IMG/VR virus record: IMGVR_UViG_3300016471_001099 | Span: 32,001-96,000 of that record | Direction: 5' to 3' (one strand) | Length of the DNA: 64,000 nucleotides | Source of the DNA: a virus | Program-made: the position numbers and the translations under genes | Shown here: positions 1-64,000 of the stretch, piece by piece | How the letters are laid out: the number at the start of each line of letters is the position of its first letter | Position numbering within the stretch: position 1 is the stretch's first letter | Notes under the pieces: generated by a model | Database searches by the model: none | What the model saw: only the letters and a program-made list of their open reading frames with translations | Told to the model about the DNA's origin: nothing

Positions 1-381
1 GGAATTGGCGTCGTACGACCCGGAATTGACTATGGTTCTTATGAGTTTTGAGAGCCTGGCGTTGAGTATCTCCCCCTTGGCCCTGTTCAGCGTCACGTGC
101 ATTATCATCGCTTCGACGTCGGAAAGATTGGATAGCAGGACGACGGGAACGAAAATACCGTCCACGAGCAATTCCCTATTGGCCGAAGATATGGCGACCC
201 TTTCGTGGCCGTCCACTATCTTTACCTGTTCCTTTCCGTAGGCAACTATCGGCGACAGCCACCCGTACCTCTTTAGCGACGCGGCCAAAAGGCGGAGGTC
301 CTGTTTTACTATATAGGTTGACCTCCAAGGCGACGGGGTCAGCGAATCGATCTCGATCAATTTAGTTTCGTTGCTACTCAT
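1..381 (-). CDS. ParB/Srx-like protein (IbrB/YbdM-like), runs off the left edge
   Basis: Not in the ORF track. Manual translation from ATG at 381: MSSNETKLIEIDSLTPSPWRSTY...SLKRYGWLSPIV...IVDGHER...MHVTLNRAKG, which carries ParB-N motifs. Overlaps the stop of the PAPS-reductase gene. Confidence 0.8.
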   Translation of the reverse strand, partial: MSSNETKLIEIDSLTPSPWRSTYIVKQDLRLLAASLKRYGWLSPIVAYGKEQVKIVDGHERVAISSANRELLVDGIFVPVVLLSNLSDVEAMIMHVTLNRAKGEILNARLSKLIRTIVNSGSYDANS

Positions 382-1504
382 TTTCTTTATCCGCGTTTTC
401 TCTAATGGATATTCCGTAAGCCTTCGTCCCCGGCCCCATCGGAGTGGGCGACACGGCGGAGAACTCGTTCAAGAGGAGCGTCCTTATCAACCAATGTATC
501 GGGTAGCTCTTCGGGTCGTTCCTCATCTTCATCCTAAACTTCGCCGCGAAAGACATAGCGTATTGTCTATGCGATTCGTCGATCATGTTGTCGTCTATGC
601 AGGCTTTGACCCCGTCCCAACCGTACCTGGAATAATCCATTATTAGTTTCTCCACGTCGTAATCGACCCACAATCTCCTTTGCGCGTCTATCATCGGCCA
701 CACTCGTTGAAGCTGATCGAAAAAAAATGGTTCCGTTGCCAGTAGGTCTTTCATCCTTCTCGCCGCGGTCGAATACAAAGGCGACCCCACTCTGGTGTTG
801 GAGCCCGTCATGGCGGCGGCATCGTAATACTCGCAGTATTCGCCTCCGTGTTCCTCAACGACGAATTTCAGCACGTCGTCTGTCGTCCAGTCGTAAATTA
901 CCTTGGCGAGCCTGAGCGGAAGGTTTCTCGGAGCCCTGTACGGAACGACTATGTAGTTCTCGTGCAGTTTCTGCACGAGCGACCTGTACCTGACCATCGA
1001 TTCGTTGGCCCTGACGCCCGTTATGAAGGCAGTCCTCCCCTTTTTGCCCTGCATCGTCCAGTGATCCATGTCGCCCATGTGCTCTTCCCTGCTGAGCCCG
1101 AACGATTCGGCGCTTATGGCGAACGGTGGCATGGGGCGAACGAGCCGCCCTTCGTCCTCCCTTTTTTTGGACCACGCAATTTCCGTCGTTCTTTTTCCCA
1201 TTGACCAGACTTCCATCCCCACCGAAAGGCAGTACCACTCCATGTCGACCCAGTCGTAGTTGCGAACCTTTTCCACGAAATCGATGACCATCGGGCTGAC
1301 GACTTCGTCGTCCCTAAATATCGTCTTCACCGGGCCGAGTCCGCGCTCGTCGTGAACTTCTTTGGCCAAGTAGAGAACCGCAGTCGAATCTTTGCCACCA
1401 GAAAATTGAACGCAAACGGTGTCGAACGTGTCGTACACGTGCCTGATTCTTTTTCTGGCCGCGTCAACGCAGCTCATGTCGAGATAGAGGCGTTTTCTCG
1501 GCAT
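374..1504 (-). CDS. PAPS-reductase-family / IbrA (YbdN)-like adenine-nucleotide alpha-hydrolase protein
   Basis: PP-loop FSGGKDS, plus ITGVRANES..RY and IYDW motifs; flanked by ParB-like genes. Confidence 0.85.
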   Translation of the reverse strand: MPRKRLYLDMSCVDAARKRIRHVYDTFDTVCVQFSGGKDSTAVLYLAKEVHDERGLGPVKTIFRDDEVVSPMVIDFVEKVRNYDWVDMEWYCLSVGMEVWSMGKRTTEIAWSKKREDEGRLVRPMPPFAISAESFGLSREEHMGDMDHWTMQGKKGRTAFITGVRANESMVRYRSLVQKLHENYIVVPYRAPRNLPLRLAKVIYDWTTDDVLKFVVEEHGGEYCEYYDAAAMTGSNTRVGSPLYSTAARRMKDLLATEPFFFDQLQRVWPMIDAQRRLWVDYDVEKLIMDYSRYGWDGVKACIDDNMIDESHRQYAMSFAAKFRMKMRNDPKSYPIHWLIRTLLLNEFSAVSPTPMGPGTKAYGISIRENADKENE

Positions 1505-2289
1505 TAAAAGTCGGCGTTCGAATCTATGAAATCGATCAATTTTGACGCAGTAGTCTCACCGACGTAGGCCGGATCGTTTCGCAAATACCTAACGAAATCG
1601 TACCAACGTTTTTGCTGGTCGGCGTCGTCGAAAACCAGCGTGTACTGGACGACGGCTCGCTCCCCGCCCCTCACTCCGACGGCGACGCTTCCCCTGGTTA
1701 TCGCGTCTTCTCTGTCTACTTTTTCGGTGGCGACGTAATTGACCTCGTCTTTTTCGTTTACCTCCTCGAGCACGTTTTCCTCGATTGCGTTCTCGAAGGG
1801 GTTGACGATTACGGCGGGGGTGTAGCCGCCCCTGTTGTCGTTCCTCTCGTTCACAAATATGTCCGTGGAGAGCGAAGCAACCTCGAACTCGTCCCAACCG
1901 AGGCCGAGGAGAAGATCCTGATAGTCGGACGATATTTGCGACATCAACTCGAGAACCACCTCCTGGTCCGTGTTGCCCAACTCGGTCGTCCTGTTGTCGG
2001 CGAGAGCGAATGCGTGACCCCTGTTTTCGTCGACCTCGTATACGATCGCGGCTATTTTTTTCCAGCCGAGTTTCTTGGCGGCGATGAGCTGATGGTTTCC
2101 GGCTATGACGGAATAAGTTCCGTCTCCCTTCGGCATTACGACGATCGGCTTTACCTGTCCGAACTCCCTGTAGGAGGCCACTATTGCCTCCACGTTGCCA
2201 ATTCTCGGATTCTTCTCGAGGTGTTTTAGGAGATCTACGTCGATCGCAAGATTGGCTATCGACGGATGAATGTTCCCGGATTCGGTCAT
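1504..2289 (-). CDS. ParB-like nuclease-domain protein
   Basis: NPRIGNV..IVASYREFGQVKPIVV...VIAGNHQLIAAKKLGW...ALADNRT. Start moved to ATG 2289, which gives an ATGA overlap with the upstream stop. Confidence 0.8.
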   Translation of the reverse strand: MTESGNIHPSIANLAIDVDLLKHLEKNPRIGNVEAIVASYREFGQVKPIVVMPKGDGTYSVIAGNHQLIAAKKLGWKKIAAIVYEVDENRGHAFALADNRTTELGNTDQEVVLELMSQISSDYQDLLLGLGWDEFEVASLSTDIFVNERNDNRGGYTPAVIVNPFENAIEENVLEEVNEKDEVNYVATEKVDREDAITRGSVAVGVRGGERAVVQYTLVFDDADQQKRWYDFVRYLRNDPAYVGETTASKLIDFIDSNADF

Positions 2290-2624
2290 ACCTGCGCCCT
2301 CACGTTGGCGTTCAGCGTCCTCAATGCGTCTATGGAGGTTCTCAGCGACAGAAGTTTTTCTCTTTTGGCTTTTACGAGGGCCTCGGAAATTTTGTAGTCG
2401 TAGTTTTCTTCGTTCATTTGGTAGTCGGCCCATGCCTCGCGTTCCTTGATGGATCCCTTTGCGGAGAGATACGACTTGGCCCAGTCCGCTTTGTACTTGG
2501 CCTCCTTCTTGGCGGCGTCGGTGGAGAGCGTTTCGAAAGCCTCCGTTTCGCTCTCCAACAAATCCATGAGTCGCAGGAGCTCTTCTTCTACCTCGACCTG
2601 ACTAATCGGCGTACTGCGAGTCAC
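2286..2624 (-). CDS. Helical phage protein, weakly UvsY-like recombination accessory
   Basis: 112-aa coiled-coil-like ORF coupled between the resolvase and ParB genes. The UvsY resemblance is by eye only. Confidence 0.55.
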   Translation of the reverse strand: MTRSTPISQVEVEEELLRLMDLLESETEAFETLSTDAAKKEAKYKADWAKSYLSAKGSIKEREAWADYQMNEENYDYKISEALVKAKREKLLSLRTSIDALRTLNANVRAQV

Positions 2625-3162
2625 TGCATTTTCCTTTGTAATTTTCTATCGGGGACCAATCAACTCCGTCGGCGACGGCGCGACTTGCTTCCGGCCAATC
2701 GTATCTCGGACTACCCCATTTAATCAATGCCATTTCCTCGAGTATCCAAGCGTCGCACACGTCGTCGGCCCCCGGGCCGGACCATATGATCCCGGTTCTC
2801 GCCGAGACGGCCGACACGACCTCGCTTTTGGAGGAATTTCCTTTGCCGGTGGCGAATTTGGCTCTCGCCGTTGGCGCTATCTCGGCGAAAGGAATGTTAT
2901 TCGAGCACAGAACGTACCTCACGACGCCACCGAGTTCGCCTATGGAAAAGGCCTGTCCCGACCTGGCGGCGAAAGCGTACCCCTCTATCACTACTGCGTT
3001 CACCTTGTGAAAGCGCACCAACTCCATTATCTGCGCCGAAATATCCACAAGTCTTTGGGTTCCCTTGCTTTTGGGAATTATCGCCCCGCGCGATTCTTGC
3101 ACCGACCAGCCCGTGGACGATAGGGACAGGTCCAACCCCATGAAAGTTTTCTTTTTTTCCAC
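2602..3162 (-). CDS. ruvC: RuvC-like Holliday junction resolvase
   Basis: GLDLSLSSTG (D), VVIEGY (E), GELGGVVR, KFATGKGN..K, DDVCDA (D..D): an RNase H-fold catalytic pattern. Confidence 0.8.
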   Translation of the reverse strand: MEKKKTFMGLDLSLSSTGWSVQESRGAIIPKSKGTQRLVDISAQIMELVRFHKVNAVVIEGYAFAARSGQAFSIGELGGVVRYVLCSNNIPFAEIAPTARAKFATGKGNSSKSEVVSAVSARTGIIWSGPGADDVCDAWILEEMALIKWGSPRYDWPEASRAVADGVDWSPIENYKGKCSDSQYAD

Positions 3163-3174
3163 GAACGAAAGCTA

Positions 3175-3250
3175 CCGCGTTTGACGGGCAGCCCCCGGGG
3201 CCTGCACTCCCCGGGGGCCAGGCGCCCGAATGGGGCTGCACCCGTCGCGG
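3175..3250. other. Long GC-rich imperfect stem-loop in the intergenic gap; candidate structured RNA or leader
   Basis: GACGGG 3183-3188 pairs with CCCGTC 3241-3246; CAGCCCC 3189-3195 with GGGGCTG 3232-3238; CGGG with CCCG; GCCTG with CAGGC. Confidence 0.55.
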
Positions 3251-3301
3251 AATTAACCGCCAGATCGGATCACCCCCTCCCTTGTCGAGTTACCTGCCAC
3301 G

Positions 3302-3307
3302 ATTGTA
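3302..3307 (-). promoter_or_regulatory. Putative -10 element (TACAAT)
   Basis: TANNNT hexamer in an AT-rich intergenic patch upstream of the stem-loop and resolvase; no clear -35. Confidence 0.3.
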
Positions 3308-3340
3308 TCTTCGTAGCTAATACTAAAAAGGGTAATAGTT

Positions 3341-3751
3341 TTACGATTTGTTTCTTTTCCATCCCTCGGCCGCGAGGCCGAGCTCGAAAGCTTTTTTCGG
3401 GTACTTTCCTATCCTCTCGTGGCACGGACGACACACTGCCATGAGATTTTTTTCGTCGAGTATTGAGCCGCCCTGGGATCTGCGTATCAATTCGTGAACG
3501 TCCTGCGAAGGTTTTCTTATGTAGGAGACCTTACCGTCGTCGGCGGCGAAGACGGGGCATGCCTCGCACCATTTTCTTTCCGCAAGAATTTTTTCGACTA
3601 GCTTTCTTCTCTCTGCGTACTTAGCTTCCGTTTTTTTCGAACGAGGTTTCAGTTTCGTCCGCTTCTTCGGGCCTGCCGAGCCTTTCGAAAGCCCAGACCC
3701 CCTCGAGGGCTTTGTAGAGCGCTTCATCGGCCGGCGTCGTCTCAATGTCAT
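3341..3751 (-). CDS. HNH endonuclease (start uncertain)
   Basis: CEAC...DVHELIRRSQGGSILDEKNLMAVCRPCH: a Zn-binding HNH pattern. Confidence 0.8.
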   Translation of the reverse strand: MTLRRRRPMKRSTKPSRGSGLSKGSAGPKKRTKLKPRSKKTEAKYAERRKLVEKILAERKWCEACPVFAADDGKVSYIRKPSQDVHELIRRSQGGSILDEKNLMAVCRPCHERIGKYPKKAFELGLAAEGWKRNKS

Positions 3752-4175
3752 ATCTCAAAAGATACATCCTGTGGGCTTCTATGGCGTCTCTGCACAAGGA
3801 GAAAAGTTTTTCCTCGTCTGCGCCGACGGCTTTTTGGAGGGAGATCATCCCGGCCACGTCGGAAACTCTCTTGACGACGTGAAACTTGAATCTCTCCGCC
3901 TTGTTTATCTTGTTCTCGTAGTACATTTTTGCCTCGGCGCCGAGTTTTATGCCGTCTTCGCCGAGGCCGGAATAGCGAGCCTCGTCGGCGATCATGTCCT
4001 GCGTGGAGTTTTCTATTTGTCCGTTGAGGTTGTCGAGCAACGCGTTTAGCGCACGCATCCACCTATCGAGGTTTTCGGGCTGGCAAAGAAACTGCCTGTG
4101 CTCTTCGGAGGCCTTGTTTTTCACCTCCTGGGCGACCATATGCGCGAATGCGTCGTCGCTTATGTAGTGGCTCAT
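3621..4175 (-). CDS. Hypothetical phage protein
   Basis: Start at ATG 4175 (MSHYISDDAF) overlaps the exonuclease stop as ATGA; helical composition. Confidence 0.7.
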   Translation of the reverse strand: MSHYISDDAFAHMVAQEVKNKASEEHRQFLCQPENLDRWMRALNALLDNLNGQIENSTQDMIADEARYSGLGEDGIKLGAEAKMYYENKINKAERFKFHVVKRVSDVAGMISLQKAVGADEEKLFSLCRDAIEAHRMYLLRYDIETTPADEALYKALEGVWAFERLGRPEEADETETSFEKNGS

Positions 4176-4957
4176 CGTTTTTCCTTTCTCCAATATTCGC
4201 ATATGGTTTCCTTGAAATAGCACCAATTGCACAACTTCGTAGGTATGGCGGGCCATTCGTCGGCGCCGAAAGACTTGACGATGGAGTCGTACGTTTCGGT
4301 TACCAGCTTGTACACGGAGTCAAGTTGCGATTCGTCCACCGTCCTGATGAATCTTTTTCCGTCCTTCAGGTACAACAATTCGACCGAGGATATTTTTTGA
4401 TCGGTTATTTGCGGGAGCAGGGTCGCGTAAATCATGAGCTGGACGAACTTGTCGTCCACGTACGGTTCCCTCGGCGTCTTGCCCGTCTTGTAGTCGGATA
4501 TTTTCACCGAACCGTTCTCGGCGAACCATCTGTCAATGTAACCTTTCACCCTCACGTCTCGTATTTTTCCGTCAAGTTCCGTCTCGACGCCGCCAACCTC
4601 TATCGTCGTCGGATCCTCTACGCTGAACACGTTCTCTAGGCACCACCACGCCGACCACCGAAATTTTTGAGCCTCCTTGTCGGGAACGAAACCCTTGATT
4701 CTTTCGGCCCAATTTCCGTCGGTCCAAACCGAAGTGCTCAACGAGCGCAGGGAAGACACGGTTCTTTCCCGTGGCGCCAGAAGACCGTAGAAGGACTCCA
4801 GGACGTCGTGCACGAAATTGCCGAGCAGTGTCGCCTGCGTCGGCGGTTCGGAAATTTTGTTGACCCTCGAGTACTTGTACTTAAGGGGACACTGGGAATA
4901 CGTGGCCAGGGAACTCGGGGAAACGTATTCCGGTAATTCGTAGGGAAGCTGATCCAC
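4172..4957 (-). CDS. RecB-family PD-(D/E)XK exonuclease (Cas4-like, Cys cluster)
   Basis: SPSSL..Y..CP, GYIDR, ISDYKTG, QLMIYA and C-terminal CNWC...C motifs. Confidence 0.88.
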   Translation of the reverse strand: MDQLPYELPEYVSPSSLATYSQCPLKYKYSRVNKISEPPTQATLLGNFVHDVLESFYGLLAPRERTVSSLRSLSTSVWTDGNWAERIKGFVPDKEAQKFRWSAWWCLENVFSVEDPTTIEVGGVETELDGKIRDVRVKGYIDRWFAENGSVKISDYKTGKTPREPYVDDKFVQLMIYATLLPQITDQKISSVELLYLKDGKRFIRTVDESQLDSVYKLVTETYDSIVKSFGADEWPAIPTKLCNWCYFKETICEYWRKEKR

Positions 4958-4966
4958 TGGCGATCG

Positions 4967-5608
4967 CTATTCCGACTTGATTCTATTCACCTCTGCGACG
5001 ATGAACTCGAGGTCCTCGACGGTGACGGTGTCGATCGACTTGGGGACCGGTTCGCCGTTGGTGCGCTCGTTCCACCGCTCCCTCATCTTGTTCTTTTGTT
5101 CGGCGTCCAAGTTCTTTGCGAGAGCTACGAAATTGTTCCAAAGCGAAACTTTCCCGTCCTGAACCGACTCGGCCTCGAGATACTGCTCGGCCTCGATGGC
5201 ATCCTCGCTTCTGGCGAGATAGAGCCCGACGCCGAGCGTCTGCGCCGCCTTCTTCAGGGCATCGGAAATCGCCCCCTTGAATTCGTCGCCAAGATCGAGG
5301 ATTTGACCCTGCTTGGTTCGTTTGATTTTTTGGCCGCCGAAACCGTCGCGCGTGATTGTCTGGAATTCGGTCATGAAGTACTCGATCCGCACGTGGGCCA
5401 CGACGAAATCGGGGTCCGCGGCGTCCCTTTCGCAACGGACGATCGTGAACGACCATTTGTCGACGCCGAGAACCTTGTTGAGTCTGTTGATCACCTCGCT
5501 GACGGGTATGTAGGTGAGGGCCGTTCCGCCCTTGTTCACCGTGCGCTCCATCTCCTGCGGAAAATTCTCCGCGAGGGATGCGTAGAGATTCGTGTTGATG
5601 CCGCTCAT
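4967..5608 (-). CDS. Rad52/Rad22-family (Sak-like) single-strand annealing protein
   Basis: YIPVSEVINRLNKVLG..W...KGAISDALKKAAQTLGVGLYL; adjacent to the exonuclease. Confidence 0.85.
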   Translation of the reverse strand: MSGINTNLYASLAENFPQEMERTVNKGGTALTYIPVSEVINRLNKVLGVDKWSFTIVRCERDAADPDFVVAHVRIEYFMTEFQTITRDGFGGQKIKRTKQGQILDLGDEFKGAISDALKKAAQTLGVGLYLARSEDAIEAEQYLEAESVQDGKVSLWNNFVALAKNLDAEQKNKMRERWNERTNGEPVPKSIDTVTVEDLEFIVAEVNRIKSE

Positions 5609-6120
5609 TCTTTCGGTCTCCTTACGATGACGCTTGTTTTTGTTTCCTCCGACACCTCGCAGTATTCGTCGGCCGTTACGCCGATCCCGGAGAGCGCCTT
5701 GACCCTCCAGTACGAGGGTTGGAGATACTTGAGCATTTCTTTGCCGACTGTTTCCGGAGTGGCCGTGACTTCGCCGGTGTCAAGGTCGGTGGAGAGTTGC
5801 ACGATTCGTCGTGCGACGACGTCGGCGAGTTCGTCGTGCTTCCAAGATTTTCTGTCGTACGAAGTTTTCTTTTCCAACTTCGTTCCGTCGGAAAGCGTCA
5901 CCTCGGGAAGATCTGCCATTTTCTCGGCGACGACGGAAATCGCCGAGTCGTAAAGAACCGATACCTCCATCTTGAGGCGATTCAATTCGGAGAGATCGGC
6001 GCACGCCTCCTCGACCGTCACCGAATCCGAGGAGAGATTTTTTATCTCGGCGTCTATGGCCATCAATTTTCCGACGACGTCGCTGACGATCGTGGCTATC
6101 TTGCTTGCTTCTTCGGGCAT
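5605..6120 (-). CDS. Hypothetical phage protein
   Basis: 171-aa ORF with SD GAGGAG upstream and an ATGA overlap with the Rad52-like gene. Confidence 0.75.
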   Translation of the reverse strand: MPEEASKIATIVSDVVGKLMAIDAEIKNLSSDSVTVEEACADLSELNRLKMEVSVLYDSAISVVAEKMADLPEVTLSDGTKLEKKTSYDRKSWKHDELADVVARRIVQLSTDLDTGEVTATPETVGKEMLKYLQPSYWRVKALSGIGVTADEYCEVSEETKTSVIVRRPKE

Positions 6121-6146
6121 TTGATAGGTACTCCTCGCTAGTTAGT

Positions 6147-7457
6147 TCACACGAGGATAGTGGAAGGTCTCCTGTGAGGCAAGCCCAAACCGGCCAAAAA
6201 CATGTACGCACCGACGGCCGAGTCCACCTGGTCGTCGTGGACCGTGGCCTCGGGGAAAGAGGACAATTCGTCCAACCAATCGGTCATCCACGGGGCCCTG
6301 ACTATGCGGACGTTGCCGTTGGCCGCCGCCGCCGAAAATGGCCTAGCCCTGGTGACTTTGTCGCCGGTCGACCTTATTCCCATGAAGTCGTACCCAGGCA
6401 CGACGTATCTTGAATATTGATCGACCAAGGCCTTGCCGGATGACCCGGGCTCCTGCTCCATCCGCACCGATACCGCGGGCCCGTCTTCCGACGCCGTCTG
6501 GGCCACCAGTTGCTCAACTTTGTCGCCCTTCACCCGAGCCCTCTTCACGTCCAGGACGTAGGCGACTCCGTTCTCGAAAAGCATCAGGGTCCCCACGGTC
6601 CAGTCGGGATCGGGATTGGAACCACTGGGCTCGGTGGCGGCGAGGTCCCAAAATCTGCATGCTCTGGCCGTCGGCCCCATTCTCGGAACTTCGCTCGGGT
6701 CTATGACCACGAACGAGGTTCTGTCGAACATGGTTCCGAGAGTCGTTGCCCACCAGTCTCCCTCCTCGAGTCTCCGTCTTTCCAGGGGGTCCAACGAGGC
6801 GAGGGCTATTCGGTAAGACTCGGCATCGATGCCCGGGTTGTCCGTGAGTTTCGAAGGTACGAAAACCCTCCCCGTGCCCAAGCCCTCCACGATGAACCGT
6901 TGCCTAACCCAATTGGGCGCCGGGTTCGATGCCGCCCTCATTCTCAGGGGAACCTCGGATAGCGGGCCCGACGACGGTCTTCGCAGACGAGAAAACAGGT
7001 ATCGGTAATCGTTTTCCCTTATTTCCGTAACCTCGTCCATGCCCACGAATTGAAATTCGGAACCCTTGTATCTCAGGTAGTCGTTCTGATTGTTGAGATA
7101 TCCGAAAGAGATTCGCGCCCCGGAAGGAAAAGTGGCGACGTAGGTGTTGCTATTCCAGTGAATCTCCTCGTAATTCGATATCCAGCTCCTGAACCTGTCC
7201 ATCAGCGCCCCGGGTAGCGACAGGTCGGCGAACGTGCGCCTGAAAAGAATTGCCGAGTAGCCGGGAACGTCCAGGTACTGCATCGCCGACATCAATAGGG
7301 CGGAGGATTTTCCTCCTCCGGCGGCTCCGCCGAACAGACCCTCGAGGCAATTCGTCCTTAAAAACACTTTTTGCGTTAGGGATGGCTCTTCCGGGCAAAA
7401 CAAGGGTTTTTTGGGCTGGAGCCAGTCCAGCACCTTTTCCCAGTTTGTTTCTTCCAT
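6147..7457 (-). CDS. terL: Terminase large subunit
   Basis: Walker A GGAAGGGKS, Walker B-type FVGMDE, ASNP motif; nuclease domain FWDLA...D.TV...HDDQVDS; SD GGAGAG. Confidence 0.93.
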   Translation of the reverse strand: MEETNWEKVLDWLQPKKPLFCPEEPSLTQKVFLRTNCLEGLFGGAAGGGKSSALLMSAMQYLDVPGYSAILFRRTFADLSLPGALMDRFRSWISNYEEIHWNSNTYVATFPSGARISFGYLNNQNDYLRYKGSEFQFVGMDEVTEIRENDYRYLFSRLRRPSSGPLSEVPLRMRAASNPAPNWVRQRFIVEGLGTGRVFVPSKLTDNPGIDAESYRIALASLDPLERRRLEEGDWWATTLGTMFDRTSFVVIDPSEVPRMGPTARACRFWDLAATEPSGSNPDPDWTVGTLMLFENGVAYVLDVKRARVKGDKVEQLVAQTASEDGPAVSVRMEQEPGSSGKALVDQYSRYVVPGYDFMGIRSTGDKVTRARPFSAAAANGNVRIVRAPWMTDWLDELSSFPEATVHDDQVDSAVGAYMFLAGLGLPHRRPSTILV

Positions 7458-7485
7458 TTTCTCTCCGAGCCGTGTTTCGTACTAG

Positions 7486-7491
7486 ATTATA
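7486..7491 (-). promoter_or_regulatory. Putative -10 element (TATAAT) for the leftward operon
   Basis: Perfect TATAAT on the minus strand 28 nt upstream of the terL ATG, in the divergent intergenic gap; no canonical -35. Confidence 0.45.
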
Positions 7492-7523
7492 CGCATCGTA
7501 AAAATAAACGGGGACGGATCAGC

Positions 7524-7703
7524 GTGGATAAATTAAAATTAGTCTTCAGTAAATTGACCACCAGACAAGCAGTCGCCAACATGTTGATGTCTTCATTTAT
7601 ACTGTTTACGGCGATAGGAACTTTTTTGATCAACCCGGCACTCGGCTTCATAGTATTCGGAGTCGCGGCCGGGGCGGTCGGTTATTTGCTCGGACTGGAG
7701 TAA
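7524..7703 (+). CDS. Small membrane protein (59 aa, probably two TM helices)
   Basis: Below the ORF-track cutoff. GTG start gives MDKLKLVFSKLTTRQAVANMLMSSFILFTAIGTFLINPALGFIVFGVAAGAVGYLLGLE; the stop is 9 nt before the portal ATG. Confidence 0.7.
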   Translation: MDKLKLVFSKLTTRQAVANMLMSSFILFTAIGTFLINPALGFIVFGVAAGAVGYLLGLE

Positions 7704-7712
7704 CTCAACTAA

Positions 7713-9935
7713 ATGGCTTGGAACTCTCGCTCCAACAAGGGCATAAATAGCGACAGGGCGAAGACGCTCAACCCCGGCGCCCCGGTCGCTTACAACCCGT
7801 CTCAGGTCGGCAAGCCCTACAGGGACTCGTGGGACATAGAGCGGGCGTATCGGGAGGGATTCCAAAAAGTAACTTGGGTGAATCGCTGCATCGATGCGAT
7901 TGCCGGCAATCAATCGCGCCTACCGATAGTTCTGCGCGAGGACAACAGTCCTTCGGGTCGGATAGTAAAGAAGTCCGATAGAAAAATTTTGGATATTTTC
8001 AACACCAAGACGAACATGGGCGAAAACTCGTTCGTCTTCAGGTACAGGCTCTCCTCGCAATTGTTGATGTCTTCGCGCGGCGCCTTCGTAGAAAAAATCA
8101 GGGGACGAGACGGCGAGTTGATCGCCCTGCAGCTTTTGCCGCCCCAGCACACCGCTCCGATACCGGATCCGAAAAAGTTCGTTTCTGGTTTCGAAGTCGA
8201 TATGCGAAACGGAACCAAAGTGGTTCTCAAGCCCGAAGACGTCGTGTGGATCAGAAAACCGCATCCGCTGGACCCGTATCTTTCGCTGACCCCGATGGAG
8301 TCGGCCGGCATCGCCATAGAAATAGAAAACCTGTCCAAGCTGTACAACAGAAATTTCCTCCTAAACGACGGTCGCCCCGGCGGTCTTTTGGTCGTAAGGG
8401 GAGAAATAGACGACGACGACAAGGACGAATTGCGTAGTAGGTTTCGCGGAAACGTCAATAGAGCCGGTGCGGTGACTGTTCTCTCTTCCGACGAAGGAGT
8501 CGATTTCGTCGACACCGGCCAAAGCCCGAGAGACGCCAATTACGTGCAGATGCGTCAAATCCAGAAGGAAGAAATACTCGCGGCTTTCGGAGTTCCGGAG
8601 TCGGTGATCGGAAACGCCGCCGGAAGAACTTTCGCCAATGCCGCCGAAGAACACAAGGTTTTCTGGAACGAGACGATGCTTCCGCACCTGGAGACGATCG
8701 CAAGGGCGCTCGACGAACTCGACGAGGAGTACTACATAGACTTCGACGTCACCGACGTCCCGGTTCTCGTTTTGTACAAGCAGGAGCGAGACAGGTACCT
8801 TATGAGCGAGTATCAAACCGGCCTAATAAGCGGCAACGAGTACAGGGAGGGAGCGGGTCGCAAGGTAATCGATTCGGAGTTGATGAACGCGATGCTCGCC
8901 AATCCGAACCTCACGCCGATCGGATACACGAACAAGAAATTCGTCCAGCAACAAATGGGCGCTCCGGGAATGCCCGGCGCGGTGCCACCCGCCGGAGCAC
9001 CCGGCGGTCCGATGATTCCCGGAATGGGAGCCGTTCCTGCCGTCCCCGGGGCACCCGCCGTCGAGGGCGTGGCGCCGACGGCGCCGCAGGAAGGCATGAC
9101 GGCGGCCATCCAAGCCGAGGAAGTGGCGGCCGCGCAAGCCGGCCAAATGTCGCAGGCCTCGGCTTTCGGAAATCAAATAACGACCAAATCGCTCAGGGAC
9201 GACTGGGACGAAAAAGCCGAAGGATCGCTCGATAGATGGGTGGAGATACTCGACTCGGCGCTGGAGCGATTCGTGGAGCGTCAGCAGAGAGTGATCCTCG
9301 AGAAGGCGGCCGGATCCAAGTCGCGCAAGGCTCTCGAGGCTGGGAACTTGGACTACGAAAACATATTCGATCAAAGAGTTTGGGACAAGCAATTGGCGGA
9401 AGACATGAGGCCCATACTCAGCGGAATCATGAACGACGCGGCGACGATAGTTTCGCAGGAAGTCGGCATGCAGGCGGAAATAGACGAGAAAGAATCGGCG
9501 GAGCACCTCAAGGAGCAAATCGAGAGGTTCCAGCAAGTCAACGCGACTACGGCCAAGGAAATACAGGGTGCGGTTTTGATATCCATGTCCCTCGGCGACG
9601 GAGAGGACAAGATGGGAATGTTGAAGGCGGCCCTTCTCGCCATATTCGTGAATCTTCTGGCGAAGCGAAAGAGGGTCATCGCCGAGCACGAGTCGCATGC
9701 GGCGTTCAATGCCGGGTCTTTCTACGCCGGCAGATCGGTCGGAGCCGCCACCAAAACGTGGGTTTCGGAGAAGGACGCAAAGGTGAGGCCGGAGCACGCT
9801 TCGCTCCACGGCGATACCGTTTCCATGTACGAGCCGTTCGTCGTCGGCGGACAGACCATCATGTACCCGGGCGATCCGACGGCCCCGATAAACCTGACGA
9901 TGAACTGCCGTTGCAAGGTGAGATTCGGTTTTTAA
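7713..9935 (+). CDS. HK97-family portal protein fused to a C-terminal MuF (SPP1 gp7-like) domain
   Basis: Portal motifs RCIDAIAG, G.AF, NF..NDGRPGG, EILAAFGVP..VIG, F.N. C-terminal KTWVS..DAKVRPEH..LHG...FVVGG...YPGDP...NCRC. Confidence 0.92.
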   Translation: MAWNSRSNKGINSDRAKTLNPGAPVAYNPSQVGKPYRDSWDIERAYREGFQKVTWVNRCIDAIAGNQSRLPIVLREDNSPSGRIVKKSDRKILDIFNTKTNMGENSFVFRYRLSSQLLMSSRGAFVEKIRGRDGELIALQLLPPQHTAPIPDPKKFVSGFEVDMRNGTKVVLKPEDVVWIRKPHPLDPYLSLTPMESAGIAIEIENLSKLYNRNFLLNDGRPGGLLVVRGEIDDDDKDELRSRFRGNVNRAGAVTVLSSDEGVDFVDTGQSPRDANYVQMRQIQKEEILAAFGVPESVIGNAAGRTFANAAEEHKVFWNETMLPHLETIARALDELDEEYYIDFDVTDVPVLVLYKQERDRYLMSEYQTGLISGNEYREGAGRKVIDSELMNAMLANPNLTPIGYTNKKFVQQQMGAPGMPGAVPPAGAPGGPMIPGMGAVPAVPGAPAVEGVAPTAPQEGMTAAIQAEEVAAAQAGQMSQASAFGNQITTKSLRDDWDEKAEGSLDRWVEILDSALERFVERQQRVILEKAAGSKSRKALEAGNLDYENIFDQRVWDKQLAEDMRPILSGIMNDAATIVSQEVGMQAEIDEKESAEHLKEQIERFQQVNATTAKEIQGAVLISMSLGDGEDKMGMLKAALLAIFVNLLAKRKRVIAEHESHAAFNAGSFYAGRSVGAATKTWVSEKDAKVRPEHASLHGDTVSMYEPFVVGGQTIMYPGDPTAPINLTMNCRCKVRFGF

Positions 9936-10000
9936 AGATCGATAGATCGGTTTATTAAAACGAATATTAAAACCTTACGCTCATAATCGCCGTAGTCGTT

Positions 10001-10006
10001 TATTAT
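10001..10006 (+). promoter_or_regulatory. Putative -10 element (TATTAT), short-leader transcript
   Basis: TANNNT 10 nt before ATG 10017 in an AT-rich gap; no SD before that ATG. Confidence 0.3.
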
Positions 10007-10016
10007 GTAGCCAGAC

Positions 10017-13000
10017 ATGACGAACGAACAAGTTTCTCAGGAAGCCGACTACCTCTACAAGTCTTTGAACGCTCAGTTCAACATAGACGAAGCGCAGGGG
10101 ATAGTAGAGGCGTTCGTCGCAGGCATAGGAAACAAGGACTCCGTCGGAGACATATGTCTACCTGGTTGTTTCACGTCGTCGTTGAAGCGCAGAAAACCGA
10201 GAGTGGTTTGGGGTCACGACTGGAACTCCCCGATCGGAAAAGTTCTGGAAATTTACGAGGTGGGCCCCAACGATCCGCGTCTTCCGGCGAAGATGCGCAA
10301 GGCGGGGATAGGCGGGCTCTACGCGCGGGTTCAGTTCAACCTGAAGGCGGAAAAAGGCAAGGAAGCGTTCGCAAACGTGTCGTTCTTCGGAATGGAACAA
10401 GAGTGGTCCATAGGTTACAAAACTCTGGACGCCGTGTTCGATCCGGTTCAGACCGCAAACCTGCTGAAAGAAGTCGAGCTGTACGAAGTGTCGCCCGTTC
10501 TTCACGGCGCCAACCAATTGACGGGGACGATTTCCATAAAGGCCGATTCGGTTGAGGCCGAGACCAAGGAGAAGGCAGCCAGCAAGCCGGTTCTTCGCGA
10601 TCCGAAGGGCGGGTTGACGGCGGCTGGAAGAGCGCACTTCAAGCGAACCGAAGGCGCGAATCTCAAGCCAGGCGTGAAGGGTCCGGCCGACACTCCAGAA
10701 AAAATGCGAAGGAAGGGTTCGTTCCTGACTCGTTTCTTCACCAACCCCAGCGGTCCGATGAAGAAACCGAACGGGGAGCCGACGAGACTCGCCCTTTCCG
10801 CCGCGGCTTGGGGGGAGCCCGTTCCCAAGGACGCGTCCGACGCGGCGAAGTTGGCCGCCAAGGGAAGAAGATTGTTGGAGCGGTACGAAAATACCAAGAA
10901 AAAGAAAAAGGACGATTCCGACTCGGTTGAGAGCAAGAACCACGTCGCGGCGATATACGCGGCGATGACTTCTCCGCAAAACGAAGTTTTCGGTAGGGCT
11001 TCGCAGCTGACCAGGGCGCTGGCAACGAGATTCGGAGGGCCGGTCAGACTCGTCACGGCCGACAACGACATAGCCGTTTTCGAGATGGGCGCCGGCGACT
11101 CGACGGAGACGATGCGCGTCGCGTATCACTACGACGGAGACGAATTCATGTTCGGGACGGCACAAAAAGTCAAACCCGAAACCGTGTACATACCGGTCAA
11201 CGACTCCAACGCCGGGCAAATTCAAAACGGCGTGGCGATGGGCATATCGGCGGTCGAGGACAAGCCGGGATCGCATTGTTGTCCGGGTTGCGCGCACGGA
11301 GGCAACTGCGACGCCACCGTCGCGTTGGGGAACAATGAAAATCCGAAGATCGCGTTCCTGAAGCTCAAGTCGCTCGGCGATCAATTGGACTTCAAGGTCG
11401 TTCCGGTCGACGGAGGATTTGTCCTTCAGGGTTTTGGATTCCTCACCGAGGAAGCACAAAATTACGTCATCGGCAAAATAGAGAACGAACCGGAACAGAA
11501 GTTGCTGAATCCCGTCGGTAGTCTCGCCAGGAGGACGATAGGCGTTCCCAACGCCAGGGCATCGTTCAACATCGATACCAACCCATTCACGGCCAGAGAC
11601 GCGGACTTGGACAAATTGGTCCTCGAGGGAAACCCGCTCGTCAACCTGGGAAGAGGAATTCCCGACCCGACGCCTTTCGGGGCGCCCGACATCCCCGCCG
11701 TTGGGAAACCTGGCGTTCCCGAGCGTTACGTTCCTAACGTGGGCGGAAGAAGACCGATCGCTCCGAGAATGCCGGCGGTTCCCGAGCCTGACGAAATTCC
11801 GGAGCCGGCGAGGGAACCCAATAAGCAACCGAAGCCGGAAAGAACTCCGGTTACTCCGAGAAGGCCGAACAGAGAACCGGTCCCGGCTCCGGCTCCTCCG
11901 GAGAGAGAACCGGTTACCGAACCATCCGTGCCGCAACCCGAAAGAGAACCGGTCCCGGTTCCGAGAAGACCCGAAAGGGAGCCAACGAGGCCTACCGTAC
12001 CCGTTCCGCCGAGAAGACCCGTTCCGGTTGGAAGGGCGAGCAACGAGGACTTCGCAATAGCGGCGATGGGCGGAGGAAGGAGAACTCCGAAAGAACTGGC
12101 CGACGAGTTGGCCCAATTGGATTCGTCCGATCGTCCCAGCAGGCAAACGAGACAGCGCCGCGTCAGGGACGCCGGAATAGATCAAATGCGAAGGTTGGCG
12201 CTCCTTGACGACGCCGAAGCCGGAATGAGCGGACCCTACGGCGAAGGCAGAAAGTACGAAGAAATCGACAGTCTGATAGAGAGCCCCGCGCTCGACGGAG
12301 ATCGAACTCTGCACCTAGACCCAAGCACAGGAAAAATTTACGTCGCCGATCCGATCGAGAGAGAATACCTCTCGTCTAGGTTCGGAAACGATTATTTCCT
12401 GGAAAACGCCTACATGGACGAATGGGACTGGGATGAAATAGACAACGTCGGCTACGACGACATGGGCAACCTCGTAAGAAGGAGTCCGACCGGAGACGAA
12501 ATCATATTCAGCAGGGAACAATTTGGTTCGACCGGAACCGACGCCGGAATGGCGTCTCGCAAGACCTCCAGGAGCGAATCGGCCGATCTCGGAAGAAAGA
12601 TATGGCTGGAAAGAACGCACGACAGAATTTCGCTCGAGGAAGCCGGTAGGCGGAACGGGATAACGAGACAAGAGGCCAGGCAATTGGAGCTTCGTCACCA
12701 AAAATACTTGAGGGATCTCGGCGTCGATCATCCCAACAGAGTTCTTCGTTCGAAGGTGGACGACCCTTCGGTCGGGTTGACCGATGCGGAAAAGGATTTA
12801 TTGCGCAGGAGGCTCGACGGAGAATTGCTCCAGGAGGCCGCCGACCGTCTTCGTACGGACAGATACGCCGTCAGGCGAATGGAGCAACTTGCTCTCGCAA
12901 AAATGAGGAACGGAATGGCTGGGGACGAAACTTCGGCAGGTATGGCCGCTCGTTCCGGGGGCAGGGCGGTAGAAGCCGACCGCCCAAAAGCCCGACGGGC

Positions 13001-16000
13001 CAAAGGGCCCGTAAGCCGAAGAAAAAGAAACGCGGTTGATCCGACCTTTCTCCAAATACTCGATTCGCTGAAGGACAGCGGACCGACGAACATCACGAGC
13101 AGACAAAGAATACGGTTGGCGTCGATGATGCGCCTTCGCACGGCGATCCAAAACAAAATAAATTACATGTTGGCCACCGACGCAAGAAAGAGAAGATTGT
13201 CGAATCTCGGTCCGGAAATAGAGGACCTGAATAAAGGAATACGCGGACCATTCGAATCCCTGGCGGAGGCGGCCAGGCTCGCAACCGGTCGACCGTCGGA
13301 CCTCGTTTCTTCGGTCATGAAGACGGCCAACGGGGATCACGATCCGCTCGATCTGGACGGATCGATAAACGTTCAGGTGTTCGAAGCAATGCTGTCCACG
13401 GGTGGTGACGTGGCCGCCGTGGCGCGCACCATGGGAATGGACGAGGAAGTCGTAAAGATCAGGACAAATGCCCATGCCATGAGAGTTCTAGCTTCGTCGC
13501 GACCGGCGAAGATGAGAATTCACAGGCGAATCGAGGAGATGGGCGACAAACTTACTTCCAAAGAAAAAATCATGTTGCGAATGTGGATAAACGGAGCATC
13601 GAATCTAGACATCGCCGAAAAATTAGGTTCTGGAATGGACGAAAAATCCGTCATATCGTCCAGGTCGGCGGCCTTGAAAAAGATAGGAATAGACGTCGAT
13701 TCACCCGAACTGACCAGCAAGATAGTCAGCGGAAGAATTTTCTACGACGAGCACGGTTTGTTCTTCGGCCTCACCGACGAAGCCGGAAGAACTACGTACA
13801 ACAGAATCGGCGACGGTCCGTCGGCGGGAATGGCGAAAAGATCGACGAGCGTCGTCGAGGCGGATTTCGGCGACGGAAGAAGGGAATACGCGGTATCCAG
13901 GGTCGTAGCCAGGGACAGGTCCTCGGGAAACGAAGAGTCGGTCATGCTGATGCCATTGAGGGGCGACGACGAAACGACCGTTTCCGCCTTGGTTGGCAAG
14001 GCGTTGCTCGGCGACGACTCGCGAGGATTCAATCTCGAATTCCCCGCGACTTTGACGAAGTCCGGCGGCCGAATAGTCGCCGTTTCCGACGGAAGAGGCA
14101 AGGCGGTTCCGTATTACGGGGAAAGAGCGTTCGATCCGGGCGAGCCGGTGGTGATGGACGGTCCGTTGCGTTCCGCCAGGGCGAGGGCCAGAAAAATATC
14201 GGCGCTAAGGGAGAACGATACCGCTTCTCGAATAAAAACAGGTCAAGACGTGATCGGATCGGAGGCGAGATATTCAAATCTCGTCAAAGCCATGGACCGC
14301 TTGGTTTCCACCGGTGACTGGATAGGCGGGGATCTTGGCGTAACAGGAAGGGTTCCCGACGCCGACACGATGCTCAGGTACGGAATAGACGCCGACGTTG
14401 ACGGAAGTCCGATCGTTCCGTCCAACTCCAGCAGGGAGCAATTCGTGCTTCGCCAGGCCGAGTGGTTCCTGGAGAGGAATCCGAACGCCACCGCCGAAGA
14501 ACTCGATTCTTTCGTCGAGCAAGCGAACGAGGCAAGAATCAATCAAATAAGCAGGAAGATCGATTTGGCCGGAAAGGAACTTGCGAGAGTCACCCACGCG
14601 AGGGACTCGATGGAGGCGAGAAGGGCGCAAAACGTCGTGGATCTCGAAACCTTGGATCCCGAGATTGCGAGAGCACTTTCCGCGGAAACGGCCTTCATTT
14701 CCGGCTTGTCGGGAACGGAAATGGATTCCTCCGGGATTTCGCAAGGGGCGGACGGCTTCGTTTACGCGGTCCACAAAGGACCGGACAGACTCGCAGGAGG
14801 AGTACTCGATCCTTCTCGTTCCGTCGGTAGGGCCAGGAATGCGATCGACGTCGCCGGTCAGGGGGATACGAGGGGAGCCAACAGGATATACGTCGACCGT
14901 TTCGTCCAGTCCGCCAACGCCGAGTCGGAGATGGCGAAATTAGCCGACGATCTTTTGGCGTCGGTTTCAAGAGGGGACCGATCGATATCGGTCGCTCCGG
15001 CGATTCGAGCATCTCTAGCTTCGTATTCGCCGCTGATGGCGAGAGTGATGAACGGAGAAGGATACTTCAATTTGGAGAATTTCGACGAGGCAAGAAGATC
15101 CGCGATCGCCCTCGAAATAGGGAAATTCGCGTCGTTGCGGAAAGAACGATCCGAACGCTACGGAAAAATAATGGAGTCGTTGCGCAAGCACGGCGGGAAG
15201 AACATGGACCAGATTCTTTCGGCCGAGGCGGATCCCATATCCGCCCTGCTCTCCACGAATTTTTACGGTAGGTACGCCGACGACGACCTTCCCGAGGACG
15301 TCGTCGCGTTCAAACCGGGTTTCGTGGACAATTTGACTCGTCGTTGGGACCCGCTCGACGAGGAGATGTTGCGACGCTGGGACTCGACCGGATCCCTCAG
15401 GGGTGGCGCATTTTTGACCGTCGGCAGGGAGGATTCCGAAATAGTGAGGGGCGGTCTTCTCGGGCCGACTTCCGAGGCCCAGATAGTCGCCCCGCTCAAG
15501 CCGCTGATAGGTGTTTCCACACCGGTTTCCGTCCTGAGCGACGACAGCGAATCTCGCGCGCTCGTGTCGGCTCTCGGGCCGGCGATAGTTGCGAGAGCCA
15601 TAAAAATGCACAAGCGCGACGGTTTTGTGGACGTTGAAACCGTGCTGACCGACCCCGACTTGGCTCCGTCAGGATTCTCGTACGCCGAAACAGAAGCGGA
15701 GGCCGGAATGGCCGCGTTCGAGCCGCGAAGACCCATACTCGACGAGCGCGGAAGACTCGACCCGGTGCTCACTCGCGACGAGGCGATAGCCGACGACAGG
15801 GACGAAAGGGCAAGCGAAGGAGGCCAGATAGGTCGTCTTCTCGTTCCCCAATCTTCTTCCGTTTTCGTCGAGGCTCCGCCGAACGACCTGACGCCGGAAA
15901 CGAGAAGGGCTCAGTGGGCGGTCGGGTACACGGATTCGGTAGCAGACGTCATGCCGGAGCTCGGATATCCGCAAAGAATGGTTCACGTGGTTTCGCCGTC

Positions 16001-19000
16001 GGCATTGCCGCCCGACAACACCAAATTCCCGGTAGGCGACGAAGGGCAATTGCTTATGCTCGATCAGGAGCCGATAGATTTTCTCGCTCAGGCGTTGAAC
16101 GACGTAAACGGTTTGACGCGTGCCGAAAAAGAGGCGCAAAGAGAGGCGCTGGGCGACAGGGGATTCGATACGGAAGCCGACCCCGACTCGGACTTCACCC
16201 CGATCGAAAGATCACCCATTTATCTAGTAGTGGAAACCGTGAACGAACCCGACCTGCAGGGTCCGGGATACGACGGACGAAGAAGAACGAGAATCGTTCG
16301 CGTTCGCGAGATACCGAGAATGAGATTGTCCATGAGGGCCGACGACGATCAGCCCGGCGGAGGCCCGTATTGGAGAAGCCTGGATGCAGAGGCAGTGGCA
16401 CGGGGAGAGCCCGGGCGAACGACGACGGAAGGTCTCGGATTCTTGGATCTTTTGATAGACGTGGATCCAAATTGGGACGGAGATTTGGTTGACGACACGA
16501 GGGTCGTGCGCGTGAAGCCGGAAAACATCGTCGGCAGAATAGTTTCGGAATCGGAGCTCTGGAATACTTCCAGAATAACCAGGGAAATTTATTTAGGTGA
16601 AGGGGCGCGCACGGCTACGTACCGAAGACCGATCAGTCGTTTCGGGGACGAAACCGAGGCCGGCATGACGACCACGAAGAGAGGAATGGATCTCGTCGCA
16701 AGGACAAATAAATACCGCCCGAGCGAGGACGGAGAATACGTCATACCGGAATCCGTCATGCCCCGCAGGGATCAGGACAGGATGTTCGAGATCGCGCGGA
16801 CGATATCGTCCGGCGAATTCGATCCCCTTGACTGGAGGACCGAGGGAGAACTTGCGGCCCTACTGGAAAAAGCCGAAAACGTATTCCCGATCAAACCGAC
16901 TAGGCGCCATCCGCATCACGACGACGAGAGACTCGGTCGCCTGTACGACGTCACGAGAGCCAGGAACGGCTTCGTGTACCCGCTATACCGAAATAGGGAA
17001 GCGACGATGAACTTCAATTTCGGACAGCTTCTGAGTTTCGATCCGAATACTTCTGTCTACTCCTATTTGGATGGCGTGAATCCGGAGGTTTATTACTTCC
17101 CGGTGCGCATAGGCAGAACGACGTACGGCGCCGACGACTTTTCGTATCACCCTGCCTCGAGAATCGGATACGTCAGATTGATGCAAGACAAAAAAGGTCA
17201 TTACTACGAGATGAGGAAATGGAACCATCCGAACAATTCGGATCCGAATTCGTACGGATCGGCAATAAATTGGACCGACGACGGCGATTCTTTCAAACTA
17301 ATCGAGGAGGAAGGAAAATTCCATCTTTCTCGCAATAAAACCCTGGACGATCGTCTCGGTTTTCTGGGGGATTCGCCGCAAAAAATTCTTGCAGAAATAG
17401 CCAGGAGGGCCCCCACTTACCCCTCTGGGGAAACCTCATTCTGGGATTTGGCGATGAGGGAAACTCCATCCTTCGACGGAGACGGATATCCGACGAGACG
17501 CAGAACCGGTTACGCGGAACTTCCGGGGACTCCGACGGTGACCGAATCCACCGACATGAACGGCTTGCGACTGTTGATCGACGCCGCCAACAGGGACGGG
17601 GTCGGATTGAAACTTTCCGTCGTAGCGGGATTCAGGCCGGGAGAAAAATCGTATTCGAGGGTGACGGACAGCGAAGTGTTCATGCCCAGATTGGCCAGAG
17701 GAGAAATCGATCCGACGACGAGGGAATTCGTATCCGATCCGGACGGGATGGATCATTTGATCGGTTTTGATTCGTCCGGAACTGCGATTGCGCACGAACT
17801 GTCCGAAGTTTTGATGAATAACGAAACGAATCCCTCGTCGCCGAGGAGGTCCGTTGATCACTTCCCTGATTACGAAGACGGCGTAACGGAAGCCGGAATG
17901 TCGGCACCGATAGACAGATACGTCAGGACGACCGAGCCGACCAGGGACGACGAAGGAACTTCCGAGGGACGTCGCGAGGTTCAGATAGTCGATCTTCCGT
18001 CTACCCAATCGGCTAGGAACGGAGGAAATTACGACGACAGCCCCGCCTCGGTGATCGCGGCCGCCGTCGACAAAGTCAGGGCCATGGATTCGGACGCGGG
18101 AGCGGATTTCAACGACGAAAAACACGGACTTACTTTCTCGTACCCGAGCAGCATTAAGGGCACTACCGGGAAAAAGGAACTACGCAATAGAACCCTGATA
18201 AATCCGATAGTCGTTTACGGAGAGTACGACCCGGAGACGAACGAAACCTACATCCTCGCCACGGACGAGACCGGGGTTACGAGGCTCGTTCCGATGTCCA
18301 AAGTCGATTTGAAGGCGATGGTGGCCGGAGATCCGAACGCTGGCGACCATTCCGGAAATCCGGACGTTCAGGACGGAACCTATGCCACGTACGTCGTGGG
18401 CGAAGAAATCGTCGGCGGAAAAACGCAAACCAGAATATTCAATACCGAAAGAATGAAGCCCGTCCTAGGTTCTCCGAGGACGACCAGCGTCGTCGACGAC
18501 CAAGGTGCTCCGACGGGTCGGAGCGAAAGGATCGTTACGCAACCTCGCCCCACAACCACGGACGCGGAATCCGCACCGAGCATAGAAGCCAGCGATTCGG
18601 ACGATCCGTTCTTTTTGCAACACATGGAGCCACCGAGACCCCAGGCTTTCAACGCACAAACGACCATGCCAGTTGGGGATGGGGATGTGCAACTATTCCC
18701 AGGAACCGATAAGCCGACGGCATGGGAGGTGGCGAAAGGATTGGCGGCCGGTGATCCAAAGGCCATACTCGCTCGCAAGGCGGACGAAATGATGCTGTGG
18801 GACAAGATACGAAAAGGGATGCAAAAGTGGTTGAAACCGTGGGGTAAGCACGAATCAAAAATAATAAAGGACGAATCCGGTGCGCCAGTGATAAACCCGG
18901 CGAACGGATTGCCGTTTTATAGGAGCCCCTATAGAAAACCGTGGACTCCGTGGGGAAATCCGCTAGACGAAAACGGAAAAGAACTTTCCGATGGAATTCG

Positions 19001-22000
19001 TGGAGAATTGGACAAAATAAGTGGTTGGCGGGAATTCGGCGAGTGGCTGAAAACCAAGAAACTGGCTTTTTTCGACGTCGAGACGACCGGAATACCGAAC
19101 GGTTCGCTAGAAGCTGGACAAGCCCTGCAGGTCGCAGTGATAATGGTGGAAGACGGGAAGTTCGACAAGCCGAAACGACTCGAGATTTGGATCAATCCCG
19201 GTTCCACCCCGTTGGAACCGTGGGTTGTAAAACACATCAAGTACGACGGAAAAACCATACCCGACGCATTAAGAATGTTTCCGGAAAAATTCGAATCGCC
19301 CGAACAAGCAAAACAGAAAATAGCGGAATTCATAGGCCAAGACGCAGTCGTTTTGTCTCACAATTTTAGAAATTTTGACTCGCGAGTCTGGAGACAGCTG
19401 ATGGGGGATCATCCCACGCTGGGCTGGATTGACACCCTCGCCATAGCCAACTGGATGTTCGCCATAGATAACGAACGAGCAAAAAGCATAAACGCATTGG
19501 AACGCTCGAGCGGAAGATATTCAATGATGAATTGGTTTACGGGCTTGGTAACGATAGATCTTCCCGGGGGAAAGCGATGGGGCTCCAGGGGTAGGAAACC
19601 GGGAGTTCTGGATAGGATCGCCCGCAGAGCCACTGGGCCACTTACTTTCACCCCGGCCCTATCCAAAAAGAAAGCCGTTCCCCAGTGGTATCCAAAGACA
19701 TCTGGTTCGCAATCCAACGAAGCGTTGGCGAAATATTTCGGGATTCCGCAGGTCAAGGCACACGACGCAATGGAAGATGCATCGGTGAGTTTCCGTGCGT
19801 TGTTAGAAATTATCTCCCTCGGGGAAAAATGGGACTCGGCCAGTTTGATGTTTCGTCCGGAATGGGTCAAGTGGGTTCAGTACCAAACGGACGAACAGTA
19901 TGCGGCCGACGTTTCGACGTGGAGAAGGGCAAACGGAATAACCGACGGGCAACGGGAAACGTTGTTCGATTCTGGACCGAGCCAACAAGGGCCGACACCT
20001 CCGCCGGGACCGGGGTCTTCCGGCGGTGGCTCCAATCGGGGACCGTCCTCTGGCGGCGGAGCCGGCGACGACCAAGGTCCTCCGAACGATGGTTCGTGGT
20101 CCACCGGCGGAGATGATCCGGATCGTAGATTTTTGTATCAGACTCCGAGCGGGGTCAAGGTGTTCGAAAGTTACGGCGGTATATATTTCGAACTCACCTC
20201 GGTGTCCCCGTCGGACGGCGCCGAGCAATCCGTATTGGTCGCAAAAACGATATCCGATGCAAGATTGCAAGGATACGGATTCCAATTCCACTACGGAACG
20301 AAATCAAACGGAGAGCCGGCTCGCTACAGGCTCCTCTCGTTGGAGGTTGTTCCGAGGAGCGACGTTACCGAATCTCAGGCGAGACAAATGGGAGTATCCG
20401 GTTGGGAACTTCACGGAATAGACGCAGCCGACGGAAAACTAAAACGTTTTGAATTTTCGCTTTTGAATACGGGTGAGGCCGAAGGCCCAAAGACCAGCAA
20501 TATGACCGAATTGCCGCTTTTCGTTTACGGGGATCCGATTTCTCGCACTTACGGCGTGGTGGGAGACGGTGCGCCAAGAACTCCGCTTCAGTATGCAGAT
20601 TATGCGAGAAGGGTCGCCTACAACAGGGGCAGATCCGACGACGGCCCGTCGGCCGGAATGTCGGGTCTGACCAACAGGGACGGGGTAACCAATTCGACCG
20701 ATTATTGGACGGCCAACGAAAACGACTACGAAATGGTCAGAATGACCGATGCACAACTCGTTTCCAGACTGTCTTCGGACAGGACGAGGTTCGAAAACCT
20801 ATTCCACGCCGGGCCGGGCGAAAACGTTTCGGCATCGAAAGTTCTCGACTCGGTGGCGGCGGCCAACAGGATAATGAGACTAAGGTCGAATGATTCGGTA
20901 GACAACAACGGTTTTACTGTCGCCCTGTCTCGTTCGGGATACAAACTTTCTGGTTCTTTCTCTCCTCCGCCGGGGGTCATGGACGGAAGTTACGTTCTTC
21001 CGTCTTCGTACGTTGCGACGAGGTCGGAGATGGCGAAAAACGCAAAACTTTCCATGATGCTCGATTTTTCTATCGCAAACGGAGGACTAAGAAACGCTGT
21101 AGAAAGGGCGAGCAGATTGTCGAGAATTCCGGCAAGAGAATTGATCGGAAGGATCGCCGCGCACGATTACCCAACCTACGCCGATGAGACCTACTACAGA
21201 AAATTCCGCAACGCATCCGAATTAATATCCGGAGGGACGGAAACCCCGTCTTCGCTCGGACTACTGATAGATCCATCGTCGGATCCGAGAACGGCGGCGA
21301 TACTGACGGATAGAGCGGCGATGATTCTCGGCGTAAATACCCTCGGATATACGGGTGTTTTTGCGAGGGGCGGAAGAAATTATTCGCAAATGGAAACGTC
21401 GGACCTGATGAACGAATTCAACGAATCCGTTTCCGATCTTTTCTCGTTCGATCATTCGGGTAGGTACGAAACGCCGGAATTCAGAATAAAGGCGGATGCC
21501 ACCAGGGATTCGCTGAGAAAAATTTCCGACGAAATGAGAAACAGATATTTCTCCTCGCTTCCCGAGGCGGCGCCGTCGTCTTCGGTTTCGGACGAGGCAG
21601 AAGCGGGCATGAGTTCCGGAAACTCTCCTTTCGGGGAAGCGGACGGACTGCCGATACTCAGCGGTTCAAAGTGGTTGGACGCCCGCCTCCACGCCATATA
21701 CGGGGACGTCGAATACGAGAAACAAGCGGCCAAATTCGGCGACAGATTCAGGACGTTGCCTCAAAGAAACTGGGACTCCCCGACCGACGACGACCTAGTT
21801 GATGTCTACCACTACGCCACGATGCTCCATCACGATGCCCTAATAGAGGAGTTGACCAGAAGAAACGAGAGGTCGGATATGGTCGACTTTGTGTCCAGCG
21901 ACCCGGTGGACAACGGATCTATTGCCGTCATGGACAAAGTGTCGGATTTTTCCGGAGCGCCGAAACAACGCATCGGCGAATTGATTTTGCGCGGCAGGGA

Positions 22001-23753
22001 CGTCGCCGTAACCAGACGCTTGGCGGCCATGGACCCGTTCGCCAGGGCGGAGGAAATGGACGCAATCAGGCGCAGGAAAGCGTTCGCAAGATTGATAGAG
22101 GACAAAAAGCGGGAACTCGGGGACGATTTTGCCGCGTGGCTAGCCGCCCAATCCATAAAAGGCGAATCCGAGACTAGAACCGGAAGGCGACGCTCGGAAT
22201 TCGAGGATTTGATCGGTTCGTCCGGTGGAGGATTCTTCGACGAAACTCCAGGCGAAGCCATGGACGGTCTTTCCGACCATATGGGAATGGAAAGGGACGA
22301 ATCGGACGGCGACGACACGGAGGCGGGAATGGCGGGCAGGCGCCCCTTCATACGTCAGCGCTACGACGTGAAACCCGTGGACGGGGGATTCGTGATAATA
22401 GACCTAGACAATAGGAACGCCGTTTCTAGCAGGGTTTTCAAAGATAAGCGCGAGGCGCTACGCGGTGCGGCCAAGATGGACAGAGGGGACAGAAGTTTTG
22501 ATCCGTTCGCAAGTCCGCAACCGACGCCGCCACCAAGAACGATATCCGAAGCGATCGCATCGGACCCGGCCGCGCCAAAACCAAAAGATTCGAGCGAAGC
22601 CCAACCGAGTTTGTTCGACGACAACGGGGACCCAAACGTCGGAATGTCCTCCGGCTCCTTGCCGAACAGGCTCAGATTTTCTCCGAGGAAGAGAACCGAG
22701 GAGCGAATAAGCAGGGACAACGTAAGGACCGCAATGACGGAGTACGAGACTGGAAGGGCATCCATCCCGTATCCGTCACCGGAAGACGTGCCGGTATCGA
22801 GACTAATGGGCGGATACGCCGCCGCGGATTCTTCGCTTCACACAGTCATCGGACGATTGGAGCAAATAGCATCGGCGCCCGACGACGACGCTCCGGGCGC
22901 AGAAACGAGGGACGAAATAACTCGTCTCATCTCGAACATGGAAAAATTGCAAAAACGCAGAAACTATTTCTACAACCAGCTGAGAGACCGACTGGATAGC
23001 TCGGATCCCGCATACCAGACGCTGGAGGGGTGGCACGCGGAAAGAGCCGGATTGGACAGGGAATCCACGACTCGTTTCGGCTCCGGAAATTTGCCCGGTT
23101 ACGTTTTGCCTTCGGGGTTGGGGAGATACGGTCTATCCGATTCGCAGATATCACCGAAATACTCGAACCAGTCCGGCGACGCCGCGTTCCTCGAGAACAT
23201 GATCAGCGATGCGATAGGCGAGTATTCGTCCGATTTCTCCGTTCCCAAGGAGGAAGAGTATTACATCCGCTCGGAAATGAATCGAGTGTTGCGTTCCATC
23301 CAGAACGACGTGAGCGAAATGTCCAGGAAAAACAGGGATTCCGTAATGAAATTCGGACAGAGATCGGCGAGAATCGGAGCTCAGACGATAGTTGCGGCGT
23401 CTCGAATTTCCACCGGAGAAGACGTGAGGAAAGCGATACTTTCGGCCGGATTGAAGAAAATGATGCAGGACGGAGGAGCAAGATTAGGCCTCGCCTACTT
23501 GATAAACGCAGTGGACGTGGGACTAATAACTCAGTCCGACGCCAAAACGATGCTGAGGAATGCCAAGTCTTCGTCGGACGTCGTCGCCGAAAGGATCAGC
23601 AAAGCTCAGAGCATGACGGCAAGGAGTCAGATGTCCAGAATGATTTCCGACATGTCGGGGACATCCAGTGGCAGAAAGTCTTCCGAAAGGGGAATTTCCG
23701 ATAAGCGTCTGTCAATGATTACCGAAACGCTTTCTTCGGAGCTAGTCAAGTAA
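10017..23753 (+). CDS. 4578-aa giant protein: HK97-type prohead protease, DUF6321-like domain, then AGM-delimited modules (HTHs, ART-like, WYL-like, DEDDh exonuclease)
   Basis: Residues 1-175 carry protease motifs D..GD, WGHD...PIG, WSIGY, LYEVSPV..GAN. KGGLTAAGRAHF...GANLKPGV is DUF6321-like (from memory). FFDVETTG...SHN..FD...DTL...HDAMED marks the exonuclease. 11 xGM linker sites. Confidence 0.85.
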   Translation: MTNEQVSQEADYLYKSLNAQFNIDEAQGIVEAFVAGIGNKDSVGDICLPGCFTSSLKRRKPRVVWGHDWNSPIGKVLEIYEVGPNDPRLPAKMRKAGIGGLYARVQFNLKAEKGKEAFANVSFFGMEQEWSIGYKTLDAVFDPVQTANLLKEVELYEVSPVLHGANQLTGTISIKADSVEAETKEKAASKPVLRDPKGGLTAAGRAHFKRTEGANLKPGVKGPADTPEKMRRKGSFLTRFFTNPSGPMKKPNGEPTRLALSAAAWGEPVPKDASDAAKLAAKGRRLLERYENTKKKKKDDSDSVESKNHVAAIYAAMTSPQNEVFGRASQLTRALATRFGGPVRLVTADNDIAVFEMGAGDSTETMRVAYHYDGDEFMFGTAQKVKPETVYIPVNDSNAGQIQNGVAMGISAVEDKPGSHCCPGCAHGGNCDATVALGNNENPKIAFLKLKSLGDQLDFKVVPVDGGFVLQGFGFLTEEAQNYVIGKIENEPEQKLLNPVGSLARRTIGVPNARASFNIDTNPFTARDADLDKLVLEGNPLVNLGRGIPDPTPFGAPDIPAVGKPGVPERYVPNVGGRRPIAPRMPAVPEPDEIPEPAREPNKQPKPERTPVTPRRPNREPVPAPAPPEREPVTEPSVPQPEREPVPVPRRPEREPTRPTVPVPPRRPVPVGRASNEDFAIAAMGGGRRTPKELADELAQLDSSDRPSRQTRQRRVRDAGIDQMRRLALLDDAEAGMSGPYGEGRKYEEIDSLIESPALDGDRTLHLDPSTGKIYVADPIEREYLSSRFGNDYFLENAYMDEWDWDEIDNVGYDDMGNLVRRSPTGDEIIFSREQFGSTGTDAGMASRKTSRSESADLGRKIWLERTHDRISLEEAGRRNGITRQEARQLELRHQKYLRDLGVDHPNRVLRSKVDDPSVGLTDAEKDLLRRRLDGELLQEAADRLRTDRYAVRRMEQLALAKMRNGMAGDETSAGMAARSGGRAVEADRPKARRAKGPVSRRKRNAVDPTFLQILDSLKDSGPTNITSRQRIRLASMMRLRTAIQNKINYMLATDARKRRLSNLGPEIEDLNKGIRGPFESLAEAARLATGRPSDLVSSVMKTANGDHDPLDLDGSINVQVFEAMLSTGGDVAAVARTMGMDEEVVKIRTNAHAMRVLASSRPAKMRIHRRIEEMGDKLTSKEKIMLRMWINGASNLDIAEKLGSGMDEKSVISSRSAALKKIGIDVDSPELTSKIVSGRIFYDEHGLFFGLTDEAGRTTYNRIGDGPSAGMAKRSTSVVEADFGDGRREYAVSRVVARDRSSGNEESVMLMPLRGDDETTVSALVGKALLGDDSRGFNLEFPATLTKSGGRIVAVSDGRGKAVPYYGERAFDPGEPVVMDGPLRSARARARKISALRENDTASRIKTGQDVIGSEARYSNLVKAMDRLVSTGDWIGGDLGVTGRVPDADTMLRYGIDADVDGSPIVPSNSSREQFVLRQAEWFLERNPNATAEELDSFVEQANEARINQISRKIDLAGKELARVTHARDSMEARRAQNVVDLETLDPEIARALSAETAFISGLSGTEMDSSGISQGADGFVYAVHKGPDRLAGGVLDPSRSVGRARNAIDVAGQGDTRGANRIYVDRFVQSANAESEMAKLADDLLASVSRGDRSISVAPAIRASLASYSPLMARVMNGEGYFNLENFDEARRSAIALEIGKFASLRKERSERYGKIMESLRKHGGKNMDQILSAEADPISALLSTNFYGRYADDDLPEDVVAFKPGFVDNLTRRWDPLDEEMLRRWDSTGSLRGGAFLTVGREDSEIVRGGLLGPTSEAQIVAPLKPLIGVSTPVSVLSDDSESRALVSALGPAIVARAIKMHKRDGFVDVETVLTDPDLAPSGFSYAETEAEAGMAAFEPRRPILDERGRLDPVLTRDEAIADDRDERASEGGQIGRLLVPQSSSVFVEAPPNDLTPETRRAQWAVGYTDSVADVMPELGYPQRMVHVVSPSALPPDNTKFPVGDEGQLLMLDQEPIDFLAQALNDVNGLTRAEKEAQREALGDRGFDTEADPDSDFTPIERSPIYLVVETVNEPDLQGPGYDGRRRTRIVRVREIPRMRLSMRADDDQPGGGPYWRSLDAEAVARGEPGRTTTEGLGFLDLLIDVDPNWDGDLVDDTRVVRVKPENIVGRIVSESELWNTSRITREIYLGEGARTATYRRPISRFGDETEAGMTTTKRGMDLVARTNKYRPSEDGEYVIPESVMPRRDQDRMFEIARTISSGEFDPLDWRTEGELAALLEKAENVFPIKPTRRHPHHDDERLGRLYDVTRARNGFVYPLYRNREATMNFNFGQLLSFDPNTSVYSYLDGVNPEVYYFPVRIGRTTYGADDFSYHPASRIGYVRLMQDKKGHYYEMRKWNHPNNSDPNSYGSAINWTDDGDSFKLIEEEGKFHLSRNKTLDDRLGFLGDSPQKILAEIARRAPTYPSGETSFWDLAMRETPSFDGDGYPTRRRTGYAELPGTPTVTESTDMNGLRLLIDAANRDGVGLKLSVVAGFRPGEKSYSRVTDSEVFMPRLARGEIDPTTREFVSDPDGMDHLIGFDSSGTAIAHELSEVLMNNETNPSSPRRSVDHFPDYEDGVTEAGMSAPIDRYVRTTEPTRDDEGTSEGRREVQIVDLPSTQSARNGGNYDDSPASVIAAAVDKVRAMDSDAGADFNDEKHGLTFSYPSSIKGTTGKKELRNRTLINPIVVYGEYDPETNETYILATDETGVTRLVPMSKVDLKAMVAGDPNAGDHSGNPDVQDGTYATYVVGEEIVGGKTQTRIFNTERMKPVLGSPRTTSVVDDQGAPTGRSERIVTQPRPTTTDAESAPSIEASDSDDPFFLQHMEPPRPQAFNAQTTMPVGDGDVQLFPGTDKPTAWEVAKGLAAGDPKAILARKADEMMLWDKIRKGMQKWLKPWGKHESKIIKDESGAPVINPANGLPFYRSPYRKPWTPWGNPLDENGKELSDGIRGELDKISGWREFGEWLKTKKLAFFDVETTGIPNGSLEAGQALQVAVIMVEDGKFDKPKRLEIWINPGSTPLEPWVVKHIKYDGKTIPDALRMFPEKFESPEQAKQKIAEFIGQDAVVLSHNFRNFDSRVWRQLMGDHPTLGWIDTLAIANWMFAIDNERAKSINALERSSGRYSMMNWFTGLVTIDLPGGKRWGSRGRKPGVLDRIARRATGPLTFTPALSKKKAVPQWYPKTSGSQSNEALAKYFGIPQVKAHDAMEDASVSFRALLEIISLGEKWDSASLMFRPEWVKWVQYQTDEQYAADVSTWRRANGITDGQRETLFDSGPSQQGPTPPPGPGSSGGGSNRGPSSGGGAGDDQGPPNDGSWSTGGDDPDRRFLYQTPSGVKVFESYGGIYFELTSVSPSDGAEQSVLVAKTISDARLQGYGFQFHYGTKSNGEPARYRLLSLEVVPRSDVTESQARQMGVSGWELHGIDAADGKLKRFEFSLLNTGEAEGPKTSNMTELPLFVYGDPISRTYGVVGDGAPRTPLQYADYARRVAYNRGRSDDGPSAGMSGLTNRDGVTNSTDYWTANENDYEMVRMTDAQLVSRLSSDRTRFENLFHAGPGENVSASKVLDSVAAANRIMRLRSNDSVDNNGFTVALSRSGYKLSGSFSPPPGVMDGSYVLPSSYVATRSEMAKNAKLSMMLDFSIANGGLRNAVERASRLSRIPARELIGRIAAHDYPTYADETYYRKFRNASELISGGTETPSSLGLLIDPSSDPRTAAILTDRAAMILGVNTLGYTGVFARGGRNYSQMETSDLMNEFNESVSDLFSFDHSGRYETPEFRIKADATRDSLRKISDEMRNRYFSSLPEAAPSSSVSDEAEAGMSSGNSPFGEADGLPILSGSKWLDARLHAIYGDVEYEKQAAKFGDRFRTLPQRNWDSPTDDDLVDVYHYATMLHHDALIEELTRRNERSDMVDFVSSDPVDNGSIAVMDKVSDFSGAPKQRIGELILRGRDVAVTRRLAAMDPFARAEEMDAIRRRKAFARLIEDKKRELGDDFAAWLAAQSIKGESETRTGRRRSEFEDLIGSSGGGFFDETPGEAMDGLSDHMGMERDESDGDDTEAGMAGRRPFIRQRYDVKPVDGGFVIIDLDNRNAVSSRVFKDKREALRGAAKMDRGDRSFDPFASPQPTPPPRTISEAIASDPAAPKPKDSSEAQPSLFDDNGDPNVGMSSGSLPNRLRFSPRKRTEERISRDNVRTAMTEYETGRASIPYPSPEDVPVSRLMGGYAAADSSLHTVIGRLEQIASAPDDDAPGAETRDEITRLISNMEKLQKRRNYFYNQLRDRLDSSDPAYQTLEGWHAERAGLDRESTTRFGSGNLPGYVLPSGLGRYGLSDSQISPKYSNQSGDAAFLENMISDAIGEYSSDFSVPKEEEYYIRSEMNRVLRSIQNDVSEMSRKNRDSVMKFGQRSARIGAQTIVAASRISTGEDVRKAILSAGLKKMMQDGGARLGLAYLINAVDVGLITQSDAKTMLRNAKSSSDVVAERISKAQSMTARSQMSRMISDMSGTSSGRKSSERGISDKRLSMITETLSSELVK
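11760..12030 (+). repeat. Pro/Glu/Arg-rich degenerate repeats (PEREPVP-like linker)
   Basis: Recurrent (P/R)(E/N)REP(V/T/N) units in translation. Confidence 0.7.
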
Positions 23754-23804
23754 TTATTGTTGTTGCATTTGAATACGAACAATTCTTCTACAATTGGAGA
23801 GATT

Positions 23805-25400
23805 ATGAAATTTCTGCGCCAACACCAAGTCAAGTCGCTTGCCTCCGAATATCAAATCGTCATGGGCGAACTGGACCAATTGGAAGAGGACGAACCCAAC
23901 GACGACTACGTCCTCTCCATTCCCACTCCGGATCTTTTTTACGCAAAGTCGGCGATAGACGAAGTGCTGTCCGCCTACGACATGAGCTCGAGCGCCATCG
24001 ACGGCGGAATAGTTTTACACGATGCAAAAACGATCGGTCCATCGCTGGTGGGGGAACTCAAAACCGCGATTTTTGATCTATCGCAAAAGGCCTTGGGGGC
24101 GACGATCGGCGGTGCCGGAGGGGGAGGTGGAGGAGGAGCCAGCTCCTCAGACATGATAGACAGGGACGGCGACGGATACATATTCGACGGAACTCCTCAG
24201 GAGCAAAGAGTCCCCTACAAGCGTCGCGACGGAAAACCAGTGGGTGGCGGAGCGCCGACGGGGATGGAGGCGCGACGCAGACAATTCGTGCGCGGGGAAG
24301 CCGCCAGACAGGGCGTACAACTCAACAGGGGTCCGCAACGTTCGGAACAAGAAAGACGTTTCAGGACCGAGGCAAGAGCAAGATTCGACAGAATCGCCCT
24401 GGAGGGTCAGGGCTTCATCCCGGCGGACAGAATCGAAGCCGGTGATAAGCGCAATTTCGAGAATCGCATGGGCGACGTCAACGCCGGAAGAGTGGACGAC
24501 CAAGGCAGAAGCGGTTTTGGTTACGGGGGCGAAAGGGACACCTCGTTCGAGGACAACGAAAATCGCCGACAGCAAGGGTTGCGCGACACGTCTTTCGAGG
24601 ACAACGAAGAGCGCAGGCAAGAAGGAATGCGCCCAGCGGACACTTCTTCGCAGCGTGCCGAAGATGCACGAAATAGGGGTAAGCGACCGCAGCGTCCAGT
24701 TGATCGACTTAGCGGCGCGGGCGGACCAGGTTATGACGAATCGTTCAATAGAAATGAAACTCGCCGACAGCAAGGAATGCGTCCGGCGGATACGTCAAAC
24801 CAAAGAGCGGAAGAAGCCCGTCAGGGAGCTGCCAGACCGCAGCGTCCAGTTGATCGCCTCGGCGGTGCAGGTGGACCGGGTTACGACGAATCGTTCAATA
24901 GAAATGAAACTCGCCGACAACAGGGAATGCGTCCGGCCGATACGTCAAACCAGAGAGCTGAAGACGCAAGAAACAGGGATAGGAGGCCGCAACGACCGGT
25001 GGATAGATTGCCGGGAGCGGGAGGCCCCGGATACGACGAATCATTCGGTAGAAACGAATCTCGCCGACAACAGGGAATGCGTCCTGCGGACACGTCAAAC
25101 CAGAGGGCCGAAACCGCTCGCCAAAGGGGCGCCAGACCGCAAAGACCGGTTGATCGACTTAGTGGTTCCGGTTCGCGTAGGGTCGACAATTCAAACGAAA
25201 CTGCGGAATCAAATCGCATGAATCGGTCGCGTCCCGCCGATAGGTCTTTTGAAAGAAACGAATCTTCCAGGCAGAGTCGCAGTGCCAGAAATACAAGAGA
25301 GCTTCAGAAAAGACCCGTTGATCGGATCAACACGGCTGGAACGAGACCGAGGAAATTCCCGCGTGGCCGAAGCGATTATTACTACGGTGGCAATCCGTAA
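23805..25400 (+). CDS. Repeat-rich hydrophilic protein with a DRDGDGxxxDGT motif
   Basis: SD GGAGA before ATG 23805; motif DMIDRDGDGYIFDGTPQEQ; C-terminal half consists of tandem repeats. Confidence 0.75.
   Translation: MKFLRQHQVKSLASEYQIVMGELDQLEEDEPNDDYVLSIPTPDLFYAKSAIDEVLSAYDMSSSAIDGGIVLHDAKTIGPSLVGELKTAIFDLSQKALGATIGGAGGGGGGGASSSDMIDRDGDGYIFDGTPQEQRVPYKRRDGKPVGGGAPTGMEARRRQFVRGEAARQGVQLNRGPQRSEQERRFRTEARARFDRIALEGQGFIPADRIEAGDKRNFENRMGDVNAGRVDDQGRSGFGYGGERDTSFEDNENRRQQGLRDTSFEDNEERRQEGMRPADTSSQRAEDARNRGKRPQRPVDRLSGAGGPGYDESFNRNETRRQQGMRPADTSNQRAEEARQGAARPQRPVDRLGGAGGPGYDESFNRNETRRQQGMRPADTSNQRAEDARNRDRRPQRPVDRLPGAGGPGYDESFGRNESRRQQGMRPADTSNQRAETARQRGARPQRPVDRLSGSGSRRVDNSNETAESNRMNRSRPADRSFERNESSRQSRSARNTRELQKRPVDRINTAGTRPRKFPRGRSDYYYGGNP
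24621..25170 (+). repeat. 150-bp (50-aa) tandem repeat, about 3.7 copies
   Basis: xxGGAATGC recurs at 24621, 24771, 24921 and 25071. Unit: RRQQGMRPADTSNQRAEEARQGAARPQRPVDRLGGAGGPGYDESFNRNET. Confidence 0.92.
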
Positions 25401-25414
25401 AGGTCAATCGATAA

Positions 25415-25618
25415 ATGAAACCTAGTTCTGGAGGTGGGTACACCCGTGGCAACCGTGTTATGGGTTATGATAAACCTGCACAAAATAACGGAGCTAAATT
25501 CAAATATCACTGCATAGCAACTGGCGAAAAACGCCAGTTTCCGTGCGGAAGTTGCGGCAACCACAAGGCTTGCCTCACCTCGACAATGCAATACAAGGAG
25601 CGAAAACATGGAACCTGA
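25415..25618 (+). CDS. Small Cys-rich protein (possible Zn finger)
   Basis: YHC..GEKRQFPCGSC...KAC; overlaps the start of the next gene. The start could be ATG 25460. Confidence 0.6.
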   Translation: MKPSSGGGYTRGNRVMGYDKPAQNNGAKFKYHCIATGEKRQFPCGSCGNHKACLTSTMQYKERKHGT

Positions 25619-27398
25619 GACCGGAGCACCAACCGTAAAAATCGGCGACGACGGCCAGGTGCTTCAATGCGCCAAGGGAGTCGAGCTATCGGCATGTGGT
25701 TACAAATCGGGTGACTCCGTGTGCGCCGCGTGCGGCGCAACGGCGGTAGAGGTGAAAATGTGGAACGAGGGCGATGGCATGGATCAGAACTGGCCCCCCA
25801 AAAAGAAACGCAAGAAGAAGCCAATGATGCAGGAGGGCATGGAGGAAGATTCCGATGAATACATGTCGGAAAAAGCAGCCCTCTACGGAGCTCCCCCAAC
25901 GAGAGCATACGGAGATTTCGTTGACGACGAAGAGCTAGGAATCGAACAAGAGGACGAGGAGATGGCGGACGAGGAGATGGCGGACGAGGAGATGGAAACC
26001 TTCGAGCCCCAAATGGAAGACCCGGACGAGGAGATGATGGACGAAGAGTTGCCGACCGCGATGGCAAGAGGTCGGGCTCCGATGATGAAAAGCGGGTACA
26101 TAGAAGACCCGGATGCCATGGATCTGACCCTCGACGAGGAGGACGAAGAAGACGGTCTAGAGGAAATGATGGACGAGCCCAACGAGGAGGAGATGGAAGA
26201 AGACTCCGAACAAATGGGTTACGGGATGTACGAAAAGTCCGACTACGAGGACCTACGACTCCAGACCCTCGGATTCAAACAGGGAGAAATGGGCGACAAT
26301 CCATTCGTCTGCGCCATAGAGCGAAAAGTGTATCCGGCCAATTCCCCGGTGTGCGAAAACTGCCCAGGCGGATGCGTCAAGGAAGGCGATATGCCGGCGC
26401 TACTACAGATAGAAGGCGTGGCGGAGGACATGTTCCGTGGAAAAGTTCTGGATTCCGGATACTCGGATAAGGCGGATATTTTCGTCGTTGACGTCGAGCG
26501 CAAGGACGGAAAACCGGTCGAAGCGTTCTTTGACGGAACCACCGGTGAGTGCATGGGATGGCACCTCCTGAACGACGAAGTTCTGAACGTTAAGTCGGGA
26601 TTCCAGCCGACTCAAATGATCGGTTTCTCCGAAGCGGCGCAGATAGCCACAAAGAGCATCAACGGCGACGTTGTTTCGGTCGAGGCCGACGTCTTCGAGG
26701 GGTTCGACAGTTACGCGGTTGAAATAGAGGGCGTCGACGGCAAGTCGTACGACGTTTTCGTCTCCCTGGACGGCGAAGTTCTCGGCTACGACACCTATAC
26801 GCAACAGGAGGCCTTCGCAATAGAGTCCGAGGCTGCCGAGATAGCGCTCAAGCGCGCGTACGGCGACGACGTCAGGAAGCAAATGGCTGAGCGCGGCGAC
26901 GCCATGGAGGACGGAGAGATGCCGATAGTCAACGATTCCGACCTGCGCAACGCGATCATGGCTTGGCCGCGTTCCAAGAAGCGAACTGAGGCAAAAAACC
27001 ACATCATGGCGAGAGCCAAAGCCCTCGGTCTAGAGAAGTCCCTGCCGGACGAATGGTTGCATGAAAAGAAACAAAACGAAGAAGCCAAGGGCGACGCGAA
27101 TTTCCTGTCGAGTTTGGCGGAGTTCGAGATTCTTTCCACCGAAGTTTCTTCGACCGAGCCGGACTACGACAACGACATCTACTTCAAGAAAATGTTCAGC
27201 GAGGAGCGTCGTAGCGAGTTGGCCAAGGGCGGAATGGCGCTTCCCGACGGCTCGTATCCGATAGAGAACGAATCCGATCTCAAAAACGCGATTCAGGCGT
27301 TCGGAAGAGCCAAGGACAAGGAAGCCGCCAAGGCGCACATAACGAAGCGCGCGAAGGCGCTAGGAAAAGAAGATCTGATTCCGGAAAACTGGAAGTAA
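25608..27398 (+). CDS. Acidic head-associated protein: Cys clusters, two PepSY-like domains, two DUF6582-like repeats
   Basis: IGFSEAAQIA...GDVVSVE.....Y.VEIEG.DGKSYDVFVSLDGEVL is PepSY-like. Twin repeats of A.PDGSYPI.N.SDL.NAI.A..R.K...AK.HI..RAKALG...P..W. DUF name recalled from memory. Confidence 0.7.
   Translation: MEPETGAPTVKIGDDGQVLQCAKGVELSACGYKSGDSVCAACGATAVEVKMWNEGDGMDQNWPPKKKRKKKPMMQEGMEEDSDEYMSEKAALYGAPPTRAYGDFVDDEELGIEQEDEEMADEEMADEEMETFEPQMEDPDEEMMDEELPTAMARGRAPMMKSGYIEDPDAMDLTLDEEDEEDGLEEMMDEPNEEEMEEDSEQMGYGMYEKSDYEDLRLQTLGFKQGEMGDNPFVCAIERKVYPANSPVCENCPGGCVKEGDMPALLQIEGVAEDMFRGKVLDSGYSDKADIFVVDVERKDGKPVEAFFDGTTGECMGWHLLNDEVLNVKSGFQPTQMIGFSEAAQIATKSINGDVVSVEADVFEGFDSYAVEIEGVDGKSYDVFVSLDGEVLGYDTYTQQEAFAIESEAAEIALKRAYGDDVRKQMAERGDAMEDGEMPIVNDSDLRNAIMAWPRSKKRTEAKNHIMARAKALGLEKSLPDEWLHEKKQNEEAKGDANFLSSLAEFEILSTEVSSTEPDYDNDIYFKKMFSEERRSELAKGGMALPDGSYPIENESDLKNAIQAFGRAKDKEAAKAHITKRAKALGKEDLIPENWK
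25953..25995 (+). repeat. 15-bp tandem repeat GACGAGGAGATGGCG, about 2.9 copies (DEEMA)
   Basis: Read directly from the sequence. Confidence 0.9.
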
Positions 27399-27410
27399 GG
27401 AAGAATCGAG

Positions 27411-30400
27411 GTGACGCGCCTCGAACGACACCTCAGAAAAAGTCCGGGCCAAAAATCCCTAGGACCCAGGATCGGCGACGATGGTCGCGACATGAATCCG
27501 TTCACGGCGCGCGACGCCGACGCGGATCTCGTGGTGCTCGAGGACATACCGACGGTCAACCTCGGAAGAGGCGTGCCGGATCCGACTCCGGGCGGGGTGT
27601 CCGAGCCTTTTTTCTCGGCAACCGACAGAAATTTTGCCGTCGCCGCGATGTCCGGAGGCAAAAAAAATACCCAGCGGCTTGACCCCATCGACGCTGGCAA
27701 TCCAAACGGTTACTTCCCGATGCAATACGGGCCCATGTGGAAGAACACGAACTTTACGGCCCTGAACGTGGCGCCTCGGTCGAGGCGGAACGTGGCCCCG
27801 GCGTCAATAAACGGATATCTTCACGCCGAATGGACGGAGGGATACTGGGACGCCGTAAAGGACGAAACGGGCGTGTGGAACGTCCCGCCACCGCCGGAAA
27901 TGGAAGTGGAGAGGGCGATTTACGACGCACTAAAACGAGAGACCGTCGAGGTCGGAGGATACGGAGTTCCGTTCCCCAAATATCCCAAACCGGAAAATTA
28001 CGGCGAGTACGTCGGCGCGACGGGGAATAGGCGAAGATATCTCCGTCCGTCGCTTTCGTTTCCGATGAAAAAAACGACGGGGGAAAAAGTTTCGTGGAGG
28101 GACGGAGATCCGCTGTATCACGGAACTCCGACGGGTCTCCTACCCAAAATACTCAAAGAGGGTTTGGTGGGCGATTCGGATCGCTGGGTTTGGTTGGCCA
28201 CCACCCCTTCCGCATGGAACGACGAGTTCCCGATTTACGGGGATTTTCGCAAGGTAAACGCCAAGGGAATGTCGATGCTCAGGATTTCTCCGACCGACGA
28301 AATGAACGAGGCAATGGGAAAGATAGCAGGGTTGATGAACGACGGAGTCGAGCCAGGCCCCGGACTCGGCATGGTCGTGGTCGACGAAAACGGAGAATCT
28401 GTGTCGGCGAGGGATTTCGGAGCCGGCAAGGGGTACGCTTCGGCCAGCAATTCGGGCACGGCCATATTCAAATCCGTCGTCGTACCTCCCGAAAACATAG
28501 AGGTCCTAAATCAACGCGGTCAATGGATACCGATAGCCAAGGCGGATTTTTCCGACATAATTTTTGATTCTCCGAAAAACGAAGAAGTAGAAGCCGGCAT
28601 GTCGTTCGACAAGCGAAGCATCATGAGAATGGTGAACGACATAACCTCGAGAAAAAAAGACAAAGAAGAGCGCGAGGAACCGCGTAGGGAAACCCCTACA
28701 CAAGAACCGACCCAGATCGTCCTCGGCTTGCCGCGGCAACCGCCACAAATAGGTTATTCGGACTCGTACGGCGGCGACGACGTGATCAAACGCGAGCAGA
28801 GAATGCAGAGGATAGAGCACGAGGGGATGGCCGGGTCGGGAATGTGGAGGGAAATTCACTCCGATCACTACGACTGGTGGGCGTATCCGATAGACCGCGG
28901 TAGCGCCGCCTACGGAGAAACTTTCAACGTCGCTGGAGAACCTCTGGAAAGATTGCGCAACGATCCCGAATTTCTCAGCAGCTTGGCCAGGGAAATAGAG
29001 ATACAGGCCCTCGCTCTCGGGTGGTCTTTGCGAGAAGGAAAATTCCTGGACGAACTTGACTGGGAAAAAGGACAGGATTGGAGAAAGGCGTATCCGACCC
29101 GTTTTTGGAAAATGACCAGATCGGCCCAAATATTCGGACTAGAGGACGAATTCGAGTCCTTGTTGGTTCTTCAGCAATCCCTGGAGGACGCCGGAATAAA
29201 TTTCAATCACTCCACTTATTGGGCGAATCCCGGAACGGTTGACGACGTTCCACCGATAGACAGCGCTTATCAAAAGAGGACGGATACGGCGCGCTTCCCG
29301 GCAAGCGATTCGGCGTCGTGGACGGATCCGTTCTGGCAGCCTTCGCCGAGAAATGAAAGCGTCTCGCCTTCGGCGTCCCCAACCGAAACCGACGAAGAAA
29401 AGTTGATTTACGACGCGTACGACAACTTCCAGGAAAATTTTGTTTTCCCGACACTTTCCGACGCCGAAGAATTGGCCGATCTGTTGTCCGAGCCGGACGA
29501 CGTAATCGAGTTCGGTTACCCATACGAAAAAATACCCAAGGAAGACAGGCAGACGATCGCCGACGACATATATTTCGCAATATCGCTTCTCATGGACGGA
29601 GTGTTCCCCGACGAGGAAGAGACAGACAGAATCGAGTCGGCCGCGCAAATGCGAAAATACGCCGACGAAGCCGAGGGCCTGTATCCAGACGACGGCGACA
29701 TTTTGTACTCCCTCGCCGACGTGCTCGAGGACCCGGAATTACTGAACGACGAGGCAATCGTGTCCGAGGATACCGAAGCGGGAATGGCAAGGCGGATGAG
29801 GGCGCTCGACGAGGGAATAAGTTCGGACGACTTGTCCCTTGACGATCCGGAAATACAAAATCTCATAGAGTCGGAATCCGACGCGGCAACCGAGGATTTC
29901 CTGCTTGGCAGATCGCTTTCCAGGATCATATATCCTTCTTTGGATTTTCCGAACAAAATACCAAAAGGAACACCACGACCGGTTCGTCAATTTTCCTTGA
30001 ATCAGGAGATACCGGAAGAAATTTTGGCGGAATTCGCCCTTTTGTGGGGCGACGACGTGTCGTTCGTAGATATAACCGAGAGGATGAACCTTTCTCCCGA
30101 AGACGCAGTTTCGATTCAAACCGAACTTTTTAGATCAGGACGAATAGCCAGCAGAACGAGATCTCGGGAGTCGCGCGCCCCCGTTCGTTTGTCGCCGGAA
30201 AACGAAGACGCTTTCATTCAGTGGCACAGGGAGGGGGCGAGCAGGGAGTTGCTGGAATCAATTTTCGAATTAACCCCCCGTCAATATGCGAGCATTGTCG
30301 GGGACCTGAGAAACCGGAGGTTGATAGCGAGCCCAATTGCCAAACAGTACTTTTCCGATGACGACGTAAGACGATTCAACTCCATACGAGAAAGGGCGCT

Positions 30401-33011
30401 AAAGGAGGGCGGCCAACTGACCGGTCCGACGGCCACGATAAAACAAACGATAATGCGAGAAATGAATCTTGACGAAACTCAATATATTTTGCTGAAGAGA
30501 AAAGCGCAATATGCCAAACAAAATCCCGAAAGGGTCGCCGAGTCGATTGACAACTCGCTGTCGGAATCAGCCGATTCGCCCGAAACAACGTCGCCGTCGG
30601 CGAACAATTTCTTCAACGAAAGAGACATTAGGCGATTCGCCGAAATGTACAACGACGAAGAATTTTCGGGAACGATAAGACGATCCATGAATATGTCCGA
30701 GGGCGATTACCGCCGACTTTACATAGCCGCCAAGCGTCGCGGTCTAATAACCCCGAGACCGCTGAAAGGTACGTTGCGCGGGCCGACAAAAGCAACAATC
30801 GAAGATTTTGAACGTTTCGTTCAGCTTTATAACGACGGGAACAAGAGATCCGAAATAATGAATGAAATGGGAATTTCGGCGAGCAAATACGGAACTCTAT
30901 ACGCCTCGGCCAGAAAATCAGGCCGCGTAGAAAGTCCGCTGGTTACGAGAACCAACATAACGCAGGAGCAATTGGATGCGTTCGTTTCGGAATGGAACGC
31001 CGGCTCCTCGTTGCAGTACATTGTCAAGCAACAAAAATTGACCTTGGAAAAAGCTAAAAGTATTTTCAGGAAAGCCCGTTCAATGGGTTTGGTACGACCG
31101 AGGAAAAGGGGTCGCAAGAGGCAACCAAGATTCGGCACGGAAGAATTATTTACGCAAGCCGTGGATATGTTTTCTCGCTTGTACGCGGAGGGGCAATCGA
31201 GACTCGAAATAAGGAAACGAATGCGACTTTCCAAATCCCAGTACGCGGACGTCTACAAAGAGGCCAAGCGAAGGAATTTGATAACCCCCAGGCTCCCGGG
31301 GCGCCCCCGACGCAACAACATTGGTTCCGTCGCGCAACCGCAAGAAACGTCCGACGACACCGAAGCCGGCATGTCCTCGGCGTTGGTGAAACGAGCCACC
31401 GACGAAGACGCTCAAATCGATTTGCTGTATTCCGTTCCCGCCGTATCGGGGAGATTGAGAATGTTGGGAGTCGACGGATCTCCGATCGCCATCGGAAGAA
31501 ACAGCCTCATGAAACCTTATTTTTTGGCTCCGCACGTAGACGTAAACAAAATGGATCCATCCGATCCGGTCATGCAACTTTTGTCCCCGGCTTTGAAACG
31601 AGCCGGACTCGGTTCGTATCCCGTGGACGGGCACGTCGTTCCGAAAATACAGGGACCGGTAGTGAGGGATTTCGCGGACAGATTCGTCGGGCCGATGGCC
31701 GTGGCAAACGCCGTGTCCGGAACTTTCCCGTCCGCCGACGAAATGCTCACGATTTACGCCATCAACGCGCTGATCAGGGCGAGGGCGGAGTTCCTGTCCG
31801 ATTCGACGATGACTGCCGATCAGGTGAATACGGCGATATTGAACGGCGTACAAGTCGGTCGCAGGCTCGACGGCGGCGACGACATGGGTGGTTCGTTGTG
31901 GAAACCCGGTCGCGATTCGGCGAGAAGTTCCGATCTGACGACAAATACGAGACCCGACGGCGGCGACTACGAACCGCGATTCTCGGGGACCATAGATCCG
32001 TTCGCGTATTTCACCGGGCGAAGCGATTTTCTCTGGAGCGTGATAGACGCGATGCCCGAGTCCGTCAAATCCAAGCTTGCGCCGTACCTCACTAAACGAC
32101 GTCACGCATCATCGTGGGAGGACGTTTCATTTTTCGAGGACATAGAGATACGGGAGGACGACAAAGTGTCAAGAAACCTCGCCCCCATGGTCAGGTCGCA
32201 GGCGGAGTCGGCGATAAGGCACGCCAGGGAGCATCAAAACATAACCAGGAAATGGGCGCAAACGGCCTACGACCTGATGAGGGAATCCGGATTGAACGAC
32301 GACGAAATTGCCTACGTGATAAACGAGCACTGGGTGGTGGCCGCTGGTTTTCCGCTGGATTCCGTTCGTCCGGGTTCGGTGCTGGGCGCCGCCGCCAGAC
32401 TCGGAGTCAAGGCGTTTTCGGCGAGATATTCGCCGATAACCAAAGTCGACGGGCGCGGGGAGGAAGAAGATTACGGATTGCACGAGTTCTTCCATCATTA
32501 TCTGGGTCAGGGTTTTACGAGGCACGGGGAATACGTCGCCTTCAGGGGACCGATGGACGTATCCGATTCTTACCACGGTCATCTCCAGTGGGCATGGAAC
32601 GTCCACGGACAATTGGGGATGTTCGTATCGAAGGTAATGCGCGAGTCGTTCGGGCGACGGGGCGACCAGATGGCCGACGAAGCGTCGGCCCAGCGGGACG
32701 AATCCGAAGCTCTATTCAATTCTATTTCCAGGGCGATTTACGACAGGCTGAAAAGCATGCTCGCCTCCCCCGACGAAAAGATGGCTATTTTCTCCCAGGT
32801 TTTCCCGGAATTGATTGACGCGGATTCCGAAGACGAGGCAAAGATAAAGGAACTGATACGCAGACAATTCGCCGTCAGAGCCGGAGTCGGTCGTTTTTTC
32901 AACGAAAATATCCCCGTTCTCAGGTTGATGACGGCAAAAGATTTTCTGGTTCCCAGGGAGTATTGGCCATACGGCGGTGCGAGTAAAATACTCTACGAGG
33001 AAACGACATGA
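27411..33011 (+). CDS. 1866-aa multidomain protein: DPTP module, ART-like domain, HYDWW domain, HTH array, HExxH peptidase-like domain
   Basis: GTG start; motifs LYHGT..L..IL.EGL, HYDWWAYP, seven HTH-like repeats and HEFFH; three EAGM sites. Confidence 0.75.
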   Translation: MTRLERHLRKSPGQKSLGPRIGDDGRDMNPFTARDADADLVVLEDIPTVNLGRGVPDPTPGGVSEPFFSATDRNFAVAAMSGGKKNTQRLDPIDAGNPNGYFPMQYGPMWKNTNFTALNVAPRSRRNVAPASINGYLHAEWTEGYWDAVKDETGVWNVPPPPEMEVERAIYDALKRETVEVGGYGVPFPKYPKPENYGEYVGATGNRRRYLRPSLSFPMKKTTGEKVSWRDGDPLYHGTPTGLLPKILKEGLVGDSDRWVWLATTPSAWNDEFPIYGDFRKVNAKGMSMLRISPTDEMNEAMGKIAGLMNDGVEPGPGLGMVVVDENGESVSARDFGAGKGYASASNSGTAIFKSVVVPPENIEVLNQRGQWIPIAKADFSDIIFDSPKNEEVEAGMSFDKRSIMRMVNDITSRKKDKEEREEPRRETPTQEPTQIVLGLPRQPPQIGYSDSYGGDDVIKREQRMQRIEHEGMAGSGMWREIHSDHYDWWAYPIDRGSAAYGETFNVAGEPLERLRNDPEFLSSLAREIEIQALALGWSLREGKFLDELDWEKGQDWRKAYPTRFWKMTRSAQIFGLEDEFESLLVLQQSLEDAGINFNHSTYWANPGTVDDVPPIDSAYQKRTDTARFPASDSASWTDPFWQPSPRNESVSPSASPTETDEEKLIYDAYDNFQENFVFPTLSDAEELADLLSEPDDVIEFGYPYEKIPKEDRQTIADDIYFAISLLMDGVFPDEEETDRIESAAQMRKYADEAEGLYPDDGDILYSLADVLEDPELLNDEAIVSEDTEAGMARRMRALDEGISSDDLSLDDPEIQNLIESESDAATEDFLLGRSLSRIIYPSLDFPNKIPKGTPRPVRQFSLNQEIPEEILAEFALLWGDDVSFVDITERMNLSPEDAVSIQTELFRSGRIASRTRSRESRAPVRLSPENEDAFIQWHREGASRELLESIFELTPRQYASIVGDLRNRRLIASPIAKQYFSDDDVRRFNSIRERALKEGGQLTGPTATIKQTIMREMNLDETQYILLKRKAQYAKQNPERVAESIDNSLSESADSPETTSPSANNFFNERDIRRFAEMYNDEEFSGTIRRSMNMSEGDYRRLYIAAKRRGLITPRPLKGTLRGPTKATIEDFERFVQLYNDGNKRSEIMNEMGISASKYGTLYASARKSGRVESPLVTRTNITQEQLDAFVSEWNAGSSLQYIVKQQKLTLEKAKSIFRKARSMGLVRPRKRGRKRQPRFGTEELFTQAVDMFSRLYAEGQSRLEIRKRMRLSKSQYADVYKEAKRRNLITPRLPGRPRRNNIGSVAQPQETSDDTEAGMSSALVKRATDEDAQIDLLYSVPAVSGRLRMLGVDGSPIAIGRNSLMKPYFLAPHVDVNKMDPSDPVMQLLSPALKRAGLGSYPVDGHVVPKIQGPVVRDFADRFVGPMAVANAVSGTFPSADEMLTIYAINALIRARAEFLSDSTMTADQVNTAILNGVQVGRRLDGGDDMGGSLWKPGRDSARSSDLTTNTRPDGGDYEPRFSGTIDPFAYFTGRSDFLWSVIDAMPESVKSKLAPYLTKRRHASSWEDVSFFEDIEIREDDKVSRNLAPMVRSQAESAIRHAREHQNITRKWAQTAYDLMRESGLNDDEIAYVINEHWVVAAGFPLDSVRPGSVLGAAARLGVKAFSARYSPITKVDGRGEEEDYGLHEFFHHYLGQGFTRHGEYVAFRGPMDVSDSYHGHLQWAWNVHGQLGMFVSKVMRESFGRRGDQMADEASAQRDESEALFNSISRAIYDRLKSMLASPDEKMAIFSQVFPELIDADSEDEAKIKELIRRQFAVRAGVGRFFNENIPVLRLMTAKDFLVPREYWPYGGASKILYEETT

Positions 33012-33220
33012 TCGAACGAACGGAAATGGTGGACAAAGCTTTCAAATCCGCTTTGCGAATAGTCGCATCCGACGAGGCGTTGAACTCGATCGGAGAGGCG
33101 CTCTCGGCCGATTCGACGGACCCCGACGACCCTTTTCTTCCCGACGCAGAGTCTGAGTGGTCGGAGATCGTCGATGCCAGAAAACCGAAAACCGCTCCCT
33201 ACGGCGATACCAGTAGCTAA
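33008..33220 (+). CDS. Small acidic hypothetical protein
   Basis: ATGA overlap with the upstream stop; 70 aa. Confidence 0.65.
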   Translation: MIERTEMVDKAFKSALRIVASDEALNSIGEALSADSTDPDDPFLPDAESEWSEIVDARKPKTAPYGDTSS

Positions 33221-33232
33221 GGACAATACGTC

Positions 33233-33238
33233 TATAAT
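33233..33238 (+). promoter_or_regulatory. Putative -10 element (TATAAT)
   Basis: Perfect hexamer in an AT-rich intergenic gap 50 nt before ATG 33289. Confidence 0.4.
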
Positions 33239-33288
33239 TGTTTAGTAATTGTCAAATCCCGTCCCCGGGAATAGAGGATTCAAGGCAA

Positions 33289-36200
33289 ATGTCGCCAACC
33301 CCGTTCAACCTTCCGCTAAACGCAAAAATCGTCGCCAAACACGGGACGACCTCCGTTTACTCGCTGAAGGACGGAAGATTGGCTTTCGTCGATTACGAAA
33401 AACAGAGAATGTTTCTGGACGGGAGCAGGAATTTCGGTTCGGAAATTTACGGATCGGGGCACAATTCGTCGTGGGCCGACGAAAGACTCGCGTCGGTGGC
33501 CAGAAAGGGCGGGTCCGACGCCCTGATCAGGGTTAAGGCCGTCAAGCCAAAACAATCGGCGATGCCTCCGTCGGAATCGGGATACGAGGAGGAGGAAATC
33601 CCAGACACGAATTTCACCAGGGCAATGAGATTCATACCGCAGGCTTTTTTGAATTGGGCGAAAACATACAAGCCGGGCGACCAGTTGCCGATCATCCCCC
33701 CAGGGTACGGCGACAAACGTCTGTGCGACCGTTCCGTAAGCAACGACTCCTATTCGCAATCCGGGGTGACGGTTGACGACGTCGTAAAGGAGACTTTGTC
33801 GGCCATGGGATTTCCCGACATAAATCCCGATTTGGCCTTTGCTCCAGAACCAGAAACAAAAAGCATGCCGAAATTCGAGCAGAAGGGAATTTTGGGTCGC
33901 GAAATAAGGGACATGGCCCACAACATAGCCGACTCGATCCTCAGCGCCAGGGGCCTGTGGCGCGACGAATTGAACAAGATTCGTTGCGGATCGGGTCCGA
34001 ACGCGAACAGGTTCACCGACATTTTCGGCACAGGTTGCGACGTCCCGGGAGCTGACATGGCCGGAAACATCGTGGGGATGATTCGCTCCGGCGACGAAAT
34101 TCCGGGCCCGGTAGACGACGTTGCTGGAAAATTAGAGGGAGCGCGCGAGCAAATATCAGACGGTATTAACGGAACCGAAACCCCCGGAGAACGCGGCAGC
34201 CTGAGGGATTTTCTTTCGGCGAAATTGACCGGCGTCAGGGGCGGTCACACTCCGCACATAGAAGGCGACAGTCCGATGACGGATTTTGACCCGGCCGCCG
34301 GTATGGGTACGGCAACGCCGGCGAGACCCTCCGAAAGATGGAAGTTCATGGGTCTTAGATCGCTCGTCAACAGGAACAAGGCGCGCGAAAGAAAAAAGAA
34401 GATGGAGGAATCCGCCGCGAAAGCGAAGCGGGAATATTCGGAATTTCTGTCTAGTGACGATTACCGCAGATGGGAGGCGGATTTCGTTAGGACCAGGGGA
34501 AGGCTTCCGAATGCAGGAGAAAAAATACACCAGTACGCATTGCACCTCGGTTACGAAAGCCCCGTCGAGGGGGGAACTTTCATGGGATTGGCGGATACAT
34601 CGTCGACCGATGCGTCCAAGACGCACCACGAAGCGATGGTCGACGAAATACTCAACGACTCTCGCTTGTGGCCGTTCGGTATCGGGTACGAAAGCGATAG
34701 GAAGATAGCCGCCAAGCGCAAGGAAATAGAGGACAACTTGGAGGAATACTATTTGATGACGCTCCATTCCGCGTACAACGCCGGAGGACCGAAACAAATA
34801 GAAGTGGTCAGGCCGGACGGAACCAAAGAAATGGTCGACAATCCGGAGCACAAGGAGCGTTTCATTTCGGCCGTACCAGGGTATTTCAGGATCAAACAAC
34901 CTGGCGATCCGATGAGCAGCAATCATCTCGCCGACGCCATAGCAGTCACTTCGGTGAATAATTTTTGGTCCGGTGACGGAGGGCCGGATGTGGTCGGGTT
35001 CGTCGGAAGCTCTGGTGCTCGTTTTGATCCTCGCACGGGTCTTCCGATTACCCCAACAACTACTTCGGCAGGATTCCCGCGACCCACCCCGGGAACCGGA
35101 GAACTCACACCCGGTCCGGTTTCCAGCGTCGATCGCGGCAGCGCACCACTGTGGGCTCGCGGAACAAACACTCCGTTCCAATTCACCATAACCCTGGACC
35201 CGATGTGGTTCGGAAGCCGCGACTACCAGAACCAAAAGATAAAGGGATTCGGCATGAATCACCTCGGAATGGAGTTGAGCAGAGAGTCTTTTCTCATGCA
35301 CACTGCCGACCACGAACTGAATCACGTGGACGATTTCTCCTGGAGGTTGGGCCAAAAATTGGGTTTTGAATCGCAGTCGGAATGGATGGACAGACTGAGG
35401 CTTCAAAAATTCATACCGTCGAGTAGGAGTTGGGAAAACGTAATAGACCTGAGAAAAGACGCAAAGTACGGAACTTATCTTCACGATCAAATAAAAGAGC
35501 TCGACGCGGTTCTCAATCGTCCCGGAGTTTCCGATTGGGAAAAAATGGACGCTTTGTGGGAATTTTATTTGAGAAATATCAATTTCAATTCCGAAGTCGA
35601 ATCTAAATACGCGCGATGGTTGAGCGGAGACTATAGGCGTGGAGCGGGCGGTGCTCGCCTGTCCAAGGAGGCGATAGCCCAAAAACTGCAGGAAATACGC
35701 GACAACCTGTTGGCTCGCGGTTACGGAGAGGAAACCGGCGTTCCGCAAATGAATTTCTGGAGAGACATGATAGACACCCTGACGGGAGTCTGGAATCCGA
35801 CGACGAGAACCTTCGAGGGAACCAAACCGCTAAACATAGTGAGTCTCCTCATAGGTGATAGGAGAATGGATCCGAGCGGAGTCATTCCCGGCGGACAGGC
35901 GCGCCTAGACAACATGGCATCGAACTTGTTGGCGGGATTCATCGGCGGCACGTACTCCGGCGAAAGCGACTGGGAATTCGCCGCCGAATTGAGAACCCAC
36001 CTGAACAAACGCGGGGCGCTACAAGACATCAGGGAATTTTTGGCGGATTCGGATCGCAATATACATAATTTGGACGAGTCGGATTTCATGACACTCGTCG
36101 CCAAATACGTGGGCGAAGAGGAGGTTTACAGACTTTACGGAGAAACCGCGCCACCGAACCGTTTTGCTCCTTTTCACCGTGATCCGGGCGGTCCCGGAGG

Positions 36201-39200
36201 CGGCGGCGGCGGCGGAGGTGGGGGCGGAACGCCTCCTGGCGGTGGTGGCGGTGGCGGCGCAATCAGGCCTGCCACTCCATTGGGACCGGGACCAGGCGTA
36301 ACTCCGCCTACGCCACCCGGCGGTGGTCCGACTCCGCCTCCGGCCACCCCCGGCGGTAGAACACCGAGATTGCGCGGTTCTGCCGTTGACAGGCCTACGA
36401 TTCCGATGGTTCCGAGAGCCGACGAACCACCGGCTCCGTCAACGCCTCCGCCTAGCGAACCGGCACCGGGAAACCTAAGGGGAAGGGGAGTGAGGCCGGT
36501 CATCGATATTGGACGCCCCGGAACGGAAGTTTCCGAACCGGAACCGGGAATTCCCGGAACCGGAGTTGACGAACCCGACGTTGATACAGGAAGACTCAGG
36601 GGACCCGGAGTTCGGAGACCTGCTAGGCCGACCCGTGACGAAGAACTCGTTGAGCCGACGGTGAGAGGGGAAACCGAAGCCGACCGTGTTTCGCCGGAAA
36701 GACGAAGAGCCGACGCCGAGAGGAGAAGAAGAACAGCCGAGATGTTCGAATACAGCGACGATGAAATGGACGAGCGCGACAGGACGACGTTGCGAGACGA
36801 CCTTCTTGGCAGAAGAGAAAGAATCAAAAAAGAACTCGATGGGCTTAATGCTGGTAGAAAAACTCGCGATGACTACGACAGAATCGAGGAACTAGAGGCA
36901 CAAGACGACGAAATCGGAGATCAGTTGATCGAGTTGCAAATGCCAAACTGGCGGGAGGCTCGCGCGCGTGGCGAGGCAGAGCGCGCGGATAGGCGCAGGA
37001 GAACTGAAAAAGCTCCCGGGAGTGCGCGAGAAGACGGCACCCGTTCTCGTCCTTCGACTACTGTCTCCGAAGCCAGAGATTCATTGAACGGTGCCAGAGA
37101 AAGAGCCAGAGATAGGCGTTTTGCGGAAAGACAAGAGGCGGAAAAACGAGCGGAAGAGGCTTCCCGAAGAATGGCGGAGGCGCGCGAAGCCGACGCGCGC
37201 GCGAATCCAAACGCCGACAGAATACGCCTCAATCAAATTCGCGAGCAGAGGGTGGACGCCGTAGCAAGAGTCGCGGAAGCCGAACGTCGCCACGACGACG
37301 CACTGAGAAGAGCTAGGTCTACCGGATCCGATCCGGACAGAGGCGGAGACGGCGACTCAGCCGCGTGGGCGGAGTACAGGGCGGCCTACGAAGAGCTCAA
37401 CGATGCGGACGCGGCCAACGCAAACTTGTTGCGGGAGTCAAGAGAATTGGAGGATCGTGTGTCGCGCGGCGATACCGGCTCGTCGTCAGGGGAGCGAGAC
37501 ACTCTGGAACTCGCGGCCGAACAGCGAAAACAAAATATTTTGGCTAGACGAAGAAATCCCGATTCCAACACGCTCAGAATGGCCAAAGAAATCGACGATC
37601 AAATCGCGGCGAGACGTAACGCCATCGAGAGAGCTCGGACCGCAACTGATCCGAAGGAGAGGCGAGGTCAGCAAATTTTGGCGACCGCTTACGAAATTAA
37701 ATTGATGGAAGGGAACGGCGACCTGGATTTCCAATCGGAACGACTGCAACTCGATGTTTTGTCGGATTTGGCGGACCTAAACGGCACTCCCCTTTACTAC
37801 GGTGACGACGGTTTGTATCGTCTGGAATCCTCCGTTACCGAATGGCAGCGTACGGAGCGCATCGGCGAAATCGATCAATCGCCGGACGCAATCGCCGCTC
37901 GTCGCGCGATCGCCGACAGGATATTCGGAGAATCTGACTCGTCCGACCTTCTCGGATCGGCGACGTCGCAACCGACGAACTTGGGACGAGCTCGCCCGAG
38001 AACGATGAAAATGTTCAACCAGACGACTGGCGAAATCGTGTACGTCGACGCGACCGATAACGACGTCATTCGGCGCCTCCGCGGAGAGGGTTTCGCCCCC
38101 GACGCCAGGCGGGGAACCGGTTCCGCTCCGTCCGCGCCGTCGCGGACGACGAGAAGACCGTCCCAACCTAGAAGGGGCGGGCGCAGAATCAGGATGGTCA
38201 ACGATTCGGGCAACGTAATATTCATTTCCGCCGACGACGGAGACGGATATTACGACGCGAAAAAGGACGGTTACAGGGAATCGCGTGGTCCAGAAGCCGG
38301 GATGGGTTCGGGTGGAAGACGAGACTCGGAAGATCCGAGATTCGCAATAGACACCGAAGACGACGGAAACCTGTTGGGATTGCTGGGCTCCGACAGGAGG
38401 AGTGGCGAACGCGAGGACAGGAAATTTGGAAGACGGAGGCGGGTGGACGAATTGGCCGACTACCTCGCCGAAGGCGACGGGGCGTTCATGACGCCGGAAC
38501 AAGCTTATTTGCAGAGGGACGGAGCGATCGCCAGGAGGGAAACGGCAAGGAATCGCATGGAGAGATTGATAAGGGAGAGGGACGGAATCGAAAACGGAGT
38601 GATAGGCGCCGACCTGACCGACGAACAGGCGGAAAGACGGGTCGCCCGCCTCAACGAGCAAATCGACGATTTGGCCGGAGAAATAGCAGAAATGGACAAA
38701 ACTGCGGAACTTTACGACTCTCATGCCAGAAACCTGGAAAGTCGTACGCCGACGACGGAAGGCATCCCAGGAATCAACGAAGGACCGAAAGCTGGCGGAG
38801 GCAGAAACATCAGAGGACCGCGATCCGCGTTCGGAGACGACGAGCCTTCGGCCGGAATGGGACAGACCTACGACCGTTTTTTGGGAGTACACGCCAACGT
38901 CGTGGATAGAAAACGAAACGAAATAGAGGAGGCGAAGAAGGTTCTCCAAGTTTCAGAGCGGAGCGACGCAAGGATGGTGACGCACGAAGAAGCGGGGCGA
39001 ATAGCGTCGACGATAGAAAATCTGTTCTCGGGCGACATGCGAATAGACAGAAACCTAGAAAGAAGCCTGACGACGGAAATGGTGTCTAACGGCAGGTCCA
39101 AAATCGCGATAAACGCGTTTGTGGATCCCAATTTGGTTTCGGTCGGCCAGGACGGTTCGCTACGCGTTCCGGTCAGCATGCAAATCACTTCCCCGGACGG

Positions 39201-41685
39201 AAAAGTAACCTACGGTAACGCCACGCGCTATATAGAAGTTGGCGACAACGGAATCAACGTCGAGCACGGTTCCCTGACGATACGCGACGACTACAGAGGA
39301 AAGGGAATAGCCAGCGAATTCAACGCAAGAAACGAAAATCTTTACAGGGCGATAGGCGCCAGAAGCATAACGACCAGCGGATCTTCGTCGTCGGGCCCCG
39401 ATTCGAACAATCCGATGGGATCGATAATCTACGGAACCGGCGCTACCCACTGGGCCAGGAACGGATTCACGTGGAGGGACGACGAAGCCAAGGATCGGTT
39501 CATATCCGTGATAGACGACGCCATACGCAACAAGCCGGGTATTTTCACGCCGGAAGAACGACAAAGAATAGGTTCGTTGTACAGGCGGGGCAGGAACGGC
39601 AAATTTCAAACCGATGCCACGGCGGAAGAACTGGTCGACTTCGAGGAAGCCGACAGGCTCTTTGCCGAAGAGGGAGTAACCATCCCGTACAGAAGGGACC
39701 TCGAGCCACTTGGCCCAGATCAGCCCTCGGCTTCAAGATTGACAAGAATCGCCGACAGGCTCGGTCGTCGCAGATCGAGAAACGAGGTTTCGGAGCCGAT
39801 CTCCCGAGAATGGAATCCCCAGGCGGACATGGACGCCGCGAGAGGTGCGAGAGTCGGCGGCGCCACGACTACGGAAACCGTCCCGGATTGGATTAGGAAC
39901 TGGGATCCCGAGGGCGAAATATCGTCCGGTCGAAGCGGCCGAGGGGTGGGCGACGTCTTTGACGAAGGCCCGGAAGCCGGAATGAGCGGAGGTGGCACGA
40001 ATAGGCCGATGGTTAGTACGGATAGGGAAGGGAGACCGCTAACGAGCGTCGCCTCGCCGAGAAGAAACGGAACGGTGGACGAAAATCACGAAGCCAACCT
40101 CCGAGCGGCCGAGGACGACGTTGAGCTGGTCAAATCGGAAATTGGCGCCCTGGAAGCCGCGCTTGCGGAGGCGAAAACCACCGGGGAATGGAGAGGTGCC
40201 GATTTCGGAGTTCACTTCGGAGACGAAGAACCAAATCGGACGCCGCAAAGGGCTTACCTAACGAGAACCAACGGTGGCGTTGTGGCTCCAGTGAATCTCA
40301 GTGCGGAAGAAACAAAACAAAAAGACGCAATCGGCAAAGCCGAGAGACGAATTGATTCCGCCAAAAAAGAACTCGTGCGACTCCAGCGGGTCGCAGTTGA
40401 CAAGAGGGCGAGGAGGGATCAAAACGTCCTGGACCTAGAGGACATTCCCGAGGGGGAATTGGAGCAACTCGTCGCCGAAGCCGAGTCGATAAAACAATCC
40501 GTCAAACTACGAGACGAAGCACGCCAGAAGCTCATGCAGGATTCAAGATTCTCGGATTTGGATTGGGAACAGCGAGTGGCGGCGGTGGACGAGGAGTTGG
40601 AACGGATGGGAATGCCGGATCCGCTCTCCCCGGGGCGAGGAGAGAGGGCGGCCATACACGTCGGTGCCGACACGTTGGAGGGGGGCGTTCTCGATCCAAG
40701 CTATACCGCCGGAGACGAATCAATGATGACCGGCGGAGGCAACACCGGCATGTTGAATCAAAGTCAGATTCGCAACGTCAGACGACAAAGAGACGAACTC
40801 GCCGAAACACTCAAAGCGGCAGAACGACTCGTCGAGCAACTGGAAACCGGAACGACCAAAATAACCCCGAGCAACAAGGCGGAAGCCGATCTACTCAACG
40901 GACTGACCAATTCGAATAAATTTTCCGCCGGCGAAGCCCTGGATTTGAGCAAGGCCAATTCGCGCGTCGATGCCGCGACCCTATCGCAACGCATCCGCGA
41001 ACTACTTGCAGCAAAAATGGAAAGAGATCGCGTTTCCCTGGCCCAGCAGGATCGCATACTAAAACGAGTCGACGAAAGTCCAAAGTTCGGATACGTTAGC
41101 GCCTATCCACTGAGAGCGGAGGGAACGGTAACGGAAGGTTATTTTGGCAGGAATTCGGGCAAGAAGGTTCCGGCGAATATCGGAACGTTCCTCACGGAAG
41201 TCGAAGGACGTAGTTCGGGGAGAGCGACGCCCGACGGTTTCGTCAACGTCAAGGACAGGCCGATGCTCGATCGTTGGAAAAATACGCTCAGGGGAACGCA
41301 GTGGTTGGCGATCGGAGGGGACGACACGATAGTGCGCGGTTTCGGAAATAGCCCCGGAGACGAAGCTCAAATAATGGGCGTCAACACGCCGGTTTTCGGT
41401 TTTTCCTTCGGCGTTTCGGAGGCAGCAAATTACAGAACTCTGCTTGGCGACATTGGGATGGCCCTGGCCGCAAGGGCGGTTGACCTAAGAAGAAGAGGCG
41501 AGGAGGTCACCCCGGAATCCGTAATGAAGGCGCGCAAACAAGTGGAAAATTCAAGGATAATTATGTTGGCCAGAAACGGATCTACGATCGAGGAAATAGC
41601 GGAAAAGACCGGACGAAGCAGGCAGTTCGTGAGCGAATTGTTGAGATTGGCCGGGGTAACGAATCCGTACACCGAGGGTTTTTGA
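33289..41685 (+). CDS. ~2800-aa multidomain protein: HExxH peptidase, G/P linker, coiled coil, GNAT-like, ART-like, C-terminal HTH
   Basis: HELNH...YSGESDWEFAAE; YRGKGIASEF...WARNGF; four AGM sites; GSTIEEIAEKTGRSRQFVSELL. ATG 33289 is preferred over the track's start at 33238. Confidence 0.75.
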   Translation: MSPTPFNLPLNAKIVAKHGTTSVYSLKDGRLAFVDYEKQRMFLDGSRNFGSEIYGSGHNSSWADERLASVARKGGSDALIRVKAVKPKQSAMPPSESGYEEEEIPDTNFTRAMRFIPQAFLNWAKTYKPGDQLPIIPPGYGDKRLCDRSVSNDSYSQSGVTVDDVVKETLSAMGFPDINPDLAFAPEPETKSMPKFEQKGILGREIRDMAHNIADSILSARGLWRDELNKIRCGSGPNANRFTDIFGTGCDVPGADMAGNIVGMIRSGDEIPGPVDDVAGKLEGAREQISDGINGTETPGERGSLRDFLSAKLTGVRGGHTPHIEGDSPMTDFDPAAGMGTATPARPSERWKFMGLRSLVNRNKARERKKKMEESAAKAKREYSEFLSSDDYRRWEADFVRTRGRLPNAGEKIHQYALHLGYESPVEGGTFMGLADTSSTDASKTHHEAMVDEILNDSRLWPFGIGYESDRKIAAKRKEIEDNLEEYYLMTLHSAYNAGGPKQIEVVRPDGTKEMVDNPEHKERFISAVPGYFRIKQPGDPMSSNHLADAIAVTSVNNFWSGDGGPDVVGFVGSSGARFDPRTGLPITPTTTSAGFPRPTPGTGELTPGPVSSVDRGSAPLWARGTNTPFQFTITLDPMWFGSRDYQNQKIKGFGMNHLGMELSRESFLMHTADHELNHVDDFSWRLGQKLGFESQSEWMDRLRLQKFIPSSRSWENVIDLRKDAKYGTYLHDQIKELDAVLNRPGVSDWEKMDALWEFYLRNINFNSEVESKYARWLSGDYRRGAGGARLSKEAIAQKLQEIRDNLLARGYGEETGVPQMNFWRDMIDTLTGVWNPTTRTFEGTKPLNIVSLLIGDRRMDPSGVIPGGQARLDNMASNLLAGFIGGTYSGESDWEFAAELRTHLNKRGALQDIREFLADSDRNIHNLDESDFMTLVAKYVGEEEVYRLYGETAPPNRFAPFHRDPGGPGGGGGGGGGGGTPPGGGGGGGAIRPATPLGPGPGVTPPTPPGGGPTPPPATPGGRTPRLRGSAVDRPTIPMVPRADEPPAPSTPPPSEPAPGNLRGRGVRPVIDIGRPGTEVSEPEPGIPGTGVDEPDVDTGRLRGPGVRRPARPTRDEELVEPTVRGETEADRVSPERRRADAERRRRTAEMFEYSDDEMDERDRTTLRDDLLGRRERIKKELDGLNAGRKTRDDYDRIEELEAQDDEIGDQLIELQMPNWREARARGEAERADRRRRTEKAPGSAREDGTRSRPSTTVSEARDSLNGARERARDRRFAERQEAEKRAEEASRRMAEAREADARANPNADRIRLNQIREQRVDAVARVAEAERRHDDALRRARSTGSDPDRGGDGDSAAWAEYRAAYEELNDADAANANLLRESRELEDRVSRGDTGSSSGERDTLELAAEQRKQNILARRRNPDSNTLRMAKEIDDQIAARRNAIERARTATDPKERRGQQILATAYEIKLMEGNGDLDFQSERLQLDVLSDLADLNGTPLYYGDDGLYRLESSVTEWQRTERIGEIDQSPDAIAARRAIADRIFGESDSSDLLGSATSQPTNLGRARPRTMKMFNQTTGEIVYVDATDNDVIRRLRGEGFAPDARRGTGSAPSAPSRTTRRPSQPRRGGRRIRMVNDSGNVIFISADDGDGYYDAKKDGYRESRGPEAGMGSGGRRDSEDPRFAIDTEDDGNLLGLLGSDRRSGEREDRKFGRRRRVDELADYLAEGDGAFMTPEQAYLQRDGAIARRETARNRMERLIRERDGIENGVIGADLTDEQAERRVARLNEQIDDLAGEIAEMDKTAELYDSHARNLESRTPTTEGIPGINEGPKAGGGRNIRGPRSAFGDDEPSAGMGQTYDRFLGVHANVVDRKRNEIEEAKKVLQVSERSDARMVTHEEAGRIASTIENLFSGDMRIDRNLERSLTTEMVSNGRSKIAINAFVDPNLVSVGQDGSLRVPVSMQITSPDGKVTYGNATRYIEVGDNGINVEHGSLTIRDDYRGKGIASEFNARNENLYRAIGARSITTSGSSSSGPDSNNPMGSIIYGTGATHWARNGFTWRDDEAKDRFISVIDDAIRNKPGIFTPEERQRIGSLYRRGRNGKFQTDATAEELVDFEEADRLFAEEGVTIPYRRDLEPLGPDQPSASRLTRIADRLGRRRSRNEVSEPISREWNPQADMDAARGARVGGATTTETVPDWIRNWDPEGEISSGRSGRGVGDVFDEGPEAGMSGGGTNRPMVSTDREGRPLTSVASPRRNGTVDENHEANLRAAEDDVELVKSEIGALEAALAEAKTTGEWRGADFGVHFGDEEPNRTPQRAYLTRTNGGVVAPVNLSAEETKQKDAIGKAERRIDSAKKELVRLQRVAVDKRARRDQNVLDLEDIPEGELEQLVAEAESIKQSVKLRDEARQKLMQDSRFSDLDWEQRVAAVDEELERMGMPDPLSPGRGERAAIHVGADTLEGGVLDPSYTAGDESMMTGGGNTGMLNQSQIRNVRRQRDELAETLKAAERLVEQLETGTTKITPSNKAEADLLNGLTNSNKFSAGEALDLSKANSRVDAATLSQRIRELLAAKMERDRVSLAQQDRILKRVDESPKFGYVSAYPLRAEGTVTEGYFGRNSGKKVPANIGTFLTEVEGRSSGRATPDGFVNVKDRPMLDRWKNTLRGTQWLAIGGDDTIVRGFGNSPGDEAQIMGVNTPVFGFSFGVSEAANYRTLLGDIGMALAARAVDLRRRGEEVTPESVMKARKQVENSRIIMLARNGSTIEEIAEKTGRSRQFVSELLRLAGVTNPYTEGF
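36180..36360 (+). repeat. Gly/Pro low-complexity linker
   Basis: GGPGGGGGGGGGGGTPPGGGGGGG...TPPTPPGGGPTPPP; GGC/GGT runs. Confidence 0.85.
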
Positions 41686-41687
41686 TA

Positions 41688-44429
41688 ATGACGCGTAAAA
41701 AGATAGGTTCCAAGCGCACGAGTCGCTCTTCGTTCGTCGACGACAAAACCGACGCCGCCCTGTCCTCCGTATCGGAAATGTCTGACGTCGTTCGCACCAA
41801 GGTGATGCGTCCGATAGGGGCAGGTCCGCTACCGCCCCCGCACTTGGTCAGAAACGCCGACCTTGACCCGTACATTTACGAAGGAATTCCGTGGATCAAC
41901 AGAGGTAGAGGAATAATAGATCCGACCCCTGGAAACCTAAATCAGCCGCTGAACAGAAGGCTTAGAAGAGAATACAGAAGCGACCTCGGAACTCCTTCTC
42001 GTATTTCCGCCCTCAGAATCAGCCCGTTGCAGACGATGAGTTATGCCGACGGACCGATGGCGGCGATGGCCGATCCGAGAGTGATCAGAAATCCCCAAAA
42101 CGTGATTTCGGTGGACGATTCCAGGACGGCCATCCAAGACATTGAAGCAAAAGTAGACGCCGTTTTAGGATCCAAACCGAACACGCTGAGAGAAGCGACG
42201 GACAACTTGCGAAAATTGGAGAACCTCGTCAATGCCGGAACACCGAACGGCAGAAACTTCAAACTTGACGTTCCGTATTTTGAAACACAGATGCAACCGG
42301 AACTCAGTGCGGTAAGCCCAAGATTTTCCGGGGACAACACCCCCATGTCGCAATATGACTACGGAGTTTATTACGGATTGGCATTAAACCTTCTTTCCTA
42401 TCCGACGGCATTCGAGCACGCTCATCTGGTTTTGACGGCCAACAACAATCCAGACATGCCCACGGAAGACGGGCTTGGAGGTAAGGCGACGTCGCTTCCC
42501 TCGTACATGCTGGTATCCGTAAAATCGGATAGCCAAAGAGAGGTGCCTGGCGTTGGCGTAGTCACCGCCGAATCCGGGGCGAAAGATATGTCGGACGTAA
42601 ATATATCCGTCGTCGGGGCGCAAGCTACGAGCGGAGCGCGACTACCAATTGTGGTGAGTTTGCCGATATACAAAAGTCAAGATCAGCAAAAAGGAGTGAT
42701 GCATCTTTTTAATCCGATTACACAGATGATGACGCAATTGATGGGGCGCGCGATTCCCCCGATGGTGGCAATGGCCCCAACCCCGGAGGACAACGTCGAG
42801 CATTACATCAAGTTGTTAGCCGAGGCGGAAAAAATACTGGCCGGGAGCGGCGTAGCCGTACAGCCAATAATGGACGGCGTTTCGTCCGGGATCATAATCG
42901 GTTACCTGCAACAAATGGACCAGGTTCAAGCGCGCATTGAACAATTAAAGAACGTCACCGGGGAACAGACAGAGGACAACGCCCTGCAGATGGTGCGAGA
43001 ACTCGAGAACGAATTGTCGCGACTTTACGCCGAAGCGCAAAAAGCCGGTTCGCTTGCAACGACCCTGCACGAAATGGGACACTTGCTCGACTACGTCAGT
43101 GAATACAGGACTTCTCCTGATTACCAAAGCGTGGTTGGACAAGCTTCGCAAGGATTGAACAGCGACATCGAGTACACGAGGGACGTGGCGACCCTGCAGC
43201 GCATAGCAACCGGACAGAACGACCCGATAACCAAGGACATCGCCGAAATAATGTCGCGCAAATTAATGAAAAACAAGGTCGTTGACGTCCTCATGAACGA
43301 AGCCCTGCTTGAAGCGATAGACAATCTACGTCAAACTACGGAAAGAACGCAGAACGAACTCGGCCTCATCCAACAGGACGTGTCCGTTTTTGCGCCGAAC
43401 GGTGGCGGTTCGCAATTCGGCGGATGGTTGGAGGCCTTCCTGACGAACGAACCACAGGATATAAACGCCTCGAGCGCCTCTTCGATCACGAGGCCCATAA
43501 TCGCATCCGGAAAAATATCGGCGACCTTGCTTCAAGATCCAGATCGCCTATCAGCGCTGGCCCAGGGAGTAATCGACAAAATAAAAGCGATGGGAGAGGC
43601 GACGATAGTCGGAGCTGGAGATCCAAGCTTGCGGCAATATTACGATTTTTACAATCAAGAAATAGAGCCGAGAATCAAAGCGGCGACCGAACTGATCGCA
43701 AACCTTCCGACTCCAGCCGGAAGGGCCGCTGCATTGGCGGCGACTGCCGTGGGCATACACTACGCCTACCTAGAAACATTTTCCGACGCAATCAGAGTTT
43801 TGGCGGAAAAAGAGCTACAAGCCGAAACAGATGCCATTGGGTACCAATATCTTGTTTCTTGGTTGTCGAACCAAACCATACACTCCCAGTCAGCCAAGGA
43901 GGGTTACAGAAACCTTCTCACCGACATTCTCGGCGGAAACCCCGCTGCCGTCGGCGAATTCATGGATTTGTACGGAAAAACAAAGACAAAACCTTGGTTC
44001 GATCAAAACGGAAAGTTCGATCCAGTCGCTTACCTCGTCGACTTGTTTCAAGACCCCGCCAATATCAAGGGCGCAAGCCTTGAGACGGCGATTCAAATGG
44101 TCAACGGCTGGCACAGGGCGCGCAATTCCAACGGGTGGAAAAACCTGCCAGACGACGACATAAACGCAATTAGATCGGCGGTCGGCAAATTGACAGAGTA
44201 CGCCGGACCGGCGGACTACGATTTCGTGATGCCTTTGCCAAAATTCGAGTACGCGACCAACAAGGAAACGTACGCCGAATTGCACCCGATAATTTTGATG
44301 AGACTAGAGTCGATATTAAAGAGACTTAGCGATAAAGAACGCCGAGCGGTTGAAAAATTGCACGACGAAATGATCGCACAGGCCCAGACTGTTCTCAATC
44401 GCATGGGCAACGGAGGACAAACGCCATGA
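41688..44429 (+). CDS. ~914-aa protein with a DPTP module and a zincin-like metallopeptidase
   Basis: NADLDPYIYEGIPWINRGRGIIDPTP; TTLHEMGHLLD; distal EYATNKETYAE. Confidence 0.75.
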   Translation: MTRKKIGSKRTSRSSFVDDKTDAALSSVSEMSDVVRTKVMRPIGAGPLPPPHLVRNADLDPYIYEGIPWINRGRGIIDPTPGNLNQPLNRRLRREYRSDLGTPSRISALRISPLQTMSYADGPMAAMADPRVIRNPQNVISVDDSRTAIQDIEAKVDAVLGSKPNTLREATDNLRKLENLVNAGTPNGRNFKLDVPYFETQMQPELSAVSPRFSGDNTPMSQYDYGVYYGLALNLLSYPTAFEHAHLVLTANNNPDMPTEDGLGGKATSLPSYMLVSVKSDSQREVPGVGVVTAESGAKDMSDVNISVVGAQATSGARLPIVVSLPIYKSQDQQKGVMHLFNPITQMMTQLMGRAIPPMVAMAPTPEDNVEHYIKLLAEAEKILAGSGVAVQPIMDGVSSGIIIGYLQQMDQVQARIEQLKNVTGEQTEDNALQMVRELENELSRLYAEAQKAGSLATTLHEMGHLLDYVSEYRTSPDYQSVVGQASQGLNSDIEYTRDVATLQRIATGQNDPITKDIAEIMSRKLMKNKVVDVLMNEALLEAIDNLRQTTERTQNELGLIQQDVSVFAPNGGGSQFGGWLEAFLTNEPQDINASSASSITRPIIASGKISATLLQDPDRLSALAQGVIDKIKAMGEATIVGAGDPSLRQYYDFYNQEIEPRIKAATELIANLPTPAGRAAALAATAVGIHYAYLETFSDAIRVLAEKELQAETDAIGYQYLVSWLSNQTIHSQSAKEGYRNLLTDILGGNPAAVGEFMDLYGKTKTKPWFDQNGKFDPVAYLVDLFQDPANIKGASLETAIQMVNGWHRARNSNGWKNLPDDDINAIRSAVGKLTEYAGPADYDFVMPLPKFEYATNKETYAELHPIILMRLESILKRLSDKERRAVEKLHDEMIAQAQTVLNRMGNGGQTP

Positions 44430-44797
44430 ACGACGAGCAATACCTCAAGAGCGTGCGCTCTGCTAGGGAACTGACCCCCGAACAACTTAAAGCCAAATAC
44501 GGGATACCCGACGATTTGGCCCCGTCGATACTGGCCGGCAAAACCGGGACGGAAGACTTCTTTTTCCCGAGACGAACCAATCCGATCGCCTCCGAGTTGG
44601 TTGCATCGGCTTACGAAAATTCGATGAACAATGGAGATACGCCGGAACAACGCAGGAAATTAATGTCAATGCTTATACCAATAATAGCAAAAGGTTTCGC
44701 CGCCGGACCGGTTTCCGAAAGATCGGAAACCGAACCGACGAAAAAACTGGGCGAAATAAGGGACGAATTGCGGAGGATGATCCAAGATGCAGAATGA
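44426..44797 (+). CDS. Hypothetical protein
   Basis: ATGA coupling upstream, overlap with the downstream gene; 123 aa. Confidence 0.7.
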   Translation: MNDEQYLKSVRSARELTPEQLKAKYGIPDDLAPSILAGKTGTEDFFFPRRTNPIASELVASAYENSMNNGDTPEQRRKLMSMLIPIIAKGFAAGPVSERSETEPTKKLGEIRDELRRMIQDAE

Positions 44798-45386
44798 CGA
44801 AATGAATACCAAGGCCAATTTGCCTTCGGTGAGCGTTTCTACTGACCCGCTAGGCGGGTTGATACCGCAGGAGATCGTAAGCGGCGACATAATGCGCGGT
44901 TACGGACCTAGGCGAGGAAACTTGGAGCGCTTGCTTCGCTACTGGCGCCCCATCATGAAGAAGCCCGGCGGGTTCAGGAGATGCAGGGTCATTCTTGCCG
45001 ACCACCCAGAACTTTACCCACTGAACAACATCTGCGCCTGGTTGCACCATGAGACGACCGGATTGTGGCCGAACGAGGGTTGTCATCACCCGGGAATGAA
45101 GAACTGCAGGAGAAAACTTCGCGGGGTGGTCAATGGCTCGATTTGGAGCGACTCGGATTTTAACGACAGGCTGAAGAGGGTTACGAGACGCGCGGCCAAG
45201 AAGGACGCAAGGTCGAGCAACGGCATAGACGCCGCTCCTGCCTACGATCCTTTCGTTCCGGTGATAACCGACGACGATTGGGACCACGCTTGGAAGGTGA
45301 TGGACGATTTCGTGAAGATGGAACCAGTTTTCGTTAAGTTCGTTTGCGACGACAATAACTGGGAGATGTTCGACTCTGATGTCTGA
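44787..45386 (+). CDS. Phage head-region protein with a Cys/His motif
   Basis: GNLERLLRYW...PGGFRRC......CAWLHHETTGLWP; I recall this pattern from actinophage head regions. Confidence 0.65.
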   Translation: MQNDEMNTKANLPSVSVSTDPLGGLIPQEIVSGDIMRGYGPRRGNLERLLRYWRPIMKKPGGFRRCRVILADHPELYPLNNICAWLHHETTGLWPNEGCHHPGMKNCRRKLRGVVNGSIWSDSDFNDRLKRVTRRAAKKDARSSNGIDAAPAYDPFVPVITDDDWDHAWKVMDDFVKMEPVFVKFVCDDNNWEMFDSDV

Positions 45387-47472
45387 ACGGAACGAAGTAG
45401 TTTCATGCTGCCCGACCGAAGGGAAGTTGGTTAGAACCATACTCCCGTCGGTTGCGATATCACGCGAGAACGTGTATACGCTTCCGCTGTCGGTGGCGAC
45501 CAGCAAACAGAATGCAGTGGATTTCAAGTGTTATCAGCTGGCAAAAGTCGGACCGTATTCAGACGTTTACGACAACAAGGTTAAATTCAAGGCAGGCATA
45601 GTCAGGTCTTCGAATCCGGCCGTTAGGGCGGCCCAAGCCGTAGCTTCTTCCGCCCTTCCCGGAAACATGTCGGCGCTCAGAAACCCGGCACGAGCCACCC
45701 TGTGGTCGGCGGCTACGCCCGGAGGAAACTCCGTCCTGCCGACCGGCTCAATCAATCCGTTGGCCAGGGCGGCGGCGGGGGCTTTTCCGAAAGCCGAACG
45801 AGGATTCAGGTGCCCAGAAGGTTTTCAATTCGGCGGTCAATTCACCGACAAATATTTTTCCACGTGCGGGAAAAAACTTTTTTCTCTCGCGGTGTCCTTG
45901 CTTTCCGGAGTGACCAACGCTTTCGAAGCCCGTTCGCTCGGGTTGCCGAGGCAGTTGAACATATCCGGGGTTCCCGTGACGCCAATCGGCGGGGTGGGCC
46001 AAGTGTCCACCGTCAGGAGACCAGACATAGAAATACCCAAGGTCGGGTCGCCCAATTTCGGAGCTTTGAAAAACGCCATCAGAAACGTTTCATCCGAGAT
46101 GAACGAATACTCGAAACCCGTGTCAAGGCTGGTGAGAAGAGACGGCGTCGTCCTTACCCCTCTGGTGTCTCCGAAAATACTGCGCACCGTTCCCGACAAC
46201 AGGAACATGGAGGGTGCCGCTTACGTTTCGTACGTGTCCAAGCCCCATCAAATAGGGGGCGAGGAGTTGGGTATGTTTTCCAACAGCGGGATCAACTCTT
46301 TGATTTACGTGCTTCCCAACGGGGGGACGCTCACCCTTCGTAAAACGAGAAATCTGAGCAACGGCGAGCGTAGAAAACTCGGTCGTTTGGTTGCGGAAGC
46401 GGAACGGATGCGCAACGGCGACGACGCAGCCGCAAGAATCGAGCATATAGCGGCCGAAATGGACGGCCCGGTCGCGTACGAACAATTTTTCGGCGATTTG
46501 CGTGGACCGAACGATTTGATAACCGTTTCCGACCCAAAAACCAAGAAGCAACGCCAGATGCGTCGCTGGTACAGGGACGCGTTCATGTTGGACAAAACAA
46601 GGGGAACCGTCGCGTCTCGCGATACGCAGATAGAGGACGAGGCGGGGATGATAGAAGATCTTCGTTCGGCCGTAAGCATGCTGAACCAAGGCGGTCAGAT
46701 CGGGAACGTCGCACCCGAACTGAGAATACCAGCCCTGGAGATGAGCAAGTATGCGGAAAGCAGAAAACTGAACAACAGGATGACGAGGTACAGACTGGGC
46801 GACGATTTGATAACGTCCATCGTTCCGATGTCGTCCAACGAACACATCGGGGTAATGACGGCGGCGGAGGTGCAGTCGCAGTTGGGCGCACTGGCCCCGT
46901 ATGTATGGTTCGCGGGTTCGGGAACGAGGCGTCCGTACTTGATCTCCTACCCAAACGATTCAGAATCTCTCAGTCGTTTTTCTAGAAACACGGGAATGGA
47001 CCTAGCCGATCCGGAGGACATGGTGAGGCTGATGATCGCCGACTTCCTCACCGACACGCGCGACAGAAACCCGTCGAATCTTTTTACGGTCGGCGAATCC
47101 TCGCAAAAACGCACTTTTGCTGGTCCCGTCGCCTCTTCCGGTGGAGCAGGGTTGACGAAAACTCAATTGGAAGAGCGAGTCAACGCCCCGAGGGTCGTAC
47201 TGATGTCGGAGTTGGAAAATTCGTTTTATCGGTCTTATTTCATGAGGCTAAGAAAAGAACAGAGACGACGAGCCGTCGCTTTGCTGGAAGAGATGCTTGA
47301 CAGGGCGCGTAGGTTCAATATGGCAGAATTCTATAGGCGAATGGCCATAGACGGAAAACTTACCGAGGCGGAGCGCCGTCATATGGACATAGTCGCGAAG
47401 ATATTCGAAAACAGGCTGGAAATGCTGTCTGGTTCGCTCAGGTACGCAAGGAACATAATCAATGGAATCTAA
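45379..47472 (+). CDS. 697-aa protein with an RCPxG..GGQFTD motif and a C-terminal HipA/PI3-4K-like kinase-fold domain
   Basis: RGFRCPEGFQFGGQFTD; IADFLTDTRDRNPSN resembles the D-x-L-x-x-N-x-D-R-H-x-x-N kinase signature. Confidence 0.65.
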   Translation: MSERNEVVSCCPTEGKLVRTILPSVAISRENVYTLPLSVATSKQNAVDFKCYQLAKVGPYSDVYDNKVKFKAGIVRSSNPAVRAAQAVASSALPGNMSALRNPARATLWSAATPGGNSVLPTGSINPLARAAAGAFPKAERGFRCPEGFQFGGQFTDKYFSTCGKKLFSLAVSLLSGVTNAFEARSLGLPRQLNISGVPVTPIGGVGQVSTVRRPDIEIPKVGSPNFGALKNAIRNVSSEMNEYSKPVSRLVRRDGVVLTPLVSPKILRTVPDNRNMEGAAYVSYVSKPHQIGGEELGMFSNSGINSLIYVLPNGGTLTLRKTRNLSNGERRKLGRLVAEAERMRNGDDAAARIEHIAAEMDGPVAYEQFFGDLRGPNDLITVSDPKTKKQRQMRRWYRDAFMLDKTRGTVASRDTQIEDEAGMIEDLRSAVSMLNQGGQIGNVAPELRIPALEMSKYAESRKLNNRMTRYRLGDDLITSIVPMSSNEHIGVMTAAEVQSQLGALAPYVWFAGSGTRRPYLISYPNDSESLSRFSRNTGMDLADPEDMVRLMIADFLTDTRDRNPSNLFTVGESSQKRTFAGPVASSGGAGLTKTQLEERVNAPRVVLMSELENSFYRSYFMRLRKEQRRRAVALLEEMLDRARRFNMAEFYRRMAIDGKLTEAERRHMDIVAKIFENRLEMLSGSLRYARNIINGI

Positions 47473-50400
47473 GTCGTATTTTTCGACGGTAGTCGACTCG
47501 GACACCAATACGACTTTTGCCGTGTTGGTGCTCAGCGACGGCGTCGTCACCGCTCACGGATCCATGAAACAGGGAAAGGACTGGGCGGATTGGGTCAACT
47601 CGGGATACAAGTCCCTGCACCAACTCAGCTCATCGCTGGATCCTTCGCTGAAGATGGGCGAATTCGTCCCGCTGACGGAGGAAAACGTCAGATCGGACTA
47701 CTCGTCTTTCGGCCCGACAACCGCCAAGGAACTGATTTCGTTGATAGATACGAAATCCAACGCCGAAACTCGCATCGAAACGAAATCAGATCCGAATGCC
47801 GAACTGTCAACGAAGTCGTCGGAGGCGGCCGACGAGCATCCTTCCGATCGTAGCGTTGAGGACGAGCCGGAATCGGAACCAATCCGGTCTTGGATGATCT
47901 CCGACGTGAGCATAAGTATGTTCGACGTGCAAATGAAACGCGACGCCGTGGACTTCAAGGCCAGGCAATTCGTGCGAAACAATAAATTTGCGTCGTTCGT
48001 TCTTTCGGTAAAAGGATCCAAGGCGAGCGTCGTGTCTGGAAATTGGACGGTCAGGCCGCACGCGTCTAGGGATTTGTCGCAAGTTCTCGAGGGATTCGAC
48101 AGAAAAATAAAAACCAATGCTTTTGCGTTCCTGGACAGAAACGGATACTTCGAAAAGATGGTTCCGATCGGATTTGCGGGTCTCCCCCCGGCGCACATAG
48201 CAAGGGACGCTGACAAAGATTTCAGGGTTTGGGAAGGGTACTCGTGGATAAATAGAGGACAAGGGATACTCGACCCGACCCCCGACGGAGCGATGGGATC
48301 CGCTGCCAGGGGAATGAGATCTTTCGGCGGTCGCCTGGCGAACATATTCGATCAGCCAAATCGCGTCAGGAGAATGACCAGGCGAGACAGGGAAAATTCC
48401 CGCAGAAACGACGCGACGGCCGCGATCAACGACTTAAATCAACTCGTTCCAAAACCGAGCTCCGAAAGGGGCGGAAACAACAGGTTGAAAAACAGACTGT
48501 TGAATCTGGCCGAGGAAGTGTCCGAATTTGTCGACGGAGAAATAACCGCAACCCCGAGAACCAGACGAGAAATTAGAAGATTCGACGAATCTTCGGCGAG
48601 AATTCAAAACGCGGGCGAATACGTTGATTACGACGCAATGGACGAACCTTCCGCCGGCATGAGGCAGATAAGGGGAGACTCCCCCGAAACTCCCCCCGCG
48701 GTCTCCGCCGCCGAGGAGAGATTGACGAAACCAGACAAAGAGATACTTCCCGGAGAAACGGAAACGGTGGCCAGATCGGAGAGGGGGGATTCTCCCAGGG
48801 GAGACGGAAACGGAATGCTCGGGAGGCTGTCGTCTCGCATATCGAGAATAACGAGAAGGATCAATTCGTCCGATAAAAACGTCGTTCCGGAATCGGAAAC
48901 GGAAGAAATAGATCCGCCGAACAACCCGATACCAACCCCCTCAGTCATATCGGACGACCCATGGGTCATGGACGACGCGACCAGGGCCGAACTGGCGTCT
49001 TTGGTTAGGAGTGTCACGCCGATCGGAACGTACGCGACTTTTAGCTCGAGATTCGGCGAGGATGAAATAGATTGGCACGATTTGTCTCCTGCCGAACAAT
49101 CCTCGGTTTCCAAGGAAATAGCTTTCAGGCGCGACGAATTGATTAATATCGTCCAGGAGCTTCTCACCCCGATATTGCCAGGAGACAAGGATTACAGGGT
49201 GGATGGAGTCGTCACTCCGGATTCGGTGAGACAGGCGATAAAAGACAATCACGTTTCGTTGCATCCTGGCGGAGGGAACCTTTACGCCGACGTCGCGTCA
49301 CTGTTGGCGATAGACGATTTCCTCGGAGCCAAGCCGTACGAAGTGGACAGACAATCGTCGGCGTGGAGGTCAATAGACAATAGAAACAGGTCCGTCATAT
49401 CCAAGAGGGCGGATATTCAGAGCAGGGAAATTCGCGATCAAATGTCTCGTAGGGCGCGGGGAACGCTGGGGGAGAGAACGGTGATTTCGCAAGCGGAAAC
49501 CGTGGCGTCGCCGAACGAACCCAGAACTTTAACGCTGAGCAAACTGCAACCACGAAGACTCGTTTTCACGCCTGAAAAACCGAGTGGTCTACGACTCATG
49601 TCCGAATATCAGCAACCCGAACAGGATGCGATACTGGCCAGCGCCGCGGAGATGCGCAAGAGCATCTCCGATTTCCTTCGCGCAAACCTGGGGATTTCGC
49701 AGACCGCGGAGCTTACGGAAGACGTGCTCGCCGATTGGATGTCCAGGTCGTCACCGGAAAACGCGGCCAGAATTCAAAAATACGCCCACAACCTCATAGT
49801 TCTCGACGATTTCTTGGCGGCAAGAGCCGCTGGATTGTCTGGCGATCTGGAATGGAACAACCTAACGCAACCGGCGAGAGAAAGAATACTGGCGAATTCC
49901 AACGTCGTAAAAGCCCCGCAAACCGTCAAAACCACAAAGAGAAAGCCAAGGACTCCGAAAGCCCCCACTCCCGTGGCGCCGAGTGCTCCGCAGCCACCAA
50001 CAACGCCGACCACCACCGATTCGCCAGCGAAACAAAACAAACCGCAGGTGGGAATAGGTCTTTCTCGGGTGGGCGGAAAATTGGGAGATTTGAAAGTGCC
50101 GGATCAGGATTCCGTGTCCACGTTCGACGCAAGCACGCAGACCGTCACGACAACCGCCGAGGACGGAACGCAGGAAACAAAACAATTGAGCTCTTTCGGA
50201 AGGCCGAATCAATACGATTTTTCGAACGGCGTGATGGTGAACGGAGTCGCCTACGTCATGGAAACGAACCTTGGGCTCTACAGAGACCCGATTTCCGGGG
50301 AATATCTCACCGACTATTCGAAAGTACCCATCTCGATAGATACTCAAATAACGCCGGCCGCAGCCTTGGAGCCCGTGCAAACCTCCAAGAAGACCGGGTC

Positions 50401-53008
50401 GATAGTTAGCTATCCGTCGGTGACCCCATTGGCAAAGGACAAAAACAAGCAATACGGATTGACCAGGGACCAATCGATGTCGCAAACGGAAATGTTGTCG
50501 GCGGTATTCGGTCTGGACGCTACCCAAGCGGAGGCGCTGGTCGGATCAAGGATTTACTTCGCCCCGGGCGTCATGCCTGGAAAGTCGACGGATTCGTTCC
50601 GTCAGGCGGCCATGCTCATGTTGCACACGGCGTCACTGACGTCGGCGATACCCGACGCCGAAAAGCAGGATCTCCAGTTGTTGGAACTGGTGGACATCCC
50701 GGAGGGTGCGGATGTAATAGAGACTTACTTAAACCACATAGGAAAACCGGATCTAGCCGTCGCCTATGTAGTCGCCGGAAGACCTTCAAATTTCCTGGAC
50801 ATGGGCGACTCCAGCGCTCGCCAAGGCTTGAACATACCCGTATCCGCATTGGTGCCGACGCACCTAAAGGGCGCCGCTTCGTCGTCCGGGTCAAATTATT
50901 ATTCTCGCCAGGCGCAACTGGTCAGCATATTTGGCGGAGACGACAGCTCCGACAAGAACGGACTCGTCCCCGGAATGAGGTCGGATTCGCAACCAGCCGT
51001 GCGAAAGATGGTTATTGTATGGCGCCACCCGGAAAACTATCCGCGGGATCGTTATAGGTATCGATATGGTTCGGGAAATCTAACCCACATTCAAAGCATT
51101 GCGCAAGCGATAAACAAGGCCTTGGCTTCGGACTCTCCGCAAGATTGGTACGAAGCATTCGAGATGGTCAAAAATGCTTACGAATCGGCCAAAGATGCAC
51201 GCGACGCGGCGTTGAGAAAGTGGAGGGGGGCGGCCGGCGAGAAAAGCAGGACTCCGCGTCCTCGTCGCGAGTTCATATTGAGCGGCGACTTGGTCGAATC
51301 GCTGGAGACGATACTTGCCGACGTGTTCGGTCCCAATATGCACAAAGTAGCGGATTCGGTGAGAAACAAAAAATCGCAGGCGGCGAAAGTCACCAACGAA
51401 ATGGGCAGGCTGCGCAGGCGTGCCCAGCAGACGGGAATACGCAACGTCGCAGGACTGGAGGACGGAATGCTTTCTCCGCCGACGGCGCCCGACGGAAGTC
51501 CACTTGCCCCGAGGGAAGCCCAGCAAATACTTGACATGCTGGAAGCCCATGCGACGCAGGGATTCTTGCCGCACGTTTCGCGAACGATGGCCCCCGGCGA
51601 TCCGTTGGAAATTTCGGATCTTTCGGAGGAAGCGATAAGTACGTTGGCCCTAATAGGCATGTCAGTTGAAAGAATGATAGATCCCGAAACCCAACTTCCT
51701 CTCGCCGAGGTTTATCCGGACATAAGAGGCGGAGTGACGAGAAAACACGCGTTGCACAACGCCATCTACTGGGCGATAGGGGCGAAGGGTCGTCCGATAC
51801 TCGTGTCCGAAGACGAAATGGCGTTGTTGCTCGGTAGTAGTGCGATCCCGGACACGACCACCCCGATCGAGCCAAGAGATTACGTTCCGAACTTCTACCA
51901 AATACGAAGAGGCATAAGCCAGCAAAAAACAGGGAAAACAACCCACCAAATGGCACAGGAATTCATAGACGGAAAACTATTCATTCCATTGGAGGGTGGT
52001 AATGCCGGAGGAAACGGGCACAACTTCGCGAGAACGGGTGCCGGAATGTCTGGGTACGGCGGAAACGATCCTCATGGCGACATCATTCTCGCCGCCGTTC
52101 CGAAAACCGCGCGTTTGGACAACAGGGGCAGAATGGCTACGTTGCAGTCCGAACTGCATGAAATGTTTGGAGCTTTCTTTACTTCCATAACGCTTTTTGC
52201 GGGAATAGAAAAGACAATGCCAATAGATCTCGACGCGACCGACGACCCCGACTGGAGTCACGACAACGCCTCTAATCCGTTTTACAAGAAGGATAGACCG
52301 AACGTCGCCCACGGATATTTCGTTCCGCACGGAGCCCGAACGGTTGGAGCTCACAGGGGTCAATCCAGCGGAGAGGCCCTGTTAAGGAAGGCAAGAGAAA
52401 TGGGCATGTCGATACCGAGGGTGGATACCAGCGATCTGGAATCCATAAGGGATTTAGCAAAAGTAATAATGGCCGTCGCCGAGGAACAGTTCAAAAACAC
52501 GTTCGATTCCGAAGAGACACCAATACCGGGAGATCCCTTCTACGGCGATCAGTGGTGGAGAGCGACGAGGGCGCAAGTGTTCGGATGGATGGTGCAACTG
52601 GAAATACTCAAGGCGATGGAAATGGCCAAACTGAAATCCGAAGGAAAGGTTCCCTGGAGCTCCGAAGTGGCCAATTACGTGATGGCGCAGGAATTGATAT
52701 CGTGGTGGAACGACGAAATAATACAGGCGATGTTGTTCGGCGTTGATGTATATAGCGCCGACAGCTCGATCCCGTTGACGACGAATCCGTTGGTTGCGTT
52801 AAAGGGATACAATATCGGCACGCACATAATGGTCGTAAACCGAACCTCATTGATAGTCCTGAAGAGGCCAGTCACCGAGTCGGCGGAACGAGACATCGCC
52901 GACGCAATAAGAAACCCGCAAATTAGGAAACCCGGAGACCCATCCATGGTGTGGAATCCGTATCGTGGAACGTGGGTCCAAGACCCAGACCAAGGTTCAG
53001 GAGAGTGA
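47462..53008 (+). CDS. 1848-aa multidomain protein with a DPTP module and a C-terminal ART-like domain
   Basis: RDADKDFRVWEGYSWINRGQGILDPTP; EPSAGM; GRPILVSEDE...IRRGIS...EFIDG...GGNAGGNGHNFA...IILAAVPKTARL. Confidence 0.72.
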   Translation: MESKSYFSTVVDSDTNTTFAVLVLSDGVVTAHGSMKQGKDWADWVNSGYKSLHQLSSSLDPSLKMGEFVPLTEENVRSDYSSFGPTTAKELISLIDTKSNAETRIETKSDPNAELSTKSSEAADEHPSDRSVEDEPESEPIRSWMISDVSISMFDVQMKRDAVDFKARQFVRNNKFASFVLSVKGSKASVVSGNWTVRPHASRDLSQVLEGFDRKIKTNAFAFLDRNGYFEKMVPIGFAGLPPAHIARDADKDFRVWEGYSWINRGQGILDPTPDGAMGSAARGMRSFGGRLANIFDQPNRVRRMTRRDRENSRRNDATAAINDLNQLVPKPSSERGGNNRLKNRLLNLAEEVSEFVDGEITATPRTRREIRRFDESSARIQNAGEYVDYDAMDEPSAGMRQIRGDSPETPPAVSAAEERLTKPDKEILPGETETVARSERGDSPRGDGNGMLGRLSSRISRITRRINSSDKNVVPESETEEIDPPNNPIPTPSVISDDPWVMDDATRAELASLVRSVTPIGTYATFSSRFGEDEIDWHDLSPAEQSSVSKEIAFRRDELINIVQELLTPILPGDKDYRVDGVVTPDSVRQAIKDNHVSLHPGGGNLYADVASLLAIDDFLGAKPYEVDRQSSAWRSIDNRNRSVISKRADIQSREIRDQMSRRARGTLGERTVISQAETVASPNEPRTLTLSKLQPRRLVFTPEKPSGLRLMSEYQQPEQDAILASAAEMRKSISDFLRANLGISQTAELTEDVLADWMSRSSPENAARIQKYAHNLIVLDDFLAARAAGLSGDLEWNNLTQPARERILANSNVVKAPQTVKTTKRKPRTPKAPTPVAPSAPQPPTTPTTTDSPAKQNKPQVGIGLSRVGGKLGDLKVPDQDSVSTFDASTQTVTTTAEDGTQETKQLSSFGRPNQYDFSNGVMVNGVAYVMETNLGLYRDPISGEYLTDYSKVPISIDTQITPAAALEPVQTSKKTGSIVSYPSVTPLAKDKNKQYGLTRDQSMSQTEMLSAVFGLDATQAEALVGSRIYFAPGVMPGKSTDSFRQAAMLMLHTASLTSAIPDAEKQDLQLLELVDIPEGADVIETYLNHIGKPDLAVAYVVAGRPSNFLDMGDSSARQGLNIPVSALVPTHLKGAASSSGSNYYSRQAQLVSIFGGDDSSDKNGLVPGMRSDSQPAVRKMVIVWRHPENYPRDRYRYRYGSGNLTHIQSIAQAINKALASDSPQDWYEAFEMVKNAYESAKDARDAALRKWRGAAGEKSRTPRPRREFILSGDLVESLETILADVFGPNMHKVADSVRNKKSQAAKVTNEMGRLRRRAQQTGIRNVAGLEDGMLSPPTAPDGSPLAPREAQQILDMLEAHATQGFLPHVSRTMAPGDPLEISDLSEEAISTLALIGMSVERMIDPETQLPLAEVYPDIRGGVTRKHALHNAIYWAIGAKGRPILVSEDEMALLLGSSAIPDTTTPIEPRDYVPNFYQIRRGISQQKTGKTTHQMAQEFIDGKLFIPLEGGNAGGNGHNFARTGAGMSGYGGNDPHGDIILAAVPKTARLDNRGRMATLQSELHEMFGAFFTSITLFAGIEKTMPIDLDATDDPDWSHDNASNPFYKKDRPNVAHGYFVPHGARTVGAHRGQSSGEALLRKAREMGMSIPRVDTSDLESIRDLAKVIMAVAEEQFKNTFDSEETPIPGDPFYGDQWWRATRAQVFGWMVQLEILKAMEMAKLKSEGKVPWSSEVANYVMAQELISWWNDEIIQAMLFGVDVYSADSSIPLTTNPLVALKGYNIGTHIMVVNRTSLIVLKRPVTESAERDIADAIRNPQIRKPGDPSMVWNPYRGTWVQDPDQGSGE

Positions 53009-53436
53009 AACGAGCGATGACGGACATGCCGGAAATTTCCATCAACGAGCTGGAGCGCGAGGAGTATCTTCAGGATTTCAAATCAGTCGCCGAGGACGCA
53101 AAGTATCCGCCGTTTAGCGTGCCGACCAACGATAAGGAAAACGATTTTTTGCTCAATTTGTCGCGCGAGTACGACGCCTTCGTGACCGGAGAAAAACCGT
53201 ACGACTCATTCGAGGGGTTGCAGAACGAATACGCTGACGAATTAGTCGAATCGAGGGCTTGGAGGTCTTTGGGCTACTCTCCCGAAAAAGCAGCCAAAGA
53301 GGCAATAAGAAAATCGTTGGAACAAGAAGAATATCCCGACACTGTCGCCGAATACTTGGTCGGCAGACAATATGAAACGAACGCAAAAGTAGGGCAGATG
53401 TTCGCCGACGAAATACTTCCATGGGGGGCGACGTGA
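53005..53436 (+). CDS. Acidic hypothetical protein
   Basis: GTG 53005 overlaps the upstream TGA; ATG 53017 is an alternative start. Confidence 0.7.
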   Translation: MKRAMTDMPEISINELEREEYLQDFKSVAEDAKYPPFSVPTNDKENDFLLNLSREYDAFVTGEKPYDSFEGLQNEYADELVESRAWRSLGYSPEKAAKEAIRKSLEQEEYPDTVAEYLVGRQYETNAKVGQMFADEILPWGAT

Positions 53437-54368
53437 AAAAGCAGGCTTCGAGGGAAGAGGTTTTGAAGATCGCCCGTTACATGGGTTGTCGTGGCGCACA
53501 TCAGGACGAATCGGGCAATTGGATGCCTTGCGCGGACATGGAAACTCTGCAGAGATTGTCCTCCGCAGCCGAGAACGACGAATGGTTGGAACAATACGAG
53601 AAAGATTTGTATTCCGGAAATGCGAGTTTCGGAACCTCCGCCGCCAACGTCGACATCAACGGAAGGAAAAAACGGGGAGTGAGGCCGTACGGAATCGAAC
53701 CAGAACCCTTCACGAAGAGCGATTCGTCTGGAAATTACACCAATCCAGGCTTGAGGGAAAGCATAAAGAAACGCATAATGGCCGGATCAAACGGCGGGAA
53801 ACCCGGGCAGTGGTCCGCCAGAAAAGCGCAACTCGTCGCCCAGGAATACAAAAAACGAGGCGGAAAATACAGGGGTAAAAAAACCAAAAAACAAAGATCG
53901 TTGTCCAAGTGGACTTCGGAAAAATGGACCACCTCCGACGGCAAGCCGGCGATCAGGCAGGGAGGCACTAGAAGATACCTTCCGGCAAAAGCTTGGTCCA
54001 AGCTGAGCCCTTCTCAACGGGCTGCCACCAATAAAAAGAAAATAGAGGGAAGCAAACGCGGTCGTCAATTCGTAGCCAACACCGAAGCGGCGGCCAAAGC
54101 AAGGAAAAATTCCGTCAAATCAGCAAGTCCGATAATCGTAAAACAAACCCTGGTGATGCAAAGATTCACCGAGACCGAAGGTCGCGGGCCTGGGCCCAGA
54201 AGAAAAAAACGCGGCAAGCGCTGGGAGAAGCTCGCCGAAAGAGGTCCTGAAAAAATCGTGTCCACGCCCAACTTGGGCCTTACCTCAAAAACTTCGCCGA
54301 GAGATCTCAATAAGGTTGCGACGGAAGTAAAACAAGTATTGACAACTTCTCGTTTTTTGATCAACTAA
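53433..54368 (+). CDS. Basic protein with a GC..H..WMPC module and a DUF5872-like domain
   Basis: GTGA coupling; NYTNPGLRESIKKRIMAGS.GGKPGQWSARKAQL...YLPAKAW. DUF name recalled from memory. Confidence 0.72.
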   Translation: MKKQASREEVLKIARYMGCRGAHQDESGNWMPCADMETLQRLSSAAENDEWLEQYEKDLYSGNASFGTSAANVDINGRKKRGVRPYGIEPEPFTKSDSSGNYTNPGLRESIKKRIMAGSNGGKPGQWSARKAQLVAQEYKKRGGKYRGKKTKKQRSLSKWTSEKWTTSDGKPAIRQGGTRRYLPAKAWSKLSPSQRAATNKKKIEGSKRGRQFVANTEAAAKARKNSVKSASPIIVKQTLVMQRFTETEGRGPGPRRKKRGKRWEKLAERGPEKIVSTPNLGLTSKTSPRDLNKVATEVKQVLTTSRFLIN

Positions 54369-54403
54369 CACCGCACAAACCGGTATTGAAGTATTCTTAT
54401 CGG

Positions 54404-54409
54404 TACTAT
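54404..54409 (+). promoter_or_regulatory. Putative -10 element (TACTAT)
   Basis: TANNNT in the AT-rich gap before ATG 54443. TTGAAG at 54386 is at non-canonical spacing. Confidence 0.25.
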
Positions 54410-54442
54410 AAGCGCGCTTAATGCGTTTACGAACGGGAACAA

Positions 54443-57400
54443 ATGGACGACTCAACCGAACAGGGCGATTGTTGCCCTATTTCGCACGAAGACATAGAGA
54501 CCAAAGGCGTCTCCTTCGGAGCGAGACAAGTCAGACCCGACAGTTTTGACGCATACGTTGACAAAGAGTCGGCACGAGCCAGGGCAAGAATGCTCGGGTG
54601 CATCGGCATACGCCAATACAGCTCGACTACTGGCGGAATGGTCTGGATGCCGTGCAGCAACGAATCCGATTACAGGCGCGTGATGGGCCAAAGCGAACTA
54701 GGAAGACGTCAAAGAAGAAGAATGATGAAGGCCGGTTTTTCCGAAAACCAGCAAACCAAGGCCCTCGGCTCCACAATCGGTGCGGTCGGTGGACAAATTA
54801 ACACCGATCCATTTAGCGCAATAGACGCCGACCTTGACGGCTTGGTTCTCGAGGGACTTCCACATATCAACATGGGGCGAGGCGTGCCAGATCCGACTCC
54901 CGGCGGCGCCAGAAGGGACTCCTTCGCCGCGCAAGACGGCAATTTTGCTTTGGCGGCGATGACGAGAGGAAAACCAACGCCGACGACGGAACGCATTTCC
55001 GAACCAAAACTTTTTGAGGTGGGCGAAAGAAACGTTCGACCAAGCCAAGCGACGAGATCAAGAAGAAACGTCGAGGAGGCGGTACGCAATTTTGACAACG
55101 ACGGTTTCGAGGCAATGTGGAGGAACGCAACCGCGGATTTGATCGATTCCGAGTTGTTTGATTTTGACGATGCCGACGCCGCGAAAAATGACTTTATTTC
55201 GGCAATCGAGGACGTTGCCTCTCGGGTGTCGGAAACGGTCGATTCGTCGTTCCGGGCTCCGGACGGACGGCCAGATTCGTCGAGAAGAGTCGCCGACGAC
55301 ACGTCGGCGAGAATTGCGGCGAAGGTTCTTGGTTCCATCGCCGAACTAACAAACAACCCTCCGGAAATTTTCGCCCAGAACGAATCCGTAGCGAGACGAT
55401 TCGCTTCGTCAATGATCGAATCTGGAGCCAAGCGAGTCGCCGAAACTGGTGGCAAGCCAGGCGTCTGGGCATTTTTGATTCAGGCCCTGCTCGGCGGCGC
55501 GATAGGTATTCAGGGCGGATGGGAGTTGCTCGCTCGCATATTCGGCATAGAAAATGGGACGGGATGGATACCGCACCCAACCGGAAGAAGTCTTGAAATT
55601 CTTGCTCCAAGTCTCGCTCGTCAAAGATCGAACGAGTCCCGATCCAGAGCGATGGGGAGAGTACAGAAGGCGCTAGACGCCCTGAGGGCCGCTGGCTTCG
55701 CAATAGGCGAAGCAAGGGAAATCCCCGCCGTGGCCGACGATATGGCGGAAGCTCTGGATGGCGACGGAGTTATCGAATTGCCCGGAGACGTGGTTCCCAC
55801 CGATTCCAGAACTATTTCGTCGTTGGACGAAATGATCAGAAAAATGAGATCCGCTACGGGGGTGACCGATTCGGCGCCTGCTCCGCGTCGCAGAAGGACG
55901 CAAAGACAGTCCGAAACGGCGGATGCCGTAACCAGGAACAGAATGGATTTGGTCGGAATCCCGACTGGAATACTGGACGTATTCAAGACGTCTTCGATGG
56001 AGGACTTGACGGAAGCCGACGCCAAAGCTTCTCGCCTCATAAACGCAGGGGGCACCGACGGAACCGGAAAACTCAACGCCGAACTTCTTTACGACGTGAT
56101 GAAAAATCAATCTTCGTTGCGCAGGTTCGTTGCCCCCGTCGAGTCTGCATACGCGGCTCAACTTGGCGCATTGATAGAAGAGGGGCGTTTGCCGAAGCTG
56201 ACTGACGCAATTCTGGAAATGTCGCCGGAATCAGTTGAAAATTTTCTAGCGGTTAATCCGAGAGCGATAATCAATTCTGCTCGTTCCGCAAAAAAGAAGA
56301 TTCGCCCCAGTGGTTCGTGGATTTCAAGGATAGACCACGATCCTTTCGAAGTGGCGGCCCATATGTTGAGAGCCAAGGACTACCACATTTCGGCGATAGC
56401 GAACGGCTATGACACGCCAAAACTTGCTGACGCCGTTGACGAACTCCTCGGAAACAACGCCTCAGAAACGGCTGCGATTTTCGCATCAATGGTGGCGACG
56501 AACAAGGACAGACTGTCAGAGGCTTACGACGGATCGGTGACGGTCTCTCGTTCGGGAAACAAGCTGCTTGCCACGGCGAGGAACCTCATAGCCAACGCTA
56601 CGGAGAACGACAGCTCGTGGAGTGCGTCACGAACCGCAATATCTGGCGTTTCCGACGCAATGGTTGCGGGCGACGAACCCATGGCTGCGATGGCCAAACA
56701 GGTCGTAAGGTACGGGCGAAATTATCCGAGGCACAGAAGGCGGAGCGGCGATTGGTCTCCGATAGCGAACAAAATACGCGATTCAATTCAGCGCTACAAG
56801 GGCAAATACGGCGCGCCAGCGGCAAACTCCGCCGATCTGGCGCGTTTCGTGGATTTCTCTTATCCGGAATTATTGGATGAAGCAGCCGAACTCGTCGACC
56901 TAATGAAACAAAAAATAGAATTTGGGTCGCTGAAATTTGACGACTACGCAAGCGAAGGCTGGAAAAACCGGGACGTCGCCGAGCTTGCTTTGGACGAATT
57001 CGACCCGACGAATCTTGAATCCATATTCGATCCAGGCAAAAAAATGGGATTGCTCAAGGCCATAGGTGTTGTATTGGCCTCCGCCGCCAAGGTGGCCCCA
57101 TCCAGAAACGAGCAGGAAGGCGTTCTTGATCTTCTCGACGAGGTCAACTCGTGGAGTTTTACCGTCCTTCCGTTGTACTCCGAGCCCAAATCAGTAACGT
57201 CTCGAAAAAGGGGAATATTCCCCTCGGTGACGCAAGACGCCGAAGCAGGCATGACGGTAAACAGACCCGTTCCGATGGACGTTCGGGAGACGCTTGCCGA
57301 ACGACAGGATCCACTCGGCTCCGGTCAAAGACAGGGGCTTCCGCAGATGAGAATGCAAAGAAAATTGATCGAGAGAGCCAATGCGATTCTCTCCGACTCG

Positions 57401-60400
57401 GAACCAAAGGACATGGTCGAGAGGCTCACCGTAGATCCCAGCGGACCGGTAATAGACATAGCCGAAACTTTCCTAACGACGGCCGAACAATTCAAATGGG
57501 ATCAGGAAACGATCGCTTCGTTCTACGAAGACGTTGCTCAGATGATGCACGCAATGGTGCGGGACGTGCCAGACCCGGACAAACGCCAGAAATTGGCGGA
57601 CATGTTTACCGACGCATTGGAGGACATCTCCGAAAACATGGACGACGGAAACTCGGAATTTTTTGCCAGGGTGGGCGATATTCCTTCGAGAACCGTCAGT
57701 CGCCTGGCCAGGAGAATAGTTTCTGGAAACGAGGTTCCCACCGAGGCTGGAATGAACCGTACAGACGACGGATCGGAAGAGGAAGCTCAGCAACTTTACG
57801 AAGACGAAATGTCTCGTCGTGCCGAGGATTTTTTGACCCGCAACGAATTTCCCGAATTAATAGAGGAAGACGAATTACAAACTGGCCCAACACCACAGCC
57901 ACAAAAAAGAATACTTTCCGACGCCGAAACTACGACGATATTCGACGGAGTCATGCGCGTTGTTTCGTCTCTTCAAAACGAAAACATAAGGGAAAACCCG
58001 AACGACAGAGACTCCTGGAGGGAAAAACTAAGGGCAGCCGGAATAAACTCTCCGTTCTCAAACGCCGAAATCTTGGATGATTTGGCGGATTCTTTGTTGC
58101 CCCAGGATTCGCTGGAACCACGTCCCATTTTTTCCAACCCATACGCTGGTGTTTCATCTGACGCCATAGACGATCTTGACCAAATTTTGAACTCGGTGCT
58201 GGACGAACTTGGAGTTAGCACCACGGGGACCGTCGACGATTTCGTTTCCGATTTACGCCGGATAGCAGGAATTAGGAGTAGCAAGGACTTCCACGACACG
58301 ATCAGGTCGCTCAGCGCGCGCAGCGGTAGGGCAACAAGCGACGATTTTGCAGAACAAGTCATGGAAAATTCCTATTTGACGACCTCGGCCATCAAGGCCC
58401 GAGTCTCGAGGATGTTCCCCGACTTCTATGAAGTCATGGATTCCTTCGTTGACGAAGGAGACACCGAGGCCGGGATGTCAGGGCCGACGCTTGACAGGAT
58501 TAGGCAAAGCGTCGTCGCGGCCAGAGAGGTGAGAGAACTGGGCAAAGTAGCCGCCATGGACGACGCCAAGGACTACGTCATGCGAACCACCGAGGCGCGT
58601 CGCAGGCGGTTGACGTCAATGGCTGCACCTGGCGAATTTCTTGATTTCATAATTGCTGGCATAAGGGACCAAAGATCCCCCCTGTACCTCAGACGAATAT
58701 CCGCGCAGAGGGGCGGACTGGAGGCGTATATAAAAGAAGCCTCCGATTTGCAGATAAATCAAATTTGGGAAGCTCTTTCCAATTTCGTATCTTCGGCAAG
58801 GAACGAACTTTCCGAAGGCGGGTACGGAGCGTTTTATTCGTCGATGTATCTGGCCGCGAAAACGAAAGCCCTGGCCGAAGACCCGGATTTCAGACCAGAC
58901 GCCACCGGCAATTTCACGGACCAAGAATTGCTTGACCGAATCGGATCGTCTTCGTGGGAGGCGATTCTTCCTGATTCCGATGCAATGACGATCACCCCCT
59001 CCGACGTTGACGCGGTTCCGTCGGTGCGAGCAAAAGCGGAGGCGGCGCTGGAGGTTCTTTCTCTCGACAGAAATCAGTTGATCGCGCTCATGACCAATGA
59101 ATCCACGACAGAAGAAGCGCAGCGCAATATTTCGGAGGCAATAGGGGCCGAGGCCGTACGATCGGACATTCAATCGAAACCAGGAAAGGTCGAATACGTT
59201 CCGACGCCGATGCACATGGAGCAAATATCGGTGGCCGATTCGATAACTCCGCTTGATTCGAATTCTTTGGTGAATTTCGTCGAAACTTTGGACGACGCAC
59301 AACTGACGAGTCTCGAAGGAATTGTCCCGGATGTACGCGTTGCGGATGCCGTTGAAAAAGAAACGAAAACTCTTTCGTTTGCCACGGCCACAAGGAAACT
59401 TTTTGGTTTAGCCGAGATTCATTCATCCGAGCCGAACGAGTTGCGGTCACTCTCCAAACGCGTCGGACAGATGCTGGATGACGAATCTTTTTCTTCTCCG
59501 GTCAAGGATTTGTTGCGAGCCGTAATGGCAAACGACGACTTGCTCGCATCGCAAATTCTCTCAGAAATGAACGTGGCCGATTCCGCAAACGAGGCTTCGT
59601 TGCTCAGGGCGATGTGGGAATTCTCCAGGGACTCTTCGGGAAGATCAATAGCTTCTGCGCTGCCTGGAAACATAGACGAAGCAGAAAAACTCGCCGCTCG
59701 CAGGGCCAGGGCCGTGGGCATACTCAAATCGCAACCCGACGGCGGACGAGGCCTGGCAAGAAAAACGATAGATGCGCACCCCAAGGGCGGCAAGGGTTAC
59801 GATCTTGTCAGAATATCGGCCGAACCGACGGACCGTCAGAAAAAAATACTCAACTTGGCGCAAGCTATAGCCGAATACGACGGCAGCCCAGAATCGGCGG
59901 CGAAAATAATTTATTCGCTCTCCGAACCGCAATTGGAAAATTTGCGACGCAACTACATAATCCCGTCGATTCTTCAACGCCTGGATAGGCAAGCCTACGA
60001 AAGAAGACAAGAGCAAAGCTCAATAGCTCAGGCCAGGGCGAGAATAGACAATCTCGGTCGTCGTCTGGAGATGATCACTTTCGGAAGCGAAGAGGCAGAA
60101 CGAAAAGTGGAAGACGTCGTATCGCGCATAGACGAGGCCCTAATAAAAGCTTTCGGCGACAGGTCTTCGGAGCTATCCATGCTGTCTCCGCAAGAACGCG
60201 AACACTACGGAGACATAGTCGACTACTACGTTTCGGGTGGCTCTGAAGTTTTTGACGATCCATCCGAATATGCCAGGGCGTCAAGGAGAGAAAGGTTGGC
60301 GAAAGCCGAACCGTCGGAAAACGAATTTACTTCCACCGCGTCGTCGCAGCAACAACCGACTCAACCATCGGTGGCCGAAGAGGAAAACGATTTTTGGGAC

Positions 60401-63400
60401 GATCTTGGAATCGAATCAGGTCCTATCCAAGACAAAGGAGAGAGCACCGACGCCGGAATGGCTGGTCCAACCCCGACCCAGGGAGACGGGGAAAAGAGGG
60501 AGCTAAAACCGCTACCCGAGGAAGTTGCCAAGAAATTGTTCGGGGACGACGTGGTCGGATGGATAAAAGAAGGAACGTGGACTGCTGGCAGAACCACATT
60601 CCCGACTACCGACGATCCGGACGAAGCTGCGTACGTCAGGCGAGCGATAAGCGCGTTGTTCTCCGTACAGGAAGGCAAATTGCCGGACGACGTTTCGGAA
60701 AGGTTGAGGAAAGAGGGAAACTACGCCGCTTCGCAATTGATATTTAGGGCTTTGATAGGGAGAACGGCGGACCTCATTTCGGCGATGCCCAACCCTCCGT
60801 ACGATTTTCCGGGAAACGGTTACGACCCTCGATCCGACTCGGACCTGGACAGGCGCAATTTTTTCCTGTCGGCCATGCAGGAGTACCTCTCCCTGCACAT
60901 GACGCTCGGCGGAGACGTCTTGCCGATTTACGATTTTTCCCCCGACAGGGATCCCACGCATTACTATTTCGAGATAAAACGCAATGATTTTCAGTTGCAG
61001 ATGTCGAGCGACATCTCCAATTGGAGATTGGTGTACAACCCAGACCAGCCGAACGATACCGTCAGGAGCGTCAACGAGGAGCCACCGGCTGACGAATTCA
61101 CCGGGGATCCATCCGCTCACCCGGACATACAAAGCGTAGACAGGACGATAAGTGCCCTAAAAAGACAATTCCCAAATTTCAGGGACTGGCTAAACCAGTC
61201 GACTCGTTATTCCAGAACCCTCGGGGGAGAACATTACGAAAAAGACACCGCTAAATTCGGAGTCGGAATAATAGACCAAGTCCTCGCTGATCCGACATCA
61301 ATGGATTTGGAAAAAGTTATTCGCCAGGTAGCAGAACAATTTCCAATCCGCGGCTACGGTGACTCGGTTCGCTTGGCTCAAGACGCCGCGAATCTCGGTG
61401 CCGACCCCGACGACGTAAGCCCTTTCCCAACTATGGAAAGCTATCCGAATCCCGATGTGATGATCGGTTCGGACATGCCGAGGGACAGAATCGCAAAACA
61501 AAAGAAAATAGCCGTCTCAAGCGCCAAAGCGAGCGCGGCCGCGCGCCAGTCTTGGTGGGCGATGTTCTCGTCGGGTACGACGATGGACGAATACGAAATA
61601 GCGGCCGTTTCTAAAACTACCGACGGAGACAATTTTCATCCAGACGCCATACTCTCGGGATTAAGGAAATACGCCAGAGAAAACGGTATTTCCGACGACC
61701 AATTTGACGCCATGTATTCCACGGCTCAGGCCGCGGCCAACGGACGCTACAACCAGGTGGCTCTACAAAAAGTTACCGCGGCGTTGAACGATATAGCAAT
61801 GAACTCGCGCGGAGGAGTGGCCGGTGAGCTCATGCGCCTGGATCAACTAATGAGAACTCTGCGAAACCAAAGCAAGGAGCTGAGTCGTCATTACCAGGAC
61901 AGACTAAGGGCGCGCATACAGACCCTTTATTCGGCCTGGGGAACCATGACCGCGTCGTTCGATGCCGAGCGCGAAAGGCTCGGTAGAGAACTTTCGGCTG
62001 GAAGGATGACGCCGCAGGAGGTCGTGGACGAAATAAGAAGACTGTGGCTTTCCATGCAACCGGCGGCTTACTCGGCCCTCAACCAAATAGCCGATCTCTC
62101 CAGGAGGACGCGCGCATCACAGAGGGCCAGGGACGCCGTAGATACTCAAATAGGTGAGATCGAACAAAGAATAGAAGAAATACGCAACGCGGTCAACTTG
62201 ACGGTTACCGACATGGATGCTCGGATGCGCATACTCAGGGGAGTCAACAACGGGTTATCGCATTTGGCAAACGATCCGAACGCGCTGAACGACGATAACG
62301 ACGCCGGCATGAGCGTCGGAAAGACAAAATTCGGAATCGTCGGACAGACCCCCGATCGCGTCGGTCAAAAACGCGAGCTTTTGTCCAGCAAAGAAAAGTT
62401 GTTTGCCGAGGAACTAAGGAAGATAAACGATCTTGTGTCGGCAACAAATCTTGAAGACATGTCGTTCGTTCCGGATTTGCGAACCGCCATGGCCACTTTG
62501 CGAGGCGGAATACCAGACAGGGTCATTCCGCAAATGCGTTTTGGTACGGACTCGGAAATCCGACAAGCGAAGAAAATCGCGGCAAGAATGATTCGCGCCG
62601 ACATGGATGCCGAATCGGCCACCAGAAAAATAATGGGGTCTCGTTTCACGCGTTTCTCCGAAATGGCCCTCAACTCCCTGCCTGGTCTGACGAGACGAAT
62701 AGCCGAAGACGTGATCGTTGACGGATTTGCCGTGGCCATGTCCGCGAATAACGCCAAAGAGCAGGACGTTGAAGCGGCATTGCTGATGTTGAACGATGCC
62801 ACGAAAAACGCGCGCAATTTCGCAATTTACAATCCTCTGGAAATTACGGCCCGTTACTTCAACGTGGATCCAGAGGAGGTTGCCGACGCAATAGCGACGG
62901 AGACCCTTTTGGCAAAGACGAGCAACGTTCTCAGGTCTGCCCAAACATACGCCTCCGGACTTTCGGCGACGTATTCGGAACGGTCGGTTAGAAGAATGAC
63001 GGCGAACAGATTCCCGGAGTTGGAGAACCTGGGGTCGGTATATCTAGACTCTATTTTCGTAAACGACGACGCAGTCGGAGAAGCGAACGCAAAACTCGAA
63101 TCGGCGATATTGCTGAACAGTATGATCGGTCTCGGCCCGTCGACAATATCTTCGGCCTTCGGGGTGTCGGAAGACGTTGCGCAACTCATCTCGGCGGCCG
63201 GAAGGGACAAATCACCGCTACCAGACCTCCGCCAGCCCCTGCCCCACGACTGGAATTTTATGACGTTCAGGGACAGGCAATTGTGGCTGGGATCGGAAGA
63301 GGCTTTCAATTCGCTTGGCCGCATGGGCGTAAACGACGAGTTGGCAAAACTACAAAGAGAAATAGAAGATTTTGGTTCCATGGACGGACCGTACCCGGCG

Positions 63401-64000
63401 CTGGCGCGGGTCATTTCCGGAAACGACACATCCATGGGAACTTTCGGCAGACAGCTGATCGGAAGGGACGGCATGAGCCCCCTTTACGCCTCGCGCGGTT
63501 TGTCTCAGGCGGATTTGGTCAACGGAGGCACATATCAATTTGCGTCGCTTGTTGAAGCCGTTCCAGGAATAGAACAGATGTCGGATCGCGCCATGAGCAG
63601 GTTCCTGAATGCTCCGTACGACGTCATATCCAACCTTAGAAAAGAGGGAATGGCGATGGCCCCGGAATCGGCGGAAACCATCGCAAGGGCTTTCGGAAAA
63701 TCACGAGCGGATATCTGGCCGTCGGAAATTCCATCGCCAGACACCGACCCGGGCAATTTCTATTGGCTTGCGTCAACGTGGGATAGATCCGGACAAGCAC
63801 TGTCGGCCATCAACGACGGTGCCGATATGGACCAGGTCGCATCGGAAATCGACAACGGCATTTTCGTTGTGGACAAGGTTTCGCAACTTGTGAACGACGG
63901 CACGGTCGACCGTTTCTTCGATGCGGTTGGCATCGAGGAAATAACGGCCGAAGACGCCGCAAATTACATTGCAAATTCCGCCCCGCGCAGCAGAAAGGGC
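54443..64000 (+). CDS. Giant protein, at least 3186 aa, open at the right edge; GC..WMPC module, DPTP module, AGM-delimited helical segments, XRE/Ner-like HTH
   Basis: Absent from the track because it has no stop in the window. Starts MDDSTEQGDCCP. I read the frame open in the stretches I translated, and the track lists no closed ORF in this frame. Five AGM sites; AETIARAFGKSRADIWP near 63680. Confidence 0.85.
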   Translation, partial: MDDSTEQGDCCPISHEDIETKGVSFGARQVRPDSFDAYVDKESARARARMLGCIGIRQYSSTTGGMVWMPCSNESDYRRVMGQSELGRRQRRRMMKAGFSENQQTKALGSTIGAVGGQINTDPFSAIDADLDGLVLEGLPHINMGRGVPDPTPGGARRDSFAAQDGNFALAAMTRGKPTPTTERISEPKLFEVGERNVRPSQATRSRRNVEEAVRNFDNDGFEAMWRNATADLIDSELFDFDDADAAKNDFISAIEDVASRVSETVDSSFRAPDGRPDSSRRVADDTSARIAAKVLGSIAELTNNPPEIFAQNESVARRFASSMIESGAKRVAETGGKPGVWAFLIQALLGGAIGIQGGWELLARIFGIENGTGWIPHPTGRSLEILAPSLARQRSNESRSRAMGRVQKALDALRAAGFAIGEAREIPAVADDMAEALDGDGVIELPGDVVPTDSRTISSLDEMIRKMRSATGVTDSAPAPRRRRTQRQSETADAVTRNRMDLVGIPTGILDVFKTSSMEDLTEADAKASRLINAGGTDGTGKLNAELLYDVMKNQSSLRRFVAPVESAYAAQLGALIEEGRLPKLTDAILEMSPESVENFLAVNPRAIINSARSAKKKIRPSGSWISRIDHDPFEVAAHMLRAKDYHISAIANGYDTPKLADAVDELLGNNASETAAIFASMVATNKDRLSEAYDGSVTVSRSGNKLLATARNLIANATENDSSWSASRTAISGVSDAMVAGDEPMAAMAKQVVRYGRNYPRHRRRSGDWSPIANKIRDSIQRYKGKYGAPAANSADLARFVDFSYPELLDEAAELVDLMKQKIEFGSLKFDDYASEGWKNRDVAELALDEFDPTNLESIFDPGKKMGLLKAIGVVLASAAKVAPSRNEQEGVLDLLDEVNSWSFTVLPLYSEPKSVTSRKRGIFPSVTQDAEAGMTVNRPVPMDVRETLAERQDPLGSGQRQGLPQMRMQRKLIERANAILSDSEPKDMVERLTVDPSGPVIDIAETFLTTAEQFKWDQETIASFYEDVAQMMHAMVRDVPDPDKRQKLADMFTDALEDISENMDDGNSEFFARVGDIPSRTVSRLARRIVSGNEVPTEAGMNRTDDGSEEEAQQLYEDEMSRRAEDFLTRNEFPELIEEDELQTGPTPQPQKRILSDAETTTIFDGVMRVVSSLQNENIRENPNDRDSWREKLRAAGINSPFSNAEILDDLADSLLPQDSLEPRPIFSNPYAGVSSDAIDDLDQILNSVLDELGVSTTGTVDDFVSDLRRIAGIRSSKDFHDTIRSLSARSGRATSDDFAEQVMENSYLTTSAIKARVSRMFPDFYEVMDSFVDEGDTEAGMSGPTLDRIRQSVVAAREVRELGKVAAMDDAKDYVMRTTEARRRRLTSMAAPGEFLDFIIAGIRDQRSPLYLRRISAQRGGLEAYIKEASDLQINQIWEALSNFVSSARNELSEGGYGAFYSSMYLAAKTKALAEDPDFRPDATGNFTDQELLDRIGSSSWEAILPDSDAMTITPSDVDAVPSVRAKAEAALEVLSLDRNQLIALMTNESTTEEAQRNISEAIGAEAVRSDIQSKPGKVEYVPTPMHMEQISVADSITPLDSNSLVNFVETLDDAQLTSLEGIVPDVRVADAVEKETKTLSFATATRKLFGLAEIHSSEPNELRSLSKRVGQMLDDESFSSPVKDLLRAVMANDDLLASQILSEMNVADSANEASLLRAMWEFSRDSSGRSIASALPGNIDEAEKLAARRARAVGILKSQPDGGRGLARKTIDAHPKGGKGYDLVRISAEPTDRQKKILNLAQAIAEYDGSPESAAKIIYSLSEPQLENLRRNYIIPSILQRLDRQAYERRQEQSSIAQARARIDNLGRRLEMITFGSEEAERKVEDVVSRIDEALIKAFGDRSSELSMLSPQEREHYGDIVDYYVSGGSEVFDDPSEYARASRRERLAKAEPSENEFTSTASSQQQPTQPSVAEEENDFWDDLGIESGPIQDKGESTDAGMAGPTPTQGDGEKRELKPLPEEVAKKLFGDDVVGWIKEGTWTAGRTTFPTTDDPDEAAYVRRAISALFSVQEGKLPDDVSERLRKEGNYAASQLIFRALIGRTADLISAMPNPPYDFPGNGYDPRSDSDLDRRNFFLSAMQEYLSLHMTLGGDVLPIYDFSPDRDPTHYYFEIKRNDFQLQMSSDISNWRLVYNPDQPNDTVRSVNEEPPADEFTGDPSAHPDIQSVDRTISALKRQFPNFRDWLNQSTRYSRTLGGEHYEKDTAKFGVGIIDQVLADPTSMDLEKVIRQVAEQFPIRGYGDSVRLAQDAANLGADPDDVSPFPTMESYPNPDVMIGSDMPRDRIAKQKKIAVSSAKASAAARQSWWAMFSSGTTMDEYEIAAVSKTTDGDNFHPDAILSGLRKYARENGISDDQFDAMYSTAQAAANGRYNQVALQKVTAALNDIAMNSRGGVAGELMRLDQLMRTLRNQSKELSRHYQDRLRARIQTLYSAWGTMTASFDAERERLGRELSAGRMTPQEVVDEIRRLWLSMQPAAYSALNQIADLSRRTRASQRARDAVDTQIGEIEQRIEEIRNAVNLTVTDMDARMRILRGVNNGLSHLANDPNALNDDNDAGMSVGKTKFGIVGQTPDRVGQKRELLSSKEKLFAEELRKINDLVSATNLEDMSFVPDLRTAMATLRGGIPDRVIPQMRFGTDSEIRQAKKIAARMIRADMDAESATRKIMGSRFTRFSEMALNSLPGLTRRIAEDVIVDGFAVAMSANNAKEQDVEAALLMLNDATKNARNFAIYNPLEITARYFNVDPEEVADAIATETLLAKTSNVLRSAQTYASGLSATYSERSVRRMTANRFPELENLGSVYLDSIFVNDDAVGEANAKLESAILLNSMIGLGPSTISSAFGVSEDVAQLISAAGRDKSPLPDLRQPLPHDWNFMTFRDRQLWLGSEEAFNSLGRMGVNDELAKLQREIEDFGSMDGPYPALARVISGNDTSMGTFGRQLIGRDGMSPLYASRGLSQADLVNGGTYQFASLVEAVPGIEQMSDRAMSRFLNAPYDVISNLRKEGMAMAPESAETIARAFGKSRADIWPSEIPSPDTDPGNFYWLASTWDRSGQALSAINDGADMDQVASEIDNGIFVVDKVSQLVNDGTVDRFFDAVGIEEITAEDAANYIANSAPRSRKG

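Follow-up and report, generated by a model that had tools for sequence, protein, structure and literature searches.

A recurrent linker peptide in five giant head-region proteins of an uncultured freshwater myovirus, a candidate protease-site code

Introduction

The locus described here raises the question of why one short peptide should recur, in frame, through the giant proteins of a single phage. The source is an uncultured freshwater myovirus with five giant head-region proteins, and the DNA analysed (the window) is a stretch of 64,000 nucleotides from a 117-kb record (IMG/VR IMGVR_UViG_3300016471_001099, positions 32,001 to 96,000). The genes run from terminase through portal-MuF and an S78 protease to a capsid gene 46 kb downstream, and all five giants lie between the portal-MuF fusion gene and the capsid gene (Table 1). 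A sequence-only reading of the window had picked out the motif and proposed that it marks the places at which virion-packaged polyproteins are cut. With moderate confidence we also favour a reading in which the peptide is a protease-site code, dividing virion cargo polyproteins into separate parts.

Table 1. Features of the head region, in window coordinates.
Feature	Coordinates	Strand	Details
Portal protein fused to MuF-like domain, 740 aa	7713..9935	+	Pfam Phage_portal 3.6e-50, Phage_Mu_F 6.7e-10; phrog_2662 portal
Giant B, 4578 aa	10017..23753	+	S78 prohead protease residues 24-181, DUF6321 194-265, tag 507-571, then putative cargo modules
Giant B sites, 10 AGM and one NVGM	Met codons 12225, 12549, 12942, 13830, 15708, 16665, 17898, 20658, 21609, 22329, 22644	+
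Shared tag module in B, NPF.ARDADLD..VLEG.P..N.GRG.PDPTP	11535..11729	+	blastp, hmmsearch
Two head-module proteins, 547 and 596 aa, no assigned function	23757..27398	+
Giant E, 1866 aa	27411..33011	+	tag residues 17-80, HTH array; AGM Met codons 28599, 29784, 31371
Giant F, 2815 aa	33238..41685	+	conserved HELNH at residue 692; AGM Met codons 34303, 38302, 38857, 39982
G915, tagged, 913 aa	41688..44429	+	tag residues 38-100; candidate zinc protease, HExGH residues 463-467
I697, conserved head-module protein	45379..47472	+	single AGM, Met codon 46648, aligned with AGF in a conserved block
Giant J, 1848 aa	47462..53008	+	tag residues 226-289, then DGAMGS and ARGMRS; AGM Met codons 48659, 52046
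Giant L, 5244 aa in total	54443..64000 in window, end at window coordinate 70177	+	tag residues 110-176
Giant L AGM sites in window	Met codons 57251, 57752, 58475, 60458, 62309	+	six more beyond the window

Results

The motif and its distribution

All 24 of the Met codons originally listed are in frame, and each stands in A-G-M except that at 22644, which stands in N-V-G-M. No tripeptide is more over-represented than AGM in the five giants of the window (24 against 2.9 expected, with a maximum of 12 in 2000 shuffles), and the full pattern [DE]x[TPA][ESD]AGM is seen there 13 times with 0.024 expected. Over the whole 117-kb record the giants contain 30 AGM (3.5 expected) and all other ORFs together (19,774 residues) contain two (4.0 expected); the enrichment check that had been proposed thus finds the giants AGM-rich relative to composition and the other ORFs not. 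The list of sites itself holds, with three AGM missing from it: one in J (52046), one in I697 (46648) and one at residue 4795 of L, beyond the window. Those of I697 and L sit within conserved stretches and probably do not represent sites. The last ORF also runs on past the window, where its six additional AGM occur.

The Ala codons (GCC, GCA, GCG and GCT), the Gly codons (GGA, GGT, GGC and GGG) and the codon preceding them all vary, and because the codons vary the signal sits in the peptide, as had been claimed. The motif recurs across mutually non-homologous segments, self-BLAST showing a single duplicated module (B 1431-1877 with F 2314-2763) and a shared tag but nothing else, and spread of the motif by internal duplication is set aside. 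Cys is 8-fold depleted in the giants. The strict motif is absent from the 547-aa and 596-aa head-module proteins, the latter of which is kept in every lineage examined. A possible -1 frameshift between F and G915 was considered and is unnecessary, there being an ATG at 41688, 2 nt past the F stop.

The tag, of about 60 residues, is found in B, E, G915, J and L (blastp and hmmsearch, domain E 1e-31 to 5e-29) and was not detected in F by either method. We regard it as a candidate targeting sequence for the head.

Position of the sites relative to domains

The placing of the sites in linkers is borne out by their hydrophilic flanks (KD -1.08 vs -0.60, p 2e-6), with a net charge of -2.3 upstream and +0.5 downstream. 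No Pfam domain spans any site. In an AlphaFold2 model of B 700-1300, run as the suggested check on domain boundaries, pLDDT is below 50 around each of the four sites, and a confident helical domain (model residues 151-270) is flanked by sites at 146 and 277. The modules between sites, about 35 across the five giants, range from about 110 to 1330 aa and are mutually unrelated. RNase_T and GerE matches in B fall within site-bounded segments, and at the C-terminus of L the NUDIX and Zeta-toxin kinase domains each occupy a site-bounded segment of their own.

The domains that the sequence-only reading had named between sites fared variously. The HTH array is recovered (Pfam wHTH-PRTase_assc, 5e-9), and no Pfam family at E<=1 matches the segment of F called a GNAT (1875-2249). 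The 'twin HTH' proves to be a confident helical domain; a fold search with its model gave no better than weak matches, to sigma-factor, TetR and ParB entries (all E > 0.25).

Lineage versions and module exchange

The phage family numbers more than 590 IMG/VR loci, and a motif search in homologous contigs, as had been suggested, shows that lineage-specific versions occupy the same alignment columns. The versions in relatives are GxM, SM, RGMAS, GFAS and GLAS, each used in several proteins per genome, and they align with one another, as in SAGM-SGLTN with TGSM-SGLTN, EAGM-AGRR with VGAM-GRR, and RGMASR with RGFASR and RGLASR. One complete genome (G002) contains [GSAD]P[VIT]G.[MLF] 17 times, confined to three head proteins among 178 ORFs, and in another relative (G001) RGMAS is present in four ORFs. 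Close relatives, with proteases 86% identical and giants collinear over long distances, already differ in motif version.

Collinearity with relatives is interrupted near the sites. Among HSPs of at least 600 aa, 6 of 14 breakpoint clusters lie no more than 10 aa from a site; the null mean is 0.62, and 6 was reached in none of 20,000 randomisations. With all HSPs of at least 100 aa the test is marginal (p ~0.05). Exchange of modules between relatives at motif sites is supported by these comparisons.

Candidates for the enzyme

The sequence-only reading chose as the enzyme the protease at the N-terminus of giant B. This domain matches PF04586 at 40.1 bits (cut-off 21, E 5.4e-10) and the head maturation protease phrog_80 (1.7e-26), and H67 (VVWGH) and S131 (EWSIGY), which are invariant among 11 relatives, are inferred to be its catalytic residues; neither a single-sequence nor a profile search found a solved homologue. 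We tentatively retain the S78 domain as the leading candidate for the cutting enzyme, and the choice is not settled. The domain is 69-84% identical between lineages with differing motif flanks, the capsid protein lacks the motif and the tape measure bears it, all of which speaks against S78.

The capsid protein contains no AGM, its best PSSM score being 3.4 as compared with at least 13.4 for the giants' sites. Four lineages with different motifs share a conserved N-terminal region in this protein, which was rejected as a motif carrier, since only a lineage-invariant NGANM[IP]S is present and no lineage-specific motif. That region is where a prohead protease would be expected to act, so the absence of the motif appears to count against S78. 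The left arm does lack the strict motif, as had been stated, but its tape measure has a near-cognate DEPMAAM-T (p 0.014 within the protein, although only at about the 90-95th percentile of a genome-wide null). In four of six lineages the top-scoring site of the tape measure has p<0.05, and in four of six the top or second match is N-terminal (residues 38-58). The tape measure is not a prohead component, and an enzyme confined to the prohead is therefore not expected to reach its site.

These observations bear on a second reading, in which the sites are cleaved but by a phage zinc metalloprotease (G915, or the HExxH modules of F or E) that would act on the cargo and the tape measure alike, either inside the head or once ejected. 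Neither the S78 domain nor the capsid protein co-varies with the motif, and the presence of the motif in the tape measure also fits. G915 carries the tag and, directly behind it, a near-cognate site, ADGPMAAM-A (Met codon 42066), at which relatives keep their own versions; its HExGH, D470 and E497 do not vary among 11 family members, even where identity falls to 17%, and in the fused G002 orthologue both HExxH motifs, that of G915 and that of F, are retained. Iyer et al. 2017 (PMC5512222), moreover, predicted that polyvalent proteins undergo zincin-like processing. Against it, HExxH by itself is a weak signal. No peptidase match to G915 was found in Pfam at E<=10 or in Atlas; its AlphaFold2 model has a mean pLDDT of 62, below 50 at HExGH, and a Foldseek search against PDB gave nothing at E<=0.001. 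The RGM/GF clade has no clear G915 orthologue, only an unrelated HEMVH in a G001 giant. On this evidence we consider a zinc-protease reader somewhat unlikely. HExxH modules occur also in F (HELNH) and in E.

Discussion

Other explanations of the motif

In an alternative without cleavage, which we think improbable, the motif would serve as a conserved linker or a docking peptide, bound for instance by a packaging, chaperone or ejection factor, or required when beads-on-a-string proteins are threaded through the tail. Its location in flexible linkers, its presence in the tape measure, which also leaves via the tail, and the Cys depletion, suited to proteins translocated unfolded, would all be accommodated. 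However, a hydrophobic and then a small residue, with the switch from acidic to basic across them, resembles a protease subsite pattern, a concerted genome-wide change of motif fits enzyme-substrate co-evolution, and the first giant is headed by a protease domain.

Cleavage by a host protease after ejection, with versions that would track hosts, fits the variation of the motif by lineage while the S78 domain barely changes, but is made very unlikely by the differing versions of close relatives with collinear giants.

Least credible of all is that the Met codons are internal starts or fused-gene remnants, or that the 9-nt core is a DNA recombination signal for cassettes, for although the Met never varies in this genome, collinearity is lost at sites and the core has a commonest DNA form (GCCGGAATG), orthologous sites have Phe or Leu in place of Met (RGMAS, RGFAS, RGLAS) and Phe codons cannot start translation, largely refuting internal starts, no consistent Shine-Dalgarno sequence was found upstream of the sites (GAG at position -3 in only 6 of 25), synonymous codon variation opposes homogenisation of a DNA-level signal, and when relatives' ORF boundaries were mapped onto the sites none coincided.

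Relation to known systems

T4/phiKZ-type prohead proteases cut after Glu, at (L/I)-x-E or (S/A/G)-x-E. The core described here is different, with a hydrophobic Met, Phe or Leu and then a small residue. In phages of that type the motif is also found in capsid and scaffold proteins, whereas here the capsid protein is without it and the tape measure has a near-cognate; their substrates are single proteins with a propeptide, and those proposed here are multi-site polyproteins. Their cargo has N-terminal targeting sequences and is ejected into the host, for which the tag in B, E, G915, J and L, not found in F, may be the counterpart. The likeness is to T4 gp21 with IPI-III and Alt, phiKZ gp175 and SPN3US gp245 (PMC5694885, PMC10052503), in which a head-maturation enzyme with the assemblin/HK97 fold recognises a short consensus in packaged proteins and cuts there; here the cutting is predicted.

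The giants also resemble the polyvalent proteins of Iyer, Burroughs, Anand, de Souza and Aravind (2017, PMC5512222), for which processing in the head or after injection was predicted: unrelated effector-type domains share a chain, the genes lie near virion genes and MuF/portal, and a peptidase domain is part of the chain. In our phage HTH arrays, RNase_T, NUDIX and Zeta_toxin domains occur in chains encoded between the portal-MuF and capsid genes. Several features set the two apart. That paper has no shared linker motif, and its assemblin-like peptidases are at C-termini only, whereas S78 here is N-terminal; the present chains are longer (up to 5244 aa), number five per genome and have a lineage-specific junction peptide used genome-wide and a shared tag. 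The zincin-like MPTase hub of polyvalent proteins may have a counterpart in the invariant HExGH...E of the G915 family and the HELNH of F, for which HMM and fold searches gave no support.

Among cultured phages, Streptomyces phage Gilgamesh (gp46-gp48, MN234216.1) is similar in having a portal-MuF fusion followed by a 4624-aa Cys-free giant ORF; unlike in the window phage, however, its gp48 has no AGM and no comparably over-represented tripeptide. Literature searches turned up no description of such a code, in agreement with the statement that the motif was not known from described phages.

A proposed mechanism

For the polyprotein reading itself, what stands from the original proposal is peptide-level selection and placement in linkers. 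To these are added swapping of modules, and lineage versions that change column by column and are shared among the proteins of one genome. All are properties that fit a site recognised by some factor acting in trans, for example a protease; the identity of the enzyme does not stand as firmly. The head-module position, the fused S78 domain and the N-proximal tag fit packaged cargo. The five giants would be strings of HTH, RNase T-like exonuclease, NUDIX, Zeta-type kinase and mostly function-unassigned modules, all joined by one linker type, acidic-x-[T/P/A]-[E/S/D]-A-G-M-[S/A/T/G]. The tag may load four of the five giants (not F) and the tagged HExGH protein into the procapsid, after which a phage-encoded protease would cut the linkers. 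Cleavage would most likely follow the Met, so that each new N-terminus is a small, stabilising residue. Some 35 individual proteins would result, to be kept in the head until they are ejected along with the DNA.

More broadly, and with rather less confidence than in the protease-site reading alone, we suggest that this freshwater phage family uses a 'junction code', in which the linker peptide changes in concert over dozens of sites in all ejected proteins (cargo and tape measure) and is read by a dedicated, co-evolving phage protease, such that cassettes can be swapped and about 35 effectors released on infection.

If the linkers are cut, five genes suffice for one phage to supply its host with dozens of proteins, and such cargo would be recognisable in metagenomes from sequence alone by a recurring linker, the tag and a position in the head module. 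The modules are mostly without assigned function, and their context points to roles in host takeover or anti-defence; the map of sites already shows where each domain should be delimited for expression. Across lineages the enzyme seems to change along with its site, a natural series in which to follow the evolution of protease specificity. The polyprotein strategy of RNA viruses would, if the reading is true, extend to tailed phages, and on a much larger scale.

The peptide and its versions in relatives

The sequence-only reading had taken five giant ORFs of the head region (B, E, F, J and L) to be virion-packaged polyproteins cut at a recurrent A-G-M peptide. All of the Met codons that it listed do lie in in-frame A-G-M, except for the N-V-G-M at 22644, and AGM is the top over-represented tripeptide of the giants, with 24 copies in the window versus 2.9 expected, 30 versus 3.5 in the whole genome, and 13 matches to the extended pattern versus 0.024. 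All remaining ORFs combined (19,774 aa) contain 2, with 4.0 expected; the single AGM in the ParB-like protein of the left arm is put down to chance. The consensus of 30 sites has D/E at -6 and -5, T/P/A at -4, E/S/D at -3, and A-G-M, followed at +1 by S/A/T/G; positions +3 to +7 are rich in Arg. As proposed, the codons of Ala and Gly vary, and those of the preceding residue vary too; no ribosome-binding sequence was found ahead of the AGM Met codons.

The protease N-terminus has >590 relatives in IMG/VR, the nearest of which (L004-L008) retain AGM. The further relatives examined have no AGM, yet each has its own recurring peptide: GP[VI]G-x-M-[SAG] in G002 (a complete 174-kb genome), P-[TV]-[AG]-[SA]-M in L009, R-G-M-A-S-R in G001, G-F-[AS]-S in L075, L076 and L078, and G-L-A-S in L081. 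These versions align in the same columns as the window's sites, and each genome uses one version across several separate proteins; in G002 the 17 strict occurrences all lie in just three of its 178 ORFs, each encoding a head-module protein. The core is thus Met/Phe/Leu followed by a small residue, with flanks that shift in concert genome-wide, and from sequence this is the pattern that would be expected of a trans-acting reader with evolving specificity. The Met/Phe/Leu exchange also excludes an internal start codon.

Linkers, modules and breakpoints

Segments between sites range from 108 to 1333 aa and are mutually non-homologous, one duplicated module excepted; the Pfam domains GerE, RNase_T, wHTH, NUDIX and Zeta_toxin each lie within a site-bounded segment. 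Residues flanking the sites show greater hydrophilicity than randomly chosen positions (p 2e-6), and change from acidic upstream to slightly basic downstream. The suggestion that sites occupy linkers and bracket domains is supported by an AlphaFold2 model of B 700-1300, built from nine aligned sequences (eight of them segments from relatives' loci), in which pLDDT is below 50 around 4/4 sites and a confident helical domain (model residues 151-270, pLDDT 76-91) begins 5 residues past one site and stops 7 before the next. Related contigs stay collinear with B and L over long stretches, the ends of which (B 733-740, 840, 975-980, 1889-1900 and 2210; L 1346) all adjoin a site. With HSPs of at least 600 aa, the breakpoints form 14 clusters, of which 6 are no more than 10 aa from a site (0.62 expected; 0 of 20,000 randomisations), a signal that becomes marginal when all HSPs are taken in.

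The portal/MuF interdomain linker contains the loose Met-plus-small-residue motifs PGGPMIPGMGAV, APQEGMTAA and AQAGQMSQA, so the MuF domain might be another piece that is released. In the 596-aa head protein D596, GGMALPDGSYPI is conserved among orthologues (KKGGMALPD in G001) and lies in a repeated C-terminal block (526-595) matching twice in relatives; it is probably a domain motif, not a site. Cys is depleted 8-fold in the giants (window 10017-64000; 14 in 16,351 aa, 0.09% vs 0.69% elsewhere in the genome), and Streptomyces phage Gilgamesh gp48 has 0 Cys in 4624 aa; the depletion may reflect a need to remain unfoldable for tail passage.

Genome organization

The IMG/VR record is 117,419 bp long, with completeness estimated at 79%; the window spans its bases 32001-96000. 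Smaller ORFs lie between the giants, and the capsid gene does not appear until after L. Sheath, tube and a tape measure assigned by gene position identify the phage as a myovirus, and the closest cultured relatives of its portal are actinobacteriophages.

Features of the phage genome (window coordinates unless a locus is named)
Feature	Position	Strand	Remarks
Sheath, tube, small ORF, 1716-aa Ala/Gly-rich protein (tape measure)	upstream of window	minus	
PAPS-reductase-like gene (phrog_2302, 1.6e-72), adjoining ParB-like nuclease gene	374-2433	minus	left arm
Large terminase	6147-7457	minus	faces portal-MuF fusion
Portal-MuF fusion	7713-9935		
Portal/MuF linker	9000-9180		portal residues 430-490
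Giant B			4578 aa; next after portal-MuF; first 181 residues S78 HK97-type prohead protease, then DUF6321
DUF6321 module of B	10593-10907		residues 193-297
GGMALPDGSYPI in D596	27234		residue 541
Giants E, F, J, L	downstream of B		1866, 2815, 1848 and 5244 aa in all; L extends beyond window
End of F	41683-41690		TGA-TAA
G915, tagged 913-aa protein	41688-44429	plus	ATG at 41688 by family consensus
HK97-fold capsid gene	70453-71844 (L084:4953-6341)		outside window; PF05065, 3.2e-44
Asp/Asn beta-hydroxylase-like protein	L084:6420-6938		outside window, just downstream of capsid gene; PF05118, 4.7e-15
724-aa protein	L084:6928-9099		just downstream of capsid gene; homologue of 547-aa head-module protein C547 (33% over 297 aa)

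The DUF6321 module, conserved far above its surroundings, is a separate 246-aa ORF in G001 (88% identity). In G002 a single 1759-aa protein combines G915 with the N-terminal part of F, indicating gene fission or fusion at this boundary. A ~60-aa module (NPF.ARDADLD..VLEG.P..N.GRG.PDPTP) is N-proximal in E, J, L and G915 and follows the protease region in B; no copy was found in F. This tag may serve capsid loading.

Putative cleavage position and candidate enzymes

We infer that a cut would fall after Met/Phe/Leu, which would create S/A/G/T N-termini; a cut before these residues would give Phe or Leu N-termini in sister lineages. The bacterial N-end rule classes S/A/G/T as stabilising, and Phe and Leu as destabilising. 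The large hydrophobic P1 and small P1' of the putative cut would resemble the A|S cleavage rule of the related herpesvirus assemblin (PMC5512222).

The N-terminal domain of B had been proposed as the cutting enzyme. An S78 protease is indeed recognised there, fused to the first polyprotein and the sole protease recognised by any model, but its role as reader is weakened by three results. The domain is 69-84% identical between lineages with different motifs; the N-terminal 190 residues of the capsid protein, conserved across four lineages, yielded no lineage-specific motif; and the tape measure carries the lineage's own version near its N-terminus. In the window's phage the latter, DEPMAAM-T, is the genome's top PSSM match outside the giants (p 0.014 for this protein alone, ~0.05-0.1 genome-wide), with p <0.002 in G005, 0.006 in G003, 0.024 in G001 and 0.07 in G004, and no significance in G002. 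We therefore regard S78 only tentatively as the reader. A zinc protease (zincin) is a somewhat unlikely reader: G915 bears the tag, a near-cognate ADGPMAAM-A immediately after it, of which relatives have variants, and an invariant HExGH...D...E, and F has a conserved HELNH, but neither protein has HMM, Atlas or fold support as a peptidase. Cutting by a host enzyme is very improbable.

A coiled-coil, delta-like region of 120 aa is present in the capsid protein, which at about residues 135-145 also carries NGANM[IP]SPFQ, a peptide that is invariant between lineages, does not match the giants' motif, and could be the capsid's own maturation site.

Comparison with known systems

Literature searches found no published description of this junction system. 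In how it would work it can be likened to internal-protein processing in T4 and phiKZ, and the polyvalent-protein concept accommodates it. It would differ from both in having multi-site giant polyproteins, a putative non-Glu site, an N-terminal S78 fusion, a tape-measure site, and a code that is genome-wide and lineage-specific.

Follow-up and report, generated by a model that had tools for sequence, protein, structure and literature searches.

A conserved acidic motif in five giant head-module proteins of an uncultured myophage: a candidate prohead address label

The DNA analysed here (the window, 64,000 nucleotides, positions 32,001 to 96,000 of IMG/VR record IMGVR_UViG_3300016471_001099) is part of a myophage contig and represents an uncultured phage of ~150 kb. 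Its genes are arranged in the order TerL, portal-MuF, protease-giant A, B, C, D, E, F, G, H, I, J and K, followed by the HK97 capsid gene. The head-gene block begins with the portal gene (7713..9935, + strand), whose product carries a C-terminal MuF domain (Pfam Phage_portal 3.6e-50, Phage_Mu_F 6.7e-10). ORF A (10017-23753, + strand, 4578 aa) opens with a prohead serine protease of the S78 type and DUF6321 (10017..10826, + strand; Pfam Peptidase_S78 5.4e-10, DUF6321 6.6e-28; phrog_80 head maturation protease 1.7e-26). The other giants that concern us, all on the + strand, are D (27411-33011, 1866 aa), F (41682-44429, 915 aa), I (47462-53008, 1848 aa) and K (5244 aa), which starts at 54443, leaves the window and ends at genome position 102177. 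These proteins lie in the head-gene context of a portal-terminase phage and most of their sequence is without recognisable domains, the few exceptions being a DnaQ-like exonuclease in A, HTH domains in A and D, NUDIX and a minor-head-protein-like region in K, and a DUF3721 Cys/His element at aa 40-74 of K, upstream of the motif described below. A 173-aa ORF just 3' of the capsid gene matched PF05118 (4.7e-15; 2OG/Fe(II) Asp/Asn beta-hydroxylase-like) and keeps the H-x-D and distal His.

ORFs A, D, F, I and K each contain one copy of an acidic motif of 32-45 residues with the pattern h-x-x-x-I-G, a spacer, and [DN]-A-D-x-D-x-x-V-x-E-G-x-P-x-x-N-x-G-R-G-x-x-D-P-T-P. The copies were located on the + strand at 11538..11717 in A (core aa 522-553, nt 11580-11675), where a Pro-rich linker follows immediately; at 27453..27632 in D (core aa 29-60, nt 27495-27590); at 41793..41972 in F (core aa 57-83, nt 41850-41930), in the subtype LPPPHLVRNAD...IYEGIPWINRGRG; at 48146..48325 in I (core aa 248-274, nt 48203-48283); and at 54764..54943 in K (core aa 122-153, nt 54806-54901). 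All five peptides quoted in the preliminary description of this DNA were present in the frames of long + strand ORFs, and only one coordinate needed correction, namely the first codon of the A copy, which lies at 11580 and not at 11582. The motif is N-proximal but never terminal, falling in the first 13% of each protein (aa 29-522). An HMM built from these five copies scored the same copies at 70-80 bits (78.0, 71.3, 77.8, 80.1 and 75.0 for A, D, F, I and K, respectively), and the next best segment in six frames of the 117-kb genome reached 6 bits. By all-against-all BLASTP the motif was the sole region common to the five proteins (E 1e-3 to 2e-17). The five had been called otherwise unrelated; this holds among themselves, but A shares a ~500-aa domain with ORF E (2815 aa), which lacks the motif.

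Nucleotide identity among the copies was 51-70%, and in each pair different codons encode 8-13 of the 15-25 identical residues. Since about half of the identical residues differ in codon, the copies are old, with selection at the protein level maintaining them; the same scrambling of synonymous codons, together with the nucleotide identity, rules out both recent duplication and an element acting at the DNA or RNA level. Compared with close orthologues, the motif was in most cases more conserved than the rest of the protein, most clearly in D (74-81% identical versus 40-43% for the rest), F (88-95% versus 43-46%) and K (81-88% versus 59-63%). Across 42 distinct copies 9 columns were invariant, D-P-T-P being among the invariant parts.

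In an 11-sequence alignment of protease proteins, the motif of A occupies a conserved slot: protease, DUF6321 and a middle domain precede it, and the Pro-rich linker follows. The same slot is filled in 11 lineages of the wider phage group, and in every aligned protein the motif lies C-terminal to the S78 domain, with ~340 aa (DUF6321 and the middle domain) in between. The form FDGD(S/G)DGF...RDNxPY takes the slot in the non-giant proteases (~800 aa) of the related genomes G004 and G005 and in the G006 protease protein, and the degenerate slot forms of G008 and G010 retain D-P-T-P. A shorter variant was found in ORF B (24063..24242, + strand), where KALGATIG and a Gly/Ser spacer precede DRDGDGYIFDGTPQEQ; it emerged from BLASTP of B against the 724-aa protein encoded after the capsid gene (p724), and both proteins share the consensus KALGxxIG...DRDGDGxIFDGTPxEQ. 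The short DRDGDGYIFDGT version reported earlier at 24156-24195 is thus real, although its score with the long-motif HMM (2.6 bits) was not significant; it aligns colinearly with the long motif, the upstream LGxxIG element included, and intermediate forms connect the two types. The idea of a tag carried by cargo only could not be maintained, because the protease protein itself has a conserved slot for the motif and smaller head-module proteins contain the short form. The protease-protein slot across the wider phage group, the short variant and the intermediate forms are new in this analysis.

An exhaustive profile search of 1.84 billion representative proteins returned 37 strong matches only, all of 850-6391 aa except two short ones (220 and 496 aa), with the motif in the first ~580 aa. 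The long motif was limited to one phage clade, in which giant ORFs carry it, and a broader profile that included short forms again matched proteins of this phage group only. The preliminary description had regarded a wide spread among non-virion proteins as evidence against a targeting role; among the strong matches from the 1.84 billion proteins, no cellular or annotated non-phage family was found. Genomic context was taken from IMG/VR loci. Five related whole records contained 2-5 copies each, every copy between the portal and capsid genes, and in the present genome the head-gene block has the five long copies as well as the two short ones, each on the head-gene strand. A tblastn search of 50,697 cultured phage records with the long motif (E up to 1), ORF B and two short-form segments gave nothing, and a profile search of solved structures gave a chance match alone (an aminotransferase loop, INxGxGxPDxPTP, E 0.21). 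A DGDGDG...ERP motif may occur in actinophage head proteins, but the head modules of the phages Gilgamesh (Streptomyces) and GMA6 (Gordonia) contained none. Gilgamesh gp48 (4624 aa), which occupies the same genomic slot, was considered as a counterpart of the giants and rejected, being non-homologous and devoid of the motif.

Candidate cut sites for the prohead protease, of the form A-[AG]-M, follow the motif in all five proteins at a distance of 18-129 aa, and likewise in close relatives. The first such sites, all on the + strand, are FAIAAMGG in A (12060..12068; conserved in close relatives), NFAVAAMSG in D (27642..27650; 18 aa downstream), GPMAAMAD in F (42060..42068), DEPSAGMRQ in I (48653..48661; 124 aa downstream) and NFALAAMTR in K (54953..54961; 18 aa downstream); the AAM methionine positions given earlier (12066, 27648, 54959, 42066 and 56690) were all correct. 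A[AG]M is strongly enriched in the giants, with 14 occurrences in A and 15 in K compared to 2-3 expected, whereas the remaining 15.5 thousand residues of the genome have 5. The motif is absent from ORFs E (4 AGM sites) and H (1 AGM site) and is thus not required by every putative protease substrate. Conversely, the short-form proteins B and p724 contain no A[AG]M, indicating that removal by cleavage is not general, and more distant relatives keep the long motif without A[AG]M after it. The earlier proposal that the tag is subsequently removed is therefore plausible for close relatives only.

These sites also bear on an alternative in which the motif binds the S78 domain or DUF6321 of A and brings the polyproteins to the enzyme for A[AG]M cutting, instead of docking to the shell or core. 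The five long copies do sit in the proteins richest in A[AG]M sites, the same block has the gene for the enzyme at its head, and in D and K the first site comes close after the motif. The mismatches in both directions listed above (sites without the motif in E and H, short motifs without sites in B and p724), the retention of the motif in distant relatives that lack the sites and the presence of the motif in protein A itself all speak against such recruitment, which we regard as unlikely.

The first half of the motif, [DN]-A-D-x-D-x-x-h-x-E-G, has the arrangement of calcium-loop ligands, and its second and third Asp and its Glu were invariant in the 42 copies. As in the DxDxDG loops of EF-hand and Excalibur proteins, acidic residues occupy loop positions 1, 3 and 5 and a position near 10, and weak profile matches fall there. 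Unlike these families, the motif stays below all Pfam thresholds and has no predicted flanking helices; Gly6 is not conserved in the long form, and the NxGRGxxDPTP half has no counterpart. Pfam searches with the whole proteins gave no match to EF-hand or Excalibur, and among the 60-aa segments the short form reached 10.9 bits with EF-hand_5 (cut-off 25.9) and the long form matched nothing. Thus, for the suggestion that DxDxD might bind calcium, the spacing of the acidic residues and the distal Glu are in favour, whereas likeness to the known families is below threshold. The acidic core (net -2) lies between basic, Pro/Arg-rich segments. In a weak AlphaFold2 model from the 42-sequence alignment the motif had a pLDDT of 54.6 and no regular secondary structure, and the model of residues 1-700 of A (11-row alignment) was poor throughout (mean pLDDT 44) and says little about packing of the motif against the protease. 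A structureless model is what a short linear docking motif might give, both models being weak.

The same features could belong to a metal-dependent switch or hinge without any addressing role, in which a Ca/Mg loop would keep the giants extended or compact, or time their release through portal and tail at ejection. Besides the ligand pattern itself, outside the clade the profile matched, weakly and in this half of the motif, repetitive proteins of the EF-hand, Excalibur and FG-GAP types alone, the short form gave sub-threshold EF-hand matches, and the ligand-free model was without regular structure. We nevertheless find a pure switch improbable, since no Pfam calcium-binding family reached threshold, the loop glycine varies in the long form, and the equally invariant N-x-G-R-G-x-x-D-P-T-P half and the single copy near the N-terminus of each protein would be left unexplained.

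The Asp/Asn-rich motif might also be a substrate of the beta-hydroxylase-like protein whose gene lies between those of the capsid and p724, a role that would be compatible with docking. The PF05118 match and the conserved H-x-D and distal His of that protein agree with this, homologues are similarly placed in about 30 of 80 related capsid loci, and where both were mapped the hydroxylase-like gene stood directly upstream of the short-motif protein. The family is, however, absent from six of the ten complete (at least 90%) related motif-bearing genomes, including G004 with its two long copies, and the distance between Asp and the aromatic residue seems at odds with the EGF-type substrate consensus; we give modification only a slim chance. 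Autocatalytic cutting of the invariant Asp-Pro in DPTP beside a cation-binding loop, as in the Ca-dependent Asp-Pro 'clip-and-link' modules of RTX proteins, could account for D-P-T-P being invariant in the 42 long copies and kept in the degenerate slots of G008 and G010, but is very improbable given that short forms lack Asp-Pro, that the profile search of solved structures revealed no similarity to any solved self-processing module and that the motif is far shorter than known modules.

The reading we favour, tentatively and at slightly less than an even chance, is that the motif is a short, probably disordered acidic linear label addressing proteins to the prohead interior. Head-block location, clade confinement and conservation lend partial, contextual support to the common docking or sorting tag put forward earlier; docking itself we infer from this context, and it is gene order that suggests a place in the virion or head interior for the carriers. 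Within this phage group the motif would belong ancestrally to the prohead-protease protein, acting there like the C-terminal targeting tail of other prohead proteases. In the window's clade the same element would have been placed near the N-terminus of four more giant multi-domain (polyvalent-type) proteins, and two smaller head-module proteins have the short form. All carriers may share one docking site, such as the capsid N-terminal scaffold-like region, portal-MuF or a core protein, and the [DN]-x-D-x-D-x-x-h-x-E-G half could serve as a binding site for a divalent cation. Here and in close relatives, the A-[AG]-M sites would be cut by the fused protease, and because the first such site comes 18-129 aa after the motif, a motif-bearing leader would separate from the cargo. 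Among the points against an address label, the motif can be as far as 527 aa from the N-terminus, which sets it apart from the N-terminal targeting peptides that are known, and the protease domain in A might be targeted by other means.

Phages package proteins by means of short targeting peptides, and the few characterised signals (T4, P1, SPN3US) are without a common consensus, so that cargo is not predictable from sequence. Here one conserved motif marks the protease and several giants in a large and abundant environmental phage group whose head modules are enlarged by 23-60 kb of genes that mostly lack annotation. If the address label is real, it would offer a sequence rule for finding packaged cargo in metagenomes, account for the loading of megadalton polyproteins and provide a portable tag for loading proteins into HK97-type capsids. 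In its broadest form, the proposal would be that in uncultured myophages of ~140-175 kb one recognisable, cation-dependent docking peptide, with the logic of dockerin (a functional analogy for docking by calcium-type loops), loads the protease, small head-module proteins and up to five giant polyvalent polyproteins (more than 14,000 residues per set) into the prohead, with its Asp/Asn beta-hydroxylated in some lineages by the capsid-adjacent oxygenase, and serves as a general portable cargo label; that this holds in full is doubtful.

Among known systems, the tail of HK97 gp4 is a C-terminal targeting region of a prohead protease. For the propeptide of SPN3US gp245, which also comes after the protease fold, a role in delivering the enzyme to the prohead is supposed (PMC7411985). 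The motif in A is likewise C-terminal to the S78 fold, but it lies ~340 aa away, has a Pro-rich linker and as much as 3900 aa of cargo behind it, and is reused on other proteins. The capsid-targeting sequence (CTS) of T4 IPI-III and Alt, the N-terminal propeptides of SPN3US ejection proteins and the C-terminal propeptide of the SPN3US protease are precedents (PMC7411985). The first two are short elements common to several head-internal proteins whose genes or assembly go with the head, and a prohead-protease site downstream makes the leader removable, as may be the case here. The analogy to the T4 CTS drawn in the preliminary description extends to the sharing of a short element by several proteins and to the candidate site downstream, but not to sequence: no similarity to known CTS peptides was found by tblastn in 50,697 phage records (E up to 1), and the profile search recovered this clade alone. 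Moreover, the T4 CTS has 10-20 aa at the extreme N-terminus, whereas the present motif is acidic, has 32-45 aa, lies 29-522 aa from the N-terminus and occurs also inside the protease protein and, in its short form, in proteins devoid of candidate cut sites. The giants resemble the multi-domain polyvalent proteins of phages and conjugative elements, which are predicted to be packaged and injected, in being very large and encoded with portal-terminase head genes, and the domains recognised in them include DnaQ-like exonuclease, NUDIX and HTH; the part of the polyvalent-protein account used here describes no shared addressing motif (PMC5512222). The giants differ from them in that most of their sequence is without recognisable domains and that the protease is fused to one of them. 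In P1, an N-terminal 30-aa signal of DarB directs this giant 250 kDa multi-domain antirestriction protein into the capsid, and the authors saw no consensus among the N-termini of the Dar proteins (PMC9024508); here, by contrast, one recognisable motif is common to five to seven proteins and conserved across many genomes.

The source contig, of which the window covers bases 32001–96000, is a 117,419-bp IMG/VR virus of about 79% completeness (CheckV), whose gene layout was derived from an ORF listing and family searches. The large terminase gene occupies 6147–7457 on the minus strand, and the portal-MuF fusion gene (7713–9935) is separated from the HK97-type major capsid gene (genome 102453–103844; phrog_10, 1.3e-62) by about 60 kb of head module, filled with giant genes that mostly lack annotation. 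These include ORFs A (10017–23753, 4578 aa, with an S78 prohead protease and DUF6321 at its N-terminus), B (23757–25400, 547 aa), C (25608–27398, 596 aa), D (27411–33011, 1866 aa), E (33238–41685, 2815 aa), F (41682–44429, 915 aa), G (44787–45386, 199 aa), H (45379–47472, 697 aa), I (47462–53008, 1848 aa), J (53421–54368, 315 aa) and K (from 54443 to beyond the window, 5244 aa). A tail sheath gene lies upstream on the opposite strand and, together with the gene layout, indicates a myophage. Upstream of the terminase gene, at 374–2433 on the minus strand, a PAPS-reductase-like gene (phrog_2302, 4.7e-73) adjoins a ParB-like nuclease gene (phrog_723, 3.4e-35).

The five peptides in which the motif had been proposed, running from [DN]-A-D-x-D to D-P-T-P, are in frame in A (11580–11675), D (27495–27590), F (41850–41930), I (48203–48283) and K (54806–54901), and the positions given for the AAM methionines (12066, 27648, 42066, 54959 and 56690) are exact. 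An HMM of the five copies scored them at 70–80 bits in a six-frame search, against 6 bits for the next best match in the genome, and all-against-all BLASTP gave the motif as the sole region common to all five giants. The copies share 51–70% DNA identity and use different codons at roughly half of the identical residues, indicating that they are old and that the peptide has been kept by selection. The alignment showed the true unit to be longer than first drawn, with a hydrophobic-x-x-x-I-G element (best form KALGxxIG) 10–20 residues upstream, and nine columns were invariant among 42 distinct copies. In most comparisons of close orthologues the motif was conserved above the remaining protein (74–81% versus 40–43% identity in D, 88–95% versus 43–46% in F, 81–88% versus 59–63% in K); in a few distant A-type comparisons it was no more conserved than the rest.

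Besides the motif, the only similarity among the giants is a domain of ~500 aa common to A (aa 1431–1877, 14307–15647) and E (aa 2314–2763, 40177–41526; 25% identity, E = 1.5e-17). A also contains a DnaQ-like exonuclease (aa 3011–3159, 19047–19493; phrog_192, 1.4e-13), and K carries a NUDIX hydrolase and a minor-head-protein-like region near its C-terminus (aa 4718–4840; locus L009, 14594–14962). J (aa 12–40, 53454–53540) contains a Cys/His element of the DUF3721 family (GCxGxH...WMPC), which is also present in K upstream of the motif (aa 40–74, 54560–54664) and twice in a 384-aa short-motif protein of genome G010 (L148, 14570–15721); DUF3721 plus motif is thus an architecture that recurs.

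Scanned with a degenerate pattern, IMG/VR yielded 44 matching loci on about 30 contigs, in ORFs always of 850 to over 3900 aa, and the position of the motif fell into classes that fit orthologues of A (~525–590), D/F (~25–90), K (~115–150) and I (~220–300). Five related records taken whole, of which two are complete and have terminal repeats, contain 2–5 copies each, and every copy lies between the portal gene and the capsid gene. When 1.84 billion cluster representatives were searched exhaustively with the profile, 37 matched strongly (54–84 bits), their lengths being 850–6391 aa except for two of 220 and 496 aa. The matches that followed after a gap in score (36–41 bits, over the D-x-D-x-D half) were all to repetitive proteins of EF-hand, Excalibur and FG-GAP type; the wide occurrence in non-virion proteins that would speak against a capsid-targeting tag was therefore not found. 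No cultured relative with the motif was found, either by tblastn against 50,697 cultured phage records or in the head modules of Gilgamesh and GMA6. The Streptomyces siphophage Gilgamesh, which has a related portal-MuF fusion, encodes in the same portal–capsid slot gp48, a 4624-aa hypothetical protein (L062, 2979–16853) that begins with a NPALHPRDSKGRF-type element; it has no homology to the giants and no motif.

A short form, KALGATIG, a spacer and DRDGDG-x-IFDGTP-x-EQ, is colinear with the long motif and is shared by B and p724, a 724-aa protein encoded just after the capsid gene and outside the window. The capsid protein belongs to a group of over 2600 clusters (E ≤ 1e-10), many at least 70% identical, from genomes of 125–180 kb. 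Among 80 related capsid loci, a strict short-form pattern gave 33 matches in 30 loci. Without exception these are on the strand of the head genes; most fall in the gene that follows the capsid gene and some in the one preceding it. Intermediates such as ARDADSDRVVQEGTIHERP and FDPKAWDGDGDGIVQEGTPFQRP bridge the two types. The capsid protein itself has a conserved, probably helical N-terminal region of ~100 aa ahead of its Phage_capsid domain; this region is reminiscent of a scaffold-like delta domain and has no A[AG]M site.

When 11 protease proteins were aligned, the motif fell in one fixed slot, in the order protease, DUF6321, middle domain, motif and Pro-rich linker. G008 and G010 have degenerate forms retaining PDPTP in this slot, and an FDGD(S/G)DGF...RDNxPY form occurs in the ~800-aa non-giant proteases of G004 and G005 and in the protease protein of G006. 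It is therefore an ancestral component of the protease protein that the motif represents, and the clade of the window phage elaborated this component and put it to further use on cargo proteins. The middle domain also has a Cys-rich patch, HCCPGCxxGGxCD (A aa ~495–515, 11500–11560, with counterparts at the equivalent positions of relatives). In G004 and G005 the patch, a possible site for a metal cluster, is expanded to CGCGGxCGG...CGGSCGGSC.

A-[AG]-M preceded by acidic residues is strongly enriched in the giants: it occurs 14 times in A, 15 in K, 4 each in D and E and 3 in I, against 1–3 expected overall and 2–3 in A and K, and 5 times in the genome's other 15,461 residues. The recurrent acidic-x-(E/S/D)-A-G-M-(S/A/T/G) of A, D, E, F, H, I and K (12216–62311 and beyond) looks like a putative cut site of the fused protease; in some relatives GAM is enriched in place of AGM. 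One rival reading, of low probability, is that the motif recruits its carriers to the protease: the first A[AG]M lies 18–129 aa downstream in every protein with the long motif, and close relatives keep the FA(I/V/L)AAM form, whereas sites occur in E and H although these lack the motif, the short-motif proteins B and p724 are free of sites, and more distant relatives keep the motif with FA(I/V/L)AAM absent. The same mismatches bear on the proposal that the tag is then removed: cutting off of the motif-bearing leader is plausible in the window phage and does not hold as a general property of the motif.

AlphaFold2 with a 42-row alignment gave a pLDDT of 54.6 and no regular secondary structure, and in long context the predicted fold was poor; the core has a net charge of about −2, its flanks about +3, and the 40 residues downstream are rich in Arg and Pro. 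Such properties fit a short linear motif that folds once bound to a partner or to a metal ion. A second rival, of similarly low probability, takes the motif as a metal-dependent hinge or ejection switch. Searches for Ca-binding families gave none above the Pfam threshold, the short form reaching 10.9 bits for EF-hand_5 against a cut-off of 25.9.

Just past the window end, between the capsid gene and p724, lies an ORF for a 173-aa Asp/Asn beta-hydroxylase-like 2OG/Fe(II) oxygenase (genome 103920–104441; L010, 3920–4438; PF05118, 4.7e-15) with an intact H-x-D...H signature. The Asp/Asn-rich motif is possibly a substrate for hydroxylation. Homologues occupy the equivalent spot in about 30 of the 80 related loci and directly precede the short-motif protein wherever both were mapped, but 6 of 10 complete relatives with motif forms lack the family, and hydroxylation therefore cannot be essential to the motif. 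Self-processing at the Asp-Pro bond, the weakest rival, would act within the terminal D-P-T-P, and the short forms lack this Asp-Pro pair.

The best-supported reading, to which we give slightly less than even confidence and whose every functional step we infer, is that the motif serves as a label for docking inside the prohead. Such a label would have its origin in the targeting region of the protease itself and would be common to the protease, the giant polyvalent-type proteins and two smaller head-module proteins. Precedents are the P1 DarB signal, for which no consensus common to the Dar proteins was found (PMC9024508), the published prediction of packaging for polyvalent proteins (PMC5512222), and the T4 CTS, the SPN3US propeptides and the C-terminal propeptide of the SPN3US protease (PMC7411985).

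What the first reader, a model, noticed from the sequence alone, without database searches (positions are those of the whole stretch)
10017..23753. Prohead protease fused to about 4400 aa of cargo
Seen in sequence: an HK97-type protease occupies only the first ~175 aa of an uninterrupted 4578-aa ORF. Established: HK97-family proteases are typically about 200 aa, alone or fused to scaffold or capsid. Inference: the fusion forces co-packaging of many effectors, with the protease positioned to release them.
Basis: partly seen in the sequence, partly recalled or inferred. Interest (0 to 1): 0.8.

Follow-up and report, generated by a model that had tools for sequence, protein, structure and literature searches.

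The report
Protease-led phage cargo polyprotein
An uncultured freshwater phage fuses its capsid-maturation protease to about 4,000 residues of cysteine-free protein modules joined by a short Ala-Gly-Met tag, probably so that many proteins are loaded into the capsid as one chain and then cut apart for injection; no cut, packaging or injection has been measured.

Summary
Confirmed. Window 10017-23753 is one 4,578-codon frame in a 117-kb uncultured freshwater phage contig. Residues 24-181 are an S78 (HK97-type) prohead protease. Residues 1-505 match the whole ~560-aa protease gene of shorter relatives; the rest is cargo fused in frame. It is not an artefact. Related contigs carry 3,750-5,469-aa versions. 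Independent assemblies bridge the joint with only in-frame indels. Public data hold 234 clusters of 2,500-8,000-aa proteins that begin with this protease. Two of these, scanned here, carry ArdC-N, MPTase-PolyVal, UvrD, sigma-r4 and (one) exonuclease domains, so the family is polyvalent proteins with the peptidase at the N terminus. Ten acidic-Ala-Gly-Met-small motifs split the chain into modules. These modules align end to end with relatives and are gained, lost or duplicated between them. The motif marks 31 joints in a 60-kb block of giant genes between the protease and capsid genes. One relative has Gly-Ala-Met at the same joints. Five giants share a 40-aa leader, and 17,044 cargo residues hold no cysteine. 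Most likely this is capsid-loaded cargo cut at the joints. Cleavage, packaging and the cutting enzyme are unshown: the capsid protein lacks the motif, and S78 barely varies while the motif does. The scan reported this theme before on other DNA.

The parts
10017..23753 (+). Whole 4578-aa protease-led polyprotein ORF
   Evidence: Conserved as open frames of 3750-5469 aa in relatives. Covered by independent assemblies.
10086..10559 (+). Peptidase_S78 (HK97-type prohead protease) domain, aa 24-181; His motif at aa 63-69, Ser motif at aa 129-134
   Evidence: Pfam E 5.4e-10. phrog_80. 89-95% identical in relatives.
10596..10811 (+). DUF6321 domain, aa 194-265
   Evidence: Pfam E 6.6e-28
10017..11531 (+). 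Ancestral protease-gene module, aa 1-505: S78, DUF6321, a conserved domain at ~325-400, a Cys cluster at 421-431 and a C-terminal subdomain
   Evidence: The 548-590-aa protease genes of relatives match own aa ~12-453 by BLASTP. Their C-terminal tails resemble own aa ~445-505 by eye only. All 6 Cys of the ORF lie here.
11562..11705 (+). Leader motif (..RDADxDxxVLEGxPxxNxGRGxPDPTPxG), aa 516-563, shared with four other giants
   Evidence: BLASTP and HMM
11706..12056 (+). Pro-rich (PEREP/RRP) spacer, aa 564-680
   Evidence: Read from the translation
12060..12068 (+). Post-leader Ala-Ala-Met site (FAIAAM-GGG), aa 682-684. Equivalent sites follow the leader in o1866 (aa 78) and o5244 (aa 171).
12219..12227 (+). 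AGM joint 1 (aa 735-737)
   Evidence: aligned with AGM in three relatives
12543..12551 (+). AGM joint 2 (aa 843-845)
   Evidence: aligned with GAM in G003
12936..12944 (+). AGM joint 3 (aa 974-976)
   Evidence: SGAM in G001 and G003 at the same column
13824..13832 (+). AGM joint 4 (aa 1270-1272)
   Evidence: GGM in G001 and G002, GAM in G003
15702..15710 (+). AGM joint 5 (aa 1896-1898)
16659..16667 (+). AGM joint 6 (aa 2215-2217)
17892..17900 (+). AGM joint 7 (aa 2626-2628)
20652..20660 (+). AGM joint 8 (aa 3546-3548)
   Evidence: GAM in G003, followed by the conserved SGLTN
21603..21611 (+). AGM joint 9 (aa 3863-3865)
22323..22331 (+). AGM joint 10 (aa 4103-4105)
   Evidence: SGAM in G003
13548..13691 (+). 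GerE/LuxR-type HTH-like stretch, aa 1178-1225 (just under the Pfam cut-off)
   Evidence: Pfam E 8.4e-5, 22.6 bits against a cut-off of 23.5. Relatives carry Sigma70_r4 over the cut-off.
19047..19796 (+). DEDDh 3'-5' exonuclease, aa ~3011-3260
   Evidence: phrog_192 E 1.4e-13. PADLOC DEDDh E 4.9e-12. ExoI, ExoII and ExoIII motifs are conserved in five relatives at 24-45% identity.
7713..9935 (+). Portal fused to a MuF-like domain (context)
   Evidence: Pfam Phage_portal E 3.6e-50 and Phage_Mu_F E 6.7e-10
25608..27398 (+). o596: conserved gene that follows the protease ORF in all relatives. Acidic; its C-terminal twin domain is homologous to the C-terminus of the Gordonia phage GMA6 protease protein. 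Candidate scaffold.
27411..33011 (+). o1866: giant with the leader at aa 25-73, 3 AGM joints, no Cys
33238..41685 (+). o2815: giant with 4 AGM joints, a conserved HELNHVDD motif at aa 692, and a C-terminal paralogue of the giant's module 4
41682..44429 (+). o915: leader-bearing protein with an invariant HExGHxxD...E motif (candidate zincin-like peptidase)
47462..53008 (+). o1848: giant with the leader at aa 235-284, 2 AGM, no Cys
54443..64000 (+). o5244: 5244-aa giant that runs past the window end to window-equivalent 70177. Leader at aa 121-168, 11 AGM. The capsid gene follows at 70453-71844.

Best explanation
This is a real gene of an uncultured freshwater tailed phage whose nearest cultured relatives are actinobacteriophages. 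The complete head-maturation protease gene (S78 protease, DUF6321 and a conserved C-terminal part; aa 1-505) has been joined in frame to a cargo polyprotein. The cargo part consists of a 40-aa leader motif, a proline-rich spacer, and eleven modules separated by the joint [D/E]-x-[T/P/A]-[E/S]-Ala-Gly-Met-[S/A/G/T].

It belongs to a large, undescribed branch of the 'polyvalent proteins': many unrelated enzymatic and DNA-binding modules in one chain, encoded in the head module. It is the first of six giant proteins that fill 60 kb (51% of the contig) between the protease and capsid genes.

Proposed mechanism (inferred):
1. The chain enters the assembling prohead. Entry is either because it is part of the protease, which is an internal prohead protein in HK97-type phages, or through the shared leader.
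2. A phage-encoded protease then cuts at the small-small-Met joints, removing the leader and releasing the modules.
3. The cysteine-free modules stay in the virion and are delivered with the DNA. There they act on host nucleic acids and transcription: a DEDDh exonuclease and HTH modules in this protein; ArdC-N, helicase and sigma region 4 domains in relatives.

The fused S78 protease is the leading candidate cutter by position only (roughly 40%). A zincin-like peptidase inside the cargo block is the main alternative (roughly 30%).

Shown: the ORF, its conservation, the modularity, the joint motif, the leader, the absence of Cys and the family membership. Inferred: packaging, cleavage, the scissile bond, the cutter and injection.
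For: - ORF and protease.
- Head-module context: terminase, portal-MuF, then the protease ORF. The capsid gene lies 60 kb downstream, found with the capsid proteins of Streptomyces phage Gilgamesh and Gordonia phage GMA6.
- Fusion architecture: 548-590-aa protease genes of relatives match own aa ~12-453. The leader, which sits at aa 25-73 of o1866 and within the first ~285 aa of o5244, o915 and o1848, starts at aa 516 here.
- Modularity: AGM-bounded segments align end to end with AGM-bounded segments of relatives. Segment 5 is absent from three relatives. Segment 1 is absent from one and duplicated in another. Extra segments are inserted in G001.
- Population variants in freshwater runs duplicate segment 1 with end points at its two flanking joints, in frame.
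- The motif acts at protein level. Ala and Gly codons vary, with four codons each in use. The upstream residues are acidic and the downstream residues basic. A relative has GAM, and others have GGM, at the same alignment columns.
- Motif enrichment: 31 against 4.4 expected in the block, and 2 elsewhere in the contig.
- Cys-free cargo: 17,044 residues downstream of the leaders or first joints hold 0 Cys, against 0.73% in the rest of the contig. 113 of 120 family members have none beyond residue 600. Gilgamesh gp48 (4624 aa) also has none. This fits proteins that persist in an extracellular particle and may need to pass unfolded through the tail.
- Family: 234 clusters of protease-led giants. 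Two of them, scanned here, carry Sigma70_r4, KTSC, UvrD helicase, ArdcN and MPTase-PolyVal, and one also RNase_T.
- Each lineage has its own strongly enriched joint peptide with a common hydrophobic-small-Ser core.
- Precedents: polyvalent proteins, some with assemblin-like peptidases predicted to process them (PMC5512222). Head and ejection proteins of phage SPN3US are cut at a short consensus by its prohead protease (PMC10052503). A >4,400-aa gene product of Microbacterium phage Burro is virion-associated and apparently processed (PMC7302621).
Against: - No proteomic or biochemical datum exists for this phage; cleavage and packaging are inferred.
- The capsid protein has a helical delta-like N-terminal region but no small-small-Met site at its boundary. 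If S78 matures it, S78 does not need this motif.
- S78 is 89-95% identical between AGM and GAM users, and its catalytic motif regions are unchanged across lineages with quite different joints. This fits a broad-specificity enzyme or a different cutter.
- Only 2 of 11 modules of this protein have a recognisable function. Pfam, PDB sequence search, PADLOC and tblastn against 50,697 phage records found nothing for the rest, so 'effector' is unproven.
- If the protein is packed at the copy number usual for a prohead protease, the mass would be tens of MDa. That is possible but unverified.
Confidence: 0.55

Rival explanations
1. The chain is packaged and cut at the joints, but by a zincin-like metallopeptidase encoded inside the cargo block (o915 HExGHxxD, o2815 HExNHxDD) or in cis in relatives (MPTase-PolyVal), not by the fused S78 protease. 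S78 would then serve only as the carrier and the capsid-maturation enzyme.
For: - HExGH, an Asp three residues later and a downstream Glu are invariant in 12 o915-family sequences at down to 17% identity. This is the signature that Iyer et al. describe for a phage-type polyvalent-protein MPTase (PMC5512222).
- Relatives of the giant carry PF18818 MPTase-PolyVal (E 2e-44).
- The joints of all lineages share a hydrophobic residue (Met, Leu or Phe) after small or basic residues. This would suit the preference of many zincins for a hydrophobic residue just after the cut (my knowledge, not tested).
- The S78 domain does not vary with the joint dialect, and the capsid protein lacks the motif.
Against: - Pfam does not recognise o915 or o2815 as peptidases.
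- The AlphaFold model of the o915 domain was low-confidence and all-helical (pLDDT 52.8).
- Several family members show no MPTase domain in the same protein.
- HExxH is a short motif: 3 seen in the block against about 0.5 expected.
Confidence: 0.2
2. The protein is not cut. The AGM motif is a conserved flexible linker or a recombination 'boundary sequence' at which modules are shuffled, and the giant works as one multi-domain polyvalent protein, as N4 virion RNA polymerase is packaged unprocessed.
For: - Modules are gained, lost and duplicated exactly at the joints.
- Strain variants duplicate segment 1 between its two joints, where 9-12 nt of identity (GCCGGAATG) exist.
- GCC and GGA are over-used at the motif: 71% and 58% against 40% and 39% background.
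- Iyer et al. note polyvalent proteins that are transferred full length.
Against: - Conservation is at residue level, with varying codons. It includes acidic residues before and basic residues after the core, and switches to GAM/GGM at homologous joints. A DNA-level recombination signal does not explain this.
- The same kind of site directly follows the leader in three giants, as expected for leader removal.
- A linker has no evident need for an invariant Met.
Confidence: 0.15
3. The Met of each joint is an internal translation start, so the ORF is a run of formerly separate genes that lost their stops and are still expressed individually.
For: - Every joint has ATG followed by a small residue, as at true N termini.
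- Some joints have GAGG 5 nt upstream.
- Cultured relatives encode comparable functions as separate genes in the head module.
Against: - GAA is as frequent as GAG, and Ser, Asp or Gly replace Glu in 13 of 31 sites, so no Shine-Dalgarno sequence is conserved.
- No stop separates modules at any of more than 40 joints in five relatives.
- Ribosomes reading from the first start would make the full chain anyway.
- In other lineages the joint residue is Leu or Phe instead of Met.
Confidence: 0.05
4. The long frame is an assembly chimera or the product of frameshift errors that join separate genes.
For: None found.
Against: - Open frames of 3750-5469 aa in diverged relatives.
- 234 clusters of such proteins from JGI, ENA, Logan and NCBI.
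- Independent contigs from three studies, with only in-frame indels.
Confidence: 0.01

Closest known systems
Polyvalent proteins of phages and conjugative elements (Iyer, Burroughs, Anand, de Souza, Aravind 2017, PMC5512222)
   Same: Many unrelated domains sit in one very long polypeptide, encoded next to portal/terminase head genes and predicted to be packaged and injected. Relatives that share this N-terminal protease carry the hallmark ArdC-N, MPTase-PolyVal, UvrD helicase and HTH domains. A peptidase in the chain is predicted to process it.
   Different: [quoted passage not shown] The paper, as far as I read it, describes no repeated joint peptide, shared leader or absence of Cys. This particular protein has none of the hallmark domains detectable, only S78, DUF6321, an HTH-like stretch and DEDDh.
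T4 internal proteins and Alt with a capsid-targeting sequence; head and ejection proteins of phiKZ/SPN3US cut by the prohead protease (PMC10052503, PMC9026906)
   Same: Head-internal proteins carry a leader or propeptide and a short consensus cut site. The prohead protease removes the leader after assembly, and the proteins are ejected into the host.
   Different: Those are separate genes, mostly cut near the N terminus, and the protease is of the T4 gp21 type that cuts after Glu. Here up to 11 modules are concatenated, the protease is an S78 enzyme that is part of the substrate chain, and the motif centres on Met. Cleavage is shown there and not here.
Very large virion-associated gene products of actinobacteriophages: Microbacterium phages of cluster EK and Burro gp27 (>4,400 aa; PMC7302621); Streptomyces phage Gilgamesh gp48 (4,624 aa, MN234216)
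   Same: Genes of 13-14 kb in phages of Actinobacteria. Burro virions contain a ~250-kDa species taken to be a processed part of gp27. Gilgamesh has a portal-MuF fusion, then the giant gene, then an S78 protease gene and the capsid gene. Gilgamesh gp48 has no Cys and five Ser-Ala-Met sites.
   Different: There the giant is a separate gene, not fused to the protease. No sequence similarity to this cargo was found. No joint code has been described.
HK97 gp4 and other S78 prohead proteases, including protease-scaffold and MuF-protease fusions
   Same: Pfam family, the conserved motif regions where His and Ser lie, gene position after the portal, and a non-catalytic C-terminal extension in the ~560-aa relatives. 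A fusion of a MuF-like protein with the maturation protease is recorded in Microbacterium cluster EG.
   Different: The length is about 20 times that of the catalytic domain, and the extension is not scaffold or capsid but diverse modules.
Viral polyproteins with an embedded protease (picornavirus, retroviral Gag-Pol); a resemblance in how it may work only
   Same: One translation product holds the protease and its probable substrates, with short consensus joints.
   Different: No homology. This is a DNA phage, and the modules are accessory cargo rather than the replication core.

Membership tests
Peptidase S78 (HK97-type prohead protease) | Profile match over the curated cut-off | tested here: met
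   PF04586, 40.1 bits against a cut-off of 21, aa 24-181; phrog_80 E 1.7e-26
Peptidase S78 (HK97-type prohead protease) | Catalytic His and Ser in their conserved motifs | tested here: met
   VVWGHDW (aa 63-69) and EWSIGY (aa 129-134) are present and invariant across eight diverse family members. The assignment of the catalytic residues to these motifs rests on my knowledge of the family.
Peptidase S78 (HK97-type prohead protease) | Gene in the head module after the portal, and the only such protease in the genome | tested here: met
   Portal-MuF ends at 9935 and the ORF starts at 10017. Single S78 locus in the contig (the contig is about 79% complete).
Peptidase S78 (HK97-type prohead protease) | Cuts capsid or scaffold proteins inside the prohead | not testable with these tools
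   Needs biochemistry or virion proteomics.
Polyvalent proteins (Iyer et al. 2017) | Several unrelated domains in one polypeptide | tested here: met
   Eleven segments with no mutual similarity except one paralogue elsewhere in the block. S78, DUF6321, an HTH-like stretch and DEDDh were recognised.
Polyvalent proteins (Iyer et al. 2017) | Encoded in a phage packaging/head gene context | tested here: met
   Between portal-MuF and the capsid gene.
Polyvalent proteins (Iyer et al. 2017) | Hallmark domains (MPTase, ArdC-N, ART, helicases, methylases) | tested here: inconclusive
   None detected in this protein. Two proteins with a 73-80% identical protease domain carry ArdcN, MPTase-PolyVal and UvrD. 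An ART-like reading of segment 4 has only weak language-model leads (score 0.79-0.81) and a low-confidence fold.
Polyvalent proteins (Iyer et al. 2017) | Assemblin-like peptidase, when present, is C-terminal | tested here: not met
   Here, and in the family members inspected, the peptidase is N-terminal. This was an observed regularity of the 2017 data set rather than a definition.
Polyvalent proteins (Iyer et al. 2017) | Packaged in the virion and delivered to the host | not testable with these tools
   Indirect only: head-module position, shared leader, absence of Cys.
Leader-addressed, protease-processed head cargo (T4 IP/Alt, phiKZ/SPN3US type) | Shared targeting leader on several cargo proteins | tested here: inconclusive
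   A 40-aa motif is shared by five block proteins (E 1e-24 to 1e-26 with the HMM built from them; independent hits in relatives at 1e-18 to 1e-23). Its function is untested.
Leader-addressed, protease-processed head cargo (T4 IP/Alt, phiKZ/SPN3US type) | Cut-site consensus at leader and domain borders that is also used on capsid or scaffold proteins | tested here: inconclusive
   A small-small-Met site follows the leader in three giants, and 31 AGM joints exist. The capsid protein lacks it. The scaffold-like o596 has one GGM before its last domain, conserved in part of the family.

The most novel reading that the evidence does not exclude
Half of this phage's genome (60 kb, about 19,700 codons) encodes cysteine-free cargo polyproteins that are addressed to the prohead by a common 40-aa leader or by fusion to the maturation protease. 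They would be cut at a family-wide 'joint code' (small or basic residue, then Met/Leu/Phe, then a small residue, then Ser) into some 40 separate proteins, and then injected. If so, the joint code would let the injected proteome of hundreds of uncultured phages be read from sequence (234 protease-led clusters found here). The protease fusion would be a stoichiometric loading device unknown in model phages.
Probability: 0.35. Interest if true: 0.8.

Novelty: new variant of a known kind. Interest (0 to 1): 0.66.

Why it matters
Phage proteins delivered with the DNA decide the first minutes of infection: anti-restriction, takeover of transcription, nuclease defence. They are hard to recognise from sequence. 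This family offers three sequence-level marks of such cargo: position between the protease and capsid genes, a punctuating joint peptide, and a complete absence of cysteine over thousands of residues. The family is large (234 clusters of 2,500-8,000 aa), and its members carry known anti-restriction modules.

If the joints are cut, one gene supplies a dozen separate proteins at fixed ratio. The joints would then define the domain borders of many proteins of unknown function, ready for expression and structure work. It would also extend what an HK97-type protease gene can be. The 2017 survey of polyvalent proteins saw assemblin-like peptidases only at C termini, which does not hold for this family.

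Tried and rejected
- AlphaFold2 of module 4 (aa 1272-1897, six-sequence alignment): mean pLDDT 49, pTM 0.30. It was not used for fold search, so the ADP-ribosyltransferase reading of that module is neither supported nor excluded.
- AlphaFold2 of the o915 HExGH domain (12 sequences): pLDDT 52.8, all helices. No fold search was run, so the peptidase assignment stays at motif level.
- ESM Atlas. Module 4 gave only scores of 0.77-0.82 (DUF3626; an ART-PolyVal/PBECR5 cluster), which are leads only. The o915 domain gave no usable hit.
- PDB sequence search with the whole protein: no match at E <= 1.
- Word-based search for stand-alone homologues of module 4 (344-1096 aa): none.
- tblastn of cargo aa 737-3728 against 50,697 phage records: none.
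- Pfam at E <= 5 on the three HExxH regions: nothing relevant.
- Pattern scans of IMG/VR for o915 relatives returned only contigs already held.
- Protease-motif co-evolution was considered and dropped. The S78 domain is 89% identical between the AGM and GAM lineages, and G001 mixes AGM, GAM and GGM.
- Enrichment of small-small-Met in o596 homologues (54 against 14 expected) comes mostly from two homologous conserved positions, one inside a CxxC motif. It is therefore not independent evidence for S78 specificity.
- Complex prediction was not used, because no single binding partner for the leader could be nominated on evidence.
- Literature searches found no description of protease-led polyvalent proteins or of a joint code. 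The library lacks most subscription journals.
Full report
**1. Observation**

The window is bases 32001-96000 of a 117,419-bp IMG/VR viral contig, about 79% complete by CheckV. ORF 10017-23753 (+) is 4,578 codons without a stop.
- Pfam places Peptidase_S78 at aa 24-181 (E 5.4e-10, over the cut-off) and DUF6321 at 194-265. PHROGs call aa 14-270 a head maturation protease.
- The His and Ser motif regions are intact, and no other S78 locus exists in the contig.
- Upstream lie the large terminase (minus strand) and a portal fused to a MuF domain.
- The major capsid gene was not among the neighbours. tblastn with the capsid proteins of Streptomyces phage Gilgamesh and Gordonia phage GMA6 places it at contig 102,453-103,844. 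That is 60 kb downstream of the protease start, beyond the window.
- The space between holds ORFs of 4578, 547, 596, 1866, 2815, 915, 697, 1848, 315 and 5244 aa, all on the plus strand.

**2. Not an artefact**

A scan of IMG/VR with aa 1-494 gave 210 relatives.
- In them, the frame that holds the protease is 548-590 aa in most. In others it is 719-735, 890, 1022, 1154, 1434, 1758, 2770 or 3750 aa, or it runs off the fetched locus at more than 3,800 aa.
- Fetching whole frames gave 3750, 4384, 4502 and 5469 aa.
- Against these, the S78 domain is 89-95% identical, the rest of the protease module 68-81%, and the cargo only 33-53%, yet no frame is broken.
- Logan contigs of freshwater metagenome runs from three studies cover the ORF. 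A contig from a second study spans 9900-12264 without a gap, which covers the fusion point. The only length differences are +3 nt, -60 nt and duplications of 300 and 309 nt, all multiples of three.
- A search of 5.8 billion proteins, limited to lengths of 2517-8012 aa and scored on aa 1-500, found 234 clusters. They come from JGI, ENA, Logan and NCBI sources; where named at all, they are called 'HK97 family phage prohead protease'.

**3. Anatomy**

*Protease module.* The short (548-590 aa) protease genes of relatives match own aa ~12-453 by BLASTP. This covers the S78 domain, a variable middle part and a conserved domain at about aa 325-400. By eye, their Cys cluster and C-terminal tail resemble own aa ~420-505.

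*Leader.* At aa 516-563 comes a motif (RDADxDxxVLEGxPxxNxGRGxPDPTPxG). It recurs at aa 25-73 of o1866, 121-168 of o5244, about 53-90 of o915 and 235-284 of o1848.
- In three of these proteins an Ala-Ala-Met-small site follows it shortly after.
- An HMM of the motif finds it only in the clade with giant protease ORFs, always 450-630 aa into the frame. It also appears, in full or in part, in 26 of 120 family members.
- So the ORF reads as a complete protease gene joined to a cargo polyprotein of a kind that also exists unfused in the same genome.

*Joints.* After a Pro-rich spacer the chain is divided by ten Ala-Gly-Met motifs.
- Over all 31 such sites in the block the consensus is acidic at -4 and -3, Thr/Pro/Ala at -2, and Glu/Ser/Asp at -1. 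AGM is followed by Ser/Ala/Thr/Gly and then by basic residues.
- All four Ala and all four Gly codons occur, and GAA and GAG both occur for Glu. The signal is therefore in the protein, with only a moderate bias to GCC GGA.
- Shuffling gives 4.4 sites (maximum 11), and the remaining 16,576 aa of the contig have 2.

*Modularity.* The segments behave as cassettes.
- Each aligns end to end with a segment bounded by the same motif in relatives.
- Segment 5 is missing in three relatives. Segment 1 is missing in one and doubled in another. G001 has extra segments.
- In a full-length alignment, the AGM joints of this phage stand in the same columns as Gly-Ala-Met in G003 and as GAM or GGM in G001 and G002.
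- Strain variants in two runs duplicate segment 1, with end points at its two flanking joints.

**4. Cargo content**

- Recognised in this protein: a DEDDh exonuclease (phrog_192, PADLOC DEDDh) whose three motifs are conserved in five relatives at 24-45% identity, and a GerE/sigma-region-4-like HTH just under the Pfam cut-off.
- Module 4 has a paralogue at the C-terminus of o2815.
- Everything else is unrecognised, and both structure predictions failed.
- The wider family is informative. Two members with a 73-80% identical protease domain carry Sigma70_r4, KTSC, a UvrD-type helicase and, at the C-terminal end, ArdC-N plus MPTase-PolyVal; one also carries RNase_T. The precomputed domain lists of many others agree, and some add pentapeptide repeats and WYL. 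These are the hallmark modules of the polyvalent proteins of Iyer et al. 2017.

**5.

- All six Cys of the ORF lie in aa 47-431. In the block, every Cys of the giants lies upstream of the leader or of the first joint.
- 17,044 cargo residues hold none, against 0.73% in the other proteins of the contig, which would predict about 124.
- The four relatives show the same pattern. 113 of 120 family members have no Cys beyond residue 600.
- The unfused 4,624-aa gp48 of cultured Streptomyces phage Gilgamesh has none either.
- Inference: these proteins live in the extracellular particle and may have to pass the tail unfolded, so cross-linkable residues are excluded.

**6. The joint is one dialect of a family code**

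Each lineage of the 120 listed proteins has its own 8-30-fold enriched peptide: EAGM-S/A, DSGAM, TASM-S, VGSM, RGM-A, GGMRS, K/R-L/F-SSG, DGFASRG or GLAS. They share a small or basic residue, then Met/Leu/Phe, then a small residue, often followed by Ser.

**7. Mechanism**

The best reading has three steps: loading of the chain into the prohead, cutting at the joints, and delivery with the DNA.

Its precedents:
- T4 and phiKZ/SPN3US head cargo. Fourteen mapped sites with a short consensus are cut by the SPN3US prohead protease (PMC10052503).
- The processing role that Iyer et al. predict for peptidases in polyvalent proteins.
- The virion-associated, apparently processed >4,400-aa protein of Microbacterium phage Burro (PMC7302621).
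- Cultured relatives by portal and protease similarity (Gordonia Bendigovirus, Brevibacterium phage Cantare, Streptomyces phage Gilgamesh). In the same head module they encode separate genes for a VIP2-like ADP-ribosyltransferase, an RNA ligase and ~1,000-aa proteins (GMA6, Hanem), or a separate 4,624-aa giant (Gilgamesh).

Which enzyme cuts is open.
- *For S78:* it is in the chain and is the canonical in-capsid protease.
- *Against S78:* the capsid protein has a delta-like N-terminal region but no such site. S78 is nearly constant while the dialects differ.
- *For a metallopeptidase:* o915 has an invariant HExGHxxD...E in 12 sequences, o2815 has a conserved HExNHxDD, and relatives carry a Pfam MPTase.
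- *Against a metallopeptidase:* no profile or fold support for o915 or o2815.

The scissile bond (before or after Met) cannot be told.

**8. Novelty**

The class (polyvalent proteins; protease-processed head cargo) is known. Four features were not found in the literature I could search:
- the N-terminal position of the S78 peptidase, where the 2017 paper says assemblin-like peptidases are always C-terminal;
- the punctuating joint code;
- the shared leader;
- the cysteine-free rule.

The scan itself has reported the same theme on other DNA. One case is a 5,106-aa relative with the same AGM motif; others are lineages with DGFASRG, LSSG, PxGxM and GMRS-type joints. I re-derived those dialects independently from the protein family.

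Verdict: a real, well-conserved feature; a new variant of a known kind; the mechanism is plausible but unmeasured.

Noticed in passing
window 10017-64000 and on to contig 102177 (window-equivalent 70177): A 60-kb plus-strand block (51% of the contig) of giant ORFs lies between the protease start and the capsid gene. It holds 17,044 cargo residues without a single cysteine. The same holds in 113 of 120 family members and in Streptomyces phage Gilgamesh gp48.
   Followed up: yes
window 11562-11705; 27483-27629; 41838-41951; 48164-48313; 54803-54946: A ~40-aa motif (RDADxDxxVLEGxPxxNxGRGxPDPTPxG) is shared by five large block proteins. It lies near the N-terminus in four of them and right after the protease module in the fifth. 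It is a candidate capsid-addressing leader; its receptor is unknown.
   Followed up: partly
window 41682-44429 (o915), motif at about 43068-43091; window 33238-41685 (o2815), motif at about 35311: An invariant HExGHxxD plus a downstream Glu in the rare o915 family (only 10 representatives among 1.84 billion proteins), and a conserved HExNHxDD in o2815. These are possible zincin-like peptidases that Pfam does not recognise.
   Followed up: partly
window 12235-12548: Strain-level variants in freshwater runs: a tandem duplication of module 1 (300 or 309 nt) with end points at its two AGM joints, a 60-nt in-frame deletion and a 3-nt insertion. All come from low-depth contigs.
   Followed up: partly
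window 23757-25400 (o547): An Arg-rich, Cys-free protein with 2.8 copies of a 150-bp repeat (24685-25102) and two 48-bp units (24537-24632). Each unit encodes RRQ(Q/E)GM, so it may yield repeated small peptides if Gly-Met sites are cut.
   Followed up: partly
window 25608-27398 (o596): A gene conserved directly after the protease ORF in all relatives examined. It has an acidic Glu/Asp/Met-rich tract, CxxC clusters, and a twice-repeated C-terminal domain homologous to the C-terminus of the Gordonia phage GMA6 protease protein. It is a candidate scaffold or protease partner.
   Followed up: partly
window 11277-11309; 54470-54475; 45406-45411: A Cys-Cys-Pro motif recurs in the pre-leader N-terminal parts: the giant at aa 421-423, o5244 at aa 10-12 and o697 at aa 10-12. 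Pfam DUF3721 matches the N-termini of o315 and o5244. Relatives, but not this phage, carry a further Cys-rich insert between S78 and DUF6321.
   Followed up: no
window 374-2433 (minus strand): Adjacent genes for a PAPS-reductase-like protein (phrog_2302, E 5e-73) and a ParB-like nuclease or partition protein. This may be a DNA-modification pair.
   Followed up: no
window 7713-9935: The portal protein is fused to a MuF-like domain, as in Streptomyces phage Gilgamesh gp46 and some Microbacterium phages.
   Followed up: partly
L082 (Streptomyces phage Gilgamesh, MN234216) 31978-45852: A cultured phage has an unfused 4,624-aa giant (gp48) between the portal-MuF and S78 protease genes. It has no Cys and five Ser-Ala-Met sites (14-fold enriched). 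It is a tractable model for testing cleavage and packaging.
   Followed up: partly
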